A DNA stretch of 64,000 nucleotides. Source: Clostridia bacterium. GTDB taxonomy: Bacteria; Bacillota; Clostridia; Oscillospirales; CAG-272. The translations under genes were made by a program, and so were the position numbers. Every line of letters starts with the position of its first letter. Positions within the stretch are counted from its first letter, which is position 1. The stretch is taken from positions 40,713-104,712 of the forward strand of contig JAFUOY010000022.1 of the NCBI GenBank assembly GCA_017481595.1, read 5' to 3'. Shown one piece after another: positions 1 through 64,000 of the stretch. The notes under the pieces are model-generated. The model was not told where the DNA came from and made no database searches. It saw nothing but the letters and a program-made list of their open reading frames with translations.

Positions 1-840
1 TATAATGAGGTTGATGACCAGTACGCTATTGCCTATATGTTAAGATCCCCCGAAAGAGTAAATCTTAAGGCAATATACGCAGCACCCTTTTCAAACCCAA
101 AAAGCCAATATAATAGCGGCGTGGGGATGGAGCTTAGCTATAACGAAATAAAAAGTATTCTTACTCTTGTAAAAAGCGATACTCCCGTTTATCGCGGCTC
201 AAATGGGTTTTTGAGTAACGAAAGCGCGCCGATATGCTCGGAGGCGGCGGAGCATCTTGCAAAATTGGCTATGAATTACAGTAAGGAGAGCCCTCTTTAC
301 GTGGTTGCTATCGGCGCTATTACCAATATTGCCTCCGCAATTTTGATAAATCCCGAAATATACGAAAGAATAGTTGTGGTATGGCTTGGAGGTAACGCCC
401 GACATTTCTCCGACACTAAGGAATTTAATATGTACCAGGATATTGCCGCATCAAGAGTGGTAATGGGTAGCGGAGTACCCTTTGTTCAGCTTCCCTGTAT
501 GGGTGTAGTCAGCGAATTCAGGCTTTCCCACGCGGAAATAGAAAAATGGCTTCTTGGTAAAACGCCCCTTTCCGATTATCTTGGCAGATATACTATAAAG
601 GAGGCGGAAAGCTACGCAAAGGGCAGACCCTGGACAAGAATTATATGGGACGTGTGCGCAGTTGCCTGGCTCTTTAACGAAAACGGCAGATTTTTACGTT
701 CCCGAAAGGAAAAGATGCTTTTGTCAGATTATGACGGAATGTACGAAAAAGAACCGCTTTCCTATACGATGGAATACGTTTACTGTATAAACAGGGATGA
801 GCTTATGTATGATCTTATAAAAAAGATAACGGAGGAATAA
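1..840 (+). CDS. nucleoside hydrolase (inosine/uridine-preferring family), 5' end cut by window edge
   Basis: The frame is open from nt 1 (YNEVDDQYAIAYML...), upstream of the tracked ATG at 37. AIGAITNIA and VVWLGGN segments are typical of IU-nucleoside hydrolases. Confidence 0.75.
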   Translation, partial: YNEVDDQYAIAYMLRSPERVNLKAIYAAPFSNPKSQYNSGVGMELSYNEIKSILTLVKSDTPVYRGSNGFLSNESAPICSEAAEHLAKLAMNYSKESPLYVVAIGAITNIASAILINPEIYERIVVVWLGGNARHFSDTKEFNMYQDIAASRVVMGSGVPFVQLPCMGVVSEFRLSHAEIEKWLLGKTPLSDYLGRYTIKEAESYAKGRPWTRIIWDVCAVAWLFNENGRFLRSRKEKMLLSDYDGMYEKEPLSYTMEYVYCINRDELMYDLIKKITEE

Positions 841-842
841 TT

Positions 843-1694
843 GTGTACGAAATAGGACTTTCCACCCCGGGATTTATAAATGAGCAGCTTTTTTCCGACA
901 TGGCAGATGCGGGGATAAAGCATATTGAAATTTCAGTTGATAAGCGGCAAAGCGACGCTCTTGATTACGGGAAGCTCAAGGAATGGTCGGAAAAATACGG
1001 CGTAAATCTTTGGTCCTTCCATCTTCCCTTTTATCCGTTTTCGGAAATAGATATTTCAAATCCCCTCCTTGCGGAAAAGAGTGTGGATTATTTTAAGGAA
1101 TTTATAGAAAAGGCATCAAGGATCGGTATTCATAAATATATTATTCACGCAAGCGGTGAGCCTATAGACGAAAAGGACAGAAGGGCTCGTATGGAGTGCG
1201 CCAAAAGCAGCCTTTTCAAGCTTGCGGAGATAGCAAAGGAATACGATAGTATTATCTGTGTTGAGGACCTCCCCCGTACCTGCCTCGGCAGAAGCTCAGA
1301 TGATATTTTAGAGCTTATTTCCGTTCACGAGAATTTAAGGGTATGCTTTGATACTAACCATCTTCTTGACGAGGAAATAGTTAAATTTATCCACAGGGTA
1401 GGGGATAAAATAGTGACCACCCATATTTCCGATTATGATTTCAATAATGAAAGGCATTGGCTCCCAAAAGAGGGAGATATAGATTGGCAGGAGCTTATTT
1501 CCGCTCTTAAGGACGTAAATTACGGTGGCATCTGGCTCTATGAAATAGATTTTGGCTGCCCTTGGACGATCAAAAGAGACAGAGACCTCTGCCCAAAGGA
1601 CTTTAGCGACAATGCAAAAGCCCTCTTTGAAGGAAAAGCTCCCACACCCCTCGGTAAACGAGTTGATGGACTCCTACACTGGACAAAAGGATAA
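843..1694 (+). CDS. sugar phosphate isomerase/epimerase (xylose isomerase-like TIM barrel)
   Basis: 283-aa ORF with a GTG start 3 nt after the previous stop. It shows the family pattern (IEIS..., WSFHLPF, IIHASGEP, VEDLP, CFDTNH). Confidence 0.7.
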   Translation: MYEIGLSTPGFINEQLFSDMADAGIKHIEISVDKRQSDALDYGKLKEWSEKYGVNLWSFHLPFYPFSEIDISNPLLAEKSVDYFKEFIEKASRIGIHKYIIHASGEPIDEKDRRARMECAKSSLFKLAEIAKEYDSIICVEDLPRTCLGRSSDDILELISVHENLRVCFDTNHLLDEEIVKFIHRVGDKIVTTHISDYDFNNERHWLPKEGDIDWQELISALKDVNYGGIWLYEIDFGCPWTIKRDRDLCPKDFSDNAKALFEGKAPTPLGKRVDGLLHWTKG

Positions 1695-1767
1695 AAAACG
1701 ATACCCTGTGTATGAAAATCATACACAGGGTATACTATTTTTATATCAAAATCAATGTGGAGGGTTT

Positions 1768-2703
1768 ATGTGTACCGTTATATCAAAATCTATTGACTGT
1801 CTTTATTTTGGCAGAAATATGGATATAGAAAAAGGCTTTGGCGAGGAGATGGTATTCATACCCCGCAATTTTCCTCTTAGCTTTAAGGCAGAGAGGACGG
1901 TAGAGCATCACAATGCTTTCATGGGAATAGGCGCTGTTATGGACGGCTATCCAATGATGGCGGAGGGAGTAAACGAGCACGGACTTTGTATGGCGGGGCT
2001 CAATTTCGTGGGGAACGCATTTTACGGGGATATAAAGGATAAAAAAGAAAACGTAGCCCCCTACGAGCTTATTCCCTTAATACTTTCCACCTGTAAAAGC
2101 GTAAGGGAGGCAAAGCGCCGACTTGAATATATAAGCTTGATTTCCGTTCCATTTAAAGAAAACGTACCCCTTCCCACGTTGCATTTTTATATAGCGGATC
2201 AACACGGAGCGTTGGTTTTTGAAGCTATGAAAAACGGAAATCATATATACGATAATTTCGTAGGGGTTCTTACTAATAATCCTCCCTTTAGTGCGCAAAT
2301 GGACTCTCTTGCAAACTATGAAAATTTGACAAATCAGCCACGTATCGGCGCTTTTTCCCTAGGTAAGCCCTATTCCCTTGGGCTTTCCTCCTATGGCTTG
2401 CCGGGGGACTTTTCCTCAAGCTCAAGATTTGTCCGCGCTGTGTACCTGAAGCATTTTTCAGTATGGGAAAAGGGTGAGGAGATATCACAGATGCTACACC
2501 TGTTAGATAGTGTTGCCGTACCGAAGGGCGCGGTTATAAACGGAAGCGGAGAATACCATTACACTCTTTACCAAAGCTGTATTGATACGTCGGAATGTAT
2601 TTATTATTTCCGTACCTACGGCAGTATAAATACCCATCTTGTGCGTATGGATCATTTTAATGCGGATTCAGATAAGATCCAAACTGTTGATATTTATAAA
2701 TAA
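1768..2703 (+). CDS. bsh: choloylglycine (conjugated bile salt) hydrolase, Ntn-hydrolase family
   Basis: The true start is MCT (Cys2 nucleophile) with a GGAGGG RBS upstream. GRNMD, NEHGL and LTNNPPF motifs match CBAH/BSH enzymes as I remember them. The tracked start at 1552 is a spurious extension overlapping the previous gene. Confidence 0.85.
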   Translation: MCTVISKSIDCLYFGRNMDIEKGFGEEMVFIPRNFPLSFKAERTVEHHNAFMGIGAVMDGYPMMAEGVNEHGLCMAGLNFVGNAFYGDIKDKKENVAPYELIPLILSTCKSVREAKRRLEYISLISVPFKENVPLPTLHFYIADQHGALVFEAMKNGNHIYDNFVGVLTNNPPFSAQMDSLANYENLTNQPRIGAFSLGKPYSLGLSSYGLPGDFSSSSRFVRAVYLKHFSVWEKGEEISQMLHLLDSVAVPKGAVINGSGEYHYTLYQSCIDTSECIYYFRTYGSINTHLVRMDHFNADSDKIQTVDIYK

Positions 2704-2704
2704 G

Positions 2705-3412
2705 CTATATTTCATCCCTGAAAAACATCATCTGGCGCTTTTGTCTTCGGTGCCAGCTGATAAATCCGTAAAGGTCGTTTATCAAAAACATAGTAAAGCA
2801 GATTATCATAGGAGTGTAGGAAGGGTCGCTTAATGCGGCAAACACCCAGAGGATAATAAGAATAAGATCGTTACAAGCGTAGCCGATTGCGTAAAATGGG
2901 CTTCTTAAAAACGTAAGATAAGCCGCAATAAAGCTTGTGAGAACGGAAAGGGTGCTAACGATAAGCTTTGCGTTATTTAACGCCTTGAGAATGAAAAAGA
3001 ACCCAACGGTTACAAAAGCGGATATAATAAGCATTATTGCTATCTGCTTTTTCGTAACGCGGCTTATTTTTACCTCATTTGTTTCTCCGTAAGGATTTTT
3101 CATCCAGGAGATAAGGGAAAGCACCGCCATAGGCGCGCTCATACCAAGGTATGTTATCATCTCTCCGTAGTAGCGCAGGCGCAAAGAAATTATTCCGTAA
3201 AAAACAGAGAATATTATAATAAGCACCTGTCCAACCACCATACCCTTGGCAACGAAAATAAGGGCGGTAAGTCCTATTACAGAGGCTAAAACGGTCATAA
3301 TTTCTCCCGTGCCCGATATGGCGTAGGAAATAATAACTCCCAAAATAGAGCATAGCCACAGTATTTTTTCAAACAAGGTCAGCGATAAGATAAGCTCCTT
3401 GATCCTTTTCAT
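2705..3412 (-). CDS. pnuC: nicotinamide riboside (PnuC-family) transporter
   Basis: Polytopic membrane protein with PnuC-like segments (ISWMKNPYG, FMINDLYGF-like C-terminus). I moved the start to the ATG at 3412, which follows GGAGGG. The tracked 36-aa Cys-rich extension covers the leader terminator. Confidence 0.75.
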   Translation of the reverse strand: MKRIKELILSLTLFEKILWLCSILGVIISYAISGTGEIMTVLASVIGLTALIFVAKGMVVGQVLIIIFSVFYGIISLRLRYYGEMITYLGMSAPMAVLSLISWMKNPYGETNEVKISRVTKKQIAIMLIISAFVTVGFFFILKALNNAKLIVSTLSVLTSFIAAYLTFLRSPFYAIGYACNDLILIILWVFAALSDPSYTPMIICFTMFLINDLYGFISWHRRQKRQMMFFRDEI

Positions 3413-3419
3413 GATCCCT

Positions 3420-3479
3420 CCAAAACAAAAACAGCATCCGCAACACATCTTCAATGACCTAATGATGTGTAACGAATGC
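3420..3479 (-). terminator. intrinsic terminator inside the pnuC leader (attenuator)
   Basis: On the minus strand, GCATTCGTTACACATC (3479-3464) pairs with GATGTGTTGCGGATGC (3449-3434): 16 positions with 2 G-U pairs and 1 mismatch. It is followed by TGTTTTTGTTTT and lies between the promoter and the RBS. Confidence 0.65.
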
Positions 3480-3510
3480 ATAGCATTCCTACCCGGTGGC
3501 AGTTTACTAA

Positions 3511-3539
3511 ATTTTAGCACAAGATATATTAAATGTCAA
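3511..3539 (-). promoter_or_regulatory. sigma-A type promoter of pnuC
   Basis: Minus strand reads TTGACA (3539-3534), a 17-nt spacer, then TAAAAT (3516-3511). Confidence 0.6.
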
Positions 3540-3632
3540 TAAATAATTAAAATATGGTAAAACGTTTATTTTCGGTTTATATTTAAAATATAAAATGTAT
3601 AGTGTACAAATATAAATCAAGGCGGTTTTACT

Positions 3633-4367
3633 ATGTCCAAAAATAAAAACAATATTGACACAGGAAAAAGAAAATGGTATTTCAGAGCCTTAAAGAAGGT
3701 AATGAAGATAAAATATAAGGAGCCTACCTTTATTTACCTTGACGGAAATGAAAAATTAAAAGAAGGAAGCATAATTTTAAGCAACCACGAGGGTACGGAT
3801 GCTCCAATGGCGTTTGAAATCTATCATAAGAGCAAATTCAGAATGTGGGGCGCTCACGAAATGAATTCGGGACTTATCCCCTTATACAAGTACCAGACAA
3901 AGGTGTATTATCACGAAAAGAAGCATTGGAATATATACGCGGCAAGGGCGTTTTGCTTGATCGCAAGCCCGTTAACGAATCTCTTTTACAGCGGACTTAA
4001 TCTTATTTCCACCTATAAGGATTCCCGCTTTGCAAAAACTGTAAAGGAAAGCTACGCCACCTTAAAAAGCGGGGAAAATATTATTATTTATCCCGAGGAC
4101 TCTACAAATGGATACCTTGCGGAGCTGGAGGGATTTCACGCGGGCTTTGTAATGCTTTGCGAATACTGTAAGAGAAAAGGCTATGACGTGCCTATTTACG
4201 TTAGCTACTTCAAAAAGAGCAAAAACACCTACATAATCGATAAGCCTGTTATGTATTCACAGCTTAGCGCAGGAGATGAAAGCAAGGAGCAAATTGCAAA
4301 AAACCTTTGTGAAAGATGTAACGAGCTTGGTAAAATGAAAACAGAAAAAGAAGTGTGTGTGAAGTGA
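3633..4367 (+). CDS. lysophospholipid (PlsC-type) acyltransferase family protein
   Basis: HX4D acyltransferase motif (SNHEGTDAP) and a second block YPEDSTNG. Confidence 0.65.
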   Translation: MSKNKNNIDTGKRKWYFRALKKVMKIKYKEPTFIYLDGNEKLKEGSIILSNHEGTDAPMAFEIYHKSKFRMWGAHEMNSGLIPLYKYQTKVYYHEKKHWNIYAARAFCLIASPLTNLFYSGLNLISTYKDSRFAKTVKESYATLKSGENIIIYPEDSTNGYLAELEGFHAGFVMLCEYCKRKGYDVPIYVSYFKKSKNTYIIDKPVMYSQLSAGDESKEQIAKNLCERCNELGKMKTEKEVCVK

Positions 4368-4390
4368 AATTTCACGTAAAATGATAAAAA

Positions 4391-4422
4391 ATGCAGAAGA
4401 GATACCGCTTCTGCATTTTTTC
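4391..4422 (+). terminator. intrinsic terminator
   Basis: ATGCAGAAG / CTTCTGCAT 9-bp stem followed by a T-run. Confidence 0.75.
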
Positions 4423-4573
4423 TGTTTTATGTATTTACAATGTATGAAAAATATGATACAATTTTAAAAATGGTATTTTCAATGTAATTAAATAAAATTT
4501 TTCTTTTGCTTGTAGCTTTTTGCATTATAACCGTAGTATATGGGTAAAAGAATGATAAAAGAAGGAAATATAA

Positions 4574-6403
4574 ATGTTAAAAGAAAAAATATTCAGAAAC
4601 AAGGGCTTTAAATATACCCCCGAGATATTTTTTAAGACGGTTATATGCTCTTGGTTTTTTACAAGCTTTTTAAATTTCTTGTTTTATGAGAAAAAGTACA
4701 CCGATCTTGCCTTCGTACAGGAGAAAATCTTATATATCGTATTGACGGCGGTCATAATGCTGGTGCTTACTCTTGGCTTAACTGCAATAGAGTATTACTT
4801 GGAGGGAAAGAAAATTACGGAATATTCCTTAATTTTCTCCTTTGTGGCGTTTGCCCTTATGACCTTATACGAGGGTAATGCTGATTTTGGCACCGCCTTG
4901 GCTCTTTGTATAGTCGGCGCCATGGTTGCCGCCTATGCGGTAAACAAGGGATGCTTTGATTTTGGAAATGCGGATATAAATAAAAGAACAAAAATAATAT
5001 ACGTTGCTATTATCACATCTGTTTTTGCATTTGTCCTTGCATCCTACGGAGTTTTGAGATATTGGACCTACAGCGCGCCAAACTACGACTTCGGTATTTT
5101 CTGCCAGATGTATTACAATCTGAGCAAGACCTTGATTCCCAACACCACCTGTGAAAGAGATTATCTTCTTTCCCACTTTGCCGTTCATTTTTCGCCTATT
5201 TATTACCTTCTTTTGCCTGTATATTGGATATTCCCCTTTGCGGAGACGCTGCAAATCTCCCAGGCGGTCATTTTATATAGCGGAATTATTCCATTGCTCC
5301 TTTTGGCAAAGGAAAAGGGTTTAAGCAATAAGTTAAGCGCCGCCTTGACCGTTATTTACTGCGCATATCCCGCCCTTTCTATGGGATGTAATTTCGACTT
5401 CCACGAAAATTGCTTCCTCCTTCCCCTCCTTTTGTGGATGTTCTACTTCTGCGAGAGGGAAAAATATATTCCTATGGCTATCTTTACCGTCCTTGCCTTA
5501 ATGGTTAAGGAGGACGTATTTATATACATTGTGATATACGGCATCTTTCTTATAGCCTCAAGAAGAAAATACAAGCTCGGCTCTATAATGTGCGCAGGGG
5601 CTATTGCATACTTTGTAATGGCGTATACCATCCTTACCAAAAACGGATTGGGCATAATGGATGACTCCCGCTTTGGTAATCTTATATTTGGGGATGGCGG
5701 ACTTGTAGGCGTTGTAAAGACCTTCTTTACAAACCCCGCCTACACCTTATCCCAGATGTTTGTGGACGGAAATAACGGACTTACCAAAATAATCTACATT
5801 ATTGAGATGCTGGGCGCTCTTGCATTCTTGCCCTTCATTACGAAAAAGATGTCAAGATATATTTTGATCGCTCCCATCCTTATAAATCTTTTGTCCGCTT
5901 ACCGCTATCAATGTGAAATCGGATTTCAGTATCATTTCGGAATTACGGCGTTCCTCTTTTACGCTACGGTGCTTAACCTTGCGGATCTTAAGCCCAATCT
6001 GAAAAGATATCTTACTATAGTTGCCGTTATGGTGTCAGTATTTTTGTATGTTGCGGTTTTCTTCCCAAACGTGGGCGGCAGATACGAAGCCTGGCGCAAT
6101 GATAAGGAAATGTACAAAAATCTTGATGAGGTACTTGAAACCCAGATACCCGACGATGCTTCCGTTGCCTGTAACACCTACCTTTTGTCCCACTTGAGCA
6201 ACAGAGAAGAGATATATGAAATTTATTATCACTTTGACAAAAACGGAAACGTAAAGACGGACGTTGACTACGTTGTTTATTTCACACGCGGCGCTATGTC
6301 ACAGAATGAAAAGAACAGTATCCCCCAATTCAAGCAGGCAGGATATAAGGAAATATACAGAGATGACCTTATATTTATTTACGTTAGTCCCGATATGCAA
6401 TAA
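4574..6403 (+). CDS. DUF2079-like polytopic membrane protein
   Basis: 609 aa with more than 10 predicted TM helices. The NYDFGIFCQ and HFSPIYYLL blocks resemble DUF2079. Confidence 0.6.
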   Translation: MLKEKIFRNKGFKYTPEIFFKTVICSWFFTSFLNFLFYEKKYTDLAFVQEKILYIVLTAVIMLVLTLGLTAIEYYLEGKKITEYSLIFSFVAFALMTLYEGNADFGTALALCIVGAMVAAYAVNKGCFDFGNADINKRTKIIYVAIITSVFAFVLASYGVLRYWTYSAPNYDFGIFCQMYYNLSKTLIPNTTCERDYLLSHFAVHFSPIYYLLLPVYWIFPFAETLQISQAVILYSGIIPLLLLAKEKGLSNKLSAALTVIYCAYPALSMGCNFDFHENCFLLPLLLWMFYFCEREKYIPMAIFTVLALMVKEDVFIYIVIYGIFLIASRRKYKLGSIMCAGAIAYFVMAYTILTKNGLGIMDDSRFGNLIFGDGGLVGVVKTFFTNPAYTLSQMFVDGNNGLTKIIYIIEMLGALAFLPFITKKMSRYILIAPILINLLSAYRYQCEIGFQYHFGITAFLFYATVLNLADLKPNLKRYLTIVAVMVSVFLYVAVFFPNVGGRYEAWRNDKEMYKNLDEVLETQIPDDASVACNTYLLSHLSNREEIYEIYYHFDKNGNVKTDVDYVVYFTRGAMSQNEKNSIPQFKQAGYKEIYRDDLIFIYVSPDMQ

Positions 6404-6434
6404 AAAAGAGTTGCCACACGGCAACTCTTTTTTT
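6402..6434. terminator. bidirectional intrinsic terminator
   Basis: AGAGTTGCC-ACAC-GGCAACTCT stem-loop flanked by an A-run and a T-run, between convergent genes. Confidence 0.8.
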
Positions 6435-7347
6435 ACACGAAAATATTTATTATACCGATTACAAATCCAATAAGGGCGCCAAGGTTTATAACCGCGCCAA
6501 GCTCCCTTTTCATAACGGACATACAAAGTTCCTCAAGCTCCTTGACGGACATATCGTTTACCTTGCGCTCAACCACGGAGGCAATATCTATTTTTCCCTT
6601 CAGGGTAGAGAGTGATTTTTTTATTATCACCTCGTAAATTTCTTCGATTTTGTTCTTGATAAGGTCCTTATCTATTTCGTAGCCCTCAAAATACTGTGAA
6701 ATGGGAGTCTCGTACACGCTGCTAAGCTTTTCCTCCGCCTTAAGACGGATAACCTCGCTTCCGTCCGTGTCAATGAATTCGTTTACCTTGTCCTTTAACT
6801 GCTCAAGTAAGGAATTTATCAGCTCGTCGGTGATAAACATACCAAACATTCCGAGGGAGGAGCGCTTTTCTTTGATTACGTCTGCGCCTCTTTCGGAAAT
6901 AATAGCCCCGATATCTATCTCCCTTGCCCCCTCGATTATTTTATCGGTAACAAGGGTGCAGGTTTTGTCCTTTAATTCAAGGGATTTTTCCTCGCTTGTG
7001 ATATTAAGGCTAAGCTCCATAGGAGTTTTTGATATAAGCTCCTCAGCCTTTGCGTATATGGCGTCGCTGACGGTATTCTTTATGTTGTCGGAGATAAGTA
7101 TTTCCTTAAGGTCGTCCTCCGTAAAAAGCTCGTTTCCCACCGCGTTACTGATAGCCTTTGCCAGCTTTGGCTTTCTTCTTGGTATAATACCGGGTGTAAA
7201 TGGGAGAGTAAGACCGAATATTTTTATGGGCTTATATGGGTGAAAAAGCATTTTTACCGCAATAAAGTTTGTAATATAGCCTATCAGAGCGCCGATAAGG
7301 GGTCCCGATATATAATTAAGCACTGTCATAATTTCATTCCAGTCCAT
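6433..7347 (-). CDS. DUF445 family membrane protein
   Basis: The N-terminal GYITNFIAVKMLFHPYKP...PFTPGIIPRRK signature and C-terminal TM helix are typical of DUF445. Confidence 0.75.
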   Translation of the reverse strand: MDWNEIMTVLNYISGPLIGALIGYITNFIAVKMLFHPYKPIKIFGLTLPFTPGIIPRRKPKLAKAISNAVGNELFTEDDLKEILISDNIKNTVSDAIYAKAEELISKTPMELSLNITSEEKSLELKDKTCTLVTDKIIEGAREIDIGAIISERGADVIKEKRSSLGMFGMFITDELINSLLEQLKDKVNEFIDTDGSEVIRLKAEEKLSSVYETPISQYFEGYEIDKDLIKNKIEEIYEVIIKKSLSTLKGKIDIASVVERKVNDMSVKELEELCMSVMKRELGAVINLGALIGFVIGIINIFV

Positions 7348-7412
7348 ATAATACCTCCAAATGCTTGTGTTTACTTTATTTTATCATATTTCCATCTTAA
7401 AATCAATGCGCA

Positions 7413-7441
7413 TTGAAATTTTCATATTTTTGTGATATACT
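7413..7441 (+). promoter_or_regulatory. sigma-A type promoter
   Basis: TTGAAA, 17-nt spacer, TATACT, with a TGn extended -10. Confidence 0.55.
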
Positions 7442-7476
7442 AAAATTACAAAATCAGTTTTGAGAGGTAAAAAATT

Positions 7477-7773
7477 ATGGTAAAGCATATGATCGTTTGG
7501 AAGCTTAAGGATGATATCGAAAATAAGGAGGCTACCGCCCTTAATATCAAATCAGCCCTTGAGGGTCTTGTTGGCAAAATAGACGGACTTACGAAAATGG
7601 AGATAATTATAGATAAGCTCCCCTCATCCTCGGGAGATATAATGATGGATTCCGAGTTTGAAAGCAATGACGCTCTTATGGCGTATCAACAGCACCCCCT
7701 CCACGTGGAGATTGCAAACGGTATTGTGCGCCCCTCTGTCAGCGCAAGGCTCTCCCTTGACTATGAGGTATAA
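7477..7773 (+). CDS. Dabb (stress-responsive alpha/beta barrel) family protein
   Basis: 98 aa. The HMIVWKLKD start and the YQQHPLHVE block are typical of the Dabb domain. Confidence 0.75.
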   Translation: MVKHMIVWKLKDDIENKEATALNIKSALEGLVGKIDGLTKMEIIIDKLPSSSGDIMMDSEFESNDALMAYQQHPLHVEIANGIVRPSVSARLSLDYEV

Positions 7774-7776
7774 ATT

Positions 7777-9096
7777 ATGAAGGAAAACGTATTTACAAGG
7801 TCCAAATGGACAATTCTCATCCTCTTTGGCTTGGTTGGACAGATTGCCTGGAGCGTTGAGAATATGTATTTCAACCTTTTCGTTTTTGAAACGGTTGCGC
7901 CCTCCCTTGATACCGTAACTCTTATGGTACAGTTAAGCGGTATCGTGGCAACGGTTGCTACGCTTATCGTCGGTACCTTTTCCGACAAGGCGGGAAACAG
8001 ACGCACCTTTATTTCCGTCGGATATATTATCTGGGGCGTCAGCGTGGCTCTCTTCGGATATATGTCACCCGAGCTTACGAGTAAGCTTTTCGGCATGGAA
8101 ATGAGTAGGGCGGTAACCTTTACCCTTGGCGCCGTAGTCGTTGGCGACTGTATTATGACCCTTTTCGGCTCGGGCGCAAACGACGCCTGCTTTAATGCCT
8201 GGGTTACGGATAACACAACGAAAAGCATAAGAGGAACTGTAGAGGGCGTTTTGTCCATTCTCCCCTTGGCGGCTATGCTTATCGTAGCGGGAGGATTTGG
8301 TATACTCGTTTCCATTATGGGATATTCCACCCTGTTCTTAGTCCTCGGTATAGTTATTTCCCTTTGCGGTGTCATCGGCATATTTTTGGTAAAGGATAGT
8401 GACGAGCTTTCAAAAAGCGGCACTCTTAAGGATATTTTCTACGGCTTTAAGCCGTCCTCAATTAAGGGAAATGCGCCATTTTACCTCACCCTGTGTCTGA
8501 TTATGATATACGGCGTGGCTTGCCAGACCTTTATGCCCTACCTCATTATATATATGAAGACATATCTTGGTTTTTCCGTTATAGAATACAGCGTTGTATT
8601 TGGCGCGTGCATTATTCTCGGCGCTATTATAAATCTTTATCTTACAAGATTGTCCGACAGAAAGGACAAGAGCCTTATGCTTTACATAGCGGGCGGAGTA
8701 TTTACCCTCGGCCTTTTCCTTATGTACATATTCAATAAGGGTAGCAAGACCTCCTTGCTTATCACCTTTGGTCTTGGCGGCTTTATTATGATAACTGGAT
8801 ATATTCTTATATCCGCTCTTTGCGGCTCCATTATAAGGGATTACACTCCCAAGGAGGCGGTAGGTAAGCTTCAGGGCGTAAGAATGGTATTCAGCGTGCT
8901 TATACCTATGGTTTTAGGACCTATGATAGGTAACGCTATAAACAAGGCAAAAAATATTCCCTTGCCCGACCTTGATTCTGCCGACGTAATGACCACAATG
9001 TATATTCCTGCCCCCGAAATATTCTTGGCGGCTGCTATTATTTCCCTTGTTATGATAGGAATTATTCCCCTTTTAAGAAGGAGTATGAAGGTATGA
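7777..9096 (+). CDS. MFS transporter
   Basis: 439 aa with about 12 TM helices. It overlaps the downstream GH2 gene by 4 nt, which suggests a glycoside importer. Confidence 0.75.
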   Translation: MKENVFTRSKWTILILFGLVGQIAWSVENMYFNLFVFETVAPSLDTVTLMVQLSGIVATVATLIVGTFSDKAGNRRTFISVGYIIWGVSVALFGYMSPELTSKLFGMEMSRAVTFTLGAVVVGDCIMTLFGSGANDACFNAWVTDNTTKSIRGTVEGVLSILPLAAMLIVAGGFGILVSIMGYSTLFLVLGIVISLCGVIGIFLVKDSDELSKSGTLKDIFYGFKPSSIKGNAPFYLTLCLIMIYGVACQTFMPYLIIYMKTYLGFSVIEYSVVFGACIILGAIINLYLTRLSDRKDKSLMLYIAGGVFTLGLFLMYIFNKGSKTSLLITFGLGGFIMITGYILISALCGSIIRDYTPKEAVGKLQGVRMVFSVLIPMVLGPMIGNAINKAKNIPLPDLDSADVMTTMYIPAPEIFLAAAIISLVMIGIIPLLRRSMKV

Positions 9097-10829
9097 GATT
9101 AAAGACCGTATATGAGGTTGGCAGTATTCCCCACAGTGAATATCCAAGACCTCAGTTCAAAAGAGACAGTTATATCTGTTTAAACGGATATTGGAGCTTT
9201 AAAAAGGTCAAAACGGGCGGGGACGTGTCTGAATTTGACAAAAAAATCCTCGTTCCCTTTTCTCCCGAGACCTTAAATAGCGGAATAGAGGGCGATTTTG
9301 TTCTCGGTAAGGATGAGATGCTCGTTTATGAAAAGGAGCTTGAATGTGACAAAAAACTGACACAGGGTGTCACGTATTTGCATTTTGGCGCCGTTGACCA
9401 AAGCTGTAAGGTGTATATTAACGGAAAATACGCGCTCACTCACCGCGGCGGTTATACTCCCTTTTCCCTTGAGATACAGGATCTGTTGGTTGAAGGCAAA
9501 AACCTTATCCGTGTGGAGTGTACGGATATAACGGAGGACTCACACGGGGCAAGAGGAAAGCAAAGCTCCCATCCCGGTAAAATATGGTACACCGCTCAAA
9601 GCGGAATCTGGCAGAGCGTATGGATGGAAAACGTACCGACTCAACACATAAGGGATATTACTGTAAAGACCTTTTTTGACAAAAAACAGCTGTATGTATG
9701 TTCTGAAAGCGAGGGCAAGCAGATAATTACCGTCCTTGACTCGGGTAAGGAAATATTAAAAAAGGAATTTTGTAATAAGGAAATCACCCTTGAATATGAT
9801 TTTGAGCCCTGGTCACCAAGGAGCCCCAAGCTTTATGATATGGTAATTGAAAACGAATACGGTGACAAAGTAGAGTCCTATTTCGGTATGCGTACCTTCT
9901 CCGTGGAGATGGACGAAAATGGTAAGAAGCGTCTTTTCTTAAACGGTAAGCCCTGCTTTATGAACGGAGTTTTGGATCAGGGATATTTCAGCGACGGACT
10001 TTTGACCCCTCCCTCGGACAAGGCAATGTATGACGAGATAAAAATGCTTAAGGATATGGGCTTTAATATGATAAGAAAGCATATTAAGATCGAGCCCATG
10101 CGTTGGTATTATCATTGCGACAGACTTGGAATGATAGTATGGCAGGACTTTGTAAACGGGGGCGGAGAATACAAATTCTCCCATATTGGCGTTATGCCCT
10201 TTCTCGGCTTCAAGCACAAGGACAGCGACTACAAATATTTTTCAAGAGAAAATAAGGAGGGCAGGGACGAATACTATCAGGCAATGGAGGAAACGGTGTC
10301 AGCCTTAAAAAACGTACCCTCCATCGGTGTATGGGTTCCCTTTAACGAAGGATGGGGACAGTTTGACTCCTTTGAGGTAACGAAAAAGCTCCTTTCCCTT
10401 GACGACACGAGAATCATAGATTCCGTCAGCGGATGGCACGATCAAGGAAAGGATAAGACCACTATGCTCAGCCTTCATACCTACTATACACCCTTGAAAG
10501 CGCCAAAGGACCCCCGCCCCGTTGTTCTTAGTGAATTTGGCGGCTATTCTATGAAAATAGCCGACCACGTGTACAGCGAAAAGGAATTCGGCTATAAGAT
10601 CTTCAAGGATGAAGAATCCATTTGCAAGGCGCTATCTACCCTTTATTTAAAAAAGCTTCTTCCCCTTATTAAAAAAGGCTTGTCCGCCTGCGTATATACC
10701 CAGCTCTCCGACGTTGAGGAGGAGATAAACGGTCTTATCACCTATGACAGAGCCAAAATAAAGGTCCCCGTTGAATTTATGAAAAGCATAAACGAAAGGA
10801 TATACGAGGAAGCGGACAAAATAAAATAA
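9093..10829 (+). CDS. glycoside hydrolase family 2 protein
   Basis: GH2 sugar-binding and TIM-barrel blocks: YLHFGAVDQSCKVYINGK, NMIRKHIKIEP, WQDFVNGG, WVPFNEGWGQ. Confidence 0.8.
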   Translation: MRLKTVYEVGSIPHSEYPRPQFKRDSYICLNGYWSFKKVKTGGDVSEFDKKILVPFSPETLNSGIEGDFVLGKDEMLVYEKELECDKKLTQGVTYLHFGAVDQSCKVYINGKYALTHRGGYTPFSLEIQDLLVEGKNLIRVECTDITEDSHGARGKQSSHPGKIWYTAQSGIWQSVWMENVPTQHIRDITVKTFFDKKQLYVCSESEGKQIITVLDSGKEILKKEFCNKEITLEYDFEPWSPRSPKLYDMVIENEYGDKVESYFGMRTFSVEMDENGKKRLFLNGKPCFMNGVLDQGYFSDGLLTPPSDKAMYDEIKMLKDMGFNMIRKHIKIEPMRWYYHCDRLGMIVWQDFVNGGGEYKFSHIGVMPFLGFKHKDSDYKYFSRENKEGRDEYYQAMEETVSALKNVPSIGVWVPFNEGWGQFDSFEVTKKLLSLDDTRIIDSVSGWHDQGKDKTTMLSLHTYYTPLKAPKDPRPVVLSEFGGYSMKIADHVYSEKEFGYKIFKDEESICKALSTLYLKKLLPLIKKGLSACVYTQLSDVEEEINGLITYDRAKIKVPVEFMKSINERIYEEADKIK

Positions 10830-10874
10830 TTCTTAAAAAATACGGAGTTTATCTCCGTATTTTTTTATTAAGTG

Positions 10875-10903
10875 TTGAAAAAATAATATATATATGGTAG
10901 AAT
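10875..10903 (+). promoter_or_regulatory. sigma-A type promoter of dxs
   Basis: TTGAAA, 17-nt spacer, TAGAAT, with an upstream TGg. Confidence 0.55.
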
Positions 10904-10933
10904 ATAATGAAAACCTATGTACAAAAGGATGTG

Positions 10934-12808
10934 ATGGACATAAAAAAATCAAAAGAAAAATTGAATAATCCATTACTTTGCAATATAAATTCTCCATCCG
11001 ACGTAAAGAAGATAAACGAAAAGGATATTCCAAGGCTTTGCGACGAGATAAGAGAGGAGATTATAGGTACTGTTACGGAAAACGGCGGACACCTATCCTC
11101 TAATCTTGGCGTTGTGGAATTAAGCGTGGCAATACACAGGGTCTTTGATTCTCCAAAGGATCATATTATTTTCGACGTCGGACATCAGAGCTACACTCAT
11201 AAGCTTTTAACGGGCAGAAGAGAAGAGTTCTCCACCCTCCGTAAGGGCGGCGGACTTTCGGGCTTCCCGAAAAGGACGGAGAGTGAGCATGATGCCTTCG
11301 GCACGGGACACTCCTCCACCTCTCTTTCTGCGGGACTTGGCTTTGCGGAGGCAGATAAGCTAAACGGCTCAGACGCTTATACCGTTGTTGTCCTCGGGGA
11401 TGGTGCCTTTACGGGCGGTATGATACACGAGGCGCTTAACAACTGTAAAAGAGGTCTGCGCTTAATACTCGTTATTAACGAAAATGAAATGTCAATATCC
11501 AAAAATACGGGACTCTTTGCCCGTAATCTTTCAAAGCTTCGCTCCCACCCCGGATATTACAAGACCAAGGGCGCGGTGGAAAAGTTCTTTGAGCACGTGC
11601 CCCTCGTTGGCAACACTATAATTAAAATCTTAAGATTTATAAAGAACAAATTCAAGGCTCTTTTCTACAGTGGAAATTACTTTGAGCAGCTTGGACTCAG
11701 CTACTTCGGACCCGTTAACGGAAATAAGGAGGAAACGGTTGAGGACTATCTCCGCGCGGCAAAGGCGCGTAAAAGATGCTGCGTCGTTCACTTTAAAACA
11801 GTTAAGGGTAAGGGCTATGAGCCTGCGGAGAAAAACCCCGACTTCTATCACGGTCTTGCTCCCAAGGGTACGGTACAGACGGAAAAAACCTTTTCCTCCG
11901 TATTTGGTAACAGGCTTACCGAAATTGCAAACGGCAACGATAAGGTATGCGCAATTACCGCCGCTATGATGCAGGGCACGGGACTTACACCCTTTAAGGA
12001 AAATCACCCCGAGCGCTTTTACGATATTGGTATTGCGGAATCCCACGCGGTAACCTTTGCCGCAGGTCTGAGCGCCAACGGATATTTGCCCGTTGTGGCA
12101 ATTTATTCCACCTTTTTACAAAGGTCCTATGATAATATCATTCACGACGTTGCCTTGCAGAATCTTCCCGTTTTGTTCTGCATTGACAGAGCAGGGCTAA
12201 ACGCAAGGGACGGAGCCACACATCACGGTATTTTTGACGTATCGTTCCTTTTACAAATACCCGGAATGGATATATGGGAGCCCCTTTCCTTTGACTCATT
12301 TGAGAAAATGATGGACGGATATTTCTCCTCGGAGAAAAAGCGCCCCACGGCTATCCGTTATCCTGCGGGCTCTGAGTGTGAAGCTATAACCTCATATCTT
12401 AAAAACAATACGTTTGATATTACTTGCGGAGTGTATGCGGACTTCACCCCCGAAAATGCTCCCGATAATATAATAGTTACCTATGGCAGACTGTGCGCCG
12501 AAGCAATAGAAGCAAAGAAGGATAGCGACAGGGCAGGACTTATCCTCCTTGAGCATCTTTCCGATCTTGGCACTCTTGCCAAGGCTGTTTTGCCATACGT
12601 TAACGGAAAAAATCTTATATTTGCCGAGGAGGGTGTGTATAACGGCTCCCTTGCGGTAAATCTTTCCCAAGGCTTGAAGGAAAACGGCTTTAACGGAAAA
12701 ATCTCCGTTCTTGCCATTAAGGATAGCTTTGCGGTACAGACAACGGAAGAAAATATATACAAAACTGCAGGCATCAGTAAGGATGCCATAAGACAGCTCT
12801 TCGTTTAA
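10934..12808 (+). CDS. dxs: 1-deoxy-D-xylulose-5-phosphate synthase
   Basis: GGHLSSNLGVVELSVAIH, DVGHQSYTHKLLTGR and GDGAFTGGM motifs. The tracked ATG at 10907 lies only 3 nt after the -10 box. I prefer ATG 10934, which is preceded by AAGGA. Confidence 0.9.
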   Translation: MDIKKSKEKLNNPLLCNINSPSDVKKINEKDIPRLCDEIREEIIGTVTENGGHLSSNLGVVELSVAIHRVFDSPKDHIIFDVGHQSYTHKLLTGRREEFSTLRKGGGLSGFPKRTESEHDAFGTGHSSTSLSAGLGFAEADKLNGSDAYTVVVLGDGAFTGGMIHEALNNCKRGLRLILVINENEMSISKNTGLFARNLSKLRSHPGYYKTKGAVEKFFEHVPLVGNTIIKILRFIKNKFKALFYSGNYFEQLGLSYFGPVNGNKEETVEDYLRAAKARKRCCVVHFKTVKGKGYEPAEKNPDFYHGLAPKGTVQTEKTFSSVFGNRLTEIANGNDKVCAITAAMMQGTGLTPFKENHPERFYDIGIAESHAVTFAAGLSANGYLPVVAIYSTFLQRSYDNIIHDVALQNLPVLFCIDRAGLNARDGATHHGIFDVSFLLQIPGMDIWEPLSFDSFEKMMDGYFSSEKKRPTAIRYPAGSECEAITSYLKNNTFDITCGVYADFTPENAPDNIIVTYGRLCAEAIEAKKDSDRAGLILLEHLSDLGTLAKAVLPYVNGKNLIFAEEGVYNGSLAVNLSQGLKENGFNGKISVLAIKDSFAVQTTEENIYKTAGISKDAIRQLFV

Positions 12809-12825
12809 AGAAATGGAGTAGAGAA

Positions 12826-14847
12826 ATGCTTACCATAACTACAGAAAAATTTTACACGGAAATTTTAAAAAACGATATTGCAGGTCTTAAGGATATTGAT
12901 AAGACCTTTGCAAATGAGGGAGAAGAGGCGGCAAGAATACGCTTTGCCAACTACGTTAGAACAAGCCTCCCCTTTGATAATTATTTTACAATACCCTATC
13001 CCCCCGAGGAAAATAAGTGGCACGCAGAGGGAGAGGACCCATACGTAACGGGTGAAAAGATACTTAAAAATATTCTTACCTCCTGTGAGTACGAGCATAA
13101 TTTCGGAGATAAGGTCATCTGGGATTTTAACCCCACCTATGAGGGTAACGTGGAGTGGACCTATCAGCTTAACCGCCACCACGAGTTCCGTCATATTGCA
13201 AAGCTTTATAATGAAACGGGGGACGAAAGATACACCCGCGCCTTCGCGTCCCTTTGCGAGTCCTTTATTGACCAGACAAAATGGCCTGTAAGAGGCACTC
13301 CCGAATTTGAGCAGGGAGGCGGAAGCACCAATACCTGGCGTACCATTGAGGTAGGTATAAGAATGGCTTCAAGCTGGCCCTACGCCATCTTTTCCTTTGT
13401 AAGATCTCCCGAGGTAAGCGATAAGCTTATTGAAAAGATATTCATGTCCGTTTGGGAGCAGGCGCAAAGACTTATTGACAACCACACAGGCGTAAACTGG
13501 CTCATTATGGAAATGACGGGACTTTTGCACTCGGGTGTTCTTTATTCCTTTATTAAGGATAGTGACTATTGGGCAAAATATGCTCTTGACACTCTTACGG
13601 AGCAGATCCAAAAGCAGGTGTTCCCCGACGGATTCCAGTTTGAGCTTACCACAAACTACCATTACGCTTGTATGGAAAACTATTACAAGGCTATGCGTCT
13701 TTGTAACGCAATGGGATATAAGTTCCCAAAGAAGATAACCAATATCTTAAAGAAAATGAACCATATATTCCCCATTCTCGTTAAGCCTACCCTTCATCTG
13801 CCCGACATCAATGACGGTACCAACAAAAAGATCAATCAGCAGATGAATGACGCCCTTTCAATAGATCCCGACAACGAGGTATTTAAGTACTTCGCAACGG
13901 ACGGTAAGGAGGGACACGTTCCCGAATATAAGTCCATAGGACTTGATTACTCAGGCTTTGCCGTTATGAGAAACGGCTGGGATTGGGATAGTGTTTATAT
14001 GCTCTTTGACGGCGCTCACTTTGGTAAAGCCCATCAGCACGAGGATAAATTGGCTATTATATTGACAGCGTACGGTCAGGATATGATCGACGATATCGGC
14101 GCATACGCCTATGACGGCTCTCAGATGAGAGGATACGCCTGCTCAACCTACAGCCACTCCACGGGTATTGTTGACGGCGGCGAGCAGAGAAGATACGGTA
14201 CCTTTACCTGGAAGGATAGCGACATAAAGAAAAAGAGCAATTTCCGCTTCTCCATAAAGGACGATTACGAAATTACGGAAAGCGCTTATGAGGACGGCTA
14301 CGGTAAGGACTTTATCCCCGTTGTACATAAGAGAAGGATCATCTTCTTCAAAAACGGTATTGGCAGCATAAAGGCTCCCTTCTTCCTCCTTCGCGATACC
14401 TTTAAGGCAAATGACGATAAGAGCCATAAGTGTGAGGTGATCTTCAATATGCAGGCAATGCCCTACAAGTTTGAGGATAATAAGGCAATTTCCTACCTTA
14501 ACTACGGCGCAAGACTTCTTATCTCCTCTACGGGAGAGGGAAGATTGGCTATTGGGGAGGAATTCCGCGCGGAGGTTTCACATTCTTCCGTAAAATCCCT
14601 TATGGGCTGGAAGCCTGTTAAGACTCCCGATCCTCATCTTGATCCCAACGCGCCCCACTCACATCAGCCCTCACCTACGGCTGTGTATAAGGCAAACGGA
14701 AAGATGTGTACTATTTATACGATCCTTTCCCCCCATTCCTATGAGCATCCCGAAAACGTTACTCTTGTAAAAGAGGGCAGAAAGCTCTATGCAGTAAGCA
14801 ATACGGGACATAAGGAAGAGATAGTTATTTCCGATTATACCTTTTAA
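12826..14847 (+). CDS. heparinase II/III-like (polysaccharide lyase-like) protein
   Basis: 673 aa. An alpha/alpha toroid-like N-terminal half is followed by the C-terminal block FGKAHQHEDKLAIIL, typical of the heparinase II/III family. Confidence 0.65.
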   Translation: MLTITTEKFYTEILKNDIAGLKDIDKTFANEGEEAARIRFANYVRTSLPFDNYFTIPYPPEENKWHAEGEDPYVTGEKILKNILTSCEYEHNFGDKVIWDFNPTYEGNVEWTYQLNRHHEFRHIAKLYNETGDERYTRAFASLCESFIDQTKWPVRGTPEFEQGGGSTNTWRTIEVGIRMASSWPYAIFSFVRSPEVSDKLIEKIFMSVWEQAQRLIDNHTGVNWLIMEMTGLLHSGVLYSFIKDSDYWAKYALDTLTEQIQKQVFPDGFQFELTTNYHYACMENYYKAMRLCNAMGYKFPKKITNILKKMNHIFPILVKPTLHLPDINDGTNKKINQQMNDALSIDPDNEVFKYFATDGKEGHVPEYKSIGLDYSGFAVMRNGWDWDSVYMLFDGAHFGKAHQHEDKLAIILTAYGQDMIDDIGAYAYDGSQMRGYACSTYSHSTGIVDGGEQRRYGTFTWKDSDIKKKSNFRFSIKDDYEITESAYEDGYGKDFIPVVHKRRIIFFKNGIGSIKAPFFLLRDTFKANDDKSHKCEVIFNMQAMPYKFEDNKAISYLNYGARLLISSTGEGRLAIGEEFRAEVSHSSVKSLMGWKPVKTPDPHLDPNAPHSHQPSPTAVYKANGKMCTIYTILSPHSYEHPENVTLVKEGRKLYAVSNTGHKEEIVISDYTF

Positions 14848-15203
14848 TGGCGACCGTAAGCGAGGCTTTAAAAAGACTTGAAGGGTCAAAATTCCGTTCC
14901 TCCTTTCATTTGAGTAAAAAGGATAAGGAATACGTTTTGGAAAAGGGAATTGAGGTAATACGCGCCCACGCAAGAGATATAATTACAAAGCGCCTTGCCC
15001 CTGCCGTAATTCCAAACGACGGAAAGCAGACCCCCACAAAGGGACATCCCGTATTCATAGCTCAGCACGCCTGCGCTATGTGCTGCCGCGGATGTATGTA
15101 TAAATGGTATAAGGTAAAAAAGGGCGTACCCTTAACCGATATCCAGATTGAAAAATGCGTAAACCTTCTTGTGGCTTGGATAGAGAATCAACTGAATAAA
15201 TAA
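14847..15203 (+). CDS. DUF4186 domain protein
   Basis: SKFRSSFHL...NDGKQTPTKGHPVFIAQHACAMCCRGC is the DUF4186 signature. The start overlaps the previous stop (TAATG). Confidence 0.8.
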   Translation: MATVSEALKRLEGSKFRSSFHLSKKDKEYVLEKGIEVIRAHARDIITKRLAPAVIPNDGKQTPTKGHPVFIAQHACAMCCRGCMYKWYKVKKGVPLTDIQIEKCVNLLVAWIENQLNK

Positions 15204-15251
15204 TTAAACGAGGACGGAAAACCGTCCTCGCTATTTTTATTAAAAATACTA

Positions 15252-15280
15252 TTGACATATTCGCTTTGATGTGATAGAAT
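15252..15280 (+). promoter_or_regulatory. sigma-A type promoter (left copy of the duplicated cassette)
   Basis: TTGACA (15252-15257), 17-nt spacer, TGa-TAGAAT (15275-15280). The sequence is identical to the minus-strand promoter at 41856-41884. Confidence 0.65.
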
Positions 15281-15345
15281 CTAATTAGATAGATGTGTGA
15301 TAAAAACACTATAAAGGATTTATTTTGAAAAGGAGGATAAAATTT

Positions 15346-17700
15346 ATGAAAAAATTAATGTCAATATTGTTAGTGTTACTTATGCTGACGTCCGTTCTTG
15401 CCTCCTGCGGTGGAAATGATGAAACTACAACAACGGAATTTCCCACAACAGAAGCACCTACAACGGAAGCGCCAACAACCGAAGCTCCCACTACGGAAGC
15501 GCCAACTACGGAAGCTCCTACAACGGAAGTGCCAACAACCGAAGCACCTACAACGGAAGCGCCAACAACCGAAGTACCAACAACGGAAGCTCCCACTACG
15601 GAAGTCCCTACAACACTTCCTCCCGCAGATGACAACGCTCCGAAGGAAATGGTTACAATTACCTTTGATACTAAAGGAGGACCAACGATTCCGAGCCAAA
15701 TAGTAGAAAAAGGCTCCTTAGTAAGAAAACCTGATGGTCCATCAAGATTAGGCTATATTTTTTACGGTTGGTACATAAACGATAAACAATGGTTGGGCAG
15801 ATTTGTTGCTGAGGAAGATACCGTTGTTGAAGCAAAATGGATTCCTGCAGTATATAATATAAAATATGTATTAAACGGCGGCGTAAATAACGGAGAAAAT
15901 AAAACTTCACATACCATAGAGGCTGATGGATTTGTATTGAAGGACCCAGTCAAGGAAGGCGCGAACTTCCTTGGTTGGTATACTGATTACGAATTTAAAA
16001 ATAAGATTACCGAAATTAAAAAAGGTGATATAGGAAATCTGGTATTATATGCAAAATGGGATGATCATAATACAGATACAGGTAATAACGGATCTGGCAG
16101 TACAGGTAATAACGGATTTGACAATACAGGTATAAGTGTTAACGGACTTACACTTGTACTCGATGGAAATGGATATAAAGTAACAAAATGTGCAAAATAT
16201 GTAGATAAAGCGGTAATTCCCGCAACACACGAAGGGTTGCCTGTTACCTCTATAGGTGACGGTGCATTTAGATACTGTGATTATCTTAAAAGCATTACAA
16301 TACCCAATAGCGTTACTTCTATAGGTGTTGACGCGTTTTACAGGTGCTCTTCTCTTACAGATATTACAATACCTGATAGTGTTACTTCTATAGGCGCCTG
16401 CGCGTTTTACGAGTGCACTTCTCTTACAAGCATTAAAATACCCAATGGCGTTACGTCTATAGGTTTTGGTGCGTTTGCCTGTTGCTCATCCCTTACAAGT
16501 ATTACGATACCCAATAGCATTACTTCCATAGATAACAGTGTTTTTTCAGGTTGCGAATCTCTTACAAGTATTACAATACCCGATAGCGTTACATCTATAG
16601 GTTATGAAGCGTTTTATGAGTGCACTTCTCTTACAAGTATAAATGTTGGTGAAAATAACGAGAATTATAAATCCATAGACGGTGTATTGTTCAGCAAAGA
16701 CGGAAAAACCTTAATTGCTTATCCGGCAGGAAAAGGAACGTCATATAGTATACCAAATCACGTTACTTCTATAGGTTATGGCGCATTTTACGGTTGTTCT
16801 TCTCTTGCAAGCGTTACAATACCCGATAGTGTTACTTCTATGGGTGAAAATGCATTTCGCGGTTGTTCTTCTCTTACAAGTGTTACAATCCCCAATAGCG
16901 TTACTTCTATAGAATGGAATGCGTTTCTTAATTGTACTTCCCTTGCGAATGTTACACTGCAAAACGGTGTTTTATCTATAGGTGATGATGCATTTGCAGG
17001 TTGCGAATCTCTTACAAGTATTACAATACCCGATAGCGTTACATCTATAGGTGACTACGCATTCTCCGGTTGCAAATCTCTTAAGAATGTTACTATGCAA
17101 AATAGTGCTCTATCTATAGGCGACTCCGCCTTCAAGGATTGCACGTCTATTGAAAGTCTTACAATTTCCAATAGAGTTACTAAGATACACAAACGCGCGT
17201 TTGAGGGCTGTACTTCCATTACAAATGCTACAGCTCCTGCAATGGCATTAAAATATATTCCAAAAGACAAGTTGAAAACGGTTACCATTTCCGGCGGCGC
17301 TGTTGTAGATGGGCTTGACGGATGCACGTCTCTTAAGAGCATTACGATACCGGATAGTGTTGTTTCCATAAATGAAGATGCATTTGAAGGCTGCACGTCT
17401 CTTAAGAGTATTACAATACCGGATAGCGTTGTTTCTATAGGTTGGAATGCGTTTAAGGGCTGTACTGCTCTTACCGACATTAAAATACCAAGCAGTGCTT
17501 TATCTATAGGCGGCCGCGCCTTTGAGGGATGTACGTCTCTTACAAGCATTACAATTCCCGAAAGCGTTACTGCTATGGGTAAAGACGTATTTATAGGTTG
17601 TTCTTCCCTTACGGTACGTTGTGAAATAGCCAGCAAGCCAACGTTCTGGAGATCCGAATGGAACTCTACAAATATACCTGTAGTTTGGGGTACAAAGTAA
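15346..17700 (+). CDS. surface lipoprotein with PTTEA linker, Listeria-Bacteroides (Flg_new) repeats and BspA-type leucine-rich repeats
   Basis: Start is the ATG after AGGAGG. Lipobox is LASCGG. GYIFYGWY and FLGWYTD repeat motifs are present. There are more than 15 LRR units of the form ITIPDSVTSIGxxAFxxCxSL. Confidence 0.85.
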   Translation: MKKLMSILLVLLMLTSVLASCGGNDETTTTEFPTTEAPTTEAPTTEAPTTEAPTTEAPTTEVPTTEAPTTEAPTTEVPTTEAPTTEVPTTLPPADDNAPKEMVTITFDTKGGPTIPSQIVEKGSLVRKPDGPSRLGYIFYGWYINDKQWLGRFVAEEDTVVEAKWIPAVYNIKYVLNGGVNNGENKTSHTIEADGFVLKDPVKEGANFLGWYTDYEFKNKITEIKKGDIGNLVLYAKWDDHNTDTGNNGSGSTGNNGFDNTGISVNGLTLVLDGNGYKVTKCAKYVDKAVIPATHEGLPVTSIGDGAFRYCDYLKSITIPNSVTSIGVDAFYRCSSLTDITIPDSVTSIGACAFYECTSLTSIKIPNGVTSIGFGAFACCSSLTSITIPNSITSIDNSVFSGCESLTSITIPDSVTSIGYEAFYECTSLTSINVGENNENYKSIDGVLFSKDGKTLIAYPAGKGTSYSIPNHVTSIGYGAFYGCSSLASVTIPDSVTSMGENAFRGCSSLTSVTIPNSVTSIEWNAFLNCTSLANVTLQNGVLSIGDDAFAGCESLTSITIPDSVTSIGDYAFSGCKSLKNVTMQNSALSIGDSAFKDCTSIESLTISNRVTKIHKRAFEGCTSITNATAPAMALKYIPKDKLKTVTISGGAVVDGLDGCTSLKSITIPDSVVSINEDAFEGCTSLKSITIPDSVVSIGWNAFKGCTALTDIKIPSSALSIGGRAFEGCTSLTSITIPESVTAMGKDVFIGCSSLTVRCEIASKPTFWRSEWNSTNIPVVWGTK
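15427..15615 (+). repeat. tandem 15-nt repeat encoding (PTTE[AV])x12 linker
   Basis: Direct reading of the sequence. Units vary at synonymous positions. The minus-strand ORFs across this stretch are shadows. Confidence 0.9.
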
Positions 17701-17710
17701 AATAATAAAA

Positions 17711-17744
17711 AACACTTGCGACTACGTGTCGCAAGTGTTTTTTA
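17711..17744. terminator. bidirectional intrinsic terminator
   Basis: AACACTTGCGAC / GTCGCAAGTGTT 12-bp stem flanked by an A-run and a T-run. Confidence 0.8.
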
Positions 17745-17745
17745 T

Positions 17746-18324
17746 TTATAATAGCTTTTCAAACTCTTCCCTTGAATAAAGTATATTGATAGCAGAGAGC
17801 ATTGCGTTTGACGTCATATCGTTAGGAAGACCAAGCCTTGTTAAAAGGTTGGCTCTTTTTTCCTTACTGTCGGCTCGTCCGCTTAAGCCGTAAGCGTAAA
17901 GATCCGCCTTTGTAATGGGCGTTTTATCTACACTCCCCCCACCGTTTTCCTCACAAAAGGGAGAAAGCAGACTGTACAAAATATCCTTGTCCGTGCCCTC
18001 CACTCCAAGAATACCTTCCTTGGACGCTTCCGTTTTCCTTTTTTCCTTACCCTCAATTTTCGGTGTGTACAGATTTATTATTTTATCGGGGCTTACCGCC
18101 GTCTTGATATACGAGCGGATAAGGTGCCCACCCCCGTCGGAGTCGGTAAGTAGTATGATTTTCCCCTTTTGCGCAAGGGAGCGAATAAGGGAAAGCTTTT
18201 CCTTTTTGTTGAATATTCCAAAGCCGTCCGTGGTTATGACCGTAGCCTCAAAAAGAGAGGTTATTTTTATTTTGTCATACTTACCCTCAACGATAACAGG
18301 GTATTTAATCTTCATAATTTCCAC
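17746..18324 (-). CDS. Toprim domain protein (RNase M5-like)
   Basis: VIVEGKYDK...ILLTDSDGGGHLIR matches the Toprim E...DxD pattern. Confidence 0.55.
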   Translation of the reverse strand: MEIMKIKYPVIVEGKYDKIKITSLFEATVITTDGFGIFNKKEKLSLIRSLAQKGKIILLTDSDGGGHLIRSYIKTAVSPDKIINLYTPKIEGKEKRKTEASKEGILGVEGTDKDILYSLLSPFCEENGGGSVDKTPITKADLYAYGLSGRADSKEKRANLLTRLGLPNDMTSNAMLSAINILYSREEFEKLL

Positions 18325-18348
18325 CTCTTTTAAAAGCCTTTTGTAAAA

Positions 18349-19389
18349 TCAGTTTCCCCTTAAAACTATAAGCATACTGACAAGCCTTTCAACGGGGATA
18401 TATCCCGTAAGGTTGCCAAAGGATTTTGATGCAACGTCAGCCTCCTTGCACAATTCAAGAGAGCGCTCTATTCTTTGGGGTGACATTTTTGATATACGGG
18501 TAAGGTATTTTCCCACCTTGAACTCGTGTATCTTTAAGGACGCGGCTATTTTATCCTTGCTCATACCCGATTTGTAAAGGCGCATTACCGCGTACATTTC
18601 CGTATACATTTTTACAATACTGTAAAGAATAAGGTTAGGTGGCTCGTGATTGAGCTTCTGCCTTTTAAGGGTTTCAAAAACCAAGGATCTCGGTCCCTCA
18701 AGTAGGGAATTGGTAAGCTGGAAATCATCATATTCCGAGGATTTGCAGCACACTGTGTCGATTATTTCCTTATTCTTTATTGCTATTTTGTTCTGTAGAG
18801 CATAGGCGCAAAGCTTTGATATTTCATTCGATAACGCCCACATATCGTGGCCGCATATGTCAACGAGGTAATCGCAAAGCTCGGTGTCAAACTCCACGCC
18901 CCCGTGGGAGAAATGGCGCATTATCCAGGCGCGAAGCCTTGCGCTCTGCGGGAAATTAAATTCCACCGCCTTGATATGCTTCGTAATGAGCTTGTACATT
19001 TCGCTTGGACGCTTCGGCAGCTTGCCACTGTCAAAACACCAGGAATCCGCCCTTATGATAAGCACCGTGTGGTCGTATTCGTCAATGTGGGAAAGCACGT
19101 CGGAAAGCTCTGCCCATTCGTCCTTTTTAAGTGACTTAAAGTCAACGCCTCTTACCTCTACAAGCTTCTTTTCCGCCATCATAGGCAATGTAGCCAACGC
19201 GTTAATAAGAGCAGAGGGAGAAAAGTCCTCTCCATAGAGAATAATATGGTTAAATTCATCAAAGGCGCCGTCAAGGATCTGCTTTCTTACCTCCTTTGAG
19301 TAGGAGTATTTTAAATAATCCTCATCCCCGTGGAAAAGATAGCCACCCGAAAGACTCTTTAATTCCTGCTTGAATTCATTTTCTGTCAT
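18349..19389 (-). CDS. holA: DNA polymerase III subunit delta
   Basis: 346 aa with a YLFHGDEDYLK N-terminus and a delta-subunit-like helical C-terminus. Confidence 0.75.
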   Translation of the reverse strand: MTENEFKQELKSLSGGYLFHGDEDYLKYSYSKEVRKQILDGAFDEFNHIILYGEDFSPSALINALATLPMMAEKKLVEVRGVDFKSLKKDEWAELSDVLSHIDEYDHTVLIIRADSWCFDSGKLPKRPSEMYKLITKHIKAVEFNFPQSARLRAWIMRHFSHGGVEFDTELCDYLVDICGHDMWALSNEISKLCAYALQNKIAIKNKEIIDTVCCKSSEYDDFQLTNSLLEGPRSLVFETLKRQKLNHEPPNLILYSIVKMYTEMYAVMRLYKSGMSKDKIAASLKIHEFKVGKYLTRISKMSPQRIERSLELCKEADVASKSFGNLTGYIPVERLVSMLIVLRGN

Positions 19390-19865
19390 ATCGTATCAAT
19401 TTCCATTTTCAATACGGTCTTTTGCGCGCAGGAGCCGCCAAGCTCGACGAGATAAACGATCTCAATATATTTCATATCGAAAAGGCGGTTATCGATCTGC
19501 TTTGTGTAAATGCAAAGCTCAAAGGGCATTATCTCCGTATTGTAAACGCAGGTGTGGCGAAAGCCCTCCTTGAAGCACATAATAACGCTGATAGCGCCTG
19601 TGCGGGCAAGGGTTATGGACTTTGGCTCGTTTTTGTCAAAGGAAAGCTCCGCTACGGAATTGCCCATACCCGCATTGTCGTTTTCCTCGTATCTTATAAT
19701 TATTTTGTTCCCATCGCGAAGGATCTCGCCCTCGGCGTAAACCGTAAAGCTGTCGATCTCACTGTTTGCCGTCTCGGGCTCGTTCATACCCATTTTAAGC
19801 TCAGCAGACAGATCCTTGGGAATATATTCCTCCTGAGAGGTGGTCATTTTTAATTTACATCTCAT
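19386..19865 (-). CDS. DUF1934 (YwiB-like) beta-barrel protein
   Basis: 159 aa with the pattern IIIRYEE...ITLARTG...Y. It has ATGA overlaps with both neighbouring genes. Confidence 0.5.
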   Translation of the reverse strand: MRCKLKMTTSQEEYIPKDLSAELKMGMNEPETANSEIDSFTVYAEGEILRDGNKIIIRYEENDNAGMGNSVAELSFDKNEPKSITLARTGAISVIMCFKEGFRHTCVYNTEIMPFELCIYTKQIDNRLFDMKYIEIVYLVELGGSCAQKTVLKMEIDTI

Positions 19866-20719
19866 TTTATTATCAACTCCGGCTGTTTTACGCTTACGCG
19901 TGTATTTTCTCCAACGCTTTCCGTTATAAAGGAGTTACCTCCGATAACTGCGCCCTCTCCTATTACGGTGTCACCGCCAAGAATGGAAGCGCCCGAATAG
20001 ATAGTAACGTTATCCCGTACCGTAGGATGTCTTTTAACTCCTGCAAGGGACTGTCCCTTACGGGGAGAAAGAGCGCCAAGGGTAACGCCCTGGTATATCT
20101 TTACTCTGTTTCCGATTATAGTGGTCTCACCGATAACAACGCCCGTACCGTGGTCAATAAAGAAGTATTCGCCAATGGTAGCGCCGGGGTTAATATCAAT
20201 ACCTGTTTTTCCGTGGGCGTACTCTGTCATCATACGGGGAACGAAGGGAACGCCCGATTTGTAAAGGAGATTAGCCACGCGATACACAAAAATGGCGTAA
20301 AAGCCGGGATAGGAGAATATGATCTCCTCCTTGCTCTGCGCCGCAGGGTCACCCTCAAAGGTTGCCTGGGCGTCGGTTAAAAGAATTTTGTGTATTCTTG
20401 GCAAGGCGGACACAAAATCCGAGGCGATAGCAGATGCCTCGGCAGAAACGTCGCGCTTTGTGTGGAAGGAAAGAGCAAGATAGATCTGTCTTCTTATTTT
20501 AAAATAAATGGAATTCATAAGGGGATGTGTAAAAAGCACCGCGTCTCCCTTTGCCTCCTCGGGGGCAAAATACGCGGGGAACATAAGCTTCTTTATATCG
20601 TTAAGCACCTCAATAACCTGGTCTCTTACGGGCAAGCCAAGCTCGGAATTGAACATGGTAATATCGGAGCTCTTATAGGATTCAGCCATTTCTTTAGCTA
20701 CGTTTTCAATGTTTTTCAT
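19862..20719 (-). CDS. cysE: serine O-acetyltransferase
   Basis: The hexapeptide-repeat core GATIGEYFFIDHGTGVVIGETTIIGNRVKIYQGVTLGA is present. I moved the start to MKNIEN. Confidence 0.85.
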   Translation of the reverse strand: MKNIENVAKEMAESYKSSDITMFNSELGLPVRDQVIEVLNDIKKLMFPAYFAPEEAKGDAVLFTHPLMNSIYFKIRRQIYLALSFHTKRDVSAEASAIASDFVSALPRIHKILLTDAQATFEGDPAAQSKEEIIFSYPGFYAIFVYRVANLLYKSGVPFVPRMMTEYAHGKTGIDINPGATIGEYFFIDHGTGVVIGETTIIGNRVKIYQGVTLGALSPRKGQSLAGVKRHPTVRDNVTIYSGASILGGDTVIGEGAVIGGNSFITESVGENTRVSVKQPELIIK

Positions 20720-20899
20720 AGTATACCGTCCTTTGTAAACGTTCTTATATAAAATAATATCATAAGAATATGAAAATATCAAGGAAATTATAACTAAATA
20801 TAAATAAAACTTTTTATATGGACCGAGCCTCGGATTTTGTTGACTTTTATATGGCGCTATGGTACAATAAAATAAACAAACGGAAGGAGGAAAGGAAAA

Positions 20900-21526
20900 A
20901 TGCCCTTTTTAGTATATCTTTCAATTCTTTTTACACTGCTTTGCCTTCTTATTATAGTGGAGTATATTCAGACGATATGGAAAAGATTGTTGCTCATAAT
21001 AAAGCTTAAGCGCGCAGGCAGAAAGTACGGCTTCAAGGTAAAATTTGCAAGATTTCCCTTCCTTTCCGTCTTTTTCCTCAAGGGCAGACTTGACGTGCTC
21101 GTAGAGTCGGAAACGGAAAAATACGCCGTTGTAATACTTACCTCCCGACACAGAAACGGTAAATACCTGTTCTATAGCGACCGTATGGAAATCTGGAAAA
21201 AGAGAAGCATATTTATGCGCGCACCCGTAAACCGAAACGGTAGAGGCGTATACGGAAGAAGTATGCAGTTTAATTTGGGAGTTGTATACAAGGGAAAGAT
21301 AAAGCTCCGCTTCAACGATATTGTCAATAAATATCCGCTACATAAGGGAATTTGTATATTGAATCCCGCCCCCAATACGGTGTGCATCACCTACGGCACC
21401 ACCCATACGGAAATACACGATGGCGACAGACTTCACACAGGCTTTAAGGTACACGGTCTTAGCGCCTTTATCCGCGTTTTGAGTATGGATCACGATATGT
21501 ACGACGTAGGCGGCTACGGTATTTGA
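20900..21526 (+). CDS. hypothetical membrane-anchored protein
   Basis: GGAGGA RBS, an N-terminal TM helix and its own TTGACT-17-TACAAT promoter. I recognise no family. Confidence 0.55.
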   Translation: MPFLVYLSILFTLLCLLIIVEYIQTIWKRLLLIIKLKRAGRKYGFKVKFARFPFLSVFFLKGRLDVLVESETEKYAVVILTSRHRNGKYLFYSDRMEIWKKRSIFMRAPVNRNGRGVYGRSMQFNLGVVYKGKIKLRFNDIVNKYPLHKGICILNPAPNTVCITYGTTHTEIHDGDRLHTGFKVHGLSAFIRVLSMDHDMYDVGGYGI

Positions 21527-21680
21527 TACATACCCGCACAGCGTTGGGTAATTAAAAAAATTTAATATAATATAAAAATTTTTCTTTACATTTGACGATT
21601 TTTTTGCTATACTATGTATGTTAATAAATTGTTTTGCCTGATTTGACCTTTCAGACAATATAAAAGGAGTGTATAAACTT

Positions 21681-22874
21681 ATGAGTCGTATGGTCGGCAC
21701 AATATCAAGAGGCATTCGTGCCCCTATCATTCGTAAAGGTGACGATATAGTAGATATCGTTACAAATTCCATACTTGAAGCTTCTGAGGATGCAGGATTT
21801 GAGATCCACGACCGTGATATCGTCGCTATGACAGAGGCTATCGTTGCAAGAGCACAGGGTAACTATGCTTCCGTAAACGATATTGCCGAGGATGTCCGCG
21901 CGAAGTTTAACGGCGGCACAGTCGGTGTTATATTCCCCATCTTGAGCCGTAACCGCTTTGCTATTTGTCTTCGCGGTATTGCTATGGGTGTTAAAAAGGT
22001 AGTTCTTATGCTTTCTTACCCCTCTGACGAGGTTGGTAACCATCTTATCAGTCTTGATATGCTTGACGAAAAGGGTATTACCCCTTATACTGACGTTCTC
22101 AGCCTTGAAAAGTACCGTGAGCTTTTTGGTTATGAAAAGCATCCCTTTACAGGCGTTGACTACGTAGAGTATTATGAGGGACTTATCCGTGAATGCGGAG
22201 CAGACGTTGAGATCATCTTTGCTAACGATCCCCGCGCTGTTCTTAAGTATACAAAGAACGTTCTTAACTGTGATATCCACTCTCGCTTCCGTACAAAGAG
22301 ACTTCTTCGTAATGCAGGAGCTGAGATCGTTTACGGTCTTGATGAGGTGCTTAGCGCTTCTGTAAACGGTAGCGGCTATAATGCTGATTACGGTCTTCTT
22401 GGCTCTAACAAGGCTACTGAGGATCAGGTTAAGCTCTTCCCCCGCGACTGTCAGCCCATCGTAGACGCTATTCAGAAGAAGCTTTACGATAAGACAGGCA
22501 AGACTGTTGAGGTTATGGTTTACGGTGACGGCGCGTTCAAGGATCCAGTAGGTAAGATCTGGGAGCTTGCTGACCCCATCGTTTCCCCCGCTTACACATC
22601 AGGACTTGAGGGCACACCTAACGAGCTTAAGCTTAAGTATCTTGCAGATAACGATTTTGCAGATCTTTCCGGTGATGCGCTTAAGGAGGCAATCAAGGAA
22701 AAGATAGTTTCCAAGGATAACGACCTTGTAGGTAATATGGCGTCCGAGGGTACAACACCCCGTCGTCTTACAGACCTTATCGGTTCACTCTGTGACCTTA
22801 CATCAGGCTCAGGCGATAAGGGTACACCTATCGTATTTATCCAGGGCTACTTTGATAATTACACAACGGAATAA
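21681..22874 (+). CDS. F420-0:gamma-glutamyl ligase (CofE)-like family protein
   Basis: YGLLGSNKAT...LFPRD...VMVYGDGAFKDP resembles the CofE core. The start is ATG 21681, 9 nt after AAGGAG. Confidence 0.55.
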   Translation: MSRMVGTISRGIRAPIIRKGDDIVDIVTNSILEASEDAGFEIHDRDIVAMTEAIVARAQGNYASVNDIAEDVRAKFNGGTVGVIFPILSRNRFAICLRGIAMGVKKVVLMLSYPSDEVGNHLISLDMLDEKGITPYTDVLSLEKYRELFGYEKHPFTGVDYVEYYEGLIRECGADVEIIFANDPRAVLKYTKNVLNCDIHSRFRTKRLLRNAGAEIVYGLDEVLSASVNGSGYNADYGLLGSNKATEDQVKLFPRDCQPIVDAIQKKLYDKTGKTVEVMVYGDGAFKDPVGKIWELADPIVSPAYTSGLEGTPNELKLKYLADNDFADLSGDALKEAIKEKIVSKDNDLVGNMASEGTTPRRLTDLIGSLCDLTSGSGDKGTPIVFIQGYFDNYTTE

Positions 22875-23023
22875 TATAATAAAATTGAAGGAGACCTTGC
22901 TTTGCAGGGTCTCTTTTTTGCGCAAAAGTAAAGCAATCAAGGAAATATGAATGTTATTTGTACGAGTTGCACAAAAATATTTGTTTTTTCGCAATTTTTA
23001 TGTTCAAAATCTTCAAAAAGCAC

Positions 23024-23052
23024 TTGCAAAGTCTTTTTATATATAGTATAAT
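23024..23052 (+). promoter_or_regulatory. sigma-A type promoter
   Basis: TTGCAA, 17-nt spacer, TATAAT. Confidence 0.55.
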
Positions 23053-23121
23053 CAAAGCAGGTGCTGCATTTTCAGGGTGCAGTATACAAGAAATATAGTT
23101 ATACAAGGAGATCTTTTTATT

Positions 23122-25194
23122 ATGGAAAAGGTTTATACGAAAAGTATTCGTAACGTAGCGCTCCTCGGACACAGTGGGGGCGGAAAAACATCACTTGCTG
23201 AGTCAATGCTTTATATTTCAAGACTTACAGACCGTCTTGGTAATGTTTCAGATGGAAATACCGTATGTGACTATGATCCCGAAGAAATTAAAAGAGGATA
23301 TTCATTATCCGCAGCAACAGCACCTATGCTTTGGAACGGTACAAAGATAAATATTCTTGACACTCCCGGTTTCTTTGACTTTGAGGGTGAGGCTCGTCAG
23401 TGCGTAAGAGCTGCTGACGCCGCTATTATCGTTGTTGACGGTAAGGCCGGTATTCAGGTTGGTACTGAGATCGCTTGGGACCTTGCATCTGAGGAAAAAA
23501 TTCCGAAGGCTTTCTTTATCAATAACTTTGACGATCCCGAGGCTCGTTTCTATAAGGTATTCGGTGCCATTCGTGAAAAGTACGGTCTTACAGTTTGTCC
23601 TATTCAGATCCCGATTATTGATGAGGGTAACGTAATTGGCTTTGCTAACCTTGTTGAAATGTGCGTTTACACATTTGAAAGACAGACGGGTGAATATGCA
23701 AAGAGTAAGATTCCCGACAAGTTCAAGGACGTTTGCGACGAATATCATAATATGCTTCTTGAGGCTATCGCTCAGACAAGCGAAGACCTTATGAATAAAT
23801 TCTTCAATGAAGAGCCCATCTCCCGTGAGGAAGCTCTTGAGGCTATCCACCTTGGTATTATCTCAGGTGATATCGTTCCCGTATTCTGCGGCTCCGCTAT
23901 CAAGAACTGGGGTATCAAGACATTCCTTGACACTATTGCAGAGTCCTTCCCAAGACCTCTTGCCCGTAAGGTTGAGCACGTTATCGGTGAAGACGGTGAC
24001 GTTCGTGAGGTTCCTATTGACATGGACAGCGCTGACACTTCTATTTTCGTATTCAAGACAGTAGCCGATCCCTTCGTTGGTAAGATGTCCTTCTTCAAGG
24101 TTATGAACGGTGAGGTTAAGAAGGATATGGTTCTTCGTAACACCACAACAGGCGCAAATGAAAAGCTCGGCAAGATCTTTATGATGCGCGGTAAGAGACA
24201 GATCGACGTTGACGCATTTGCTTGCGGTGATATCGGTGTTGTTGCTAAGCTTAATAATACAAATACAAACGATACTCTTACAACAGTATCTGAAAATATC
24301 AAGTATGCTCCCATTAAGTATCCCGTTCCTTATTTCACAAAGGCTATCGCCCCCAGATCCAAGGGTGACGAGGATAAGATCTCTATGGGTATTGCAAGAC
24401 TTCTTGAGGAAGATCCTACACTTAAGTACGTAAACAACGCAGAGACCAAGCAGCTTACTATCTCAGGTCTTGGCGACATTCACCTTGACGTTCTCGTTTC
24501 CAAGCTTCAGGCGCGCTATGGCGTAGCTGTTGAGCTTTCCAAGCCCAAGCTCGCTTACAGAGAGGCTATTAAGAAGAACGTTGACGTTGAAGGTAAGCAT
24601 AAGAAGCAGTCCGGCGGTTCAGGTCAGTACGGTCACGTTAAGATCAAGTTCGGACCCGGCTTTGAGGACGGTCTTACATTTACAACAAGCGTTGTAGGCG
24701 GCGCAGTTCCCAAGAACTACTTCCCCGCAGTTGAGCAGGGTCTTAAGGATTGTATGCTTAAGGGCGTTTTGGCAGGTTATCCTATGGCTAACCTCAGCGC
24801 TAACCTTTACGACGGCTCCTACCACGACGTTGACTCCAACGAAATTTCCTTTAAGCTTGCTGCAGCTCTTGCATACCGTGAGGGTATGCCTAAGGCTAAT
24901 CCCGTACTTCTTGAGCCTGTTGGCTCCCTTAAGGTTTACGTTCCCGAGGCGTACGTTGGCGACGTAATGGGTGATCTTAACAAGCGTAGAGGCAGAGTAA
25001 TGGGTATTGATCCTATGGATAACGGTAAGCAGGCAGTTTTGGCAGAGGTTCCCTTCTCCGAAATGACTGACTACGTTATAGCTCTCCGTGCTTCCACCCA
25101 GGGCAGAGGTAAGTTCGACTTTGAATTTATCAGATATGATGAGGTTCCCGCTTCACTTACAGATAAGATAATCGCAGAGGCTAAAAACGACTAA
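23122..25194 (+). CDS. elongation factor G paralog (translational GTPase)
   Basis: Full EF-G domain order is present (DTPGFFDF G3 motif; domain IV and V blocks). The G1 motif is GHSGGGKT rather than AHIDAGKT. The start is MEKVYTK, after AAGGAG. Confidence 0.8.
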   Translation: MEKVYTKSIRNVALLGHSGGGKTSLAESMLYISRLTDRLGNVSDGNTVCDYDPEEIKRGYSLSAATAPMLWNGTKINILDTPGFFDFEGEARQCVRAADAAIIVVDGKAGIQVGTEIAWDLASEEKIPKAFFINNFDDPEARFYKVFGAIREKYGLTVCPIQIPIIDEGNVIGFANLVEMCVYTFERQTGEYAKSKIPDKFKDVCDEYHNMLLEAIAQTSEDLMNKFFNEEPISREEALEAIHLGIISGDIVPVFCGSAIKNWGIKTFLDTIAESFPRPLARKVEHVIGEDGDVREVPIDMDSADTSIFVFKTVADPFVGKMSFFKVMNGEVKKDMVLRNTTTGANEKLGKIFMMRGKRQIDVDAFACGDIGVVAKLNNTNTNDTLTTVSENIKYAPIKYPVPYFTKAIAPRSKGDEDKISMGIARLLEEDPTLKYVNNAETKQLTISGLGDIHLDVLVSKLQARYGVAVELSKPKLAYREAIKKNVDVEGKHKKQSGGSGQYGHVKIKFGPGFEDGLTFTTSVVGGAVPKNYFPAVEQGLKDCMLKGVLAGYPMANLSANLYDGSYHDVDSNEISFKLAAALAYREGMPKANPVLLEPVGSLKVYVPEAYVGDVMGDLNKRRGRVMGIDPMDNGKQAVLAEVPFSEMTDYVIALRASTQGRGKFDFEFIRYDEVPASLTDKIIAEAKND

Positions 25195-25202
25195 ATAACA
25201 TA

Positions 25203-25232
25203 AAACGGTAGCGAGCTTTCGCTACCGTTTTT
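25203..25232 (+). terminator. intrinsic terminator
   Basis: AAACGGTAGCGA / TCGCTACCGTTT 12-bp stem followed by a T-run. Confidence 0.8.
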
Positions 25233-25244
25233 GAAAGGAAGAAT

Positions 25245-26159
25245 ATGAGATACTTTAACTTGCAATCCTATAGCGCATCCCGTATTGCCCAGGGATGTAT
25301 GAGAATAGCATCTCTTTCGGATAAGGAAATAGACACACTTATAAAAACGGACCTCGAATGCGGTATAAATTTCTTTGACCACGCGGATATTTACGGCGGA
25401 GGAGAGTGCGAAAGAAAATTCGGTGAATTTTTGAAAAATAACCCCGCCTTAAAGGATCAGATGATTATACAGACAAAATGCGGTATTACAAACGGATATT
25501 ACGATTTTTCCAAAGAGCATATAATAAAAAGCGTGGAGGGCAGCCTTTCCCGTCTTGGAGTTGACTCCGTTGATTTTCTGCTTTTGCACCGCCCCGATAC
25601 CCTTATGGACCCTTGCGAGGTCGCAGAGGCGTTTGAGCTTTTATCCACACAGGGTAAGGTAAAATGCTTTGGAGTGTCAAATCAAAGCCCCTATCAGATG
25701 GAGCTTTTGCAAAAATATCTTAAGGATATAAGGCTGTGTATAAATCAGCTTCAGTTCAGTATAACCAATACGGGCATTGTTGATAGCGGACTTAACGTAA
25801 ATACGGAAAAGAGCGAGGCTATCGACCGTGACGGAGGCGTGCTTGAATACTGCCGCTTAAAGGATATTACCATTCAGCCTTGGTCACCTCTTCAGCACGG
25901 ATTTTTCGGCGGTACGTTTATAAACAATCCCGACTATGAGGCGCTTAACAAAAAGCTTAATGAAATAGGTGAAAAATACGGAATTACAGCCACGTCTGCC
26001 GCAATTTTATGGATCTTACGCCATAGCGCGTGTATGCAGCCCATAATCGGCTCGGTAAATATTCAAAGAATTAAGGATATTGCAAAATGCGCCGATATTG
26101 AAATGTCCCGCGCAGAATGGTATGAACTTTATAAATCCACAGGTAAAACCCTACCGTAA
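25245..26159 (+). CDS. aldo/keto reductase
   Basis: GINFFDHADIYGGGECE, LLHRPD and GVSNQSP blocks. Confidence 0.85.
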   Translation: MRYFNLQSYSASRIAQGCMRIASLSDKEIDTLIKTDLECGINFFDHADIYGGGECERKFGEFLKNNPALKDQMIIQTKCGITNGYYDFSKEHIIKSVEGSLSRLGVDSVDFLLLHRPDTLMDPCEVAEAFELLSTQGKVKCFGVSNQSPYQMELLQKYLKDIRLCINQLQFSITNTGIVDSGLNVNTEKSEAIDRDGGVLEYCRLKDITIQPWSPLQHGFFGGTFINNPDYEALNKKLNEIGEKYGITATSAAILWILRHSACMQPIIGSVNIQRIKDIAKCADIEMSRAEWYELYKSTGKTLP

Positions 26160-26232
26160 AGATGTTTGTCGGCATTAAAAACTCATAAAAAAAGACAGAG
26201 AATGTTTTTACACTCTCCGTCCTTTTTTATAT

Positions 26233-26451
26233 CTATTTTGATTTTTTCTTTGCGCTATACGAGACGATGGAGCAGGCTATGATAGCAATGGCAAATGGAA
26301 TAATAAACAAAAGACCTACTTCCCAAGGGGCGCTCGTTAATCCGTACATACCGGCATAATATGAGCTTGTGCAAACATTAGTTACTACAACGCACATAAT
26401 GTTTGTAAGCAGAATTGCAAGCAAAGCAAAAGCATTTGATAATTTTTTCAT
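26233..26451 (-). CDS. small two-TM membrane protein
   Basis: GGAGG RBS. It lies 9 nt downstream of the XRE gene. I recognise no family. Confidence 0.55.
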   Translation of the reverse strand: MKKLSNAFALLAILLTNIMCVVVTNVCTSSYYAGMYGLTSAPWEVGLLFIIPFAIAIIACSIVSYSAKKKSK

Positions 26452-26460
26452 TGAAACCTC

Positions 26461-26922
26461 CTACTTATGTTTCATAGTTTTAATAAGTATTACAGCTCCA
26501 AATACTACAAGCAACACCGATACTAGCATCGCTATAAACGTTCCGTCAATGACAATCATAGATGATTGCGCTATTTTATCAGCAGCCTCGGAGCTAAATA
26601 CCGAAATAGCACCGAAAACAATTAACGAAGCGCATCCCAAAAGCGAAATTACAAGGCCCAATATTCCAAGAAGCTTCCTGTTTTGGCTGTTCTTCTCGGT
26701 AGGTTGCACGCTTGTCGGCTCTGAAATATCTTCTTTTACGAGATAATCTATGCTCACACAGAAAAGATCACTGTATTTTTGCAGCATTTCAGCATCGGGG
26801 GTTGTCGTTCCGTTTTCCCATTTTGAAATTACTTGTCTTGAGCAATCTAATTTCTCGGCAAGAGCTTCTTGAGATAATCCTTGTTTACGGCGCAAATTGT
26901 AAAGTTTTTCAGCCAACGTCAT
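26461..26922 (-). CDS. XRE-family HTH regulator with C-terminal TM segments
   Basis: LRRKQGLSQEALAEKLDCSRQVISKWENG HTH, followed by two hydrophobic helices. Confidence 0.8.
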   Translation of the reverse strand: MTLAEKLYNLRRKQGLSQEALAEKLDCSRQVISKWENGTTTPDAEMLQKYSDLFCVSIDYLVKEDISEPTSVQPTEKNSQNRKLLGILGLVISLLGCASLIVFGAISVFSSEAADKIAQSSMIVIDGTFIAMLVSVLLVVFGAVILIKTMKHK

Positions 26923-27060
26923 AAATACCTCCTTACACCGTAATTATAACGGATCTTATCTCAATCGTCTATACACGTTCGTATGCAATTTCGCTACAAG
27001 CGTTGACATTTAGAAATCTTATCTAATTCTTAGTTATAAATCAAAGTTATCGGCAACGCC

Positions 27061-27633
27061 TTAGCAACAGTAGTCATTTCTTGACATTTTATACAGGAAC
27101 TCATATTTTGCTTTCTTACTATCGCATATAGAATTTGTTATTTCCAGTTTGAAACCGGCATGTTCTACCATGCGCACAGATCTTATATTATAGTCGTACA
27201 CCATAATGTAAAGTACATCTACCTTCTGTACATAAAAAGCAAAATTGAGAAGCATCTGCAAACATTCTGTTCCAATTCCCTTACCCCAGTTTTCCTTTGC
27301 TCCAATGCAATAATCTATACGTCTAACATCCACATTATCGGGGTATCTGTCGGATATATTCTTTATATTCATCTTTTGTAACCAACAATCTCCAACAGGA
27401 ATACCTGCGACCTCGATTAAAAAGCAAAATGCATTTTGTGACACATTGCCATATATTAGGTTAACAGTAGATTCATTGTACGGCTCTATAATGTCATCTC
27501 CATCACTCCAATATAAGACTTCTAAATCGGAATTCCATTTGTAAAGCAATGGTAAATGCTTATCTGTAAGCGGTCTTAAGACAATATCCTTATTTCCGTG
27601 TAATGTAATGTTATGTTCATGAATGATAGGCAT
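27061..27633 (-). CDS. GNAT family N-acetyltransferase
   Basis: The WGKGIGTE acetyl-CoA-binding loop sits in the expected context. Confidence 0.75.
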   Translation of the reverse strand: MPIIHEHNITLHGNKDIVLRPLTDKHLPLLYKWNSDLEVLYWSDGDDIIEPYNESTVNLIYGNVSQNAFCFLIEVAGIPVGDCWLQKMNIKNISDRYPDNVDVRRIDYCIGAKENWGKGIGTECLQMLLNFAFYVQKVDVLYIMVYDYNIRSVRMVEHAGFKLEITNSICDSKKAKYEFLYKMSRNDYCC

Positions 27634-27691
27634 ATCTAAAAAATCCTTTCATAATTTTAACTATAGCTTAAGAAAAGCCAAAACGGATTTT

Positions 27692-28411
27692 TTATTCAAG
27701 AATATTTGAGGTTATATAATCAATACCCCAATCAGCAAACTTTTCGCCGTTTTCCTTTTCGTTTACTGTCCAGCAGTTTACCTTAAGACCTTTTTTGTGG
27801 GCGTTGTCGATTTGCTCCTTGGTAAGCTCAACGCACCACACGTCCGCATCTATTTTGTCCTTTACGAGTCTTTCGATCTCCTCGTCGGTAAGCTTCCAGA
27901 AAAGATACTGACAGGGCTGATTGGGAAGAATTTTACGCACCTTTAAAAGATTATTGTATTCAAAGGAGATAAAGGTCACATTTTCAAGATAATCATATGA
28001 TTTGATTATTTCTATTATCTTGCAAATATCTTCATCGGTAAAATTGGATTTAAGCTCCAGAACGGAGTGCTTTTCATACTTTTTACATATGCTAAGGTAG
28101 TTCTCAAGCTTGGTTGGGCGCAGATCGTATCTGTCCTTTTCTCCGTTTACGTTGAAAAGAACTATATTCTGTATTTCCTCAAGGGTGGAGTCTTCAATTA
28201 CGATATTTTCTCCTGCCACACGGTTAAAATCTCCGTCGTGATTTATTACAAAATGTCCGTCACGTGTCTTGTGAATGTCCGTTTCAATGCCGTAGTAGGA
28301 GCGATTGCCCGCCGCAACAAAGGCGGAATTTGTGTTTTCCTTTTCTATACCCGAAAGCCCTCTGTGAGCTATTACAAGGGTGCTTTTTTTATCGAATTTT
28401 ATAGTATTCAT
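27692..28411 (-). CDS. glycerophosphodiester phosphodiesterase
   Basis: VIAHRGLSG...ENT and GIETDIH GDPD motifs. Confidence 0.85.
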   Translation of the reverse strand: MNTIKFDKKSTLVIAHRGLSGIEKENTNSAFVAAGNRSYYGIETDIHKTRDGHFVINHDGDFNRVAGENIVIEDSTLEEIQNIVLFNVNGEKDRYDLRPTKLENYLSICKKYEKHSVLELKSNFTDEDICKIIEIIKSYDYLENVTFISFEYNNLLKVRKILPNQPCQYLFWKLTDEEIERLVKDKIDADVWCVELTKEQIDNAHKKGLKVNCWTVNEKENGEKFADWGIDYITSNILE

Positions 28412-29340
28412 TTATTTTCCCTTCTTAAATTTAAAAATTCCGTTACTTCAGCCTCGTTGGGAATGGAGCTTGACGCGCCGTGTCTGCTGACGGTTATAGA
28501 GCCTGCCGCATTGGCAAAATCGCAAGCGCTCATCATATCGCCCGAGCGAAGATATTCAAGAGTCAAAGCCGCAGTAAAGGCATCTCCCGCCGCGGTAGTG
28601 TCAATAACGGGCATATCGTAGGGAGCTTTTATAACTCCGTTTACACCGTCAAAAATGTACGCGCCCCTGCCGCCAAGCTTGATAACTATGTATTTTGCTT
28701 TTACAAGGTCAAGAAGCTTAAGCGCCGCTTCCTTACATTTTTCCTCACTTGTGGGCGCAATACCCGTAAAGGCTTCTGTTTCGCTTTCATTGGGAGAGAA
28801 TACCGTCACCTCAGGCAGCTTGTCAAGAGGGAAGTCCTTGTTTGCAGGGCCTGCGTCAATAAAAATGGGAATACCCGCCTTTGATGCCTCATTTGCCGCG
28901 TGGATAATTGCATCGTAATTTATTTCAAATTGCATATAAAGGGCGTCGGGCTTGCTTTTTATAGCTTCACTTACCGTATCAAGCTCGATTTTTGAGTTTG
29001 CGCCGGGGAAAACGATAATTCTGTTTTGTCCCGTATTTTCCACAAGTATAGCCGCAAGACCGCTTGCCACGGTTGGGTCTCTCTTGATGTAAGAAACGTC
29101 CATACCCTCTTTTTCATAAAGGCTTAAAAGAGCGTCACCGTTTGCATCCTTGCCAAGCTTGGTAAGGAAAACGCACTTTGCTCCAAGCCTTGAAAAAGCA
29201 ACGGCAGAGTTTGCTCCCTTTCCGCCGGGCACGTAGGAGTAGCTGCCCTTATCTATTACGGTCTGTCCCCCAACGGGAACGAAATCCACGTTCATTACCA
29301 TGTCCATATTGGCGGAGCTTACTACAAGAATTCTTTTCAT
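28408..29340 (-). CDS. rbsK: ribokinase
   Basis: GGKGANSAVA and DTTAAGDAF PfkB-family motifs. The N-terminus is VVSSANMDMV. Confidence 0.85.
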   Translation of the reverse strand: MKRILVVSSANMDMVMNVDFVPVGGQTVIDKGSYSYVPGGKGANSAVAFSRLGAKCVFLTKLGKDANGDALLSLYEKEGMDVSYIKRDPTVASGLAAILVENTGQNRIIVFPGANSKIELDTVSEAIKSKPDALYMQFEINYDAIIHAANEASKAGIPIFIDAGPANKDFPLDKLPEVTVFSPNESETEAFTGIAPTSEEKCKEAALKLLDLVKAKYIVIKLGGRGAYIFDGVNGVIKAPYDMPVIDTTAAGDAFTAALTLEYLRSGDMMSACDFANAAGSITVSRHGASSSIPNEAEVTEFLNLRRENK

Positions 29341-30020
29341 CTGGTCCTCTTTTCTACCGATATTACGGTCAGTTCTTTTTCCTTTACCTTGAATTTTATC
29401 TCGTGATCATAGAATAAAAATCCGAAAATTCTGTTCTCGTCATCTATGTACGCAGGACGTGGATCCTCTGCCAAAATGCGACACAGGGTGTCGGATTTTT
29501 CCTCTGGAAAGCCATTTAACAGGTCCTTGTCCACCTTTACTGTCAGCTTGTATTCGCCAATTTCCGCACAAAAGCCGCCTGTCGCCTCGGCAATACTGTC
29601 TGAAAAGGCAAGATAAGGCTTTATATCGTATATGGGAGAGTTGTCCATCATATCCGCGCCCGAAACGTGAAGCACGTATCCGTTTTCCTTCGTCAACTCA
29701 ATTTTATCAAGCTTAAGACAGGAAAGACCGAGATTGTTGGGGCGAAAAGGGGATCTTGTGGCAAAAACACCCATTCGCTCATTACCTCCAAGCCTCGGTG
29801 GGCGCACCGTTGGAGAATATTCCTTGCCGTAATTTTCGGAAAAGCCCCATATTACCCAAATGTGGGAAAAGCCCTCAAGACCGCGGATGGCGTTAGGGTC
29901 CTGATATTTCTTCTCAAAGACAATAGTCCCTTTAAGATCCTTTACTAAACCGCTTTGGCGTGGAATACCGAACTTGGTGGGAAAATCGGTTTTTATCCTT
30001 GCAATTTCTTCTATGATCAT
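29337..30020 (-). CDS. trmO: tRNA (t6A37-N6)-methyltransferase TrmO (TsaA/YaeB family)
   Basis: IARIKTDFPTKFGIPRQSG signature. The start ATG at 30020 forms an ATGA overlap with the hslO stop. The tracked GTG extension is rejected. Confidence 0.8.
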   Translation of the reverse strand: MIIEEIARIKTDFPTKFGIPRQSGLVKDLKGTIVFEKKYQDPNAIRGLEGFSHIWVIWGFSENYGKEYSPTVRPPRLGGNERMGVFATRSPFRPNNLGLSCLKLDKIELTKENGYVLHVSGADMMDNSPIYDIKPYLAFSDSIAEATGGFCAEIGEYKLTVKVDKDLLNGFPEEKSDTLCRILAEDPRPAYIDDENRIFGFLFYDHEIKFKVKEKELTVISVEKRTR

Positions 30021-30913
30021 TGGAACATCTTTTCTATATCTTCCCTGTAAAAGTCGTATTTCTTGTCGCAGAAATGACACTCAAGGCTGATCTTTTCTTC
30101 CTCGCCGTTTTCTCTTTGCTCGGCAAATATCTTTTCAATTTCCGTCTTGCCAAGGCTTATTACGGCTCTTTTCGTTCTCTCAACGGAGCAGTCGCACTTA
30201 TATTCAACCTCAAGCTCGTCAAAAATATCGTATTCAATTCCGTTCAAGGCTATCTTTAAAATATCCTCGTTTGACATACCCTCGTCAAACTTCGTTGATA
30301 TATTGTTTAAGAACTTAGAGTTTTCCTCCAGTCTTGCAATAACGTTTTCGTCGGGGAAGGGAAGAAGCTGTACAAAAACTCCTCCCGCGGCGCGGCAGGT
30401 GTGATCCGTATCCACCAAAACACCGAGAGCGCAAAGTGTGGGCGTCTGCTCACTTACCGCGTAATACTGGGCAATATCCTCCGCAACCTCACCGCTTACA
30501 AGCTCGATAGTGCCGTTAAAGGGTACGTCGTCTCCCACGTCCTTCGACACGCAGAAGAGTCCGCCGCCTACGATACCCGATACGTCAAGCTTGCCGTTTG
30601 GCTTGTTGGGTACGTCTGCCATAGGATTCTGAATATAGCCCTTTACGTTTCCGTAGTAATCCGCGCAAGCAAGGGTAGTACCTGCAATGCCGTTACCCTT
30701 GATAGTTGCAGTAAGCTTGCATCCATCCTCGGGAAGCATAGTGCCCATAACGGATGTAGCCGTAAGCAATCTGCCGAGAAGGGCGGATGCCGTGGGGGCG
30801 GTCTTATGATATTTTATTGCCTCGTTTACGATTTCCTTTGAGTTGATTACGTAAGCTCTTGCGCTGCCGTCCCTTGTCATAGCGCGTAAAATAGTTGATC
30901 TTTTCTTTTCCAT
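30017..30913 (-). CDS. hslO: Hsp33 family redox chaperone
   Basis: C-terminal zinc centre CDCS...CHFC and a conserved Hsp33 N-terminal domain. Confidence 0.85.
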   Translation of the reverse strand: MEKKRSTILRAMTRDGSARAYVINSKEIVNEAIKYHKTAPTASALLGRLLTATSVMGTMLPEDGCKLTATIKGNGIAGTTLACADYYGNVKGYIQNPMADVPNKPNGKLDVSGIVGGGLFCVSKDVGDDVPFNGTIELVSGEVAEDIAQYYAVSEQTPTLCALGVLVDTDHTCRAAGGVFVQLLPFPDENVIARLEENSKFLNNISTKFDEGMSNEDILKIALNGIEYDIFDELEVEYKCDCSVERTKRAVISLGKTEIEKIFAEQRENGEEEKISLECHFCDKKYDFYREDIEKMFQ

Positions 30914-30922
30914 ATTTCCCTC

Positions 30923-31684
30923 TTATTTTATACACCTTACGGTAAAGTAGCATCTTTCGTCCGTATCGGTAAGCTCTTTTCCGTTAAGGTCTCCGTTTAT
31001 TTTTATTATTTCAAATCCGCAATCCAGAAGAGCCTTTTTGATCCTCTTGATCGAATAGCATTTTTCCCTTTGTATTTCGTCAAATCTTTCGTAGGTGCCG
31101 TTTTCGTTTTCCGTAAATATGCTTAAGTAAAACTTGCATATTCCCGTTTTCTTGTTGTATTCATTCTGCCAGGCGCAAAGTGAGCCCTCATCCTCAAGAA
31201 TATAGGCGTTATCTCCGTACACCCGCTCGAATTTATAGGGCGTATTCATATCAAAAACAAACACACCGTCGGGGATAAGGTAATTATGTACAAGGCTGAA
31301 GCACTTTTTTAAGTCCTCATATCTTGTAAGATAATTTAAGCTGTCAAGACAGCAAACACAAGCATCCACCGTACCGTAAAGCTCAAATTCTCTCATATCC
31401 TGGCAAAGCCACAATATATCGTTAATATCCTTTTCGTAGCATATTTTCCGCGCCTCCGACAGCATATCCTCGCTTAAGTCAACGCCCGTCATATCGTACC
31501 CAAGCTCCCTTAGGGCAAAGGTGATTTTACCCGTTCCGCAGGCAAGGTCCAATACCAAGGAGGAGCGTATTTTTTCATTTTCTCTTATTTCCTTGTCAAG
31601 ATATTTTGCATATCCCTCGTAATCAAAATCGGAATTAAGAGAATCGTATACGTAAGAAAGAGAAGAGTATTGTCTGTTTTCCAT
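30923..31684 (-). CDS. class I SAM-dependent methyltransferase
   Basis: VLDLACGTGK motif I and DMTGVDLSEDML motif II. Confidence 0.8.
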   Translation of the reverse strand: MENRQYSSLSYVYDSLNSDFDYEGYAKYLDKEIRENEKIRSSLVLDLACGTGKITFALRELGYDMTGVDLSEDMLSEARKICYEKDINDILWLCQDMREFELYGTVDACVCCLDSLNYLTRYEDLKKCFSLVHNYLIPDGVFVFDMNTPYKFERVYGDNAYILEDEGSLCAWQNEYNKKTGICKFYLSIFTENENGTYERFDEIQREKCYSIKRIKKALLDCGFEIIKINGDLNGKELTDTDERCYFTVRCIK

Positions 31685-31752
31685 TTTGTCCTCCTTTGTG
31701 TTTATCCTTATTATTTTACCACATAAGAGGCGTAAAGTAAATAGAGCTGCGC

Positions 31753-33117
31753 TTATTTAATGAAATTTTTTATTTTTATAATATCTCCCGCGCCCATTAT
31801 TATTATGGCGTCGTTTGAGCATTCGCTTATTATTTCACCTATTTTTTCAATGCTTTTTACGTACTCTCCCCCTGCCGCCCTTGCAAGCTCTCTTTCCTTT
31901 ATGCCGTATACGTTTTCCTCCCTTGCAGAGTAGGTGTCCGTAATTATCAGACGTGATGCGTCGCCAAAGCACCTGCAAAATTCCTTGTAAAGAAAGTGAG
32001 TGCGTGAAAACGTGTGGGGCTGAAAAACGCAAAGGATGTTTGAGTATCCCATATTTTTCAAGGCGGAAAGAGTTGCGCTTATTTCCCTTGGGTGATGGGC
32101 GTAATCAATGAAGATCCGTCCACCCCCTCGGCTTTTTTTATAATATTCAAGCCGCCTTTCCGTACCCGAAAAGGAATAAAGGGCATTTTTTACAGCCTCC
32201 TTGTTTATTCCGTTTTCGTAAGCTACGGCAAAGGCGCAAAGCCCGTTGTATACCGTATGTAATCCCGCCCCGCGCATCTTACATCTTACGATAGGAACTC
32301 CCTCCTTAAAAATGCTGAAGGACGTACACTCCCCTAAGGATATTTCCTTGGCTACGTAGTCGGCTTCGTTGTAAATGCCGAATCTTACCGCCCTTGACGG
32401 GGATACCTTAAGCTCCCTTGACATTTCGTCATCCGCGCATAAGAAGACTCTCTTACTCTTTTTTGCGTATTTTTGGAATGAAGAGATAATTTGCTCCCTC
32501 GAGGTAAAATAATCGGGGTGGTCAAGATCCATATTTAAAATTACCGCATCCGTTTGAGAGAATTTTAAAAACGCGTCCTTGTATTCACACGCCTCGAATA
32601 TAAAATCGTTTGTCTTACCGAATTTATAGGGACTTAAAAAGCCCTTCATTACCGCTCCGCAAAATATGGTGGGGTCGCGGTCCGCCTCCTCGTATATATG
32701 TCCTATCATAGCGGACACCGTGCTTTTTCCGTGCATACCTGCAACGCCTATTCTGTTTTTGTACCCCTGCATAATACAGTTAAGAAGCTCCGCCCTCGAT
32801 ATAAGGGGCAAGCCCTCCCTTATGGCGCACTGTATTTCAAAATTATCAAAGGGAACTGCCGTCGTATACACAACAAGGTCCATATGACTTGCGCTGTCGG
32901 GAGTGGAGCAGTATTTTATGTTTTTTGCCACCTGCTCCAGCTTTTTGCACGCCTCGTTCCTCTCCCTGTCGTAGCCGTATACCTCCTTGCCAAGGTAAAT
33001 ACAGTATTCCGCAAGGGAGCTCATGCTGATTCCCCCGATACCCACAAAAAATATCTTTTTGGCATCATCGAATATTTTGGTAAGCTCTTTTTCCGTCGGT
33101 CTGTTTGCGCCTCGCAT
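31753..33117 (-). CDS. murC: UDP-N-acetylmuramate--L-alanine ligase
   Basis: FFVGIGGISMSSLAE and GVAGMHGKSTVS Mur ligase motifs. Confidence 0.9.
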   Translation of the reverse strand: MRGANRPTEKELTKIFDDAKKIFFVGIGGISMSSLAEYCIYLGKEVYGYDRERNEACKKLEQVAKNIKYCSTPDSASHMDLVVYTTAVPFDNFEIQCAIREGLPLISRAELLNCIMQGYKNRIGVAGMHGKSTVSAMIGHIYEEADRDPTIFCGAVMKGFLSPYKFGKTNDFIFEACEYKDAFLKFSQTDAVILNMDLDHPDYFTSREQIISSFQKYAKKSKRVFLCADDEMSRELKVSPSRAVRFGIYNEADYVAKEISLGECTSFSIFKEGVPIVRCKMRGAGLHTVYNGLCAFAVAYENGINKEAVKNALYSFSGTERRLEYYKKSRGGGRIFIDYAHHPREISATLSALKNMGYSNILCVFQPHTFSRTHFLYKEFCRCFGDASRLIITDTYSAREENVYGIKERELARAAGGEYVKSIEKIGEIISECSNDAIIIMGAGDIIKIKNFIK

Positions 33118-33281
33118 TTCACGTTTCTCCTTAATACTACATATTTCAATGGATATTCACAAAAAAAATCAAATGATTTCACATAAAGATTTCATTTTTT
33201 ACCAACACAGTTCACAATTAGTTGATATAATGTATTTGTAAACGGTACAAGCCGATATTTACCAATACGGAGGACATAAAA

Positions 33282-33590
33282 ATGGTAATTTCAGATATCA
33301 AAATAAGAAAGTTTTTTGACGACGGACCTATGAAGGCGGTCGTATCGGTAACCTTTGACGGCGCCCTTGCGGTTCACGATATAAAGGTTATAAACGCAAG
33401 AGATAAGTATTTTATTGTAATGCCTAGCAGAAAAAATCCTGACGGAACCTTCAGAGATATCGTTCATCCTATTAACGCAGAGTTCAGATCTGAGCTTGAG
33501 GGCGCGGTAATAAAGGCGTACTTTGATCAGCTTGAGGACGCAAAATACGCAATGAACGAGGAAGATAACTTCCAGATGGCAGAGCTTTAA
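33282..33590 (+). CDS. spoVG: septation protein SpoVG
   Basis: The sequence ISDIKIRKF...KAVVSVTFDGALAVHDIKVI...FIVMPSRK...FRDIVHPIN is nearly diagnostic. Confidence 0.9.
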   Translation: MVISDIKIRKFFDDGPMKAVVSVTFDGALAVHDIKVINARDKYFIVMPSRKNPDGTFRDIVHPINAEFRSELEGAVIKAYFDQLEDAKYAMNEEDNFQMAEL

Positions 33591-33617
33591 GGCGTTTTTG
33601 CGCGGTAAATATGAGCG

Positions 33618-33649
33618 GAGATTTGCATTTTTGCAGATCTCCTTTTTGT
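33618..33649 (+). terminator. intrinsic terminator
   Basis: GGAGATTTGCA / TGCAGATCTCC 11-bp stem followed by TTTTT. Confidence 0.75.
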
Positions 33650-33671
33650 TTAATAAATTTATTTAATAGTA

Positions 33672-33700
33672 TTGACACACAATGCTTAAATTGCTATAAT
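33672..33700 (+). promoter_or_regulatory. sigma-A type promoter of hisS-aspS
   Basis: TTGACA, 17-nt spacer, TATAAT (consensus). Confidence 0.65.
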
Positions 33701-33770
33701 ATATGCTATAAAAGTATTGTAACAATATATTATGCGCATATATGCGCGTAATATCACAAAAGAGGTTGAA

Positions 33771-35036
33771 ATGGCAAATAAGATTCAGAAGCCGAGAGGA
33801 ACGATGGATATATTCCCCGAGGACGTTGCTCTTTGGCACAAAATTGAAGAAAAAGCAAGAGACGTGGCAAAGCGTTTTGGCTTTGGAGAGATCAGAACTC
33901 CCACCTTTGAGGAGCTTGCGCTGTTCAAAAGAGGAGTTGGTGAGGTTACCGACGTTGTACAAAAGGAAATGTACACTCTTACCGATAAGGAAAACAGAGT
34001 GTTTGCTCTCCGTCCTGAGGGAACTGCCTCCGTTGTAAGAGCGATTATTGAAAACGGCAAGACCTCCGACGCTATGCCCCTTAAATACTATTACCTTATA
34101 AATTGCTTCCGTTATGAGAAGCCTCAGGCAGGCAGAAGCCGTGAGTTTTTCCAGTTCGGCACGGAAATGTTTGGTGCTGCGGCGCCCTCCGCTGACGCAA
34201 CGGTTATTTCCTTGGCGCATACGCTTCTTAAGGAGCTTGGAATAAAGAACGTTAAGCTTCATATAAACTCCATCGGCTGTCCCGAATGCCGTCCCAATTA
34301 CAGACAGGCATTGGTTGACTATTTCAGTCAGCACGAAAACGAGCTTTGCGATACCTGTAAGGAAAGACTTAAGACAAATCCCTTGCGTGTCCTCGACTGT
34401 AAGAGCCCCATTTGCTCCGAGATCGCAAAGGATGCACCCAACACCATTGATTACCTTTGCACAGAGTGTCACGACCACTTTGAAAGCTTGAAGACTTACC
34501 TTGACGCTATGGGCATTGAGTACACCGTGGATACAAGAATAGTGCGCGGTCTTGACTACTATACAAAGACTGTATTTGAGTTCATTTGCGAGGGTATCGG
34601 CGCGCAGAGCACGGTTTGCGGCGGCGGACGCTACGACGGACTTATGAAGCAGCTTGACGGTCCTGCCCTCCCCGGTATCGGCTTCGGTATGGGACTTACC
34701 CGCGTTATCCTTGCGATGAAGGAAAGCGGTTGCGCCGACGTAGAGGAAAACAAGCCCCTGCTTTATATCGCTCCCTTGGGCAACGGTGCTGTGGCAAAGG
34801 CGCTCTCCATCGTGGCTAAGCTTCGCGATAAGGGTATCTACGCAGAGTGTGATATCTGCTCCCGTAGCTTAAAGGCGCAGATGAAATACGCGGATAAGAT
34901 AGGCGCTGAGTATACGCTTATTATCGGAGATAGTGAGCTTGAAAGCGGTAAGGCGCAGCTTAAGAATATGAAAAAGAGCGAGCAACGCGAAATAGAGATA
35001 GACAATATTTACGGCGTTCTTGCAGAGGAGATATAA
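33771..35036 (+). CDS. hisS: histidine--tRNA ligase
   Basis: The start is MANKIQKPRGTMD. Class II motifs are present (FRYEKPQAGRSREF, GGGRYDGL). Confidence 0.92.
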   Translation: MANKIQKPRGTMDIFPEDVALWHKIEEKARDVAKRFGFGEIRTPTFEELALFKRGVGEVTDVVQKEMYTLTDKENRVFALRPEGTASVVRAIIENGKTSDAMPLKYYYLINCFRYEKPQAGRSREFFQFGTEMFGAAAPSADATVISLAHTLLKELGIKNVKLHINSIGCPECRPNYRQALVDYFSQHENELCDTCKERLKTNPLRVLDCKSPICSEIAKDAPNTIDYLCTECHDHFESLKTYLDAMGIEYTVDTRIVRGLDYYTKTVFEFICEGIGAQSTVCGGGRYDGLMKQLDGPALPGIGFGMGLTRVILAMKESGCADVEENKPLLYIAPLGNGAVAKALSIVAKLRDKGIYAECDICSRSLKAQMKYADKIGAEYTLIIGDSELESGKAQLKNMKKSEQREIEIDNIYGVLAEEI

Positions 35037-35037
35037 T

Positions 35038-36828
35038 ATGGAAAAATTTGAAAAGAATGACAAGCGTACCCATTATTGCGGTACTTTAACCAAAAATGAC
35101 CTTGGTAAGCGCGTTTGCGTTCTCGGTTGGGCGCAGAAGCAGAGAGACTTAGGCTCTCTTATCTTCATTGACCTTCGTGACAGAAGCGGTATCGTTCAGC
35201 TTGCCTTTGACGATAGCACGGACAGAGAGATCTTTGACAAGGCTTTCGGCGTAAGAGCAGAGTTCGTTCTTTGTGCTAAGGGTATCGTAAGAGCAAGAGG
35301 AGAGGGTGCAGTTAACAAAAACATCCCCACAGGTGAAATTGAAATTGCGGTTGACGAGTTCAAGGTGCTTACAAAGGCGCAGACTCCTCCCTTTGAGATC
35401 GTTGAAAACAGCGACGTAAAGGCAGACCTTCGCTTGAAGCACAGATATCTTGACCTTCGCCGTCCCGATATGCAGAGAAACATTATCGCCCGCTCCAAGA
35501 TCACAAATCTTACGAGAAATTACTTTAACGAAAACGGATTTATCGACATAGAAACACCTAACCTTATCCGTCCCACACCCGAGGGAGCTCGTGACTATCT
35601 CGTTCCCAGCCGTGTTCACAACGGTAAGTTCTATGCACTTCCTCAGTCACCTCAGATCTATAAGCAGCTTCTTATGTACTCAGGCTTTGACCGTTACATT
35701 CAGATCGCGCGTTGCTTCCGTGACGAGGACCTTCGCGCTGACCGTCAGCCCGAGTTTACACAGATAGATATGGAGATCTCCTTTACTGACGAGGACGAGA
35801 TCATTTCCATCAACGAGGGCTTTATCAAGTACATCTTCGATAACTTTATGGGTAAGGAGATCACCACACCCTTTGAAAGAATCACATGGCATGAGGCTAT
35901 GGAGCGCTTTGGCTCCGATAAGCCCGATATGAGATTCGGCTTTGAGCTTAAGAATATTTCCGAGGCTGTTAAGAACACGGAATTCAAGGTATTTGCAGGC
36001 GCCATCGCAAACGGCGGCAGCGTAAGAGCTATCAACGTTAAGGGCGGCGCTAAGTTCTCAAGAAAAGAGATCGACTCTCTTACTGAGGTTGCAAAGCAGT
36101 ATAAGGCAAAGGGCCTTGCTTGGCTCAAAAAGGCTAACGGAGAGATTTCCTCCTCCTATGCTAAGTTCCTTACAGAGGCTGAAAATGCTGAAATTCTCAG
36201 AATTATGGAGGTAGAGGACGGGGACCTCGTTCTCGTTGTTGCCGATAAAAATAAGGTCGTATTCGATACTCTCGGCGCTCTCCGTTGCGAATGTGCAAAG
36301 CGTCTCGGACTTCTTAACCCCAATGAATTCAAGTTCCTTTGGGTAACTGAATTCCCCCTCTTTGAGTACAGTGAGGAGGATGGCAGATACTACGCTATGC
36401 ACCATCCCTTTACCGCTCCTATGGATGAGGACTATGAATTTATCGACACAGATCCCGGCAGAGTGCGCGCAAGAGCATATGATATCGTTCTTAACGGTAC
36501 TGAGCTTGGCGGCGGCTCCATTCGTATCCACACCACCGAAATGCAGGAGCATATGTTCTCCATCCTCGGCATCGGCAAGGAAGAAGCGCAGGAGAAATTC
36601 GGCTTCCTTCTTGACGCCTTCAAGTACGGCGTACCTCCTCACGGCGGTCTTGCCTTCGGTCTTGACAGACTTGTGACACTCCTTTTGGGACTTGAGGATA
36701 TTCGTGAGGTTATTGCATTCCCCAAGATGCAAAACGCATCCGAGCTTATGTCCAAGTGCCCCTCATTTGCTAACCCCGACGATTTGAAGGAGCTTGGCAT
36801 TGCGGTTATTGCAACTGAAGAAGAATAA
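35038..36828 (+). CDS. aspS: aspartate--tRNA ligase
   Basis: The start is MEKFEK. Blocks seen: FIDLRDRSG, QSPQIYKQLLM, FRDEDLRADRQPEFTQID, GGGSIRIH. Confidence 0.92.
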   Translation: MEKFEKNDKRTHYCGTLTKNDLGKRVCVLGWAQKQRDLGSLIFIDLRDRSGIVQLAFDDSTDREIFDKAFGVRAEFVLCAKGIVRARGEGAVNKNIPTGEIEIAVDEFKVLTKAQTPPFEIVENSDVKADLRLKHRYLDLRRPDMQRNIIARSKITNLTRNYFNENGFIDIETPNLIRPTPEGARDYLVPSRVHNGKFYALPQSPQIYKQLLMYSGFDRYIQIARCFRDEDLRADRQPEFTQIDMEISFTDEDEIISINEGFIKYIFDNFMGKEITTPFERITWHEAMERFGSDKPDMRFGFELKNISEAVKNTEFKVFAGAIANGGSVRAINVKGGAKFSRKEIDSLTEVAKQYKAKGLAWLKKANGEISSSYAKFLTEAENAEILRIMEVEDGDLVLVVADKNKVVFDTLGALRCECAKRLGLLNPNEFKFLWVTEFPLFEYSEEDGRYYAMHHPFTAPMDEDYEFIDTDPGRVRARAYDIVLNGTELGGGSIRIHTTEMQEHMFSILGIGKEEAQEKFGFLLDAFKYGVPPHGGLAFGLDRLVTLLLGLEDIREVIAFPKMQNASELMSKCPSFANPDDLKELGIAVIATEEE

Positions 36829-36868
36829 AAATAAAATTTAATATAAACAATTTGAAAGGAAAACACAA

Positions 36869-38575
36869 ATGTTTAATCAGTTCTTCAAAAGCAAGAAGAA
36901 TATTGTGATGACATCCGTGCTTGCAGTATTGCTTATTGCTCTTGTAGTATGCAGCTTTGTTGTAAGAGCAGAGGAGGGCAACTGCCCTGACTGCGGCGGC
37001 ACAGGACTCCTTTGTGAGACCTGTGGCGGAGACGGAACAATGGACAGCCGTTACTTCGGTACCTTTATGTCCCTTGCGGCTCCCATCATTGCTATCGTTC
37101 TTGCACTCATCACAAAAGAGGTTTATTCCTCACTCTTCATCGGTATCGTTATAGGTGCGCTTCTTAACGCAAACTATAACCTTTCTGCAACTCTTGATAT
37201 AGCGGTAAACGACGGTCTTATCTCTGCGGTTTCGGGCACGGCAGGTATCTTTATCTTCCTCGTTGTCCTTGGCGCAATGGTAGTTCTCGTTAACAAGGCA
37301 GGCGGCTCAAAGGCGTTTGGTAAATGGGCGCATAAGAACATCAAATCAAAGGTAGGCGCCGCTATCGCTACCTTTATTCTCGGCGTTCTTATCTTCATTG
37401 ACGACTACTTTAACTGTCTTACGGTTGGCTCAGTTATGCGTCCCGTTACAGACAGCCATAAGATCTCAAGAGGCAAGCTTGCGTTTATTATCGACGCAAC
37501 GGCTGCTCCCGTATGTATGATCGCTCCTATCTCCTCCTGGGCTGCGGCAGTTTCCGCATACGCTCCCGAGGGTACAAGCGGACTTAAGATGTTCGTAACG
37601 GCTATCCCCTTTAACTTCTACTCCATCCTTACTCTTATCTTTGTTGTACTTATCGCAGTAATGGGCTTTGACTACGGCAAGATGGCAGGCGTTGAATTCA
37701 AGGCGCAGAATGGTGACCTTGGCGCTATCGAAGCTGATGCAGAGCAGGATACTGCATCCGACAGAGGCAGAGTAATCGACCTTATTCTTCCTATCGTTGT
37801 TCTTATCGTTGCTTGTGTTGTTGCCCTTATTTATAACGGCGGCTTCTTTGACGCATCCAGCGAATACCACCTTGACTTTATCGGCTCCTTCGGTAACACA
37901 GACGCAACCGTTGGCTTGCCTTGGGGCTCACTTATCGCTCTTATCTTTACAATAGCGTATCTTATGTGCCGTAAGGCTATCACGTTTAAGGAAGCTATGG
38001 ATTCCATTCCCAAGGGCTTTATCGCAATGGTACCCGCAATCCTTATCCTTACCTTTGCAACCTCCCTTAAGAATATGACAGGTCTCCTTGGCTCCGACGT
38101 ATTCGTTGATAACCTTCTCAGCGGTGCTGAAGGACTTACATTCTTCCTTCCCGCTATTATCTTCGTAGTAGCTTGCGTAATAGCATTCTCCACAGGAACA
38201 TCATGGGGTACCTTCGGTATTCTTATTCCTATCGTTCTTGCCGTATTCCCCGCAGGCACAGTCCTCGGTACTATCGGTATGTCCGCTTGCCTTGCAGGCG
38301 CAGTATGCGGTGACCATTGCTCACCCATCTCCGATACTACCATTATGGCATCTGCAGGAGCGCAGTGCAACCACGTTGAGCACGTACAGACGCAGCTTCC
38401 TTACGCTATTACAGTAGCGGCTGTATCCTTCGTTTCCTTCATTATTGCAGGCGTGCTTGCATCCGTTGCTGATTGGGCTGCATACCTTGCAATTCCCGTA
38501 TCCATCGTTCTTCTCGTTGGTACGGTTATCGTAATCAGGACGGTTACAAAAAAGAAGGCTGCAAAGAACATTTAA
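36869..38575 (+). CDS. NhaC-family Na+/H+ antiporter-like transporter with N-terminal DnaJ-type zinc-finger insert
   Basis: About 12 TM helices with NhaC-like blocks. Residues 39-56 read CPDCGGTGLLCETCGGDG. Confidence 0.7.
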   Translation: MFNQFFKSKKNIVMTSVLAVLLIALVVCSFVVRAEEGNCPDCGGTGLLCETCGGDGTMDSRYFGTFMSLAAPIIAIVLALITKEVYSSLFIGIVIGALLNANYNLSATLDIAVNDGLISAVSGTAGIFIFLVVLGAMVVLVNKAGGSKAFGKWAHKNIKSKVGAAIATFILGVLIFIDDYFNCLTVGSVMRPVTDSHKISRGKLAFIIDATAAPVCMIAPISSWAAAVSAYAPEGTSGLKMFVTAIPFNFYSILTLIFVVLIAVMGFDYGKMAGVEFKAQNGDLGAIEADAEQDTASDRGRVIDLILPIVVLIVACVVALIYNGGFFDASSEYHLDFIGSFGNTDATVGLPWGSLIALIFTIAYLMCRKAITFKEAMDSIPKGFIAMVPAILILTFATSLKNMTGLLGSDVFVDNLLSGAEGLTFFLPAIIFVVACVIAFSTGTSWGTFGILIPIVLAVFPAGTVLGTIGMSACLAGAVCGDHCSPISDTTIMASAGAQCNHVEHVQTQLPYAITVAAVSFVSFIIAGVLASVADWAAYLAIPVSIVLLVGTVIVIRTVTKKKAAKNI

Positions 38576-38583
38576 GTTAAGAA

Positions 38584-38619
38584 AAGAGTGCGATTTTACG
38601 TCGCACTCTTTACTTTTTT
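38584..38619 (+). terminator. intrinsic terminator
   Basis: AAGAGTGCGA / TCGCACTCTT 10-bp stem followed by a T-run. Confidence 0.75.
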
Positions 38620-38669
38620 GTTATAATATGCTACAATATAATAAATAAAAACAAAATGAGGTACTTAAT

Positions 38670-39113
38670 ATGAAATGTCCCCATTGCGGCCACGAGGAAA
38701 GTAAGGTAACGGACTCCCGTCCTGTTGATGAAAACTCCAGCATCAAAAGAAGAAGAGAATGTCTTAACTGCCAGGCGAGATTTACAACCTATGAAACTAT
38801 TGAAACCATTCAGACAATAGTTATAAAAAAGGATGGCTCAAGAGAATATTTTAATAAAAGTAAGCTTTTGTCAGGCCTTATGAAGGCGTGTCAGAAGCGC
38901 CCCGTTGATTCCGCTAAAATAGCGGATAAAATTGAAGCCGAGCTTCAGAACTCCCTTAAAACCGAGATCACCTCCTACGAAATAGGTGAAATGGTTATGA
39001 AGGAGCTTCGTGATAAGGATGCGGTGGCATACGTTCGCTTTGCATCCGTATACCGTGAATTTAAGGACGTGGAGACCTTTATGCAGGAGCTTCAGCACTT
39101 TCTTAAAAAGTAA
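38670..39113 (+). CDS. nrdR: transcriptional repressor NrdR
   Basis: [18 protein letters not shown]...[16 protein letters not shown] zinc ribbon, followed by an ATP-cone. Confidence 0.92.
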
Positions 39114-39134
39114 CGGATAAATACTTGTATATAG

Positions 39135-39342
39135 ATATACGTGGGGGAAAGTAACGGTGTAAGTCCGTCGCAACAGCCATTGCCGTCACAGTCGGAATGC
39201 CACGCGTATATTTTTGGCAAAAGGCCGAATGGTAAAACCACCCTTGGGCAATATCCGTAAGGAGAGAAGGGAGGAGCCAAAGAAAAGGAGACGCTTTAAA
39301 ATGCTCGCCGTAGGTTAATAAAAAACAGGCGCAGATTTTTTT
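39135..39342 (+). promoter_or_regulatory. probable cobalamin riboswitch (class-II / AdoCbl-variant-like aptamer 39135-39211) with downstream platform and weak terminator (39302-39342)
   Basis: P1 pairs ATATACGTGG with CCAC(GC)GTATAT. The core is GGGAAAGUAACGGUGUAAGUCCGU plus a B12-box-like GUCGGAAUGCCAC. The downstream gene family (DUF4430) is commonly B12-regulated. Not verified with a covariance model. Confidence 0.6.
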
Positions 39343-39397
39343 GTGTCTTGCTCTCTTTGTTTTATCATATATAGATAAAAGAAAAGAGGAAGAAAAA

Positions 39398-39811
39398 ATG
39401 AAAAGACTTCTATCACTCACCCTTGCGCTGCTGATGATATGCAGTATGTGCATCTTCACCGTTTCCTGCGGTGAAACCAACGAAAAAATGCTTTATACCG
39501 AGGATACTACCCTTGGTACGGGAGCAAAAACCATTACCTTTAACGTAGAGCATAAGGATGGAACGAAAATCAAGTTCACCATCAAAACGGACAAATCCCT
39601 GCTTTCCGACGCTCTTTTGGAGCATAGCCTTATAGAAGGGGAAAACGGTGACTTTGGCATTTACGTAAAAAAGGTAAACGGTATAACCCAGGATTATGAT
39701 ATTGATAAATCCTATTGGGCATTGTACATAGACGGTGAGTACGCTCTTACAGGAGCATATTCCACCGAAATAACCGACGGCGGAGAATATACCTTCAAGG
39801 TATCTTACTGA
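39398..39811 (+). CDS. DUF4430 (transcobalamin-like) lipoprotein
   Basis: The start is MKRLLSLTLALLMICSMCIFTVSCG (lipobox), after GAGGAAG. DUF4430-like blocks include WALYIDGEYA. Confidence 0.7.
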   Translation: MKRLLSLTLALLMICSMCIFTVSCGETNEKMLYTEDTTLGTGAKTITFNVEHKDGTKIKFTIKTDKSLLSDALLEHSLIEGENGDFGIYVKKVNGITQDYDIDKSYWALYIDGEYALTGAYSTEITDGGEYTFKVSY

Positions 39812-39892
39812 TAAAAAAGAGGACGGAGTAAAGGGCTGTACTCTTAAGGACAGTTTTAAGTTCAATAGAATATAGTACCTACCGACAGGAAA

Positions 39893-39930
39893 AGGACAGA
39901 GAATGTTTTTACATTCTCTGTCCTCTTTTC
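39893..39930. terminator. bidirectional intrinsic terminator
   Basis: Perfect 14-bp stem AGGACAGAGAATGT-TTTT-ACATTCTCTGTCCT with A- and T-rich flanks. A near copy lies at 26196-26232. Confidence 0.8.
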
Positions 39931-39941
39931 TTGACAAGAAC

Positions 39942-40171
39942 TGCATTTGTAGACACAAATGCATATAGTGAAATATTTTGCTTTGCAAAATGTGAAATAA
40001 TGTTCTGTCGAACATTGTGAAATATCTCGCTCTGCTCGATGTGAAATGAAATAAATCCCCTCACGCCCGCAGGCATTTCACTCGCTGAAAGCGAATTTCA
40101 CACACGAAGTGCATTTCACAAATCCCGTAAGGGATTTATTTCGTTGCGTAGTGTCCTTAAGGGCACTACGC
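39942..40171. repeat. word-hairpin array A (GTGAAAT x4 / ATTTCAC x3-4 with interleaved unique mini-hairpins)
   Basis: Direct reading of the sequence; see findings for coordinates. Confidence 0.8.
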
Positions 40172-40201
40172 TAAAATCCGTCCTCTTTCTATTTGTAAGT
40201 T

Positions 40202-41791
40202 TTATTCCTCAGTGTAACTGCCCCAAGCCTTGTTCCACTCCGCTATTGTTTCAAGAGCTGCGGGAGACCTTTTTTCGTAGTACTCATCAAAGTTGTTTTT
40301 GTAGTTAGCGTATGTACCGAAAAGAGAGAAAAGGCTACCCCAGCCTACCGCTTCACCCGGATCATATGAAATATTCGGTATGATATAATCGGTTAACATT
40401 TCAATATCCTTATCGGAGGAAAAGCCCGTTTTCAAGATTTTGATATATTCCTTCATAACGTATTCTTCACCCGTCCAGAAAAGTACGTCCATAAAGTAAT
40501 CTGACATGTTTCTGTCCTGTGTTATTTTTGGAATACACATAGCGACGGACATCTGTGTTGAGCAAGGAACACGGTATCTGCCTTGCTCCTCATTAAGCAT
40601 AGGAAACGGAACTATTCCTTTATCCTCCAACTGATCAGAATAACTTAAGGTGTCACTTAAAAACAAGATCTTGTCTTTTTTAAATCCGTCTGCATCGTTG
40701 GGACCCCAACTTCCGTATCCACTATAATCCTTGTACCAATTTGCTTTGCTTGTATAGATTATAGCGTCAATAATACCGTCAACGTTTTCATCATTTGTTA
40801 TAAGCTCCCATTCACCTGTAGCCTTATTCACTCCCCCTCGGGTAACGTCAAAAAAGTTGAAAAACCGATCTGATGAATAATTGCGAAGTCCATGCACGTA
40901 TCTGAATCTATCTTCGCTATCGCCGTTGTCGGAATATACAGCCTCACAGTAGCCAACTAACTTGTCATAGGTCCATTTGCCTTCCTTTACTAATTTATAA
41001 AGGTCCTCAATGCCGTTTTCACTTACTTCACCCATAAGATTTTTATTAACGTAAAGCAAGTATGCCGTATGCTTTTCTAAATTGGAAAAGCTACCTGTTA
41101 CAAAGAAGGTGTGACCGTATGCTGTGTAGGCTTCTACAGAATTATCATTGTAATATGAATTTCTGAAATCTATAAATTCTCTGTCTGCAAGGTCGTATAC
41201 GTATCCGCCCGCAACGATTGCTTGCACGTTCATCATACGGGGAGCGGCAAGGTCGTAGTAGATGTTTTTCGCAAGGGTTGCTTCTTCAAGCGCTTTGGGC
41301 ATACCCGCCTTGGTAGCGTTTATCCAATTAACCTTAACACCGTACGTGTTTTCAATAAACTCGTTACGGTCGAGAACTGCCTGCTGGATCTGAACGCCGA
41401 ATTTGGCATCGTTTTCCTCAGTGATAAAAACCTCAGGCATTGCCCATGGCGCACCCGTAGCATACCACGTGGAGCAGGCAACGTTAAGCGTCTTACCGTT
41501 CCAAGTATCTCTTACGTCATTTTTGGATGACCAAATAACTTTGGGGCCTTTTGTAGAAGGAGCTTCAGTTGTAGGAACTTCAGTTGTAGGAGCTTCTGTT
41601 GTTGGAGCCTCGGTAGTAGGCGCTTCTGTTGTAGGGGTCTCGGTTGTTGGCGCTTCAGTTGTAGGAATCTCCGTAGTAGGAGTCTTAGTTGTTGGCGCTT
41701 CCGTAGTTGTGGACTCATCATTTCCACCGCAGGAGGCAAGTACGGACGTCAGCATAAGTAACACTAACAATATTGACATTAATTTTTTCAT
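40202..41791 (-). CDS. solute-binding-protein-like lipoprotein with PTTEA linker (orphan, no adjacent permease)
   Basis: The signal peptide and lipobox match the 15346 gene. The mature part resembles large family-1 ABC sugar-binding lipoproteins, but the family call is tentative. Confidence 0.5.
   Translation of the reverse strand: MKKLMSILLVLLMLTSVLASCGGNDESTTTEAPTTKTPTTEIPTTEAPTTETPTTEAPTTEAPTTEAPTTEVPTTEAPSTKGPKVIWSSKNDVRDTWNGKTLNVACSTWYATGAPWAMPEVFITEENDAKFGVQIQQAVLDRNEFIENTYGVKVNWINATKAGMPKALEEATLAKNIYYDLAAPRMMNVQAIVAGGYVYDLADREFIDFRNSYYNDNSVEAYTAYGHTFFVTGSFSNLEKHTAYLLYVNKNLMGEVSENGIEDLYKLVKEGKWTYDKLVGYCEAVYSDNGDSEDRFRYVHGLRNYSSDRFFNFFDVTRGGVNKATGEWELITNDENVDGIIDAIIYTSKANWYKDYSGYGSWGPNDADGFKKDKILFLSDTLSYSDQLEDKGIVPFPMLNEEQGRYRVPCSTQMSVAMCIPKITQDRNMSDYFMDVLFWTGEEYVMKEYIKILKTGFSSDKDIEMLTDYIIPNISYDPGEAVGWGSLFSLFGTYANYKNNFDEYYEKRSPAALETIAEWNKAWGSYTEE
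41561..41710 (-). repeat. tandem 15-nt repeat encoding (PTT[EK][ATIV])x10 linker
   Basis: Direct reading of the sequence. The plus-strand ORF 41403-41816 is a shadow. Confidence 0.9.
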
Positions 41792-41855
41792 AATTTGTCC
41801 TCCTTTTTCAAAATAAAACTATTATAATGTCTTTATAATACATCTATCTAATTAG

Positions 41856-41884
41856 ATTCTATCACATCAAAGCGAATATGTCAA
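41856..41884 (-). promoter_or_regulatory. sigma-A type promoter (right copy of the duplicated cassette)
   Basis: Minus strand reads TTGACA (41884-41879), 17-nt spacer, TAGAAT (41861-41856). It is identical to 15252-15280. Confidence 0.65.
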
Positions 41885-41967
41885 TAGATTTTTTCTAAAA
41901 TATAAAAACAGACTGTCGCTTAAGACAGTCTGTTTTGGTCTGTGCTAATTGCAACGACCTCTTTTAT

Positions 41968-42876
41968 TTATAATACAAATAATTTAACAGCCTTAATGGC
42001 GGTGCCCTTTTCGTACTCCTTTACCTTGCCGAGGGCAAAGAAGCCGTTTTTATCCCACATTGTTACAAAAGTATCCACAGGGTAGGCGGTTTTTATCTTT
42101 TCCTGATAAATTTCGCATCCGCTTTTTGCAAGACGGGTATAAAAATCTGGTAAAACAACCTTTTCACAATCGGTAAAAAGGGACTCCGTCGGCATTAAAA
42201 GAGAGCATCTTTCCTCGTAGCTCATTTTATCAAGCTCATCTATCGTATAGGAGCTATCAATGGAAAAATTACCGCTTTTCGTTCTTAAAAGGCCACTCAT
42301 TGCGGCGCCGCAGCCTAAATACGCGCCAATATCTGCGCAAAGGGTACGGATGTAGGTTCCCTTGGAGCAACGGACAAGCAGGGTGTATCTTCCGCTTTTT
42401 TCATCCACCTCACGGGGGATAATTGAAAAAATACGGATATCTCTTGCCTCTCGCTCTATCTCGATGCCCTCCCTTGCAAGATCGCATAGCTTTTTGCCGT
42501 TTACCTTTAATGCGCTGTACATAGGGGGTATCTGCTTTATATCGCCCAAAAATTTCGTACAAGATTCAAAAAACTCATTTTTTGTGGGGAGGGTGTCGCA
42601 TTTTGTCAGAATATTACCGCTTGTATCCTCTGTATCGGTAGTGATTCCAAGCTGAATTTCTGCAAGATATTCCTTGTCCTCCGCGGTAAGATATTCCGCT
42701 GCCTTTGCGGCTCTGCCGATAAGAATAGGCAAAACACCCTCTGCCATAGGGTCAAGAGTGCCCGTATGTCCTACCTTTTTGGTGCAAAAAAGCTTTCTTA
42801 TCTTGAATACTATATCGTGGGAGGTAACGCCCTTATGCTTGTTTACGATAATTACACCGTTTAATTCATCAGCCAT
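41968..42876 (-). CDS. truB: tRNA pseudouridine(55) synthase
   Basis: KHKGVTSHDIV and GHTGTLDPMAEGVLPI motifs. Confidence 0.9.
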   Translation of the reverse strand: MADELNGVIIVNKHKGVTSHDIVFKIRKLFCTKKVGHTGTLDPMAEGVLPILIGRAAKAAEYLTAEDKEYLAEIQLGITTDTEDTSGNILTKCDTLPTKNEFFESCTKFLGDIKQIPPMYSALKVNGKKLCDLAREGIEIEREARDIRIFSIIPREVDEKSGRYTLLVRCSKGTYIRTLCADIGAYLGCGAAMSGLLRTKSGNFSIDSSYTIDELDKMSYEERCSLLMPTESLFTDCEKVVLPDFYTRLAKSGCEIYQEKIKTAYPVDTFVTMWDKNGFFALGKVKEYEKGTAIKAVKLFVL

Positions 42877-43846
42877 TTTTAACTATCTCCTCGGCAAAAA
42901 CGGAAATTATCTTTTCCTCCGCCTCTTTCGGTGATTCCGCGGTTACGGTGCATCCTGCGGCGCGTATATGTCCGCCTCCGCCAAGCTTAGCGCAAAGCAT
43001 AGATACGTCTACGTCCTTGTTTGATCTTGAGGAAACGGAAAACTTGTTTTCATTCTTGGAGGATTGCTTTATGGATATAGCGACCGAAACCCCCTCAATT
43101 TGTCTTATGTGGTTTACAATATCTCCGATATCCTCATCGGTAACGTTGTTTTTTTGCTTCATTTCATTTGTAAACGAAATTATTGCAAGCTTGCCGTCAC
43201 ATTTTAACTGCATATTCTGATATGTAAGCTTTTCAGCCTCTATTTCACCTATGGTCTTGGAGTCAAATATAAGCCTGTTTATCTCCGCATAGTCAATATC
43301 CCTGCTTACAAGGGAGGATGCAATAATATGGGTCTCGTCCGTTACGTTTGAGTATTTAAAGCATCCCGTATCACCGGAAATGCCTGCGTAAATAGCCTCA
43401 AAAAAGTTCTTTGGCATATCGTCAAGAATACCAAGAGCCTCACCTATTTTGTATATTATCTGGGCGCAGGCGGCGGAATTTTCCATATAAAAATCGGAAA
43501 AGCGGGTGCTCATTGCGTGGTGGTCAATAGTCATATCCACCTTGTCGCAAAGCTTATCAAGCTCACCCATCTGGGATGGGGAAGCAACGTCAACGCAGAA
43601 CACCCTGCCGTATTCGGAAAAATCACCGTTATAGTAAATTTCCTTGCCATCCGTCATAAAGGAAAGCCTTGCGGGGAGCTTTTCTGAGCAAAGAATAGCC
43701 GTATCTGAGCCAAAATGCTCAAGAATACAGGAAAGTCCAACTGCAGAGCCTATGCAGTCGGGATCGGGGTTTTTGTGGCATACGATAGCAGTTTTACAGG
43801 GGGTGCTGACTCTTTTTAATACCTCGGAAAACTCTATATTATTCAT
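42869..43846 (-). CDS. nrnA: DHH-family phosphoesterase (NrnA-like oligoribonuclease/pAp phosphatase)
   Basis: DHH and DHHA1 blocks are present (HKNPDPDCIGS, DHH, GGGHIRAAG). The start is ambiguous among the TTG/ATG codons at 43864-43846. Confidence 0.8.
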   Translation of the reverse strand: MNNIEFSEVLKRVSTPCKTAIVCHKNPDPDCIGSAVGLSCILEHFGSDTAILCSEKLPARLSFMTDGKEIYYNGDFSEYGRVFCVDVASPSQMGELDKLCDKVDMTIDHHAMSTRFSDFYMENSAACAQIIYKIGEALGILDDMPKNFFEAIYAGISGDTGCFKYSNVTDETHIIASSLVSRDIDYAEINRLIFDSKTIGEIEAEKLTYQNMQLKCDGKLAIISFTNEMKQKNNVTDEDIGDIVNHIRQIEGVSVAISIKQSSKNENKFSVSSRSNKDVDVSMLCAKLGGGGHIRAAGCTVTAESPKEAEEKIISVFAEEIVKNG

Positions 43847-44207
43847 TTTCATCCTCATCCTCAAAGGGCTTTATGTCAAGTCCCTTGAGTATCTTTGAAA
43901 TATTCGCGCCGTACTCCGCAGAGGAATCGTAAACGAAGGTAAGATTTGGAGTGATTCTTAAATTGATCCTCTTTGCCAGCTCGGAACGGAAAAACCCCGT
44001 GGCGTTTTTAAGCGCCTTTGCTATCTCAGCCTGATCTCCGCCGTATACGGAATAGAATATTTTTGCAAATTTAAGGTCTGCGCTTACGTCTGCGGCAGTG
44101 ATGGAAACAAGGGCCTCCGCAATTCTCGGGTCCTTAACGTCACGCATTATTTGAGCCATTTCTTCCTTTACGGCGTCATTTATTCTGTTTTGTCTGTATT
44201 TAGCCAT
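43839..44207 (-). CDS. rbfA: ribosome-binding factor A
   Basis: RINDAVKEEMAQI...DPRI...VSITAADVSADLKFAKIFYSV signature. Confidence 0.9.
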   Translation of the reverse strand: MAKYRQNRINDAVKEEMAQIMRDVKDPRIAEALVSITAADVSADLKFAKIFYSVYGGDQAEIAKALKNATGFFRSELAKRINLRITPNLTFVYDSSAEYGANISKILKGLDIKPFEDEDENE

Positions 44208-44356
44208 TTTTTATCCTTTCTTAGGGTTAAACAATATTTATCTATTATAAGTATAACACATATAATATCAAAATTCAAAGAAAAATTTTACATTACTTGA
44301 AAAAATATGAATTAAATGATATACTTAAATTAAATAACAGTATTCAAGGAGATAAA

Positions 44357-45718
44357 ATGGACATAATTTTAGTAGTATTAAACGTAATTTTAATCGCCCT
44401 TGTTTCCCTTCTTATCGTTCTTACCTTGAAAAATAAAAAAAGCGGTATCGACGAGGAAGCAAAGGGAGAAATAAGAAAGGCGGTCTCCTCATCCGTAAAC
44501 GAAATGGGCGCAATGCTTCTTACGGGAATAAATAATGCAAACAGTAGTTATGGGGCAGGAGTTGAAAGGGAAATAACCAAGCTTACGGATAATATGAACA
44601 AGCTTACGGAGTCACAGGCAAAGAGTCATATAGAAATGCTTAACACCCTTAATAATTCCTTTAAGGATATTATGCAGTTAAACGCCCAAAGCAATGAAGC
44701 CATTGCAAAGGGTATAAAGGAAAAATTAGAGGACTTTGCAAAGACCCTTTCCGCTCTTATCGAAAAAATCAATAACGACGTAAAGGAAAATCTTGCCGCC
44801 ATCCGCAAGGAAAATGCGGAAAAGCTTGAAAATATTCAAAAGACCGTTGACGAAAAGCTTGAAAAGACCCTTAACACAAGGCTTCAGCAGTCCTTTGAAA
44901 GTGTAATTAAGCAGATCGGTGAGGTAAATAACGCCATTGGCGAGATCAAGGGACTTGCCAAGGACGTAGGCTCCCTTAACAAGGTGCTTTCAAACGTAAA
45001 GATAAAGGGTATCGTTGGTGAGGTGATTCTCGGTAATATTATAAGCGAGATTCTTACCAATGAGCAATACGAGGAAAATAAGGTAACTAAGGACGGCTCC
45101 CACGATCCCGTTGAATTTGCCATTAAGATGCCGGGAAATGAAACGGCAGTCTATCTGCCCATCGACTCCAAATTCCCTCTTGAGAGCTATACAAGGCTTA
45201 AGGAGGCAATGGAGGAGTGCGATAAGGAAAAGATAGAAGCGTCCAAGAAGGAACTTAAGCAGAATCTTAAAAGGTTTGCAAAGGATATTCACGATAAGTA
45301 TATCGATCCGCCAAACACCACGGACTTTGCAATTATGTTCCTCCCCATTGAGGGACTTTACGTAGAGGCTATCGATATGGGACTTTTCGAGGAGCTTCAG
45401 AAGGATTATAAGGTAAATATTGCAGGGCCCTCCACTCTTACCGCCCTCTTAAACGCCCTTCAGATGGGCTTCAAGACCTTGGCTATTCAAAAGAGGTCAA
45501 GCGAGGTATTCGTTCTTCTTTCCGCGGTAAAGACCGAGTTTGAAAAATTTGCGGGAATACTTGAAAAGGCGAATAAGAAGGTCGAGGAGGCAAGCCGTGA
45601 GCTTAGCAATCTTGCAGGAACAAGAACGAGAGCAATTCAAAGAAAATTAAGAGATATCTCAACCCTTCCCGACGGTGAGGCGGCGGAGATATTGGATATA
45701 GAAAATAAGGAGGAATAA
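44357..45718 (+). CDS. rmuC: DNA recombination protein RmuC
   Basis: N-terminal TM helix, long coiled coil, and the C-terminal RmuC block PDFAIMFLPIEGLY. The start is ATG 44357, after AAGGAG. Confidence 0.85.
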   Translation: MDIILVVLNVILIALVSLLIVLTLKNKKSGIDEEAKGEIRKAVSSSVNEMGAMLLTGINNANSSYGAGVEREITKLTDNMNKLTESQAKSHIEMLNTLNNSFKDIMQLNAQSNEAIAKGIKEKLEDFAKTLSALIEKINNDVKENLAAIRKENAEKLENIQKTVDEKLEKTLNTRLQQSFESVIKQIGEVNNAIGEIKGLAKDVGSLNKVLSNVKIKGIVGEVILGNIISEILTNEQYEENKVTKDGSHDPVEFAIKMPGNETAVYLPIDSKFPLESYTRLKEAMEECDKEKIEASKKELKQNLKRFAKDIHDKYIDPPNTTDFAIMFLPIEGLYVEAIDMGLFEELQKDYKVNIAGPSTLTALLNALQMGFKTLAIQKRSSEVFVLLSAVKTEFEKFAGILEKANKKVEEASRELSNLAGTRTRAIQRKLRDISTLPDGEAAEILDIENKEE

Positions 45719-45720
45719 TT

Positions 45721-46032
45721 ATGAGTAACGCTTTGATTCTTACAAAGGACAATTTTGAAAACGAGGTTTTAAACAGCGATAAGACCGTGCTTATAGACTT
45801 TTACGCTGTATGGTGCGGACCCTGTAAAATGCTTTCTCCCGTAATTGATAAGATCGCGGCGGAAAACCCTGATATCAAGGTTTGCAAGGTAAACGTAGAC
45901 GAGGAAGAAGAGCTTGCAGCCAAGTTCCAGGTAAGCAGCATTCCGTCCCTTTTCGTTGTAAAAAACAAGACCATAGTTGCGGAAAGAGTAGGCTTTGCGC
46001 CTCAGGCAGAAATTGAAAAAATGCTTAAATAA
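45721..46032 (+). CDS. trxA: thioredoxin
   Basis: WCGPCK active site in a 103-aa protein. Confidence 0.92.
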   Translation: MSNALILTKDNFENEVLNSDKTVLIDFYAVWCGPCKMLSPVIDKIAAENPDIKVCKVNVDEEEELAAKFQVSSIPSLFVVKNKTIVAERVGFAPQAEIEKMLK

Positions 46033-46041
46033 TTATAGCAA

Positions 46042-46080
46042 AAATCGGTTGGAGATAAAGCTCTCCAACCGATTTGATTT
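46042..46080 (+). terminator. intrinsic terminator
   Basis: 13-bp stem AAATCGGTTGGAG / CTCCAACCGATTT. Confidence 0.75.
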
Positions 46081-46128
46081 TGTTTGAATTTTTATAATTA
46101 CGAATATATGAACATATGTTAATATATT

Positions 46129-46158
46129 AAAAAAGCCTTGGTTTTCAAGGCTTTTTTG
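46129..46158. terminator. bidirectional intrinsic terminator
   Basis: AAAAGCCTTG-GTTTT-CAAGGCTTTT. Confidence 0.8.
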
Positions 46159-46163
46159 TATTT

Positions 46164-47633
46164 TTAATCGGGAATTACACGGTAAGCGCCGTCTGTGTGC
46201 ATATGGTACGCATCGGTCCTTGTGTAGTGATCCTTAAGCTGGGTAAGATGGGAAACAAGTATCCATACAACGTCCTTTTTGGTAAAGTATTTAAGTATAC
46301 CGTAAAGGCCCGTTGCGCCCTCGTCGTAGGCGGTGGTCTGGAAGGTTTCGTTTAATATGATAAGAGAGTTTTCCGTAAGGTTATCAACCATCTCCTTTAT
46401 CTCGCTCACCTCCTGCTCAAACCTACCCGCATCGTTACCCTGGGTAAACATTTTTTCTCCCTCGGAAAATTGGGTGTGGATGGATTTATAGGGGAAGATG
46501 CTGCATCTTCTGCAAGGCACGGGGAAGCCCGCCTGACCCAAAACCTGCATACAGGCAAGAGAGCGAAGAAATACGGTCTTACCGCTTCCGTTGCTACCGA
46601 AGATAAGAATGCCTTCCTTTTTATCGTCTACGGATATGGTGTTGGGTACTACCTTTTTGTGGCTCTGATCTCTGAATACAAGAAGCATATCGTAAAGCTC
46701 CTCGTAGTCAAATCCCTTTGAGTCGGTGATCTCGGGGAATACCGAAGGCGCGCCATAGTGGGTAAGCCTTGACATATATTTAAGACCGATCTCGTAAAAG
46801 TAAAGCTGATTGTATACGCCGATAAACTTTTTGTATACCTGCTCGCCCCAGCTTTCAAAGGCGGAGGAAAGCTCGGATAAGGCTCCGCTTACAATGTTGG
46901 AGTAAAACTCCGCATTGACGTCGGAAATAATAGCGTAGTTCTTTTCCTCCTCTTCCTTTGGCTTTTTAAAGAAGGAGAAAATACTCTTTGACTCCTGTAC
47001 GGCGTACTGCACGTAGGCGTCATCAATGGCGGAAACGGACTTGATCGCTCCGTCCTCATTTATTTCGATTTTGTAGTCCGTGTTTCTGTAAATAGAAAAG
47101 CCCTCGAACTTTGCGCAGAATTTCAACGCCTCGGGTACGTTTTCGTTGCAGGCAAGATCCGCTATCTCATCCCTTACGCGGATAAGTCCCTCGGATTTCA
47201 GCTCCGCTCCCTCCAGCACCTTGTTAAGCTCCCTTACGTAGAGAAGGGCTCTTTTTAAAAACAGGGCGTTCATCTGCAGCGTAGAGGTTACGATACCAAG
47301 GGAACCGCCCGAGCTTACTATACCGCCGTAAGCGGCGCTCTTTGATCTGGAGTGTGAATCTCTTGCGGTCTTGAAATTTTCAAAGGTGGCGTAAAGGGAT
47401 TTGAAAAGGTTGGGATTCTCTATAAAATCCTTAAAAATATCCTGTCGGAATTTTATATCCTCCGCCCTTGTCAATGGGTGGGTAAGAATATCAAAAAAAG
47501 TGTTCGCTCTGTTAAGGTCGGGGAAAAACAGCTGTAATGATTTGTCAAGGCACAAATGGTAAATGGCTCTTTTGTTCATATGTCCCGCGCATTCAAGTGT
47601 GCTCTCGTCCCTGTATAAAATATCAATATACAT
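46164..47633 (-). CDS. MutS domain-V family ATPase (no mismatch-binding or Smr domain), paralog 2
   Basis: Walker A is GSNGSGKT. The Walker B-like segment is LIILNETFQTT, followed by VSHLTQL. Confidence 0.7.
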   Translation of the reverse strand: MYIDILYRDESTLECAGHMNKRAIYHLCLDKSLQLFFPDLNRANTFFDILTHPLTRAEDIKFRQDIFKDFIENPNLFKSLYATFENFKTARDSHSRSKSAAYGGIVSSGGSLGIVTSTLQMNALFLKRALLYVRELNKVLEGAELKSEGLIRVRDEIADLACNENVPEALKFCAKFEGFSIYRNTDYKIEINEDGAIKSVSAIDDAYVQYAVQESKSIFSFFKKPKEEEEKNYAIISDVNAEFYSNIVSGALSELSSAFESWGEQVYKKFIGVYNQLYFYEIGLKYMSRLTHYGAPSVFPEITDSKGFDYEELYDMLLVFRDQSHKKVVPNTISVDDKKEGILIFGSNGSGKTVFLRSLACMQVLGQAGFPVPCRRCSIFPYKSIHTQFSEGEKMFTQGNDAGRFEQEVSEIKEMVDNLTENSLIILNETFQTTAYDEGATGLYGILKYFTKKDVVWILVSHLTQLKDHYTRTDAYHMHTDGAYRVIPD

Positions 47634-47636
47634 AAT

Positions 47637-55894: not shown

Positions 55895-56085
55895 ATAGTT
55901 TAGAGTTATGAGGCTCGCTTTCGCTCACCGTTATAAGCTTGCATAGCAAGCGTTATGATATGATTGCCCATCTAACCTATAACTTGGCGAATCCAATCAT
56001 AACGATACGAAGTATCTCATAACTCATAACTTGCCCGCAAGGGCAATCATAGTTTAGCGTGAATACTCCGTTAAGAGTATCACGC
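55895..56085. repeat. word-hairpin array B (GTTATGA/GTTATAA x3, TCATAAC x4-5, with interleaved unique mini-hairpins)
   Basis: Direct reading of the sequence; see findings for coordinates. Confidence 0.8.
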
Positions 56086-56106
56086 CAATTGGATGCACGG
56101 TTTTTA

Positions 56107-58134
56107 TTATTTTTCGTATATACAACAGCCCTGTACCTTTGCAACGACGGGGGCAGTATAGGAATCAAAGATAAACAGGGAATACTGTCTTTCCTCCTCA
56201 CCGGAGTCAAGTCTGTAAAATATCTTATTCATTATCTCGTCAATATCCTCGTCACTCGTATCATTTTGGAATCTGATAATAAAGGTGCTTGCAAAAAAGT
56301 CCTCGGTAATTATCTTCTTTACAAGATAGATATGGGTTATTTTACCCTGTCCTACGTTTACAATATGGTCTGTAAGCTCATTTTTAAGATCTTCGTCCAT
56401 ATCGTCAAGGGCAAGATCGTCATCTGGCGAAACGTAGCTTAACTGACTGAAAACGTCTTTTTGCTTTTGCTGTATCTCCACGCTCTTCTCCCGAAATTCG
56501 TCAAGCTCCTTCTGTAATCCCATCATACAAAGGAATTTACCGATAAGCTCAAGCCCTGCATCGATGTAATTGGAATTTTCCTCAATTGCCGTGTAAATAT
56601 CGTCAATGCCGCTCTTGTCGTATTTTAAAAGAAGGGCGTGACCTCTTGACATATAGGCTTCAGCCACGGACGCCTTTGTCTTGCTCCGTTTAATAAGCTC
56701 GTCACTTAACTCGTAAAGCTCATCTACCATACTTAATTTGTGCATCGCGCTCATGATTGGACGCGCCTCCTCAGAGGTAAGCTCTCTTTTGTTTTCGCGC
56801 CATTCGTTCACTATACTAAGGGGCTCAAGATATTCCTCTTTTCGCTCATTTTCGTAGTTGTCCTTGCCATTTTCATATATCTGATTGTCAATACGGGCAA
56901 GAGCTTTTTCAAATTCCCTGCGGTACTCTCCGTCAGAAGGAAGAGGTAATGTGTTAAGCTCACTTACTCCCACAGCCTCAAGTCGGCTGCGCACTATGGG
57001 ATGGGATGCGCTTCGCGCCTGTATTTCAGAAGAAATAAGCTTATTCCAAAATTCCTTTCTTTCGGGCAGCGCTTTGCGAAACGCGCCTAAAAGTATTTCT
57101 ATAACGTTTGGTCTGCGACTTTCGGGCTCGTAGAAATTATCCTTCATATGCATATAAAGCTCGTTAGAGAAATATTCGTTGTAGGCAAGCTTTATAAGAG
57201 AGGATGCGTACGCCTCGGGGTCGCCGTGCTCCAGAATGATCCTGTCGGCTATTTCCTCAATAAGCTGGGAAGAGGTCGTTCTGAATGAAAAATACTCAAA
57301 GGTGTATACAAAATCGCAATAGCGGAACAGCATACTGATTATTTTATTGTATTTTGTATCGTCAGCCTGGGTTATGTAATTAAATAAGCGCTGCTCCTTG
57401 TCCATGGGCTTTGTCGTGTGGGCAAATTCGTGAAGAAGCACCTGGTAAAGCTCCTCCTCCGTAAGTATATCAAGAAGCGCAACGCCAAGCTGGAGAGAGA
57501 ATACCTTACCGATTCTTGCAATGCCCGCATTACAGTCGGCAAGGAACACTATTTTAATTTCACCCTTTATACCAACAGTCTTTTGCGCCTTGTAGGCTAT
57601 GGAATAAATGTGTGGGTAGTCGCTTTCCGATACGTACTCGGAAAAATCGTACTTTTCCCCTGCAAGCTGTATTCTGTTGAAATATCCGATAATTACGTAA
57701 GCGGGGAAAATAGTTATTGCGGGGCTTAATTTACTTATGCCCAAAGCAAATGTGATAAATAAAGCGACAGCAAAGAGGATAAAGGAATACAAGCCAATAA
57801 AAAGGCGTAGGCGTACTATTTTTCCCGTAGCCCTTTCAAGGCTTTTGCGTGCCTCCGCCTGTCTTTCGAGGAAAAGATTTTGAGAGTCGGCAACGCTCAT
57901 ATCAAGCTTTTTCTTGTATCCCTTTGCAAGAAAGTAGTTTAGCGGAAGCAATATTATTGCTATAAAGAGTATCATACCCAAGGCTACGTAGCCCATTACG
58001 TTAACCTGCTCGTCAGTCAGCTTTAATGAGGTAACCGCGCCCAAAGCAAAGGTAAGTACACAAATTATTACGGTAAGGACCACGCGCGGGATGAAGCCCT
58101 TTTCTATGGATTTTTTATTGTTCATATTTTTCAC
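56107..58134 (-). CDS. membrane-bound HEXXH zinc metallopeptidase-like protein (M48/M56-like)
   Basis: N-terminal TM helices, an LLHEFAHT motif and a long helical C-terminal region. Confidence 0.55.
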   Translation of the reverse strand: MKNMNNKKSIEKGFIPRVVLTVIICVLTFALGAVTSLKLTDEQVNVMGYVALGMILFIAIILLPLNYFLAKGYKKKLDMSVADSQNLFLERQAEARKSLERATGKIVRLRLFIGLYSFILFAVALFITFALGISKLSPAITIFPAYVIIGYFNRIQLAGEKYDFSEYVSESDYPHIYSIAYKAQKTVGIKGEIKIVFLADCNAGIARIGKVFSLQLGVALLDILTEEELYQVLLHEFAHTTKPMDKEQRLFNYITQADDTKYNKIISMLFRYCDFVYTFEYFSFRTTSSQLIEEIADRIILEHGDPEAYASSLIKLAYNEYFSNELYMHMKDNFYEPESRRPNVIEILLGAFRKALPERKEFWNKLISSEIQARSASHPIVRSRLEAVGVSELNTLPLPSDGEYRREFEKALARIDNQIYENGKDNYENERKEEYLEPLSIVNEWRENKRELTSEEARPIMSAMHKLSMVDELYELSDELIKRSKTKASVAEAYMSRGHALLLKYDKSGIDDIYTAIEENSNYIDAGLELIGKFLCMMGLQKELDEFREKSVEIQQKQKDVFSQLSYVSPDDDLALDDMDEDLKNELTDHIVNVGQGKITHIYLVKKIITEDFFASTFIIRFQNDTSDEDIDEIMNKIFYRLDSGEEERQYSLFIFDSYTAPVVAKVQGCCIYEK

Positions 58135-58751
58135 CTTTCATATTTTATTTTTGAACTGTCTCCGTGGCCGGAATAGAAGGTTATCTCCCCGTCAAGAGCC
58201 AAAATTTTTGTAAGGGAGCGCCGCATATCGGAGAAGCTACCGTATTTAAAATCCGTCCTTCCGTAGCCGTTTGCAAAAAGCACGTCACCCGTCAGCATAA
58301 GGCTGCTTTCCTCACATAAAAGGCACATAGAACCGGGGGTATGTCCGGGGGCGTGGATGATTTTAAATGAAATTTCGTCCTCCTTCTTCGCCGCGTCAAG
58401 TGTAAGCGTATCCCCGTCCCGCACCGTGAGGTAAGGATGGTCATAGGATCTTCCACTTGAAATAAAGGTAGAAAGATTTGCATCGGGATCGTATAAGACC
58501 TTCAATTCGTCAACGTGGCAAACTATTTTTGCATCGGGAAATGCTTTTGCGTACTCGTCAATATAATGGGCGTGATCAAAATGACCGTGTGTAAGGACGA
58601 TATAAAGGACCCTGTATCCGTTTTTTGTCACAAATTCCATAGCCTGCTGCGGCTTGCACCCGCAGTCAACTATCATTGCGCTCTTTCCCTTGTCGTTATA
58701 AACGACGTAGCTGTTGGAGTCAAGTATACCTCCGTATATCTGCTTTATCAT
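58131..58751 (-). CDS. MBL-fold metallo-hydrolase
   Basis: LTHGHFDH motif and a later HAPGHTPGS block. The start is moved to ATG 58751, after AAGGAGGG. It overlaps the downstream gene by 4 nt. Confidence 0.85.
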   Translation of the reverse strand: MIKQIYGGILDSNSYVVYNDKGKSAMIVDCGCKPQQAMEFVTKNGYRVLYIVLTHGHFDHAHYIDEYAKAFPDAKIVCHVDELKVLYDPDANLSTFISSGRSYDHPYLTVRDGDTLTLDAAKKEDEISFKIIHAPGHTPGSMCLLCEESSLMLTGDVLFANGYGRTDFKYGSFSDMRRSLTKILALDGEITFYSGHGDSSKIKYER

Positions 58752-58866
58752 AATATCCCTCCTTATCCTTAAATTCATTTTACATTATTTCGTACACATA
58801 GTCAAGGATTTTTTTGTAAATCCCTGTTGATGTCTTATTATTGGTACATTTATTTTGCCCGTAATA

Positions 58867-58895
58867 TTGAAAATATAATTTTTGTGTGCTATACT
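58867..58895 (+). promoter_or_regulatory. sigma-A type promoter of the WYL regulator gene
   Basis: TTGAAA, 17-nt spacer, TGc-TATACT. Confidence 0.5.
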
Positions 58896-58926
58896 TAGAA
58901 AAGAATATCTGTAAGGGAGAAAAGCT

Positions 58927-59931
58927 ATGACGCACGAAAACACAAGAAAAATCAAGCTGCTTAAATTATGGGAGCTTTTGAAAAGAGAAACCGACGAAAC
59001 CAACCCTATGGATACTGTGGAGATAATTGATAAGCTTTCTAAAGAGGGCATCGAGGTAGACAGAAAGATACTGTACAGCGATATAGATACTCTGAATAAA
59101 TTCGGCTTTGAGGTGCTTAAGGACAGATCCCGAAGAAACAGATATTACGTAATGGACAGAAGCTTTGATCTCCCCGAGGTACGTATTCTTATGGATGCGG
59201 TACAGGGCTCCGCCTTCGTTACCGAAAAGAAAACGGAGGAGCTTATTGATAAAATTTCATCCCTTGCAGGAAGCAAAAAGGGAGAGATCTTAAAAGAAAA
59301 GGTAGTAAGATTCGGCTCTGTAAAAAGCGAAAACGAAGCCATATTGTACTCCGTTGACACTATTGCCTCGGCTATCGAGCATAAAAATAAGATAAGCTTC
59401 AACTACTTTAATCTTGATATCCGCAGGTCGAAATCTTACAGAATGTGTAAGGATGATCCCACCTTAGTAAGACAGTATAAGGTCAACCCTGTGGCTACGG
59501 TTTTTGCAAACGATCAGTATTATCTCGTGTGCTACGACGATAAGCATACGGGTCTTGCCAACTACAGGATCGACAGAATGGAAAAGGTTAAGGAGCTTGA
59601 TGAGGCTATAAGGGAGAACAAGGAAATTGAGGGAATTGATCTGGCGGAAAGAAACCGTCAGATGTTCGGTATGTTCGGGGGAGAAACGCAAACGGTCTCC
59701 TTTGAAGCAGATAAGACCCTTCTTGACGTAATTTTTGATAAATTCGGCTCCCGGGTGGAAATGTATGAAAACAAGGACGGCAAGCTTATTTGCAAGGTCG
59801 AGGTGCAGACAGGACCTATGTTTATTGCCTGGTGCTGCTCCTTTGATTCCCGCTTAAAGGTAGTGTCCCCTCCCTCCACCGTAAACGCAGTAAAATCCCA
59901 CCTCCAAAAAACCTTGGAGCAATATAACTAA
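58927..59931 (+). CDS. HTH + WYL domain transcriptional regulator
   Basis: N-terminal wHTH and a central WYL-type block (DQYYLVCYDD...ANYRIDRM). Confidence 0.75.
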   Translation: MTHENTRKIKLLKLWELLKRETDETNPMDTVEIIDKLSKEGIEVDRKILYSDIDTLNKFGFEVLKDRSRRNRYYVMDRSFDLPEVRILMDAVQGSAFVTEKKTEELIDKISSLAGSKKGEILKEKVVRFGSVKSENEAILYSVDTIASAIEHKNKISFNYFNLDIRRSKSYRMCKDDPTLVRQYKVNPVATVFANDQYYLVCYDDKHTGLANYRIDRMEKVKELDEAIRENKEIEGIDLAERNRQMFGMFGGETQTVSFEADKTLLDVIFDKFGSRVEMYENKDGKLICKVEVQTGPMFIAWCCSFDSRLKVVSPPSTVNAVKSHLQKTLEQYN

Positions 59932-59932
59932 C

Positions 59933-59963
59933 AAAAATGCGACCACATGGTCGCATTTTTTTT
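59933..59963. terminator. bidirectional intrinsic terminator
   Basis: AAATGCGACC-ACAT-GGTCGCATTT flanked by A- and T-runs. A near copy lies at 63652-63681. Confidence 0.8.
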
Positions 59964-59981
59964 AAATGAAATCTGTATAAA

Positions 59982-60293
59982 TCAGTCTTCCGTTTCTTCT
60001 GAGGGAGGACAAAAGCCCTTTCTTCCACAATTTGGACACTTAGCTATACGTGAGCCGTTAAGATGAATTGTAATATACAAATGGTACCATTTGGGCTTGA
60101 ATTTTGTTTTACATTCCGGGCAAACATATGTTTTAGAAATTATAAAGAGATAAAGCACAACAAATAAAACCGCCACGGGAACGGCAATAACCCACCACGC
60201 AACGTCATATTGCCGATCGAACCAATTTACCTTACAGGAGGTCAAGGAAAGAACCGTAATAAGTATTAGTAAAACAGCTATAAATTTTTTCAT
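59982..60293 (-). CDS. small membrane protein with C-terminal zinc ribbon
   Basis: The start is MKKFIAVLLILITVLSLTSC. A second TM helix follows, then CPECK...CPNCG. The tracked 36-aa extension overlaps the upstream gene and is rejected. Confidence 0.6.
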   Translation of the reverse strand: MKKFIAVLLILITVLSLTSCKVNWFDRQYDVAWWVIAVPVAVLFVVLYLFIISKTYVCPECKTKFKPKWYHLYITIHLNGSRIAKCPNCGRKGFCPPSEETED

Positions 60294-60297
60294 TTTA

Positions 60298-61278
60298 TCA
60301 GTCTCCTTTAATAAAATCAGCAAAGGCTGAGATAACCTCGCTTGGAAAATCTGCCTGAGTATATAATGACGAAGCATCCGTAGTATCGATCTTATACCCA
60401 AAATGGCTTATATCATCATATATGCGTATTGATACGCTTGAAGAATTTGAAAGGTGTGTTGACCATAGATCAAGATCCTTATCAAAGGATTGCTTATCGA
60501 ATTTACTGTTAATTATAAGTGTTTTTATGTTAGCCTCAGAAATATTTTTTATAGTATCTATCTGATTATAGGATGCCCAATAGTAATCGCTTGCGCCGTA
60601 ATAATAGTATCCCTTTGCAGATGAACCAGTTGCGTTTTTGGCAGCCTCTGCATACGTGGTATAAGATACTTTATTGACAGGATCAAGCGCAGAATATTGA
60701 TCGCAGGCAATATCCGCAAGATGCCGCGCGGAGCTGTTAAAAAGTATCATACCGTCAATATCCGCGTTGCTTACGGCAAGCTCGGTGGCAATCTGACCCC
60801 CAAGGCTGTGCCCAAGTAAATACAAGCCCGAAATATTCTGCGACCTTAAATATTCAATAGCGGCAGTACAATCATTTAGGTATTCTTCTTCAATACCGCA
60901 CCTTATATCAAAGTTTGCGGCATAGTTAAAGGTTCTTTTATCCACTCTTAGGGAATTTATACCTTTTTTGGCAAGTCCGTTTGCAATATCCTTAAAGGGC
61001 TTCAATGCGCCGATAGCCTCGTCGTAATCACTTGGTCCGGAGCCTGCAATCAACAAAACGGCGGGATGGGCTTTTCCGTCATCAATATAAGTATAAACGG
61101 CATTTAATTTATATCCGTCACTTTCTAAAACGAAATGCTTTTCCTCAATACTGCTTTGGGGAATGTCCTGATTTGGTATATTTGTCGAGTCCTTCGAGCT
61201 TGTTTCATTTCCGTCAGTATTGCATCCGTAAAGCAAAACGGCGCACAAAAGTAAAATAGCAGCAATAATTCTTTTCAT
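60298..61278 (-). CDS. alpha/beta hydrolase lipoprotein
   Basis: Lipobox LLYGCN and the GHSLGG nucleophile elbow. Confidence 0.8.
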   Translation of the reverse strand: MKRIIAAILLLCAVLLYGCNTDGNETSSKDSTNIPNQDIPQSSIEEKHFVLESDGYKLNAVYTYIDDGKAHPAVLLIAGSGPSDYDEAIGALKPFKDIANGLAKKGINSLRVDKRTFNYAANFDIRCGIEEEYLNDCTAAIEYLRSQNISGLYLLGHSLGGQIATELAVSNADIDGMILFNSSARHLADIACDQYSALDPVNKVSYTTYAEAAKNATGSSAKGYYYYGASDYYWASYNQIDTIKNISEANIKTLIINSKFDKQSFDKDLDLWSTHLSNSSSVSIRIYDDISHFGYKIDTTDASSLYTQADFPSEVISAFADFIKGD

Positions 61279-61283
61279 TTGTC

Positions 61284-61985
61284 TTACCTCGCATTCAGAT
61301 CATAATATCCAAGCCAAAGCCCATCGATTTTACCACCGTGGAATACGTAGGTGATTTTAAGACCAAGCTTTGAAAATCTGACATAGCAATACAGCTTATT
61401 TGAAAACATACCGTCGGCAACTGTTTTATCAATGGAAACAAATTTACCAAGGGGAGATAGTGTATCCTTGCGTACTGCGAGGAAAACGGATCTTGGCATA
61501 TATTCTGTCATGCGGGGACTTAAATATTTATAAAGCGTTTCGTTATCTTCGTTCAAAATAGCATCTGTGCAAATTCGGGCAATTTCTTTTTCCTCAGCAT
61601 TTGTGACAGAAGAAAGCTGCCAATCCTCGGTAAATATATCCTTACCCGATTCAATCACCGATAAGGCTTCATTTAAAAGATTGATTTCACGAATACGGGA
61701 ATCAATAAAAGCGTATATTTCCGCGCGCTTGGAAAGAACGGCGTCCCTTAAGTCAGTTCCCTTGGTTTGCAATTCCGAAATTGATTTTACGGACAATCCC
61801 AATGCGCGAAGAATAAGAACGTTTTTGATATTGGAAATTTGTTCCTCCGTATATTGCCTGCGGGATGAAATTCCAACTGTGGTGCTTTGAATAATACCCT
61901 TTTCTTCGTAAAACCGAAGAGTCCTTGACGTTGTGCCAAGCATCCTGCAAACCTCTGCAATATCGTATAAAGAATTCTGATGCAT
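61284..61985 (-). CDS. MerR family transcriptional regulator
   Basis: YDIAEVCRMLGTTSRTLRFYEEKGII HTH. Confidence 0.85.
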   Translation of the reverse strand: MHQNSLYDIAEVCRMLGTTSRTLRFYEEKGIIQSTTVGISSRRQYTEEQISNIKNVLILRALGLSVKSISELQTKGTDLRDAVLSKRAEIYAFIDSRIREINLLNEALSVIESGKDIFTEDWQLSSVTNAEEKEIARICTDAILNEDNETLYKYLSPRMTEYMPRSVFLAVRKDTLSPLGKFVSIDKTVADGMFSNKLYCYVRFSKLGLKITYVFHGGKIDGLWLGYYDLNAR

Positions 61986-62125
61986 ATACTCACCCCTTTC
62001 TATATTGTATCATATCACTTGACGTTGCGTCAATGTCAAGTCAAAATGAAAAATAAATTTGGCGTACCTGCAAAACAAGTACGCCAAATCCATTTTTACA
62101 TATAAATCAATCATATCAGTAAAAA

Positions 62126-63544
62126 TTACAGCATTATTTTATTAAATTCCGTAGGATAATGGATCTTATACCACATAAGGGTTAGCGCTATCCTTGTATA
62201 AGTCACACCGTGAGCCTTAGGAAACAAATATGCGATCTTGCAAATAGATTCAATAAACCAATCCTCCGCGCCAATTGATTTCAGTCCGTTCTTAACGCTA
62301 TCGGGCATGCCGTTGTTGCAATATATACCCCTACGCGTGTCCTCCATTACCTTGTAGGCAAATCCCGTATCGGCAGATCCCTTGTCGGTTATCCTTTTCT
62401 GTATATAGTTGAATACGTCGTCACGATATGCGACAAGGTTTACTATAGAGTGACCGTTTTCGATAAGCTTATTTCCGTTATTAAGCCAAACGTTTGTGCC
62501 GTGGGCAAAGCCCGAGATCTGTATCAGCTCGCAATAGGATGCGGGAGAGATCAAGCGTAACATATTTTTCATAAAGTCACTCTTAAAATCACTTATTCCG
62601 TCGGTATTGCATTTGCGAAATTCCTCTGAAATTTCCTCGGAGATAAATGGTATTCTTTCAAAGGAGGTAGCCGTCTGGCGCTCCAATTCTCTGTAACGTC
62701 GGAATTCCTCGTTAACGCAAAGGGTTACCGAGCACTTGGATTTTTCTGATATAACCTCGAATCCGGTTATTTTGTTTGGTTCAAATTCTTCCTTTGTGAT
62801 TTTATGATCCTTAAAATAATCCAAAATAAATTTTGTTGCCAAGGGAAGATATTCGAAAGATACTGATATATTAAAGCTTGTGTTTCGATGCACCACGTGT
62901 CGATACGTCTCGAAGGGAATGTTGTGCCCATCCGTGCGCATTGCTTTTCCACAGGAGCAGCTTCTTCCTTCAAGATCCCATCCGTCCTTAGCGCTATCAT
63001 CAAATATAACTGCGTGACATTCGGGACAGTAATAATGCGGCTTTAACGGGTTTACATCCGTTGCTCCCAAAAGATAGGCAACGAAGGACGCCCCCGCTCC
63101 GCCTCGCACGCAAATATGCTCCCCTTGCCTTCTTGCATCCCTTGTAAGAGCAGAGAGCATATCAAAATATACTATCATATCCGTGTCCTGCATTTCTGCC
63201 TGCTCGGTTAAAAATCTGTTTGTAATTTCAATAGGCGTATTATCCCCATATAGTTGGCTTATTTTGTCATACGTCTTTTTCCATAATTGCTTTTTCATTG
63301 CAAATACTCCTTTATTGTCCCTTTTTTCAAGGGAATTATATTTGCAAGTCAGTAGCTCGTCAACGCTGATCTCAAGCACCTCACTGAGCTTAAATAAAAT
63401 ACTGCTTTTCGGCTTGGAAAAGCCGTTTTCCCATTTTGAAACCGCCTTGTCGGAAACGCCGACGAGCGCGCCGAGCTGATACTGCGTAAGGCCTCGCAGC
63501 AGTCTCAACTCATGCAGAAAATTACAAAAACTATAGTCCCTCAT
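62126..63544 (-). CDS. XRE HTH fused to a truncated PolC-like (PHP/Zn-finger/palm-remnant) region
   Basis: The N-terminus is [26 protein letters not shown]. PolC-like blocks follow: [28 protein letters not shown]...[36 protein letters not shown]. Confidence 0.7.
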   Translation of the reverse strand: [472 protein letters not shown]

Positions 63545-63651
63545 AACATCCTCCGTCTGCTTGCTGATTAAATTATATCATTCAATGCGTATTCCTTCAA
63601 TAGGGCACATATCTACCTGCGGTAGAAATTTTGTTTTTACTGCGTGTGTAC

Positions 63652-63681
63652 AAAAAATGCGACCCTGTGGTCGCATTTTTT
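63652..63681 (-). terminator. intrinsic terminator (bidirectional form)
   Basis: AAATGCGACC-CTGT-GGTCGCATTT, immediately after the TrkA-C gene stop. Confidence 0.75.
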
Positions 63682-63682
63682 A

Positions 63683-64000
63683 TTATACAAGCTTGTTTAT
63701 TTTTGATTTGTTTATAAGGAGAACCAATTTCATATCCTTAGTAAGAGGAGCGTCGGGAACGATATCCGTAGAAAGGCTCTCTCCCTTGCGCACCGCAACT
63801 ATGTTAATGGAATATTTCTTTCTTAAATTAAGCTCGATAAGTGATTTTCCTACCCATTCGGGCTTAACGTCTATCTCTATCATTGATATCTCACCGGAAA
63901 GCTCTATAATGTCCACAAAACCGGAGCTTAAGAGATTTTTTGCAAGGCGCTGTCCCGATTCGCTCTCGGGGAAGATGACCTTATCCGCGCCAACGCGGAG
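63683..64000 (-). CDS. TrkA/KtrA-family K+ uptake regulatory subunit, 5' end beyond window
   Basis: The frame stays open to nt 64000 (LRVGADKVIFPESESGQRLAKNL...). The tracked GTG is internal. A TrkA-C domain follows. Confidence 0.75.
   Translation of the reverse strand, partial: LRVGADKVIFPESESGQRLAKNLLSSGFVDIIELSGEISMIEIDVKPEWVGKSLIELNLRKKYSINIVAVRKGESLSTDIVPDAPLTKDMKLVLLINKSKINKLV

What the first reader, a model, noticed from the sequence alone, without database searches (positions are those of the whole stretch)
15249..41887. Two unrelated lipoprotein genes carry a near-identical promoter/leader/signal-peptide/PTTEA-linker cassette as inverted repeats 26 kb apart
The left arm is 15249-15615 (plus strand) and the right arm is 41561-41887 (minus strand). 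Over the promoter and first transcribed bases, 48 of 48 nt are identical (CTATTGACATATTCGCTTTGATGTGATAGAATCTAATTAGATAGATGT). About 50 nt of only partly similar 5' UTR follow. From the ATG through the lipobox (MKKLMSILLVLLMLTSVLASCGGND), 76 of 78 nt are identical. Then come 10-12 copies of a 15-nt PTTE[AVIT] unit. The mature domains are unrelated: BspA-type LRR versus solute-binding-like. The patchy identity (promoter and signal peptide perfect, UTR diverged) argues for gene conversion or selection on a modular 5' cassette, not a simple recent duplication.
Basis: seen in the sequence. Interest (0 to 1): 0.6.

Follow-up and report, generated by a model that had tools for sequence, protein, structure and literature searches.

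The report
Shared, recombining 5' module of surface lipoproteins
Two different surface lipoprotein genes of an uncultured ruminant-gut Clostridia bacterium start with the same promoter, signal peptide and PTTEA stalk because this 5' module heads a whole gene family and its pieces are swapped between family members by recombination; this is a real but familiar kind of surface-protein evolution.

Summary
The promoter block is 48/48 identical, the signal-peptide block 76/78, the leader only 35/49, followed by about 12 and 10 PTTEx units. The mature domains differ: Flg_new plus BspA-type LRR on the left, and a MalE-like solute-binding fold (orphan, no permeases) on the right.

The pair is not a one-off. 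The same module heads a multigene lipoprotein family in uncultured ruminant-gut Clostridia. It sits on SBP-like, LRR, SBP-LRR fusion and unknown domains. Two other lipoproteins in the window lack it.

Comparison with same-species strains (flanks 97-100% identical) shows mosaicism. In the promoter the two window copies match each other but differ from the right gene's orthologue at 6 sites. In the leader the left copy matches that orthologue (47/49) and the right copy does not. Across loci, promoter, leader and signal-peptide types reassort. Shared signal-peptide alleles are identical even at synonymous sites, while mature domains are only 56-71% codon-identical.

Best explanation: short-tract recombination or gene conversion among paralogous 5' modules. 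No recombinase or inversion was found; the 26-kb inverted arrangement looks incidental. This is a new member of a known kind, of moderate interest.

The parts
15209..15230 (+). Intrinsic terminator of the upstream DUF4186 gene. It isolates the left lipoprotein gene as its own transcription unit, and it differs from the terminator at this site in strain L014.
15249..15296 (+). Left promoter block: -35 TTGACA at 15252-15257, 17-nt spacer, TG-extended -10 TAGAAT at 15275-15280, then the 12-bp palindrome ATCTAATTAGAT at the predicted start site.
   Evidence: 11/12 consensus match; 48/48 identical to the right copy
15297..15345 (+). Left leader (49 nt) with Shine-Dalgarno AAGGAGG at 15330-15336. 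It is 47/49 identical to the leader of the RIGHT gene's orthologue in strain L004.
15346..15423 (+). Left signal-peptide block (MKKLMSILLVLLMLTSVLASCGGNDE). Lipobox is LASC, with the lipidated Cys21 at 15406-15408.
15428..15614 (+). Left (PTTEx)n linker: 11.8 copies of a 15-nt unit.
15346..17700 (+). Left gene, 784 aa: SP + linker + 2 Flg_new + BspA-type LRR. The whole unit from about 15185 to about 17870 is a strain-variable island between flanks that are 97-100% identical.
41905..41936 (-). Intrinsic terminator after truB, upstream of the right promoter.
41840..41887 (-). Right promoter block: -35 at 41884-41879, -10 TAGAAT at 41861-41856, TG-extended.
41792..41839 (-). Right leader (48 nt) with SD AAGGAGG at 41805-41799. 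This is the diverged patch: 35/49 to the left copy and 37/49 to its own orthologue.
41714..41791 (-). Right signal-peptide block, 76/78 identical to the left. Cys21 is at 41731-41729.
41558..41701 (-). Right (PTTEx)n linker: 9.6 copies of the 15-nt unit.
40202..41791 (-). Right gene, 529 aa: SP + linker + MalE-like solute-binding fold. It is an orphan with no adjacent permease genes.

Best explanation
The two arms are copies of a lineage-specific 5' expression-and-export module. It consists of a near-consensus sigma-A-type promoter with an extended -10, a leader of about 49 nt with a strong ribosome-binding site, a 21-residue lipoprotein signal peptide, and a (PTTEx)n stalk. The module heads a multigene family of surface lipoproteins in an uncultured ruminant-gut Clostridia species. 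Its sub-blocks (promoter, leader, signal peptide) are exchanged between family members by short-tract homologous recombination or gene conversion. In this genome the promoter and signal-peptide blocks of the two genes share very recent ancestry, while the leader of the right copy comes from another lineage. That produces the patchy identity. Each gene is an independent single-gene transcription unit. The inverted orientation and 26-kb spacing are incidental. Shown here: the identities, the mosaic, the module reassortment, the synonymous-site excess, strain-level hypervariability, and the motifs and folds. Inferred: actual transcription and lipidation, the linker acting as a wall-spanning stalk, RecA-type recombination as the mechanism, and diversifying selection on surface proteins as the driver.
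For: Both arms have TTGACA-17-TAGAAT with TG (11/12), each preceded by a terminator. Both have a lipobox. The module recurs: the identical SP sits on SBP-like proteins only 61-88% identical overall, on SBP-LRR fusions, on Flg_new/LRR proteins and on an unknown domain. Same-species strains are available: flanks are 97-100% identical to L014 and 98-99% to L004. Three-way site patterns show the promoter as WL=WR but different from L004 at 6/6 sites, and the leader as WL=L004 but different from WR at 13 sites, with max-chi-square permutation p=4e-4. The six promoter differences fall outside the -35 and -10 hexamers (one just upstream of -35, four in the spacer, one downstream of -10), and the orthologue keeps an intact promoter, so selection alone does not explain the 48/48 match. 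Modules reassort. L004-L019 have promoter 29/48 but SP 78/78. WR-L020 have promoter 43/48 but SP 58/78. L007b-L009b have promoter 47/48 and leader 33/33 but SP 63/78. Codon identity among conserved residues is 22-23/23 in shared SP alleles versus 56-71% in the mature domains (p=6e-6 to 7e-3). Pairs with different SP alleles show no excess. Further pairs behave the same way: two adjacent genes with different bodies on one contig (L012) share about 240 nt of 5' sequence, and L007b/L009b, at different loci recovered from the same sample, share about 170 nt upstream.
Against: No exchange event was observed directly, and donors and direction cannot be resolved from three or four sequences. The left island also replaces the upstream terminator, so whole-allele replacement between strains contributes alongside intragenomic conversion. 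Assignment of dispersed paralogues to one genome rests on MAG binning or a shared sample, except for pairs on the same contig. The left allele's junction was not found in an independent assembly. Functional constraint on the promoter and SP probably adds to their conservation.
Confidence: 0.75

Rival explanations
1. An old duplication of a 5' region followed by purifying selection on the functional promoter and signal peptide, with the leader free to drift and no exchange between copies.
For: The conserved blocks are the functional ones (-35/-10 elements, SP, lipobox). A 12-bp palindrome at the start site could be an operator.
Against: The right gene's orthologue in a strain with 98-99% identical flanks differs at 6/48 promoter sites, all outside the -35 and -10 hexamers, yet keeps a good promoter. 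The left leader matches that orthologue 47/49. Synonymous sites are conserved only where an SP allele is shared, not in general. Module types are incongruent across loci.
Confidence: 0.1
2. A programmed DNA-inversion or phase-variation switch that uses the two arms as inverted repeats, as in mycoplasma vsp/vpma/vsa loci.
For: The arms are inverted repeats with up to 52 nt of exact identity at the 5' ends of surface lipoprotein genes. Conserved 5' UTR and SP are the hallmark of Vpma/Vsp families (PMC2268961).
Against: Both copies have their own promoter, so inversion would change nothing in expression. No tyrosine or serine recombinase is present anywhere in the window. The 26 kb between the arms is core housekeeping genes. 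L014 and L004 are collinear with the window across the respective junctions.
Confidence: 0.05
3. Metagenome-assembly artefact: a chimeric join or collapse at a repeated cassette created the apparent shared 5' end of the left gene.
For: The window is a MEGAHIT-type metagenome contig. Related contigs often end inside the cassette (L018; L006). The left allele was not found in a second assembly.
Against: Exact shared blocks are at most 52 nt, far below k=141. The right locus is independently assembled in L004/L005 and L001. The same architecture (cassette + linker + PPADDNAPKEMVTITFDTKGGP body) is present at the same site in L014-L017. The phenomenon recurs on other contigs.
Confidence: 0.04
4. 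A simple recent duplication of the 5' region, with random point-mutation divergence since then.
For: Overall similarity is about 80% over roughly 330 nt.
Against: There are 14 differences in 49 nt of leader against 2 in 126 nt of promoter plus SP, which is incompatible with a uniform rate (Fisher p=3e-7). The site pattern is mosaic relative to the orthologue.
Confidence: 0.03

Closest known systems
Mycoplasma variable surface lipoprotein families (M. agalactiae Vpma, M. bovis Vsp; also Vsa, Vlp)
   Same: A multigene family of surface lipoproteins whose 5' untranslated region and signal-peptide coding region are highly conserved while the mature parts differ and contain repeats (PMC2268961). 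The conserved 5' ends are the substrate for recombination.
   Different: Vpma/Vsp genes sit in one locus with a single promoter and an adjacent Xer1/Mbr tyrosine recombinase that inverts DNA at sites in the 5' UTR. Here every gene has its own promoter, the genes are dispersed among housekeeping genes, and no recombinase or inversion was detected. The host is a Clostridia commensal, and the mature domains are large folded domains (SBP-like, LRR).
Concerted evolution and mosaic alleles by gene conversion in bacterial surface-protein families (e.g. Neisseria opa, Treponema tpr; pneumococcal PspA/PspC sharing a leader and proline-rich region). These examples are recalled from general knowledge and were not tested here.
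   Same: Paralogues within a genome share segments more similar than orthologues do, there are sharp mosaic breakpoints, and the loci are hypervariable between strains.
   Different: Here the exchanged segments include the promoter itself, and they reassort as separate promoter, leader and SP modules across genes with unrelated mature folds.
MalE-type (SBP_bac_1/SBP_bac_8) oligosaccharide-binding proteins of ABC importers, e.g. GacH 3k01, GL-BP 2z8d, T. maritima MalE, E. rectale EUR_01830 4ua8
   Same: The right mature domain has this fold (Foldseek probability 1.0, TM 0.45-0.65). It is lipid-anchored through an N-terminal Cys like Gram-positive SBPs. A few homologues carry a precomputed PF13416 assignment.
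   Different: Identity is 10-15%, and the window protein is below Pfam thresholds. No permease or ATPase genes are adjacent in any of the loci seen. The family has many copies per genome, and some members are fused to LRR domains.
BspA-type LRR / Listeria-Bacteroides repeat surface proteins (PF13306, PF09479)
   Same: The left mature part matches LRR_5 (E=2e-154) and Flg_new (E=1.5e-22).
   Different: It is anchored as a lipoprotein on a PTTEx stalk rather than by LPXTG, GW or a C-terminal domain. Its 5' module is shared with SBP-like proteins.

Membership tests
Bacterial lipoprotein (Lgt/LspA pathway) | N-terminal basic n-region, hydrophobic h-region and lipobox [LVI][ASTVI][GAS]C | tested here: met
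   MKK-LMSILLVLLMLTSV-LASC in both proteins. Actual lipidation was not tested.
Vpma/Vsp-type phase-variable lipoprotein locus | Conserved 5' UTR and signal peptide across a family of lipoprotein genes | tested here: met
   definition taken from PMC2268961
Vpma/Vsp-type phase-variable lipoprotein locus | Single promoter per locus, with the other genes silent | tested here: not met
   Both window genes and the homologues examined carry their own TTGACA-N17-TAnAnT promoter.
Vpma/Vsp-type phase-variable lipoprotein locus | Adjacent site-specific (tyrosine) recombinase | tested here: not met
   No Phage_integrase, Resolvase or Recombinase hit in any window ORF scanned or in the precomputed annotation of L001 and L014.
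Vpma/Vsp-type phase-variable lipoprotein locus | DNA inversion between the 5' regions | tested here: inconclusive
   Two other strains are collinear with the window. Within-population inversion needs read-level data, which these tools do not provide.
Concerted evolution by gene conversion | Paralogues in one genome more alike than orthologues between strains in the converted tract | tested here: met
   Promoter is 48/48 within the genome versus 42/48 to the orthologue, while the flanks are 98-99% identical.
Concerted evolution by gene conversion | Mosaic breakpoints and phylogenetic incongruence between adjacent segments | tested here: met
   A/B site pattern AAAAAA|BBBB... with p=4e-4; module table.
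Concerted evolution by gene conversion | Excess identity at synonymous sites confined to the tract | tested here: met
   22-23/23 identical codons in shared SP alleles versus 56-71% in the mature region; no excess for other allele pairs.
ABC-transporter solute-binding protein (SBP_bac_1/8, MalE-like) | Two-lobed periplasmic-binding-protein fold | tested here: met
   AlphaFold model with pLDDT 93.5; top 50 PDB matches are almost all carbohydrate-type ABC binding proteins.
ABC-transporter solute-binding protein (SBP_bac_1/8, MalE-like) | Sequence membership (Pfam gathering threshold) | tested here: not met
   No Pfam family for the window protein. The family profile gives only E=0.042 against a PDB SBP, and only over the N-terminal region.
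ABC-transporter solute-binding protein (SBP_bac_1/8, MalE-like) | Encoded next to cognate permease and ATPase genes | tested here: not met
   Neighbours are truB, DUF4430 and nrdR in the window. None of L002, L004, L007, L009 or L012 has adjacent sugar-type permeases.
BspA-type LRR protein (PF13306) | LRR_5 repeats above the gathering score | tested here: met
   506 bits against a cut-off of 27.7.

The most novel reading that the evidence does not exclude
The conserved promoter, leader and SP blocks (possibly together with conserved 3' terminators) act as recombination handles. They would let whole mature-domain payloads and expression strengths be swapped between loci and between strains without a dedicated recombinase. 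This would be a standing, recombinase-free shuffling system that generates strain-specific surface-lipoprotein repertoires (glycan binding, adhesion, phage or immune evasion) in gut Clostridia. The palindrome at the start site could additionally define a co-regulated set of these genes.
Probability: 0.2. Interest if true: 0.6.

Novelty: new member of a known kind. Interest (0 to 1): 0.35.

Why it matters
It shows that an uncultured ruminant-gut Clostridia lineage builds much of its surface-lipoprotein repertoire on one standard promoter/leader/signal-peptide/stalk module. Recombination within this module, together with whole-allele replacement, makes these loci the most variable parts of otherwise 98-99% identical strains.

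Practical consequences:
- Such cassettes appear to fragment metagenome assemblies, since contigs often end inside the cassette.
- They mark loci useful for strain typing.
- The module is a ready-made strong expression and surface-display cassette for engineering related Firmicutes.
- The multi-copy orphan MalE-like lipoproteins and their LRR fusions are candidate surface glycan-capture or adhesion proteins worth characterising.

Tried and rejected
- Exact 29-nt promoter core in the GTDB representative genomes: 0 hits.
- Degenerate C-G-G-N-D-E-T-T-T-T-E junction in the same collection: 1 hit, on a 2-kb sheep-colon MAG contig. No whole-genome census was therefore possible.
- JGI metagenome scan for the window-type SP DNA: 1 hit.
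- Word-indexed protein search with the 48-aa N-terminus: uninformative, with only 2 candidates, and it missed the window's own protein.
- Search with the left protein's first 330 aa: swamped by generic LRR proteins, so no independent copy of the left allele was found.
- Exact-product look-ups of the left protein with the ATG and the TTG start, and of P0023: not on record.
- P0004 was tested as a possible second orthologue of the right locus. It is not syntenic, though it proved informative as a window-type promoter joined to a different SP allele.
- Rfam scan of the interval containing both arms (15000-42100): no known RNA family matches either leader.
- GC skew gave no origin or terminus signal that would make the inverted geometry meaningful.
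- MITE or mobile-promoter idea: rejected, because the homology runs into the coding region and has no terminal repeats.
- DGR idea: rejected, because no reverse transcriptase is present in the window.
- The L018 signal-peptide values in the table are off by one base and should be ignored.


Full report
OBSERVATION. Both arms were read directly and aligned.
- The 48-nt block CTATTGACATATTCGCTTTGATGTGATAGAATCTAATTAGATAGATGT occurs exactly twice in the window, at 15249-15296 (+) and 41840-41887 (-). There are no mismatches, and none are expected by chance.
- The first 50 nt of both coding regions are identical.
- Per block, the identities are promoter 48/48, leader 35/49 and signal peptide (SP) 76/78. 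This unevenness is significant (Fisher p=3e-7).
- Tandem Repeats Finder gives 11.8 and 9.6 copies of the 15-nt PTTEx unit.
- The left ATG is at 15346.
- The longest exact shared block is 52 nt.

ANATOMY. Each arm has a TTGACA-17-TAGAAT promoter with a TG extension (11/12 consensus match). Each promoter lies directly after an intrinsic terminator of the upstream gene: DUF4186 on the left, truB on the right. A leader of about 49 nt ends in AAGGAGG. It is followed by MKKLMSILLVLLMLTSVLASCGGND, with lipobox LASC, and then the PTTEx array.

The left mature part has two Flg_new repeats plus BspA-type LRR_5 (E=2e-154). The right protein has no Pfam hit. A 65-sequence alignment gave an AlphaFold model with pLDDT 93.5. 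Its top PDB matches are almost all MalE-type oligosaccharide ABC binding proteins, such as GacH, GL-BP, MalE and EUR_01830, at probability 1.0 and 10-15% identity. So "solute-binding-like" holds at fold level. However, the gene is an orphan sitting between truB and a DUF4430 lipoprotein gene.

The 26 kb between the arms encodes ordinary core functions: holA, EF-G, MurC, SpoVG, HisRS, AspRS, NrdR and others. No site-specific recombinase is present anywhere in the window.

ORIGIN. The window is near-identical to ENA metagenome contig ERZ28018778 k141_1215617, with 10 SNPs in 21.6 kb. Relatives are "Clostridia bacterium" MAGs from ruminant gut. GTDB representative genomes lack the promoter core. 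Only one, a sheep-colon MAG, has the CGGNDETTTTE junction.

THE MODULE IS FAMILY-WIDE. The right protein has more than 200 homologues. The SP is letter-perfect in proteins that are only 61-88% identical overall (P0003, P0005, P0008, P0009, P0014, P0018, P0023). Other recurrent SP alleles exist as well.

The same N-terminal module also sits on other protein types:
- Flg_new/LRR proteins (P0119, P0120, P0144, P0167).
- A domain with no Pfam family (P0122, P0141, P0113, P0116, P0117).
- SBP-like plus LRR fusions (P0009, P0023), whose LRR part is 35-39% identical to the left protein.

An exhaustive phmmer search with the first 60 residues shows that "lipoprotein SP plus P/T/E/A spacer" is a common Firmicutes design. 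The specific cassette is confined to this lineage. Two other predicted lipoproteins in the window have unrelated SPs and no linker. The module is therefore frequent but not universal.

STRAIN COMPARISONS.
- L014/L015 carry the syntenic left locus. The flanks are 97-100% identical. From about 15185 to about 17870, identity falls to 25-77%. This stretch includes a different upstream terminator, a different promoter and leader type, and a different SP allele.
- L004/L005 carry the syntenic right locus. The flanks are 98-99% identical, the promoter and leader 78-88%, and the gene body 90-97%.
Both lipoprotein genes are therefore hypervariable islands within a single species.

MOSAIC. I compared the left copy (WL), the right copy (WR) and the right gene's orthologue (L004) site by site.
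- The upstream flank is entirely WR=L004, as expected for orthologous loci.
- In the promoter block, all 6 informative sites are WL=WR and differ from L004.
- In the leader, 13 sites are WL=L004 and differ from WR.
- The break lies at the predicted transcription start.
- A maximum chi-square permutation test gives p=4e-4.
The six promoter differences lie outside the -35 and -10 hexamers: one just upstream of -35, four in the spacer and one downstream of -10. The orthologue keeps an intact promoter. Selection alone therefore cannot explain the 48/48 identity.

MODULE REASSORTMENT.

| Pair | Promoter | Leader | SP |
|---|---|---|---|
| WL-WR | 48/48 | 39 of 50 aligned columns | 76/78 |
| L004-L019 | 29/48 | - | 78/78 |
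| L004-L002 | 30/48 | - | 77/78 |
| WR-L020 | 43/48 | 30 of 51 aligned columns | 58/78 |
| L007b-L009b (different loci) | 47/48 | 33/33 | 63/78 |

The leader counts here are from pairwise alignments and so differ from the 35/49 for WL-WR given above, which came from the three-way alignment.

L007b and L009b were found with identical sequence in the window's own sample (L008 and L010). On contig L012, two adjacent genes with different bodies share about 240 nt of 5' sequence. That shared stretch includes the 3' end of the preceding SBP-like gene, so it is a tandem-duplication unit.

SYNONYMOUS-SITE CONTROL. For paralogues that share the window-type SP allele, 22-23 of 23 conserved residues use identical codons in the SP. 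In their mature domains the figure is 56-71% (p=6e-6 to 7e-3). Pairs with different SP alleles have SP codon identity no higher than in the mature domain. The SP is therefore not generally constrained at the nucleotide level. The shared blocks reflect recent common ancestry of that segment.

INTERPRETATION. The best-supported explanation is short-tract homologous exchange (gene conversion) among paralogous 5' modules, plus whole-allele replacement between strains. At least two events are needed to relate WL, WR and L004. The direction of exchange and the donors are unresolved. The linker acting as a wall-spanning stalk, and diversifying selection as the driver, are inferences.

ALTERNATIVES. 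A programmed inversion switch is unlikely: both genes have promoters, no recombinase is present, and the other strains are collinear. An assembly artefact is unlikely because the shared blocks are at most 52 nt against k=141, the right locus is independently assembled, and the phenomenon recurs on other contigs. It is not fully excluded for the left allele, which was not found in a second assembly.

COMPARISON WITH KNOWN SYSTEMS. The closest parallel is the mycoplasma Vpma/Vsp type of variable lipoprotein family, which has a conserved 5' UTR and SP (PMC2268961). Its defining single promoter, adjacent Xer1-type recombinase and 5'-UTR inversions are not met here. The system works like concerted evolution of surface-protein gene families. 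It is a new instance of that kind in gut Clostridia, with the added feature that the promoter, leader and SP reassort as separate modules across unrelated mature folds.

VERDICT. The finding is real and correctly interpreted, but it is one instance of a family-wide and conceptually familiar process. Interest is moderate.

Noticed in passing
window 40070-40146 (-); also L004 11649-11725 and L012 12601-12670: A full-length Gut-1 RNA motif (Rfam RF01706, 74 bits) lies about 55 nt downstream of the right gene's stop. It sits before a bidirectional terminator at 39893-39924, with no terminator in between, so it may be part of that mRNA's 3' UTR. The motif is conserved in the orthologous locus. In L012 it lies near a tRNA rather than next to an SBP-like gene, so the association is not general.
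   Followed up: partly
P0009 (L019 1765-4374), P0011, P0018, P0023, P0032: Some family members fuse the complete MalE-like domain to a C-terminal BspA-type LRR domain (853-897 aa). This links the two 'unrelated' mature domains of the window in a single polypeptide. SBP-like and LRR lipoprotein genes are also adjacent in L009.
   Followed up: partly
window 15278-15289 and 41847-41858: A perfect 12-bp palindrome, ATCTAATTAGAT, overlaps the end of the -10 element and the predicted start site. It is present in all four window-type promoters (WL, WR, L004, L020) and absent from the other promoter types. It could be an operator. However, the window contains 27 perfect 12-bp palindromes, so it is not significant on its own.
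   Followed up: partly
L018 (contig ends at 5357, inside the linker); L006 (match at 1912-1944 of a 2032-nt contig); many homologue contigs of 1.5-5 kb: Metagenome contigs often end within or just after the cassette. This suggests the repeated module fragments assemblies of this lineage and hides the true copy number.
   Followed up: no
L012 1-4177: A tandem array of two SBP-like genes followed by an unrelated 343-aa gene (P0122). The duplicated unit runs from the last codons of one gene (…AEWNA[AT]WGGYTEE*) through the intergenic region into the SP and linker of the next gene.
   Followed up: partly
window 26189-26228 vs 39890-39929; 59933-59964 vs 63649-63680: Terminator-like hairpins recur at 90-94% identity at distant sites (repeat families D4 and I9). 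These are shared terminator modules of unknown significance.
   Followed up: no
window 39413-40015 (-) vs 39398-39811 (+): The 200-aa minus-strand ORF has no family hit and overlaps a plus-strand DUF4430 lipoprotein gene that is the one called in the public record. The minus-strand ORF is probably spurious.
   Followed up: partly
window about 51500-55150: Identity to strain L004 falls to 41% beyond about 51512. The window then has four consecutive ORFs without any Pfam family, followed by a Peptidase_S24-like protein. This may be another strain-variable or mobile region.
   Followed up: no
L009 13695-21536 / L010: A prophage-like region (integrase, S24 repressor, DNA methylase, many small ORFs) is integrated next to a tRNA, just downstream of a lipoprotein gene cluster.
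   Followed up: no

Follow-up and report, generated by a model that had tools for sequence, protein, structure and literature searches.

Two-armed Gut-1 word-hairpin arrays of gut Clostridia and their association with PF05635 four-helix-bundle genes

An array of short words and hairpins between convergent genes

Array A fills the gap between two convergent genes of the window (the whole 64-kb stretch of DNA analysed), a plus-strand DUF4430 gene at 39341-39811 and a minus-strand gene at 40202-41791 whose 529-aa product returned no Pfam match. An earlier note on this DNA had described constant GTGAAAT words enclosing variable palindromic fillers, placed behind terminator-type hairpins, and both the layout and the position are borne out. 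Four GTGAAAT copies on the plus strand (starting at 39968, 39992, 40017 and 40041), three reverse complements (40075, 40095 and 40113) and a truncated ATTTC (40138) all lie where the note put them, and every interval hairpin and both bounding hairpins were found again (Table 1). The words are spaced 9-18 nt apart. The leading long hairpin, H(-1), lies ~30 nt past the stop of the 40202-41791 gene and has no T tract in this copy, and the minus strand inside array A offers no convincing sigma-70 promoter.

Two features of the earlier description change on closer reading. The unit at 40024-40040 is present, but what was called degenerate proves on the minus strand to be a conserved hairpin whose internal loop is a tandem G.A/A.G. 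Likewise, the 27-nt centre exists but is no plain spacer, as it holds a fourth hairpin together with a copy of the 3' arm of hairpin 1 (hp1) and a partial anti-word. This centre copy is complementary to the first word and the hp1 5' arm (40131-40142), the two forming an inverted repeat of 15 nt at 93%.

Table 1. Coordinates of array A, its context and array B in the window.
Feature	Position	Strand	Details
Terminator	39890..39927		Bidirectional intrinsic terminator of the plus-strand DUF4430 gene; context, outside the repeat
H0, trailing hairpin	39942..39963		TGCATTTGT-AGAC-ACAAATGCA
Left (second) arm	39966..40052	+	Inverted, weaker Gut-1 match; 43 bits, E = 3e-7, below gathering
Left-arm words	40041-40047, 40017-40023, 39992-39998, 39968-39974		ATTTCAC, read on the minus strand
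hp5	40024-40040		Left arm, minus-strand reading; tandem G.A
hp6	39999-40016		Left arm, minus-strand reading
hp7	39975-39991		Left arm, minus-strand reading
Centre copy	40048..40059	-	hp1 3' arm and partial anti-word; GGGATTTATTTC on the minus strand
Degenerate fifth word	40058-40064	-	GTGAGGG; its GG overlaps the centre copy
hp4	40065..40074	-	GCC-TGCG-GGC hairpin directly after the last word
Right (first) arm	40070..40146	-	Rfam Gut-1 match; 74.2 bits, gathering 50; minus-strand order w1, hp1, W, hp2, W, hp3, W, start of hp4
Right-arm words (W)	40113-40119, 40095-40101, 40075-40081	-	
hp3	40082-40094	-	Right arm
hp2	40102-40112	-	Right arm
hp1	40120-40137	-	Right arm
w1, partial first word	40138..40145	-	AACGAAAT on the minus strand; Rfam consensus CAaUGAAAU
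H(-1), leading long hairpin	40146..40171	-	GCGTAGTGCCC-TTAA-GGACACTACGC on the minus strand
Array B	55900..56090 (about)	-	Same architecture; word GTTATGA / TCATAAC

The controls that the earlier note called for came out in its favour. GTGAAAT occurs 24 times in the window against 10.7 +/- 3.3 in dinucleotide shuffles, none of 100 shuffles reaches 24, and 7 of the 24 copies are packed into 152 nt. Folded against shuffles, the 230-nt stretch gives z = -7.0 as RNA and z = -8.8 and -8.7 as DNA (minus and plus strand). A detector blind to the identity of the word returned zero arrays on shuffled sequence. The array-free shuffles and the fold z-scores of -7 to -9 thus rule out a chance origin.

The window carries other tandem repeats. 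At 16243-17489, 69-nt (23-codon) tandem repeats appear CRISPR-like in a k-mer scan and are split by TRF into degenerate 69/138-nt units with 66-80% identity; from their sequence they are probably protein-coding, of leucine-rich type. Tandem repeats of 15/30 nt (CAACAACGGAAGCGC units) occupy 15428-15614 and 41551-41705. A related CCTACAAC repeat sits inside the 529-aa ORF beside array A, which therefore has a low-complexity repeat region.

Array A is a member of the Gut-1 family

The earlier note knew of no described element with this layout. Rfam does hold one: the RF01706 (Gut-1) consensus, CAaUGAAAU-hairpin-GUGAAAU-hairpin-GUGAAAU-hairpin-GUGAAAU, has the same layout, and the right arm matches it over full model positions 1-77, the single match in the window above the gathering score. 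A more sensitive Rfam scan adds the left arm as a full-length plus-strand match. Weinberg et al. 2010 (PMC2864571) recorded no more of its occurrence than its presence in human-gut sequences, listing 43 examples, which they rated 'Y' as RNA on covariation and as not cis-regulatory. The flanks of that 2010 alignment (PMC2864571) already contain the inverted second arm, and some of its examples use another word, GUGAUAU, paired with AUAUCAC. We found no literature on Gut-1 after 2010. Array A is a complete, two-armed orphan member of this known family, orphan in the sense developed below.

In the published alignment file (PMC2864571, Gut-1.sto), row BAAY01013587.1 bears an insertion of ~230 nt in the array centre, flanked by the inverted repeats CGUGAAGACAGU ... 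ACUGUCUUCACG. From its sequence, the insertion has the look of a small mobile element that sits within a Gut-1 array.

The Gut-1 strand corresponds to the minus strand of the window; along it the element opens with H(-1) and w1, continues as hp1-W-hp2-W-hp3-W-hp4 and closes its first half with a degenerate fifth word, GTGAG. The second half runs from the copy of the hp1 3' arm with ATTTC through ATTTCAC, hp5, ATTTCAC, hp6, ATTTCAC and hp7 to a last ATTTCAC. Each arm therefore carries about five words and the arms are inverted, with the leading long hairpin and the centre copy as further elements of array A. The period is 16-22 nt in the first arm and 24-25 nt in the second.

Array B, in the same window, lies between the convergent genes 55143-55730 (+) and 56107-58134 (-). 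It too has a centre copy of an hp1 arm and a tandem G.A hairpin. The Rfam Gut-1 model gives no match on array B, and the two arrays of this one genome share almost no sequence. Across loci at least seven word types with an RTGA core occur (GTGAAAT, GGTGAAATC, ATGAAAT, GTGATAT, GTGAAGT, GTGATGT and GTTATGA), and further loci use ATGAAATC, GCTAAAT or CATCATT. Within an array the word is uniform; between the arms it is complementary. Arrays A and B of one genome use different words, which rules out a single word shared across the genome in the manner of Chi, DUS or KOPS.

Relatives in gut and rumen Clostridia

The earlier note had proposed a wider pattern search, and further arrays were indeed found across gut and rumen Clostridia MAGs. 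A scan that took a single genome from each species and looked for three spaced copies of GTGAAAT gave 120 loci; hairpin fillers are present in 66 arrays, spread over 63 of these loci. MAGs of Clostridia from gut or rumen (Oscillospiraceae, Ruminococcaceae, Acutalibacteraceae and Christensenellaceae) supply nearly all of them, and Akkermansia a few. Two arms are present in 35 of the 66; the rest were scored as single-armed, many of them at contig ends, where they may be incomplete. Twenty of the 66 adjoin a tRNA gene, and after tRNA genes the position of H(-1) is taken by an A6-hairpin-T6 bidirectional terminator directly 3' of the encoded CCA. The trailing hairpin H0 is kept in two loci orthologous to array A (L098 and L099).

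Some scanned loci depart from this plan. In L008 (3502-3849) two arrays stand in tandem, each with a GTGAAAT arm followed by a terminator and an arm with the non-complementary word CATCAT; the sole complementary pair is the innermost, GTGAAGG / CCTTCAT. Nine loci from Bacteroidales and other lineages (L002, L006, L021, L030, L045, L097, L104, L106 and L113) hold tandem GTGAAAT heptads or octamers without hairpins, and one of them (L113) gives a weak partial match to the four-helix-bundle family described in the next section.

Covariation was counted segment by segment, MAFFT having misaligned the right arm. In 22 arrays the hairpin stems are 88-97% Watson-Crick, against 33-54% when partner arms are swapped between arrays, and most hairpin positions show two to four pair types. 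The centre copy pairs with w1 and the hp1 5' arm at 90% Watson-Crick (control, 45%) in the same 22 arrays. This second helix is conserved and overlaps the hp1 5' arm; hence it competes with hp1. The internal loop of hp5 is conserved as well, in the form ATCGAnC-GAA-GnGAGAT with its tandem G.A/A.G.

Arrays stand upstream of a four-helix-bundle gene

Directly downstream of several arrays lies a gene for a 115-aa protein matching PF05635 (88.7 bits) and TIGR02436 (98.5 bits). PF05635 is the '23S rRNA intervening sequence protein' family and TIGR02436 the 'four helix bundle protein' family; the protein is Avd-like, and we call it 4HB. PF05635 members are known beside or inside stable-RNA genes, as in the intervening sequences of 23S rRNA. 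Arrays with the gene downstream include L009, L043, L061, L074, L059, L028 and L241, and in the genome scan it adjoins only 6 of the 66 GTGAAAT arrays. The closest solved homologue, PDB 2rld, has five chains.

The reverse test began from the protein. We fetched 80 metagenome loci by 4HB homology alone and searched them for a 6-mer occurring at least three times with hairpin fillers, supplemented by inspection by eye; detectors built on an exact 7-mer or on greedy hairpin chains had overlooked many arrays. Word-hairpin arrays were present in 25 of the 80 loci and in none of the shuffles. In 23 of these 25 the array lay no more than ~350 nt upstream of the 4HB gene, although such stretches make up ~10% of the DNA searched. 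The closest 4HB homologues had an array upstream in 13 of 13 cases (12 by the detector, L249 by eye).

Gene-linked loci repeat one module: a tRNA, a terminator, a two-armed array, a TGnTATAAT promoter, a ribosome-binding site and the 4HB gene. The -35 hexamer of this promoter abuts or overlaps the last word. The word follows the protein, in that the nearest 4HB neighbour usually carries the same or a closely related word, and the array B word GTTATGA recurs upstream of another 4HB gene (L276). More distant 4HB genes have inverted, contiguous heptads without hairpins in the same slot, between a tRNA gene with its terminator and the promoter of the gene.

Contiguous-heptad loci of this kind are L268, L270, L273, L282, L086, L114, L287, L290, L271 and L023, and one reads tatTCAC tctTCAC tatTCAC tttTCAC ... 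GTAATAA GTAATA GTGAATA. In the three loci examined closely (L268, L270 and L086), the centre segment copies one arm of the terminator hairpin.

A phmmer search of the 64-kb window found no 4HB ORF. The window copy is thus an orphan, with an architecture and a word identical to those of gene-linked copies. The link of the family to PF05635 genes and to tRNA terminators appears to be new, as do the DNA-type signals described below; our search for literature joining PF05635 to repeats returned nothing.

Several explanations of the gene association were considered and set aside. A defence system was rejected, the 4HB protein having no PADLOC match. A diversity-generating retroelement (DGR) context does not fit, as the genes beside 4HB vary over 12 loci with no conserved partner such as a reverse transcriptase. 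Nor is the array a cis-regulatory leader of one gene family: the genes downstream of single-armed arrays are unrelated, one being a GNAT gene by Pfam and others, going by their translations, presumably ligA-like, topA-like and an alpha-mannosidase-like protein.

Possible readings as RNA element, mobile DNA or terminator stack

Minimum free-energy (MFE) folds of both strands, with RNA or DNA parameters, contain 7-bp word/anti-word helices from which the hairpins protrude. These folds are the rod of stacked junctions that the earlier note envisaged, which thereby stands as a possible structure. Stems are 94% Watson-Crick, and among 596 pairs there are 11 G.T against 7 A.C, which gave no signal when we sought to assign the strand from wobble pairs. 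With DNA parameters the two strands fold about equally well. Loops show a polarity. First-arm loops on the Gut-1 strand are mostly C(TTC)G and C(TGC)G, and so C(GAA)G and C(GCA)G on the opposite strand, while second-arm loops on the Gut-1 strand are mostly C(GAA)G, GTTA, GCAA and GTAA. The bias flips between the arms, so the stabilising G...A loops always fall on the strand that reads ATTTCAC. C(GNA)G is the classic hyperstable loop of DNA mini-hairpins. Most copies follow a strong terminator and precede a promoter. At least 12 single-armed arrays sit well inside contigs with no ATTTCAC within ~200 nt, and their words are still identical; pairing alone therefore cannot explain why the words are uniform. 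Taken together, the lack of a G.U excess, the arm-flipped loop polarity and the position between terminator and promoter would lean towards DNA.

These signals bear on whether the element is a structured non-coding RNA, in which one transcript would span both arms and fold GUGAAAU and AUUUCAC into a rod of stacked four-way junctions, serving as a sponge, a scaffold, a 3' trailer or a 5' leader. The covariance-model score of the right arm, the 2010 'Y' rating (PMC2864571) and the strong hairpin covariation speak for it, as does the RNA fold, whose word/anti-word helices come with the low z-score given above. On the minus strand the left arm has GNRA-type loops besides the conserved tandem G.A hairpin. 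At the word level, the innermost pair of L062 shows a compensatory change (GTGAAGT with ACTTCAC), and the ATTTCAT anti-words of L004 and L089 would pair with GUGAAAU through a G.U. The arrays of L074 and L241 must be co-transcribed with the 4HB gene, since its ribosome-binding site lies directly 3' of the last word. Yet a covarying RNA with so few G.U over A.C pairs would be unusual, and the flip in loop polarity means that a single transcript has stabilising loops in one arm only. Most copies stand between terminator and promoter, and the window copy lacks a convincing minus-strand promoter. Internal single-armed arrays keep their words without an anti-word partner, identical words leave the pairing register ambiguous, and a competing helix is conserved. 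On balance we regard an RNA function as unlikely.

Some of the same signals would suit a dispersed, non-autonomous DNA repeat of the REP/BIME or MITE kind, spread through a single-stranded DNA intermediate or by gene conversion, a reading compatible with the protein-binding model below. Such a repeat would carry its own terminator hairpin and land at 3' ends, above all those of tRNA genes, and its hairpins would be single-stranded-DNA recognition structures. The copies themselves supply the best case. Those at 232 and 2971 of L035 are alike from the terminator A-tract to the last word, L067 also has two near-identical, sharply bounded copies, and in both loci the copies end different transcription units. 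The JAZTZP01 MAG has at least three near-identical copies (L080, L081 and L095), with a second type in L078; their place at contig ends indicates a multicopy repeat on which the assembly breaks. Many copies separate a gene or tRNA from what seems to be its original terminator, the triloops are of the C(GNA)G kind, and the perfect palindromic stems have no wobble bias. The orthologous locus L098 (4277-4431, against 39966-40146 of the window) has its whole first arm replaced by another subtype (hp1 arm TTTGCCC, periods 16 and 22) and keeps the second arm, H0 and the flank; judging by this one comparison, arms seem to be exchanged as modules. Against a mobile repeat, no transposase, target-site duplication or usual terminal inverted repeats were seen, and arrays A and B of one genome have almost no common sequence. 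Orthologous copies persist across species with compensatory changes, which indicates selection rather than decay, and only ~6 of 120 viral-contig matches are true arrays. We hold this explanation improbable as it stands.

The four JAZTZP01 arrays are bounded by an AT-rich long hairpin, AAATTATAGTTTAT...ATAAACTATAATTT. The case for a phage origin is weak, as the ~6 true arrays among the 120 viral-contig matches again follow tRNA genes.

The setting between convergent genes and behind tRNA terminators also raises the thought of a passive backstop, in which stacked hairpins would act as terminator or insulator and halt read-through between convergent units or downstream of highly transcribed tRNA genes. 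On the strand with the stable loops each hairpin is followed by the U-rich AUUUCAC, and hp1 was flagged as terminator-like on the plus strand. The words TCATAAC and CATCATT, however, have no U tract, and a terminator stack leaves unexplained why words are identical, why they track 4HB clades and why arrays precede promoters. This reading has very little to recommend it.

Discussion

We favour, as a serious possibility that we still rate somewhat short of an even chance, that the heptads are recognition sites for the PF05635/TIGR02436 4HB protein and the palindromes are loop-out spacers. The functional units would be the words, about five per arm in inverted arms, and members of this protein family form pentamers. 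The fillers would fold, whether as hairpins of RNA or DNA or as a DNA cruciform, and bring the heptads side by side, so that the looped-out layout mimics the contiguous heptad arrays of more distant 4HB relatives; it is mainly the hairpin-free heptads of those distant genes that lead us to treat the hairpins as spacers. A gene-linked array, which abuts or overlaps the 4HB promoter, might act as an operator or an iteron-type platform. The window copy, with no 4HB gene in 64 kb, would be an orphan site bound in trans. Trans action has to be assumed, since the gene is beside just 6 of the 66 arrays and absent from the window. The array architecture, the hairpin covariation, the tRNA and terminator link, the 4HB gene link and the tracking of word with protein clade are observations; from them we infer binding, the DNA or RNA nature of the target, the matching of a pentamer to five words and any physiological role.

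Several points weigh against recognition by 4HB. Word and protein clade could vary together simply because linked DNA is inherited together. Binding to double-stranded DNA would account for the palindromic spacers only if the hairpins were extruded, and between convergent genes positive supercoiling works against that. The transcribed arrays of L074 and L241 would also fit an RNA target. Setting five words against a pentamer is numerology, and the model leaves the conserved alternative helix and the tandem G.A hairpin unexplained.

A bolder formulation, suggested by the sequences and in our view doubtful, is that Gut-1 and PF05635 together would constitute a new recognition system, in which a pentameric barrel reads five loop-out heptads, word and clade co-evolve, several word/protein pairs coexist in one genome (arrays A and B) and many orphan sites are seeded at the ends of tRNA and other genes. 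If true, the arrays would be the sites of a regulon, a platform of the partition type, or the trace left by a mobile module of a new kind. Gut-1 has stood in Rfam since 2010 as a gut-only 'sRNA' without a function, and the gene link gives the first testable idea for it. The non-DGR members of PF05635 ('S23p') are widespread and equally unexplained, so that the link makes both families one experiment. Should the DNA-type signals hold, what Rfam lists as an 'RNA' family would call for reinterpretation as DNA, either protein-binding or mobile. A rule independent of the word also serves annotation, since it finds arrays that the Rfam model misses, array B among them.

Comparison with known systems

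A CRISPR array was excluded: the repeats are 7 nt rather than ~23-50, the spacers are palindromic and the arms are inverted, and no CRISPR family came up when the window was scanned with Rfam at the gathering score. REP/BIME elements, associated with RAYT, come closer as extragenic palindromes at operon 3' ends or between convergent genes, with a short constant motif plus hairpin and clusters of alternating orientation. In REP, however, the palindrome itself is conserved genome-wide, whereas Gut-1 arrays conserve the 7-mer and every hairpin differs, within and between arrays A and B alike. No RAYT or IS200-type gene was seen.

To our knowledge, no member of the PF05635 family has a repeated-word target. 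The relative that bears on how a 4HB protein might read nucleic acid is Avd. It forms a pentameric barrel of positive charge that resembles S23 proteins, and a single RNA stem-loop is contacted by the same residues in each of the five protomers (bioRxiv 10.1101/2023.10.23.563531). Avd belongs to DGRs, and the array-linked 4HB genes differ from that setting: near them there is no reverse transcriptase, template repeat or variable repeat, and the downstream genes vary.

Array A resembles Gut-1 (RF01706) in its (G)UGAAAU words with three variable hairpins and in a gut-metagenome habitat. As published, Gut-1 is one arm, filed as an sRNA (Gene; sRNA) with no function. What sets the present description apart is a two-armed form in the neighbourhood of tRNA genes and terminators, with variant words, DNA-type signals and a 4HB link; the left arm (43 bits) and array B (no match) fall outside the Rfam threshold.

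The omega protein of pSM19035/inc18, a ribbon-helix-helix (RHH) protein described as ParB, binds 7-10 contiguous 5'-WATCACW-3' heptads in both orientations (PMC9499535). These heptads overlap promoters, including that of omega's own gene; at least four repeats are needed, and gaps abolish function (PMC9499535). The likeness lies in Firmicutes 7-nt words, direct and inverted, that overlap promoters, and the reverse complement WGTGATW shares a GTGA/TCAC core with GTGATAT, GTGAAAT and GTGATGT. The differences are equally plain: omega iterons are contiguous, without hairpin spacers, take one RHH dimer per heptad and sit on a plasmid, whereas the Gut-1-linked protein is a 4HB, the arrays are chromosomal, and the words of array A are separated rather than contiguous. 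By analogy, the resemblance would be one of function and not of membership, and it makes the omega iterons the closest known working analogue of these arrays.

Follow-up and report, generated by a model that had tools for sequence, protein, structure and literature searches.

A word-and-hairpin array in a gut Clostridia genome as the core of a probable small mobile element with terminator loops as its target

Array B, a run of short hairpins separated by copies of the seven-nucleotide word GTTATGA or its complement, is an internal part of a copy, about 280 nt long, of a modular multi-copy element. The copy runs on the minus strand from position 56085 to position 55809 of the window, by which is meant the whole 64,000-nucleotide stretch of a Clostridia bacterium contig (JAFUOY010000022.1) that was analysed. 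Probably the element is a small, hitherto undescribed mobile one of gut Clostridia that enters the loops of terminator hairpins, and array B forms the core of a copy that has no gene and has partly decayed. The element occurs in uncultured gut Clostridia (Oscillospiraceae, Ruminococcaceae, Acutalibacteraceae and relatives), and no description of it was found in the literature.

An earlier note on this DNA had described the array at 55895-56085, and all the words and hairpins that it listed are present where it placed them. A module-by-module match also bears out its view that array B repeats the layout of another array in the window, array A, with a different word and different hairpins. The extent that it gave is real but covers only the middle of a longer modular unit, which goes on leftwards to 55809 through hairpins at 55837-55889 and 55808-55822. 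The note read the array on the plus strand; the informative strand is the minus. Over a 201-nt stretch the minus strand folds at -77.8 kcal/mol (z -7.7 against shuffles) and the plus strand at -67.1 kcal/mol (z -6.7), and the functional strand of array B is the minus. In the order of that strand, the unit consists of a 5' terminal hairpin (P0), a partial word, a hairpin, three to four words with short hairpins and a centre that pairs with the start. After the centre comes a complementary half, in which complementary words alternate with longer hairpins (one of them with tandem G.A pairs), followed by a long hairpin and the remnant of a 3' module. The features are as follows.

39960-40172, minus strand: array A, a sister element from the GTGAAAT word family, whose first half is what matches Rfam Gut-1.
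56086-56104, minus strand: 5' flank, an A-run and CCGTGCATCC, the left arm of a host-type terminator stem.
56057-56085, minus strand: P0, the 5' terminal hairpin GCGTGATACTC-TTAACG-GAGTATTCACGC, containing the left terminal inverted repeat.
56047-56052, minus strand: W0, the partial word CTATGA; with the 5' arm of hp1 it makes up the 5' strand of the long-range helix P1.
56031-56046, minus strand: hp1, hairpin TTGCCC-TTGC-GGGCAA, found also in the GTGAAAT, GTGAAGT and TGATGTT families.
55977-56030, minus strand: first half-array, with GTTATGA at 56024-56030, 56017-56023 and 55997-56003 and the variant GTTATAG at 55977-55983.
56004-56016 and 55984-55996, minus strand: first-half hairpins GATAC-TTC-GTATC and TTGGATTCGCCAA, the latter damaged by a change at 55992.
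55959-55969, minus strand: centre GGGCAATCATA, which repeats the 3' arm of hp1 and adds the complement of W0.
55905-55958, minus strand: second half-array, with TCATAAC at 55952-55958 and 55905-55911 and the variant TTATAAC at 55930-55936.
55937-55951 and 55912-55929, minus strand: second-half hairpins GCTTGC-TAT-GCAAGC and the tandem-G.A hairpin GGTGAGC-GAAA-GCGAGCC.
55890-55904, minus strand: linker TCTAAACTATACAAA, conserved in B-family copies.
55837-55889, minus strand: T-module, the long hairpin CAGAAAAAAGAGCAGAC...GTTTGCTCTTTCTG, 98% identical to locus L430.
55809-55836, minus strand: 3' module remnant TTCGTTATATGGGTTTGGGCTGAGCCCA, homologous to what follows the four-helix-bundle gene's stop codon in L405 and L390.
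55732-55768, no strand assigned: bidirectional terminator AAAAAAGAAGTATG...CATACTTCTTTTTT, which serves the convergent gene pair and lies outside the unit.

Several parts take on another meaning on the minus strand. The 11-bp hairpin at 56057-56085, described in the note as the end of the array, is real and is the conserved 5' terminal module, hence the head of the unit. The TATAAC at 55978 is there as part of a longer variant word, CTATAAC (reverse complement GTTATAG), and the TCATAG at 56047 is in fact the conserved partial word W0. The filler at 55912-55929, which the note had called degenerate, forms a conserved hairpin: it has tandem G.A/A.G mismatches, its loop is GAAA, and it recurs in other copies and in other word families. 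Part of what had been taken for a 19-nt centre, 55959-55969, is complementary at 11 of 11 positions to 56041-56051; this pairing is helix P1, and P1 and hp1 are mutually exclusive. The linker repeats the TAAACTAT found after P0, giving a direct repeat at 55895 and 56049. This direct repeat, ATAGTTTAG, was considered as a target-site duplication and rejected, since it lies within the unit and B-family copies conserve it. A first guess that the long hairpin at 55837-55889 was an ancestral host terminator was likewise given up once the hairpin proved to be one of the element's conserved modules. A consensus scan for promoters and terminators, on the whole uninformative, found no intrinsic terminator in 55600-56250, and no G+C-rich hairpin with a U-tract that would make the array a terminator cluster; what follows each array hairpin is a word, where a terminator would have a T-run. 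In B the scan gave a single promoter-like match, a weak one (9/12), and the window copy is without an open reading frame.

The words do not lie together by accident. GTTATGA occurs 16 times in the 64 kb, both strands counted, five of them within 55905-56030, where the Poisson expectation is 0.022 per 126 nt (P of at least five, 4e-11). A pattern scan with P0 found 85 metagenome loci with differing flanks. Behind the near-identical P0, and before the same long hairpin and 3' module, stand at least seven word families. Any one copy uses a single 7-nt word, with the complement of that word in the second half, while between sub-families the word differs and the frame is nearly identical; across copies, words are 92% exact. 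This uniformity is not accounted for by simple pairing needs, and hybrids with non-complementary halves exist (L003, L120, L424). The words were also tried as anticodon-loop mimics (xU-NNN-Rx); on inspection of the sequences this fits GTGAAAT and GTTATGA and fails for CATCATT and CTAAATT, and it was rejected. Copies of the element resemble one another where their surroundings do not: over 278 nt L439 and the window agree at 88.5% of positions while their flanks are unrelated, and array A recurs at 84-98% identity in metagenome-assembled genomes (MAGs) in which the flanking DNA has no similarity to the window. The module order of B is found in about 35 full GTGAAAT elements.

The hairpins vary in sequence between positions and between copies, and it is their pairing that is kept. 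Across six B-family copies pairing holds in 99.1% of stem cells, and both sides have changed at 12 pairs, a level of covariation that none of 500 shuffles reached; P0 itself has one compensatory pair change, in L389. For P1, a perfect complement of at least 9 nt is found in 62% of 66 elements, against 12% when an element is paired with another element's centre, and the helix covaries across families in at least ten sequence versions. The hairpin stems are thus maintained by compensatory changes, with the first half closed by a long-range helix. The earlier note had proposed comparing strains for co-variation of words and arms, and the answer is that stems are kept by compensation and words stay constant within a copy. 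Palindromes are common in convergent gaps and the unit is absent from some strains, as one would expect of a chance cluster of terminator-like palindromes or of slippage debris that belongs to no family. Against the word clustering, the homologous copies at unrelated loci (72-88% identity), the covarying stems and an architecture common to about 100 elements, such an origin has a negligible probability and we regard it as refuted.

The fold of the array is strand-specific. Mismatches in stems are G.A in 61 cases against T.C in six, and G.T/G.U wobble is nearly absent (five in about 1000 stem pairs, against seven A.C). Loops take the form C-T(N)NC-G in 57 of 68 cases in the first half, 54 of the 68 being triloops, and C-G(N)NA-G in 50 of 82 in the second. 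Word variants compatible with G.U and those compatible with the opposite strand showed no asymmetry, with too few variants for one to appear. A strand-specific fold, a GAAA tetraloop, tandem G.A pairs, strong stem covariation and a minus strand that folds 10.7 kcal/mol better than the plus are all what would be expected of a free-standing, Gut-1-like structured non-coding RNA, with words between its hairpins that bind protein or RNA as a sponge or scaffold, and with mobility as an incidental matter. Array B also lies in the 3' UTR position of a 675-aa gene, and array A matches a motif that Rfam files as an sRNA. We nevertheless judge such an RNA quite unlikely, given the near absence of wobble and the predominance of triloops in the first half. 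There is moreover no room for a promoter, as tRNA-linked copies begin at the T-run of the preceding terminator and the promoter-like match in B is weak. At least seven words in one frame would require as many partners, the unit is dispensable among close strains, and the window copy is decaying.

The relation to Gut-1 is nevertheless close. Rfam lists Gut-1 as an sRNA; its layout has four identical, single-stranded 7-nt words, three short hairpins between them and a partial word ahead of the first, and the original description gave it no function or context and a distribution of "human gut only" (Weinberg et al. 2010, PMC2864571). The membership threshold of the covariance model RF01706 is its gathering cut-off of 50 bits; array A scores 74.2 bits, its other half scores 43 bits on the opposite strand, and in 55650-56200 the model finds nothing of array B at E<=10. 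From 56052 to 55977 on the minus strand, B consists of CTATGA, hp1, two GTTATGA, a hairpin, GTTATGA, a hairpin and GTTATAG, a word and hairpin layout identical to that of Gut-1, and it has hp1 in common with a Gut-1 sub-group (L021, L103, L105). The difference is that the Rfam model is tied to GUGAAAU, whereas the word of B is GUUAUGA, and that the model spans just the first half of an element of at least about 190 nt. What Rfam describes as the Gut-1 motif is the first half-array of elements in the GTGAAAT sub-family; here such motifs belong to a mobile unit and turn up in Akkermansia as well as in many animal-gut MAGs.

Evidence for movement comes from the ends and the sites of the element. 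Complete gene-less copies are 274-361 nt long, have terminal inverted repeats of about 22 nt and lie within the loop of a host intrinsic terminator with both arms intact. In 12 complete copies the inverted repeats are identical at 15-19 of 22 positions (P0 against the inverted 3' end), and the flanks of the element are the two terminator arms, which in seven copies are exact complements of 9-15 nt. One occupied site can be compared with empty ones: the flanks of L447 are 99.1% and 98.6% identical to those of L462 and L463, and L447 has 368 nt in place of 3 nt of the loop of AAAAACGCTCGC-TGACAA-GCGAGCGTTTTTTT. No clear target-site duplication emerges from the junctions, which are A/T-rich (..TTA|unit|ATT..), with TTTTA on both sides in L381 and none in others. 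P0 also occurs solo in terminator loops (L371, L436, L443). Many copies adjoin tRNA genes; the tRNA-linked GTGAAAT copies are without P0 and follow an intact terminator, so there are at least two insertion styles in the family. Clustering of neighbouring genes gave no recurrent transposase or recombinase near the copies. A blastn search of plasmid and phage collections with a complete unit gave no match, and word-only pattern scans of viral contigs gave almost entirely chance matches or tandem repeats, with just a few genuine GTGAAAT (Gut-1-type) elements and not one GTTATGA array, so that there is no phage link.

The tRNA-linked loci also bear on another version of a cis-acting site, in which the unit, array and genes together, is a cassette; site-specific recombination would exchange it at terminators or the 3' ends of tRNAs, acting on single-stranded DNA in folded form. 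Integron attC sites have two 7-nt core words, forming an inverted pair, that flank one long imperfect palindrome, and they are associated with intI. The arrays are like attC in being structure-defined, strand-specific sites of variable sequence with 7-nt core words in inverse-complement pairs. Genes are found between two direct copies of terminator and array (L036, 95.5% over 247 nt; L069), tandem units with different words follow a tRNA in L458, an identical unit lies beside two different tRNAs (L452 and L458), and hybrid arrays change word family between units (L424). In contrast to attC, the words are direct repeats around each of five to seven small hairpins and TCATAAC/GTTATGA departs from the RYYYAAC/GTTRRRY consensus; no intI or other integrase gene was found nearby. 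Insertion into terminator loops with terminal inverted repeats resembles transposition more than cassette capture, and on balance an attC-like site is unlikely.

Longer relatives carry genes. Complete gene-bearing copies of 1.1-1.4 kb have the same ends and array as the gene-less ones, and replace the long hairpin by a promoter, a four-helix-bundle gene of the PF05635/TIGR02436 family ("23S rRNA intervening sequence protein") and a cargo gene that varies; the T-module of gene-less copies stands where full-length copies have this promoter and gene. L390 and L405 are complete between terminator arms, their protein matches PF05635 (E 1e-25 to 1e-28) and TIGR02436, and they encode no transposase. 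PF05635 genes are present in L366, L448 and others as well, and in 1.28 Mb of array loci all 15 such genes lie 50-90 nt downstream of the array and co-oriented with it. There the last word lies directly against the -35 hexamer in the promoter of the four-helix-bundle gene. This would suit a reading of the words as half-sites in duplex DNA, first direct and then inverted, for a sequence-specific protein (as in iterons, an operator, or partition or integrase arm-type sites), with the hairpins as spacers; the forward-then-reverse layout, the exactness of the words across copies and the many positions beside tRNA genes, a classical integration site, would suit it too. We consider it very unlikely, as the spacing of the words in array B is irregular (7, 20 and 19-26 nt), the fillers are selected for pairing rather than sequence, and the strong strand asymmetry of mismatches and loop types is unexpected for duplex sites. 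Gene-less copies such as B also lack a promoter to regulate, and the word changes without a matching change of protein, L448 and L405 both having ATATCAC and proteins that are strongly diverged by eye. The idea that the four-helix-bundle protein reads the word was set aside on the same ground, proteins with the same word (L405, L448) being no more alike than those with different ones; this comparison was made by inspection of the sequences and therefore counts just weakly against it.

Among known systems, the closest in overall form are bacterial MITEs and modular intergenic repeats such as Correia/NEMIS, BOX, RUP, bcr1 and MITEPgRS, the last with an internal minisatellite (PMC10969869, PMC3184786, PMC4596501). 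Like these, the gene-less copies are short, non-coding, multi-copy, intergenic and strongly structured; complete ones end in terminal inverted repeats, copies are scattered over many unrelated loci, and occupied and empty sites occur in close relatives. They derive by internal deletion from a longer gene-bearing relative. That relative, with the same ends, encodes a four-helix-bundle protein and cargo, and no recognisable transposase. The target here is the loop of an intrinsic terminator, and the interior is a constrained, ordered hairpin array with a 7-nt linker word that is uniform per copy and differs by sub-family. The intervening sequences (IVSs) of 23S rRNA are insertions carrying an S23p/four-helix-bundle ORF (PMC4990558). 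The family, though not the window copy, which has no ORF, shares with them insertion in the apical loop of a stable hairpin, bounding inverted repeats that extend the stem, an optional PF05635 gene, and a sporadic and strain-variable distribution. It differs in location: there is no rRNA gene within the window, the unit sits between protein genes and not in helix 25 or 45 of 23S rRNA, the insertion lies in a terminator hairpin or in the region that follows a tRNA gene, and no RNase III excision is implied. A word-hairpin array is not known from reports on IVSs, which are what the comparison covered. REP/BIME sequences are, like the copies, palindromic extragenic units at gene 3' ends; they are repeated genome-wide, and their mobilising enzyme, RAYT, is known. 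The conserved P0, in occurring solo in terminator loops, is REP-like, with the difference that REP units hold their sequence, while here the stems vary and the linkers alone are constant. Mobile DNA that targets hairpins has precedents in IS1397/ISKpn1 in REP loops, IS110-family elements in REPs and group IIC introns beside terminators, and these encode their own transposase or reverse transcriptase.

At the B locus itself, strains with at least 90% protein identity show three states: no element, a GTTATGA element or a GTGAAGT element. Absence from related strains, as in L125, L002 and L001, had been named in the earlier note as evidence against the array; it leaves the structure standing, because the unit is missing there as an insertion and not as unconstrained sequence. 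In the empty strains the terminator sequence differs from the arms that flank occupied alleles, so the polymorphism looks like whole-gap replacement by recombination and not like simple insertion. The partner arm of CCGTGCATCC is missing in the window and present in the allelic locus L126, which has AAAAATCGTGCATCC...GGATGCACGGTTTTTTT around its unit. Similarity of the window copy to complete copies stops at 55809; the last ~75 nt with the right inverted repeat are gone, leaving only the left one, in P0. Compared with a near-identical strain (L123), the window has three differences over 8019 nt, two of which damage the array, one in a word and one in a stem. The window copy thus appears to be a passenger that has lost its right end and is gathering disruptive changes, and at most it may add stable structure to the 3' end of the transcript of the 675-aa gene. 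For the 675-aa protein, a protein-based scan of genome contigs and an exact look-up returned nothing. GC skew across the window tracks local gene orientation and does not give the direction of replication.

For the element that we take to be mobile, the array would act as a folded single strand, either as single-stranded DNA during movement or as RNA in the 3' UTR of the upstream gene. It is likely to be the cis-acting part that the element must keep, because no other internal part survives in all gene-less derivatives and in the tRNA-linked variant too. For the words, a role in a cis-acting single-strand fold is tentatively favoured. Folded single-stranded DNA would be slightly favoured over RNA because G.T wobble is nearly absent and C-GNA-G triloops and tandem G.A pairs are present. 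Candidate movers are the four-helix-bundle protein, a host enzyme or recombination. A wider reading, which is possible and offered tentatively, is that word-hairpin arrays are cis-acting, single-strand-folded sites of an unrecognised class of mobile elements that home to hairpin loops and have the four-helix-bundle gene as their sole conserved gene. If true, the homing targets would be the loops of stable DNA hairpins in terminators, on the 3' side of tRNAs and, by extension, in rRNA helices. Classical rRNA intervening sequences and the scattered PF05635 genes in cas/DGR loci would then belong to the same class, and the family-specific word would be a self-recognition code that works through pairing of word and complement (W:W').

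For gut bacteria, insertions that split the bidirectional terminators of convergent genes give rise to differences between strains in their 3' UTRs and make contigs break in gut metagenome assemblies. Gut-1, an orphan since 2010 as a gut-only sRNA of unknown function, can be re-read as half of a modular mobile repeat, many word versions of which are invisible to a sequence-tied covariance model. The PF05635 family is very abundant, and the questions of its function and of how it relates to rRNA intervening sequences are about 30 years old. PF05635/TIGR02436 proteins here gain a concrete and repeatable genomic context, and with defined ends, a terminator-loop target and natural pairs of occupied and empty sites, both IVS-type movement and the role of the four-helix-bundle protein become testable.

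The words and hairpins that the earlier note described for array B are present in the region, in a convergent gap between two genes:

55143..55730, plus strand, Peptidase_S24-like gene
56107..58134, minus strand, gene for a 675-aa protein with no Pfam match

Counting both strands, the 64-kb window has GTTATGA 16 times, with five occurrences inside 126 nt. Against a background of 11 per 63.9 kb only 0.022 are expected in 126 nt, so that P(≥5) is ∼4e-11. A chance origin of the array is excluded. The 201-nt array B stretch folds far better than dinucleotide shuffles on both strands (minus strand −77.8 kcal/mol, z −7.7; plus strand −67.1 kcal/mol, z −6.7). An Rfam search of array B at E≤10 returned only weak, chance-level matches (best E 0.004). 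Elsewhere in the window, seven ACGGAAG heptamers at 15321-15530, clustered at the 5' end of an ORF (15325..17700), resemble a coding tandem repeat.

A scan of the window for locally repeated 7-mers found a sole other site at 39960-40150, with the word GTGAAAT/ATTTCAC. This is array A, identified by Rfam Gut-1 matches and by module order:

39960-40172, canonical on the minus strand, complete GTGAAAT-family element

Its right half matches Gut-1 (RF01706) on the minus strand with 74.2 bits (cut-off 50), and its left half on the plus strand with 43 bits (same cut-off). Array A also has copies at 84–98% identity in MAGs, with flanking DNA that has no similarity to the window. The consensus of Gut-1 has precisely the order word-hairpin-word-hairpin-word-hairpin-word. 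The original paper gave the motif no function and knew it from human gut metagenomes only (PMC2864571). A pattern scan for three spaced GTGAAAT words, with one genome per species, gave >120 loci, mostly in gut Clostridia MAGs and many of them at contig ends. Very often a forward set is followed 30–100 nt on by a reverse set, and there are several per genome. A comparison of about 35 complete elements shows one fixed module order on one strand, here called canonical (W, the 7-nt word; W', its complement):

1, terminator or long hairpin P0
2, W0, a partial word
3, hairpin hp1
4, three W with short hairpins (9–13 nt) between them
5, small central hairpin
6, the 3' arm of hp1 repeated, then the complement of W0
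7, four W' with longer hairpins (15–19 nt) between them

The earlier note had proposed that array B has the layout of array A with another word, and each module does indeed have its counterpart in array B, which reads on the minus strand and uses GTTATGA:

56085-56057, minus strand, P0, in canonical order
minus strand, W0, CTATGA, in canonical order
minus strand, hp1, TTGCCC-TTGC-GGGCAA, in canonical order
minus strand, first half: W, W, hairpin, W, hairpin, variant word
minus strand, centre: GGGCAATCATA
minus strand, second half: W', hairpin, W', hairpin, W'

The centre of array B is complementary, at 11/11 positions, to W0 together with hp1's 5' arm. This long-range helix, which competes with hp1 for the same bases, is formed by at least 10 different sequences across word families; among 66 elements, 62% reach ≥9 perfect pairs, versus 12% when another element's centre is used. 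Array B adds a new word family to this motif, for which Rfam has one version only and no context; no description of the element was found in the literature searched.

Six B-family copies were aligned, from the window, the near-identical strain L123, and four other loci (L439, L389, L431 and L379). The co-variation of hairpin arms that the earlier note proposed to look for is seen here: 99.1% of stem cells pair and both sides have changed in 12 of 38 pairs, although in some of these cases an entire hairpin has been exchanged, so that they are not point covariation. None of 500 shuffles reached this level, and sliding the partners lowers pairing to 17–41%. Two element types provide ∼180 array hairpins, and on the canonical strand their stems have 61 G.A/A.G mismatches versus 6 T.C/C.T, most of the G.A mismatches coming from one recurrent tandem-G.A hairpin. 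The filler that had been called degenerate is in fact this hairpin (GGTGAGC-GAAA-GCGAGCC in array B). Loops are also polar: 57 of 68 first-half loops read C-T(N)NC-G, mostly as triloops, and 50 of 82 second-half loops read C-G(N)NA-G. The 3' half on each strand therefore consists of W' and G(N)NA-loop hairpins, a dyad pseudo-symmetry. The internal array is kept by selection on pairing and word identity, and it is strand-specific.

G.T wobbles are no more frequent than A.C mismatches (5 versus 7 in ∼1000 pairs). Structured RNAs normally use G.U, and DNA forms very stable C-GNA-G triloops and tandem sheared G.A pairs; for these reasons folded single-stranded DNA is slightly favoured over RNA. 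A trans-acting RNA of the Gut-1 type is a possible but unlikely reading: promoters are lacking, wobble pairs are nearly absent, many loops are triloops, there are many different words, and close strains can do without the array.

The frame of the element is shared more widely than its words. With the P0 of array B (GCGTGATACTCTTAACGGAG...) as a pattern, 85 loci were found on metagenome contigs, and at least seven word families sit behind nearly identical P0 (GTTATGA, GTGAAGT, ATGAAAT(C), TCGATAT, TGATGTT, GTGATAT and TGAATTG), with one hybrid array (L424). A long hairpin, CAGAAAAAGAG...CTCTTTCTG, and one 3' module are common to them all. The words of one copy are all identical, while frames that are otherwise nearly identical can have wholly different word sets. 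Over 56085-55809 the window has 88.5% identity to L439, which comes from another sample and has unrelated flanks; the unit therefore includes the hairpins at 55837-55889 and 55808-55822. Genome loci provide further words in the same layout, for example CATCATT (L020), CTAAATT (L090), and CGAGATT and ATATAAC in Akkermansia (L006), and a few arrays (L003, L120) combine non-complementary halves. As the Akkermansia arrays show, word-hairpin arrays cross phylum boundaries. On a 1.3-kb contig (L423), opposite TCGATAT-family units at 158-185 and 1142-1169 read outwards from the ends, with ∼950 nt of unrelated sequence between them. In ruminant Clostridia MAGs (L003 4830-5120, L017 3760-3900) a second, REP-like repeat with a GTAG head, TGTAGGGGTCG..GACGACCC, adjoins word-hairpin arrays.

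Close strains differ at the array B locus. L123 represents the window's strain and differs from the window 3 times over 8019 nt; two of the three changes fall in the array, each damaging a consensus feature of the window copy (for at least 2 of 3 inside 190 of 8019 nt, P is ∼0.002 if they are evenly spread):

55935, C to T on the minus strand, in a word, window versus L123
55992, C to A on the minus strand, in a stem, window versus L123

Among strains in which the 672/673-aa protein is ≥90% identical, L123 and L124 share the window's GTTATGA unit, L126 and L127 have a GTGAAGT-word unit in its place and a different neighbour, and L125 and L002 have only a terminator. A more distant relative, L001 (82% identity), has the window's neighbours and just a 52-nt terminator. 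L125 lacks window 51503-56102 (4.6 kb), with both sides 97–98% identical; this indel comprises five plus-strand genes (51831..55730) and, at one edge, element B. Since the terminator of the empty strains and the arms that flank the occupied alleles do not have the same sequence, the polymorphism probably reflects gap replacement by recombination and not a single clean insertion. The window copy also lacks the last ∼75 nt, including the right repeat, and the partner terminator arm.

In 12 complete copies (274–361 nt) the 3' end (..CTCCGCTAAGAACATCACCC) is the inverted 5' end, with 15–19/22 identity. Most complete copies have an A-run and stem on one side and the complementary stem and a T-run on the other, so that their flanks are the two arms of a bidirectional terminator, exact complements over 9–15 nt in seven copies. 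A solo P0 is found inside terminator loops at three loci (L371, L436, L443). One occupied/empty pair settles insertion into the terminator loop. In L447, a 368-nt ATGAAAT-type unit lies between a Lactamase_B-like gene and a MATE gene; in L462 and L463 the same genes, at 98.6% and 99.1% DNA identity, are 33 nt apart, and this gap is an intact terminator, AAAAACGCTCGC-TGACAA-GCGAGCGTTTTTTT. The unit takes the place of 3 loop nt and both arms are kept. No target duplication is evident. Plasmid and phage collections gave no match to the unit, true arrays are rare in viral contigs, and no transposase or recombinase recurs among the genes neighbouring the copies. The element is modular, multi-copy and insertion-polymorphic, with inverted-repeat ends and terminator loops as its target. 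Two near-identical bidirectional terminators, AAAAATGCGACC-ACAT/CTGT-GGTCGCATTTTTT, are found in the window at gene ends 3.7 kb apart (59937-59964 and 63652-63680). At L451 1-1300, an element with a gene for a large serine recombinase (PF00239, PF07508, PF13408) at its end is inserted between the expected tRNA position and a terminator-plus-array unit, with the junction ..TTTG|CCAGAAAAG.

Some relatives carry genes. L390 (1429 nt) and L405 (1144 nt) have a P0 of the array B type and a GTGATAT/ATATCAC array, followed in order by:

TTGACT, a 16–17 nt spacer and TATAAT
a 118-aa gene
the module that follows the long hairpin in gene-less copies
a cargo gene (HAD-like in L390, no assignment in L405)
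a terminator, then the right inverted repeat

Here too a host terminator encloses the complete unit, with one arm on each side. The 118-aa protein of these gene-bearing relatives belongs to PF05635, 23S_rRNA_IVP (E 1e-25 to 1e-28), and also to TIGR02436, four helix bundle protein. The gene-less copies, array B included, thus look like derivatives in which promoter and ORF were swapped for a ∼50-nt hairpin. The window reads TAT GGGTTTGGGC where full copies have a TAG stop codon and GGGTATGGGC. The array adjoins the −35 hexamer in gene-bearing copies, as might suit words acting as duplex protein-binding sites, but the irregular spacing and the strand asymmetry make this highly improbable.

A tblastn search of 1.28 Mb of array-bearing loci found 15 four-helix-bundle genes, one in Akkermansia, all of them co-oriented with an array and 50–90 nt downstream of it; for three, the array has words without hairpins. 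Such hairpin-less forward/reverse arrays precede four-helix-bundle genes at L024 ∼1440-1500, L088 ∼5420-5620 and L119 ∼5350-5550 (for example CTCTTCAC.. then GAAGAGA.., after a tRNA and terminator). In about 15 of 26 ARAGORN-checked loci with complete GTGAAAT elements, the element directly follows a tRNA gene and terminator; many different anticodons are represented, and tRNA and element always point the same way. A unit made up of terminator, array, four-helix-bundle gene and MazG-like gene occurs in identical form after two different tRNAs, and a second unit with another word can come next. Genes also lie between two direct copies of terminator and array (L036, L069). At 2300-3450 and 5600-6900, the Akkermansia MAG L006 has tandem ∼440-nt units, each with a GTGAAAT and a CGAGATT array, as well as ATATAAC/GTTATAT arrays on each side of a four-helix-bundle gene. 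An attC-like cassette site, a specific form of the favoured cis-site reading, would fit tandem and duplicated units, but with no integrase it is rather doubtful.

The four-helix-bundle family is extremely abundant (for the P0053-P0172 set, E<1e-10 in 7999 of 8000 scored candidates), and one exact protein sequence is found in 644 index blocks. Most contigs carrying these proteins are only 1–5 kb long, which suggests that their repeated context breaks assemblies. PF05635 proteins are treated as of unknown function in the literature, and are known from rRNA intervening sequences (IVS), which are selfish helix-loop insertions with terminal inverted repeats. They also occur in cas loci, and the Avd protein of diversity-generating retroelements is one of them (PMC4990558, PMC3936711, PMC10053308).

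Taken as a whole, the element is a new form of two known kinds, MITE-like repeats and IVS-like insertions. Its array is probably the cis-acting part that the element needs, because it is kept in every derivative and at the 5' boundary of every unit, and it probably works as a folded single strand. The window copy is probably a passenger in decay, located in the 3' UTR of the gene for the 675-aa protein.

Follow-up and report, generated by a model that had tools for sequence, protein, structure and literature searches.

Within the 64-kb window analysed here (the whole stretch of 64,000 nucleotides from a Clostridia bacterium), a coding sequence of 472 amino acids on the minus strand (62,126-63,544, from the list of open reading frames) joins an N-terminal XRE helix-turn-helix (HTH) domain to a palm, zinc-module and fingers core of the DNA polymerase PolC whose active site is dead. 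Such a combination raises the question of whether the gene is the debris of a broken polC, an enzyme that still works in some altered manner, or a regulator that has put a polymerase core to another use. On balance, we favour an autoregulated one-component regulator whose effector domain would be the exapted, dead polymerase core.

Domain architecture and family

The canonical XRE/Cro-C1 HTH that the sequence-only reading placed at the N-terminus is there. Pfam HTH_3 (PF01381) matches residues 10-64 (63,353-63,517, minus strand) over profile positions 1-55 of 55, with an E value of 1.7e-14 and 54 bits against a gathering cutoff of 23, and in two alignments the recognition region is almost invariant across the family. 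The AF2 model has a five-helix Cro/C1 fold (helices 6-16, 21-28, 32-39, 47-57 and 61-65), which Foldseek matches to the DNA-binding domains of P22 c2, C.AhdI and ImmR at target-normalised TM scores of 0.8-0.9. Phage repressor families matched over the HTH only and below their cutoffs (RstR, NF041951, 47 bits versus 80; DicA, NF007257, 30.5 versus 101), and searches of PHROGs and PADLOC returned generic HTH and DNA-polymerase matches without a link to a defence system.

The remainder of the protein had been likened to PolC from matching strings, with profile alignment and structure comparison proposed as checks. All of the quoted peptides are present and fall in the phmmer matches to PolC of known structure (9qpc, E 2e-54; 3f2b, E 1e-48), which cover residues 86-216/244 and 307-465, and both checks agree. 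hhalign establishes homology between residues 86-472 and the palm, Zn module and proximal fingers of PolC (probability 100%, E 3.7e-68) in a single colinear alignment onto PolC 817-1296 of 1444, and the AF2 model (pLDDT 91) superposes on PolC with a Foldseek TM of 0.72. Pfam assigns DNA_pol3_alpha at residues 86-214 and DNA_pol3_finger at 289-370, and the motifs NPLxPHYxCxxC, DGxxIPFE, HGT..W, RDD, ME..R.G and Y.FPKAH are recognisable. Scores with the NCBIfam PolC equivalogs NF001688 and TIGR01405 (244 bits versus 873 required, 237 versus 1043) stay below both cutoffs, and by profile comparison the protein is thus to be classed as a homologue of PolC and not as a member.

The N-terminal part of the palm (residues 86-244; 62,813-63,289, minus strand), delimited by phmmer to 9qpc 853-986 and to 3f2b, by hhalign and by a table of motifs, carries a degenerate G[GS] loop, VRGGAGAS. 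Within it lies the Cys4 Zn module (residues 165-212, CSCG...DGHNIPFE; 62,909-63,052, minus strand), the best-conserved stretch of the PolC-derived region, whose cysteines C173, C176, C196 and C198 are kept at 99-100% in the short, HTH-less and PolC groups and at 95% in the long forms described below. A compact beta/alpha segment follows (residues 245-306; 62,627-62,812, minus strand), which the hhalign gaps, the mafft column mapping and AF2 place in the position of about 160 PolC residues, with strands in 248-277 predicted at a pLDDT of about 83-97. The proximal fingers (residues 307-472; 62,129-62,626, minus strand), recognised by phmmer to 9qpc 1166-1322, by pocket residues and by conservation, complete the protein.

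As to what is missing, the PHP, exonuclease and C-terminal domains are absent as the sequence-only reading stated. The alignment begins at about PolC 817, beyond the OB, N-terminal, PHP and exonuclease domains (a Pfam search of the 472-residue protein gave no match to PHP or RNase_T), and the protein ends at about PolC 1296, short of the distal fingers, clamp-binding motif, HhH and C-terminal domains. The further statement that most of the palm is lost went too far; internally, the chief gap is one of about 100 residues (PolC ~992-1095), which we take to be the thumb and part of the palm, and the flanking strands still align by hhalign.

With roughly a third of PolC represented and its catalytic residues missing, the gene might be taken for a decaying polC fragment or an artefact of assembly or annotation, and the presence of polC pieces nearby had been named as the finding that would speak for this. 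A tblastn search found no polC pieces elsewhere in the window, and the reading frame is intact and has its own ribosome-binding site, promoter and terminator. The exact 472-residue protein also occurs on a 124-kb metagenomic contig, and the identical protein on 5 contigs. More than 100 clusters of full-length homologues exist in gut and rumen Clostridia at 48-97% identity, with more distant members down to 36-48%, and hundreds of homologues have the same length and architecture. The dN/dS is 0.09-0.18 for the whole gene and 0.05-0.2 over the PolC-derived parts, which, as judged by these ratios, are under purifying selection. These results refute the pseudogene explanation, to which we give practically no weight, and they uphold the earlier view that a PolC remnant is kept as a non-catalytic module of an HTH protein. 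Literature searches on HTH-PolC fusions, pseudo-polymerase regulators and the operator sequence returned nothing relevant; the HTH-PolC family is large and conserved, and we found no description of it in the literature.

Lost catalysis and the retained side of the cleft

In the HMMER alignment to 3f2b, the D-I-D position of PolC is occupied by S223-F224-N225 (62,870-62,878, minus strand), such that PDIDLNFS of PolC reads TSFNISVS and both aspartates are replaced, by S223 and N225, as had been proposed. The third catalytic Asp, in KLDxLGH of PolC, aligns to T274 or to a gap (mafft, hhalign). Among family members, 49% have Ser at the first DxD position and only 56% have Asp at the second, and no position of the triad is conserved.

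Could the protein still be an enzyme, a minimal polymerase or nucleotidyltransferase with alternative catalytic residues? AF2 predicts a palm sheet of the nucleotidyltransferase type with high confidence, and the Asp that just over half of the family keeps at the second DxD position would fit. However, the carboxylate positions read Ser, Asn and Thr or a gap, conservation of the triad is absent family-wide, the GS-loop serines are lost, and both the presumed thumb stretch and the DNA-holding regions C-terminal to the proximal fingers are gone. We consider residual catalysis very improbable.

What the family has kept of the active site is one-sided. Among 108 columns invariant in PolC, 39 are kept at >=80% and 34 are lost in the family. 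The kept columns comprise the Zn module together with H348, W353, R374, D376, R404, G406, Y439, F441 and P442, and the lost ones are the GS-loop serines, the DxD strand and the third-Asp strand. H348, Y439, F441, H445 and Y449 correspond to H1185, Y1274, F1276, H1280 and Y1284 of E. faecium PolC, and the kept aromatic residues map onto the nucleobase/inhibitor pocket of that enzyme, the residues of which were taken from PMC12592400. H348, R404, Y439 and F441 are retained at 85-93%, above the 75th conservation percentile of the family; pocket residues overall are kept at 60-93% and are lost in a distant member (L016) and in an HTH-less relative (P0402). This retention may reflect structural inertia and not ligand binding.

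The nascent-base-pair side of the old cleft (H348, R404, Y439, F441 and H445) is thus kept and the metal/triphosphate side destroyed, from which our preferred guess is that the module recognises a DNA end or a ligand resembling a nucleobase or nucleotide, and does not turn it over. A strict dNTP sensor was considered and downgraded, since the GS-loop serines, which hold the triphosphate, and all of the metal ligands are gone. In PolC, the thumb and the C-terminal DNA-binding domains hold the primer-template. Binding of nucleotides and inhibitors to PolC requires this primer-template, and the absence of the holding domains here counts against the ligand reading.

Gene unit and candidate operator

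The gene had been described as sitting in an AT-rich islet with MerR and hydrolase genes. The neighbours are as described; the islet is not, for the GC content of the gene is 42.4% and the mean of the window is 42.6%. A consensus scan places a sigma-70-type promoter at 63,572-63,600 (minus strand), with a -35 element TTGAAG (63,595-63,600), a 17-nt spacer and a TG-extended -10 element TATAAT (63,572-63,577), and the positions of both elements are kept across 12 aligned promoters of homologous loci. Between promoter and start codon lies a short leader, AATCAGCAAGCAGACGGAGGAtgtt (63,545-63,571, minus strand), which is conserved in the alignment of 12 loci and contains the ribosome-binding site GGAGG (63,550-63,554). 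A terminator scan found an intrinsic hairpin with a T-run at 62,050-62,096 (minus strand; up to 20 pairs with G-T counted, of which 5-6 are G-C depending on the variant, then a T-rich tail). It lies 30 nt past the stop codon, from which we take the gene to be monocistronic.

Upstream of the promoter, at 63,612-63,626, is a perfect 15-bp inverted repeat, TCTACC-N3-GGTAGA, the only exact copy in the window. In 16 loci that encode proteins sharing 36-65% identity with the window protein, the palindrome recurs 77-82 nt ahead of the start codon, with invariant half-sites and variable spacer and flanks. It stops 11 nt short of the -35 element, and its centre, at about -54 relative to the predicted transcription start, matches neither the classic position of a repressor nor that of an activator. 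A version with a 4-nt spacer gave no matches; the spacer is 3 nt. The palindrome had also been flagged by the scan as a plus-strand terminator; this was rejected because conservation concerns its sequence and not its base pairing, the stem has only 6 bp and there is no plus-strand gene in front of it. No second copy was found in the window or in the homologues' loci of about 10-20 kb. When viral and metagenome contigs were scanned with TTTCTACCNNNGGTAGA, an HTH gene lay downstream in 0 of 240 among the matches listed, and these matches, from unrelated environments, are chance.

Taken together with its conservation, the position of the palindrome makes it a candidate operator through which the HTH-PolC protein appears to control its own promoter. 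The same type of palindrome lies upstream of genes with a related HTH and other C-termini, 22 of 68 (32%) compared with 2% of control windows; this test set came from a scan of genome contigs with HTH peptide patterns, most of whose 80 loci were HTH-only relatives. At L021 and L022 the C-terminus of about 520 residues, which had no match in a Pfam search, may, by our impression, be glycosidase-like. The common HTH/operator cassette delimits a broader XRE subfamily, so far uncharacterised, that extends beyond the PolC fusions.

We infer palindrome binding by the HTH, dimerisation, the sign of regulation and the nature of the signal as follows. The XRE HTH, presumably dimeric, would bind the palindrome beside its own sigma-70-type promoter, and probably further sites elsewhere in the genome. 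The C-terminal 390 residues, an exapted PolC catalytic core predicted to be unable to polymerise, would act as the effector that supplies dimerisation, signal binding or both, and would thereby control occupancy of the operator.

Part of this proposal could be superfluous, in that the PolC-derived domain might be a mere scaffold or dimerisation domain of an ordinary XRE autorepressor, with neither ligand nor sensing. XRE regulators require a dimerisation element and the candidate operator is symmetric; it is the structural Zn module and not the cleft that is most conserved; cleft residues decay among distant members; and the one cassette is fused to very different C-termini. Yet 390 residues in two domains, with a dN/dS near 0.1 along their whole length, make a large module for a plain dimeriser, and the retention of H348, R404, Y439 and F441 at the surface of the cleft, noted above, would be left over. 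Moreover, PolC is not known to dimerise through the palm, Zn or fingers regions retained here. We regard the scaffold as a serious but lesser possibility, perhaps one chance in a handful or a little better, and continue to prefer the one-component regulator with an effector module.

Relatives, mobile-element links and known systems

The genomic surroundings bear on another question, that of whether the protein belongs to replication. Its nearest relatives without an HTH (P0402, P0387 and P0390), dead mini-PolC proteins of about 430 residues, share its internal deletion, are colinear with residues 85-471 at 27% identity (E 2e-49) and keep the Zn cysteines; unlike the window protein they lack the HTH, and the fingers motifs of P0402 are more degenerate still. 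They are found in mobile-element modules that resemble replication modules and contain genes for a 1206-residue P4-cII/SNF2-type helicase and for DnaB_C-like, DnaA-like and FtsK proteins, with integrases and an S24 repressor near. Long forms also exist (P0178, P0271 and P0273; HTH, PHP, palm, thumb and fingers in 900-1005 residues, annotated as "PHP domain-containing protein"), which occur in the same Clostridia and have a homologous N-terminal HTH, 52% identical over residues 1-88. Like the short form they lack the exonuclease and C-terminal domains; unlike it they retain PHP and the stretch that the short form has lost, and about 80-85% of them keep the DxD and the third Asp, with which they may, by their sequence, be active. 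TCTACC-N3-GGTAGA was searched for at the promoters of the long forms and not found.

The conserved modules of the HTH-less relatives, their closeness to the short form and the mostly intact triads of the long forms could be read to mean that the HTH tethers a PolC look-alike in order to recruit, mimic or block replisome components, either by origin-like tethering or by acting as a decoy for PolC-targeting proteins. Against this, the HTH-fused short form occupies variable, ordinary chromosomal contexts (TrkAH/MerR, NUDIX/DtxR, NAD synthase, FolC) free of mobile-element genes, and no conserved neighbours were found across its loci; the prophage or plasmid context suggested from the sequence alone holds for the HTH-less relatives and not for the HTH-fused form. 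The gene's own promoter carries the only conserved DNA site, whose distance to the -35 element is constant. C-family polymerases meet their partners through the clamp motif, the tau-binding C-terminus and the PHP/epsilon surface, and these known partner-binding regions fall outside PolC 817-1296, the stretch that is retained. It therefore seems improbable to us that the protein is a replication or mobile-element factor, and autoregulation by an exapted core remains the reading that we prefer.

The related forms look like stages of a transition, from HTH plus PolC with an intact triad, through HTH plus PolC with a dead triad, to a dead core with the deletion, which either has or lacks the HTH. 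A neighbour-joining tree with no outgroup, together with an identity matrix (0.30 against 0.27), did not discriminate between the long HTH-PolC form and PolC itself as the ancestor of the short form. Tentatively, and with less confidence than we place in the scaffold, we suggest that this could be the first recognised lineage of inactivated C-family polymerase cores, of which the HTH branch would be a "target-mimic" sensor and the HTH-less sister a mobile-element replication accessory. In such a sensor, a transcription factor would perceive replication-related chemistry by means of what is left of the PolC active-site cleft, the candidate signals being nucleobase or nucleotide analogues, PolC-directed inhibitors and exposed primer ends. 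BlaR1 offers a comparable case, since it senses beta-lactams through a domain from the family of the drug's target.

Replicative polymerases of the C family are seen as housekeeping enzymes with a strictly catalytic role. What we document is a family in gut and rumen Clostridia, maintained by selection, in which a PolC core has been turned into a non-catalytic module of a transcription factor, together with its candidate operator. If the module does sense nucleotides, PolC inhibitors or DNA ends, it would represent a new type of sensor and would bear on PolC-targeting antibiotics such as ibezapolstat that act in the gut, the habitat of these bacteria. Both large surveys of polymerases filtered out exactly this type of sequence: the 2013 survey of bacterial polymerases removed fragments lacking an intact active site, and that of 2026 (PMC12926913) discarded truncated or divergent sequences. 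Neither mentions inactivated C-family members or HTH fusions.

Compared with PolC itself (G. kaustophilus 3F2B and E. faecium 9QPC), the window protein is clearly homologous and folds alike across palm, Cys4 Zn module and proximal fingers, and differs in its added HTH and in the loss of the three catalytic aspartates. Polymerase folds that are kept under selection after loss of the catalytic residues have been catalogued among Y-family (ImuB, iPolY) and X-family (PolX variants) homologues in the 2026 survey (PMC12926913); unlike the window protein, these act in repair or translesion-synthesis complexes and carry no transcription-factor HTH. A literature search found no precedent for the core of a replicative polymerase within an HTH regulator. 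Enzyme-like domains of other kinds have been exapted by HTH regulators, as in the ROK repressors, the MocR/GntR-aminotransferase proteins and BlaR1 with its sensor resembling a beta-lactamase or PBP. With that class the window protein has in common an N-terminal HTH, a large C-terminal fold of a former enzyme without catalysis, a palindrome at its own promoter and a single-gene unit, and it stands apart in the origin of that fold, the catalytic core of a replicative DNA polymerase.

The 472-residue protein and its family

The minus-strand gene at window positions 62126-63544 encodes a 472-aa protein containing every peptide quoted in the sequence-only reading, and both assignments made there, an N-terminal XRE helix-turn-helix (HTH) and similarity to PolC, were borne out. 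The protein belongs to the XRE HTH family (Pfam HTH_3, residues 10-64, E 1.7e-14), and residues 86-214 and 289-370 match DNA_pol3_alpha and DNA_pol3_finger, each over its gathering score. The top matches among solved structures are PolCs, 9qpc from E. faecium (E 2e-54) and 3f2b from G. kaustophilus (E 1e-48), both aligning as two blocks (residues 86-216/244 and 307-465). When a profile of 104 family members was compared with one of 16 PolCs, a single colinear alignment to PolC 817-1296 of 1444 resulted (probability 100%, E 3.7e-68). The AlphaFold2 model derived from the family alignment is a confident prediction (pLDDT 91.2, pTM 0.81); Foldseek places PolC structures nearest to it (query TM 0.72, E 1e-23 to 1e-24), with DnaE-type polymerases next, and its N-terminus matches HTH domains of the P22 c2 type. 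The NCBIfam PolC equivalogs score 244 and 237 bits, highly significant values that nonetheless fall far short of 873 and 1043, the cutoffs for membership. The protein is a PolC homologue and not a PolC member, because the defining features of PolC, when tested for, were absent.

The reading of the gene as a pseudogene is refuted by its intact signals, by the lack of any other polC in the window, by the breadth of the family and by selection on the remnant. A sequence scan predicts a sigma-70-type promoter (63600-63572, minus strand; TTGAAG, 17-nt spacer, TG-extended TATAAT), a GGAGG ribosome-binding site precedes the gene, and a strong predicted terminator lies 30 nt past the stop codon. Searching the 64 kb by tblastn with full PolC and a long-form relative returned only this gene. 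More than 100 clusters (90% identity level) share its length and architecture at 48-97% identity, and Nei-Gojobori estimates from members sharing 74-93% identity put dN/dS at 0.09-0.18 for the whole gene and at 0.05-0.2 for every PolC-derived segment. The identical protein occurs on five contigs, one of them 124 kb; remote members extend down to 36% identity, as at locus L016, and when 1.8 billion cluster representatives were searched exhaustively with a profile, dozens more 50%-identity clusters were listed. The hosts are uncultured Clostridia from gut and rumen (Oscillospiraceae, Acutalibacteraceae, Ca. Flemingiibacterium, Acetatifactor). The sole Rfam match in the window, a Gut-1 RNA (RF01706; 40070-40146, minus strand; 74 bits, gathering score 50), would fit an organism associated with the gut.

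Among four homologous loci (L006, L007, L008 and L010), synonymous divergence was 0.2-0.36 over the HTH-coding first ~200 nt of the genes (window equivalent 63341-63544) versus 0.4-1.6 in both large PolC-derived segments. This suggests constraint on the nucleotide sequence of the 5' end, or else that paralogous HTH cassettes have undergone gene conversion.

Kept and lost features of PolC

The loss of catalytic aspartates noticed from the sequence alone is real: PolC PDIDLNFS is TSFNISVS in the window protein, the two Asp becoming S223 and N225, and the third (KLD in PolC) is replaced by T274 or falls in an alignment gap. Across 166 short-form sequences, those sharing the window protein's architecture, Ser occupies the first DxD position in 49% and Asp the second in no more than 56%; the four Zn-module cysteines are 99-100% conserved. 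A residual enzyme is very unlikely. Also absent are the N-terminal, OB, PHP and exonuclease domains, ~100 residues at PolC ~992-1095, which we take to include the thumb, and everything beyond the proximal fingers. The absence of PHP and exonuclease had been called correctly, but not that most of the palm is missing; in the profile alignment the palm is only reduced.

Retention was scored over the 108 PolC-invariant columns alignable to the window protein. The PolC residue is kept in at least 80% of the family at 39 of these, among them the Zn module, H348, W353, R374, D376, R404, G406, Y439, F441 and P442; 34 are lost, including the serines of the GS loop and the strands bearing DxD and the third Asp. 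H348, Y439, F441, H445 and Y449, counterparts of the nucleobase/inhibitor pocket residues H1185, Y1274, F1276, H1280 and Y1284 of E. faecium PolC (PMC12592400), are all present in the window protein, with family conservation of 60-93%. The active site has thus lost its metal/triphosphate half and largely retains the surface packing against the nascent base pair.

Selective retention on the cleft side that faces the nucleobase leads us to favour, with low confidence, a module that may recognise a DNA end or a ligand resembling a nucleobase or nucleotide. Against this, the cleft residues are not universal, being lost in L016 and in the HTH-less relative P0402, and PolC ligands require a primer-template, which the window protein has no domains to hold. 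That the PolC-derived domain is instead a pure scaffold is an alternative we consider unlikely, if worth keeping in mind.

Candidate operator and gene neighbourhood

A perfect inverted repeat, TCTACC-N3-GGTAGA, begins 77-82 nt before the ATG in all 16 independent loci whose 5' regions were aligned (13 at first), exact in most and with 1-3 mismatches in the most divergent. In the aligned promoters the half-sites are invariant, and both spacer (GCA, TGC, TGT, GTA, GCC, GTC) and flanks vary. This candidate operator lies at 63612-63626, the sole exact copy in the window; it ends 11 nt upstream of the -35 hexamer, and its centre falls ~54 nt before the point where transcription is predicted to start. 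Its conservation fits the near-invariant HTH, whose recognition region is conserved family-wide. The HTH would bind the palindrome as a dimer and autoregulate the gene, with the C-terminal PolC-derived module supplying dimerisation, signal reception or both, and the candidate operator offers an immediate handle for experiments.

The core TCTAC-N5-GTAGA precedes 22 of 68 genes fetched solely for HTH resemblance to the window protein, versus 2% of control windows. Related XRE genes with TCTACC-N3-GGTAGA upstream encode other C-termini, either polytopic membrane domains (loci L044, L047, L077 and L085) or a ~520-aa soluble domain with no Pfam match (L021, 3326-5191; L022, 1985-3850). Because the palindrome precedes related-HTH genes with different C-termini, HTH and operator appear to be a cassette common to a wider XRE subfamily, with the PolC-derived domain as one of several alternative effectors.

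The 5' leader AATCAGCAAGCAGACGGAGGA (63545-63571, minus strand, from the -10 to the ATG) is conserved well past the ribosome-binding site in 12 loci and could be a further element, recognised by a protein or acting at the RNA level. At two unrelated loci, XRE HTH_3 proteins of 379-388 aa directly adjoin the short-form gene (L001, 9544-10683; L339, 8443-9603 and 9981-11147); upstream of these adjoining genes the palindrome was not found, either exactly or with one mismatch.

The MerR and hydrolase neighbours described earlier are present downstream: one is a MerR_1 regulator whose C-terminal domain is long (61284-61985), the other a Hydrolase_4 lipoprotein (60298-61278). Also encoded within 56107-61985 are a small Zn-ribbon membrane protein, a regulator of the WYL type (58927-59931), a hydrolase with the MBL fold (58131-58778) and, at 56107-58134, a 675-aa membrane protein carrying an HExxH motif. 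The AT-rich islet in which the gene was said to sit was not found (GC 42.4% versus 42.6% for the window). On the 124-kb contig the gene is preceded by TrkH and TrkA and followed by MerR, Hydrolase_4, WYL and MBL-fold genes. None of the neighbours in 56107-61985 is conserved beside homologues of the gene, nor was any conserved neighbour of the HTH-fused short form found among the homologous loci examined.

Relatives of the module and known systems

Long forms of 900-1005 aa combine an HTH, 52% identical to that of the window protein, with PHP, palm, thumb and fingers (L087-L091, with P0271 and P0275; P0178, P0184, P0222, P0215, P0263). Databases name them only 'PHP domain-containing protein', and one cluster has 1338 member sequences. 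They have no exonuclease, clamp motif or C-terminal domains, and the HxH of the PHP domain is mostly HxR; DxD and the third Asp are kept in ~80-85% and lost in P0215 and P0263. An upstream element, CTCTACTTTCCTTCGATA, is conserved between long-form loci L087 and L091.

Prophage or plasmid contexts had been suggested as worth noting among homologues. The HTH-fused form has no mobile-element signature, whereas HTH-less relatives sit in mobile-element-like modules. These proteins (~404-447 aa, roughly 40 clusters) share the short form's internal deletion and are colinear with residues 85-471 (E 2e-49). All three genes examined (at 6001-7300 in each of L332, L333 and L334/L335) lie downstream of a 1206-aa Phage_P4_cII/DUF8437/ResIII helicase, with one or two ORFs in between that matched neither Pfam nor PHROG. 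DnaB_C-, DnaA- or FtsK-like genes usually occur at such loci, and P0390 is near integrases and an S24 repressor. The context looks like a mobile-element replication module, of which the dead mini-PolC is a candidate new accessory protein. That the HTH-fused protein is itself a DNA-tethered replication or mobile-element factor seems improbable. Rare fusions join the PolC remnant to an FtsK-gamma-like N-terminal winged helix (P0175, 510 aa) or HATPase_c (P0431, 429 aa); P0009 (663 aa) joins a sigma70_r2 region to the short form, possibly as a merged gene call.

HTH fusions or inactivated C-family derivatives are absent from the 2013 and 2026 (PMC12926913) surveys of bacterial polymerases, both of which filtered such sequences out, and literature searches beyond these found no description of such proteins. 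We rate the protein, from its sequence, as a putative one-component regulator of the XRE family that carries an exapted pseudo-enzyme domain; PolC as the donor fold of an effector domain is unprecedented. In function the protein would resemble one-component regulators with dead-enzyme effector domains, and in evolution it resembles inactivated polymerases of the ImuB and iPolY kind.
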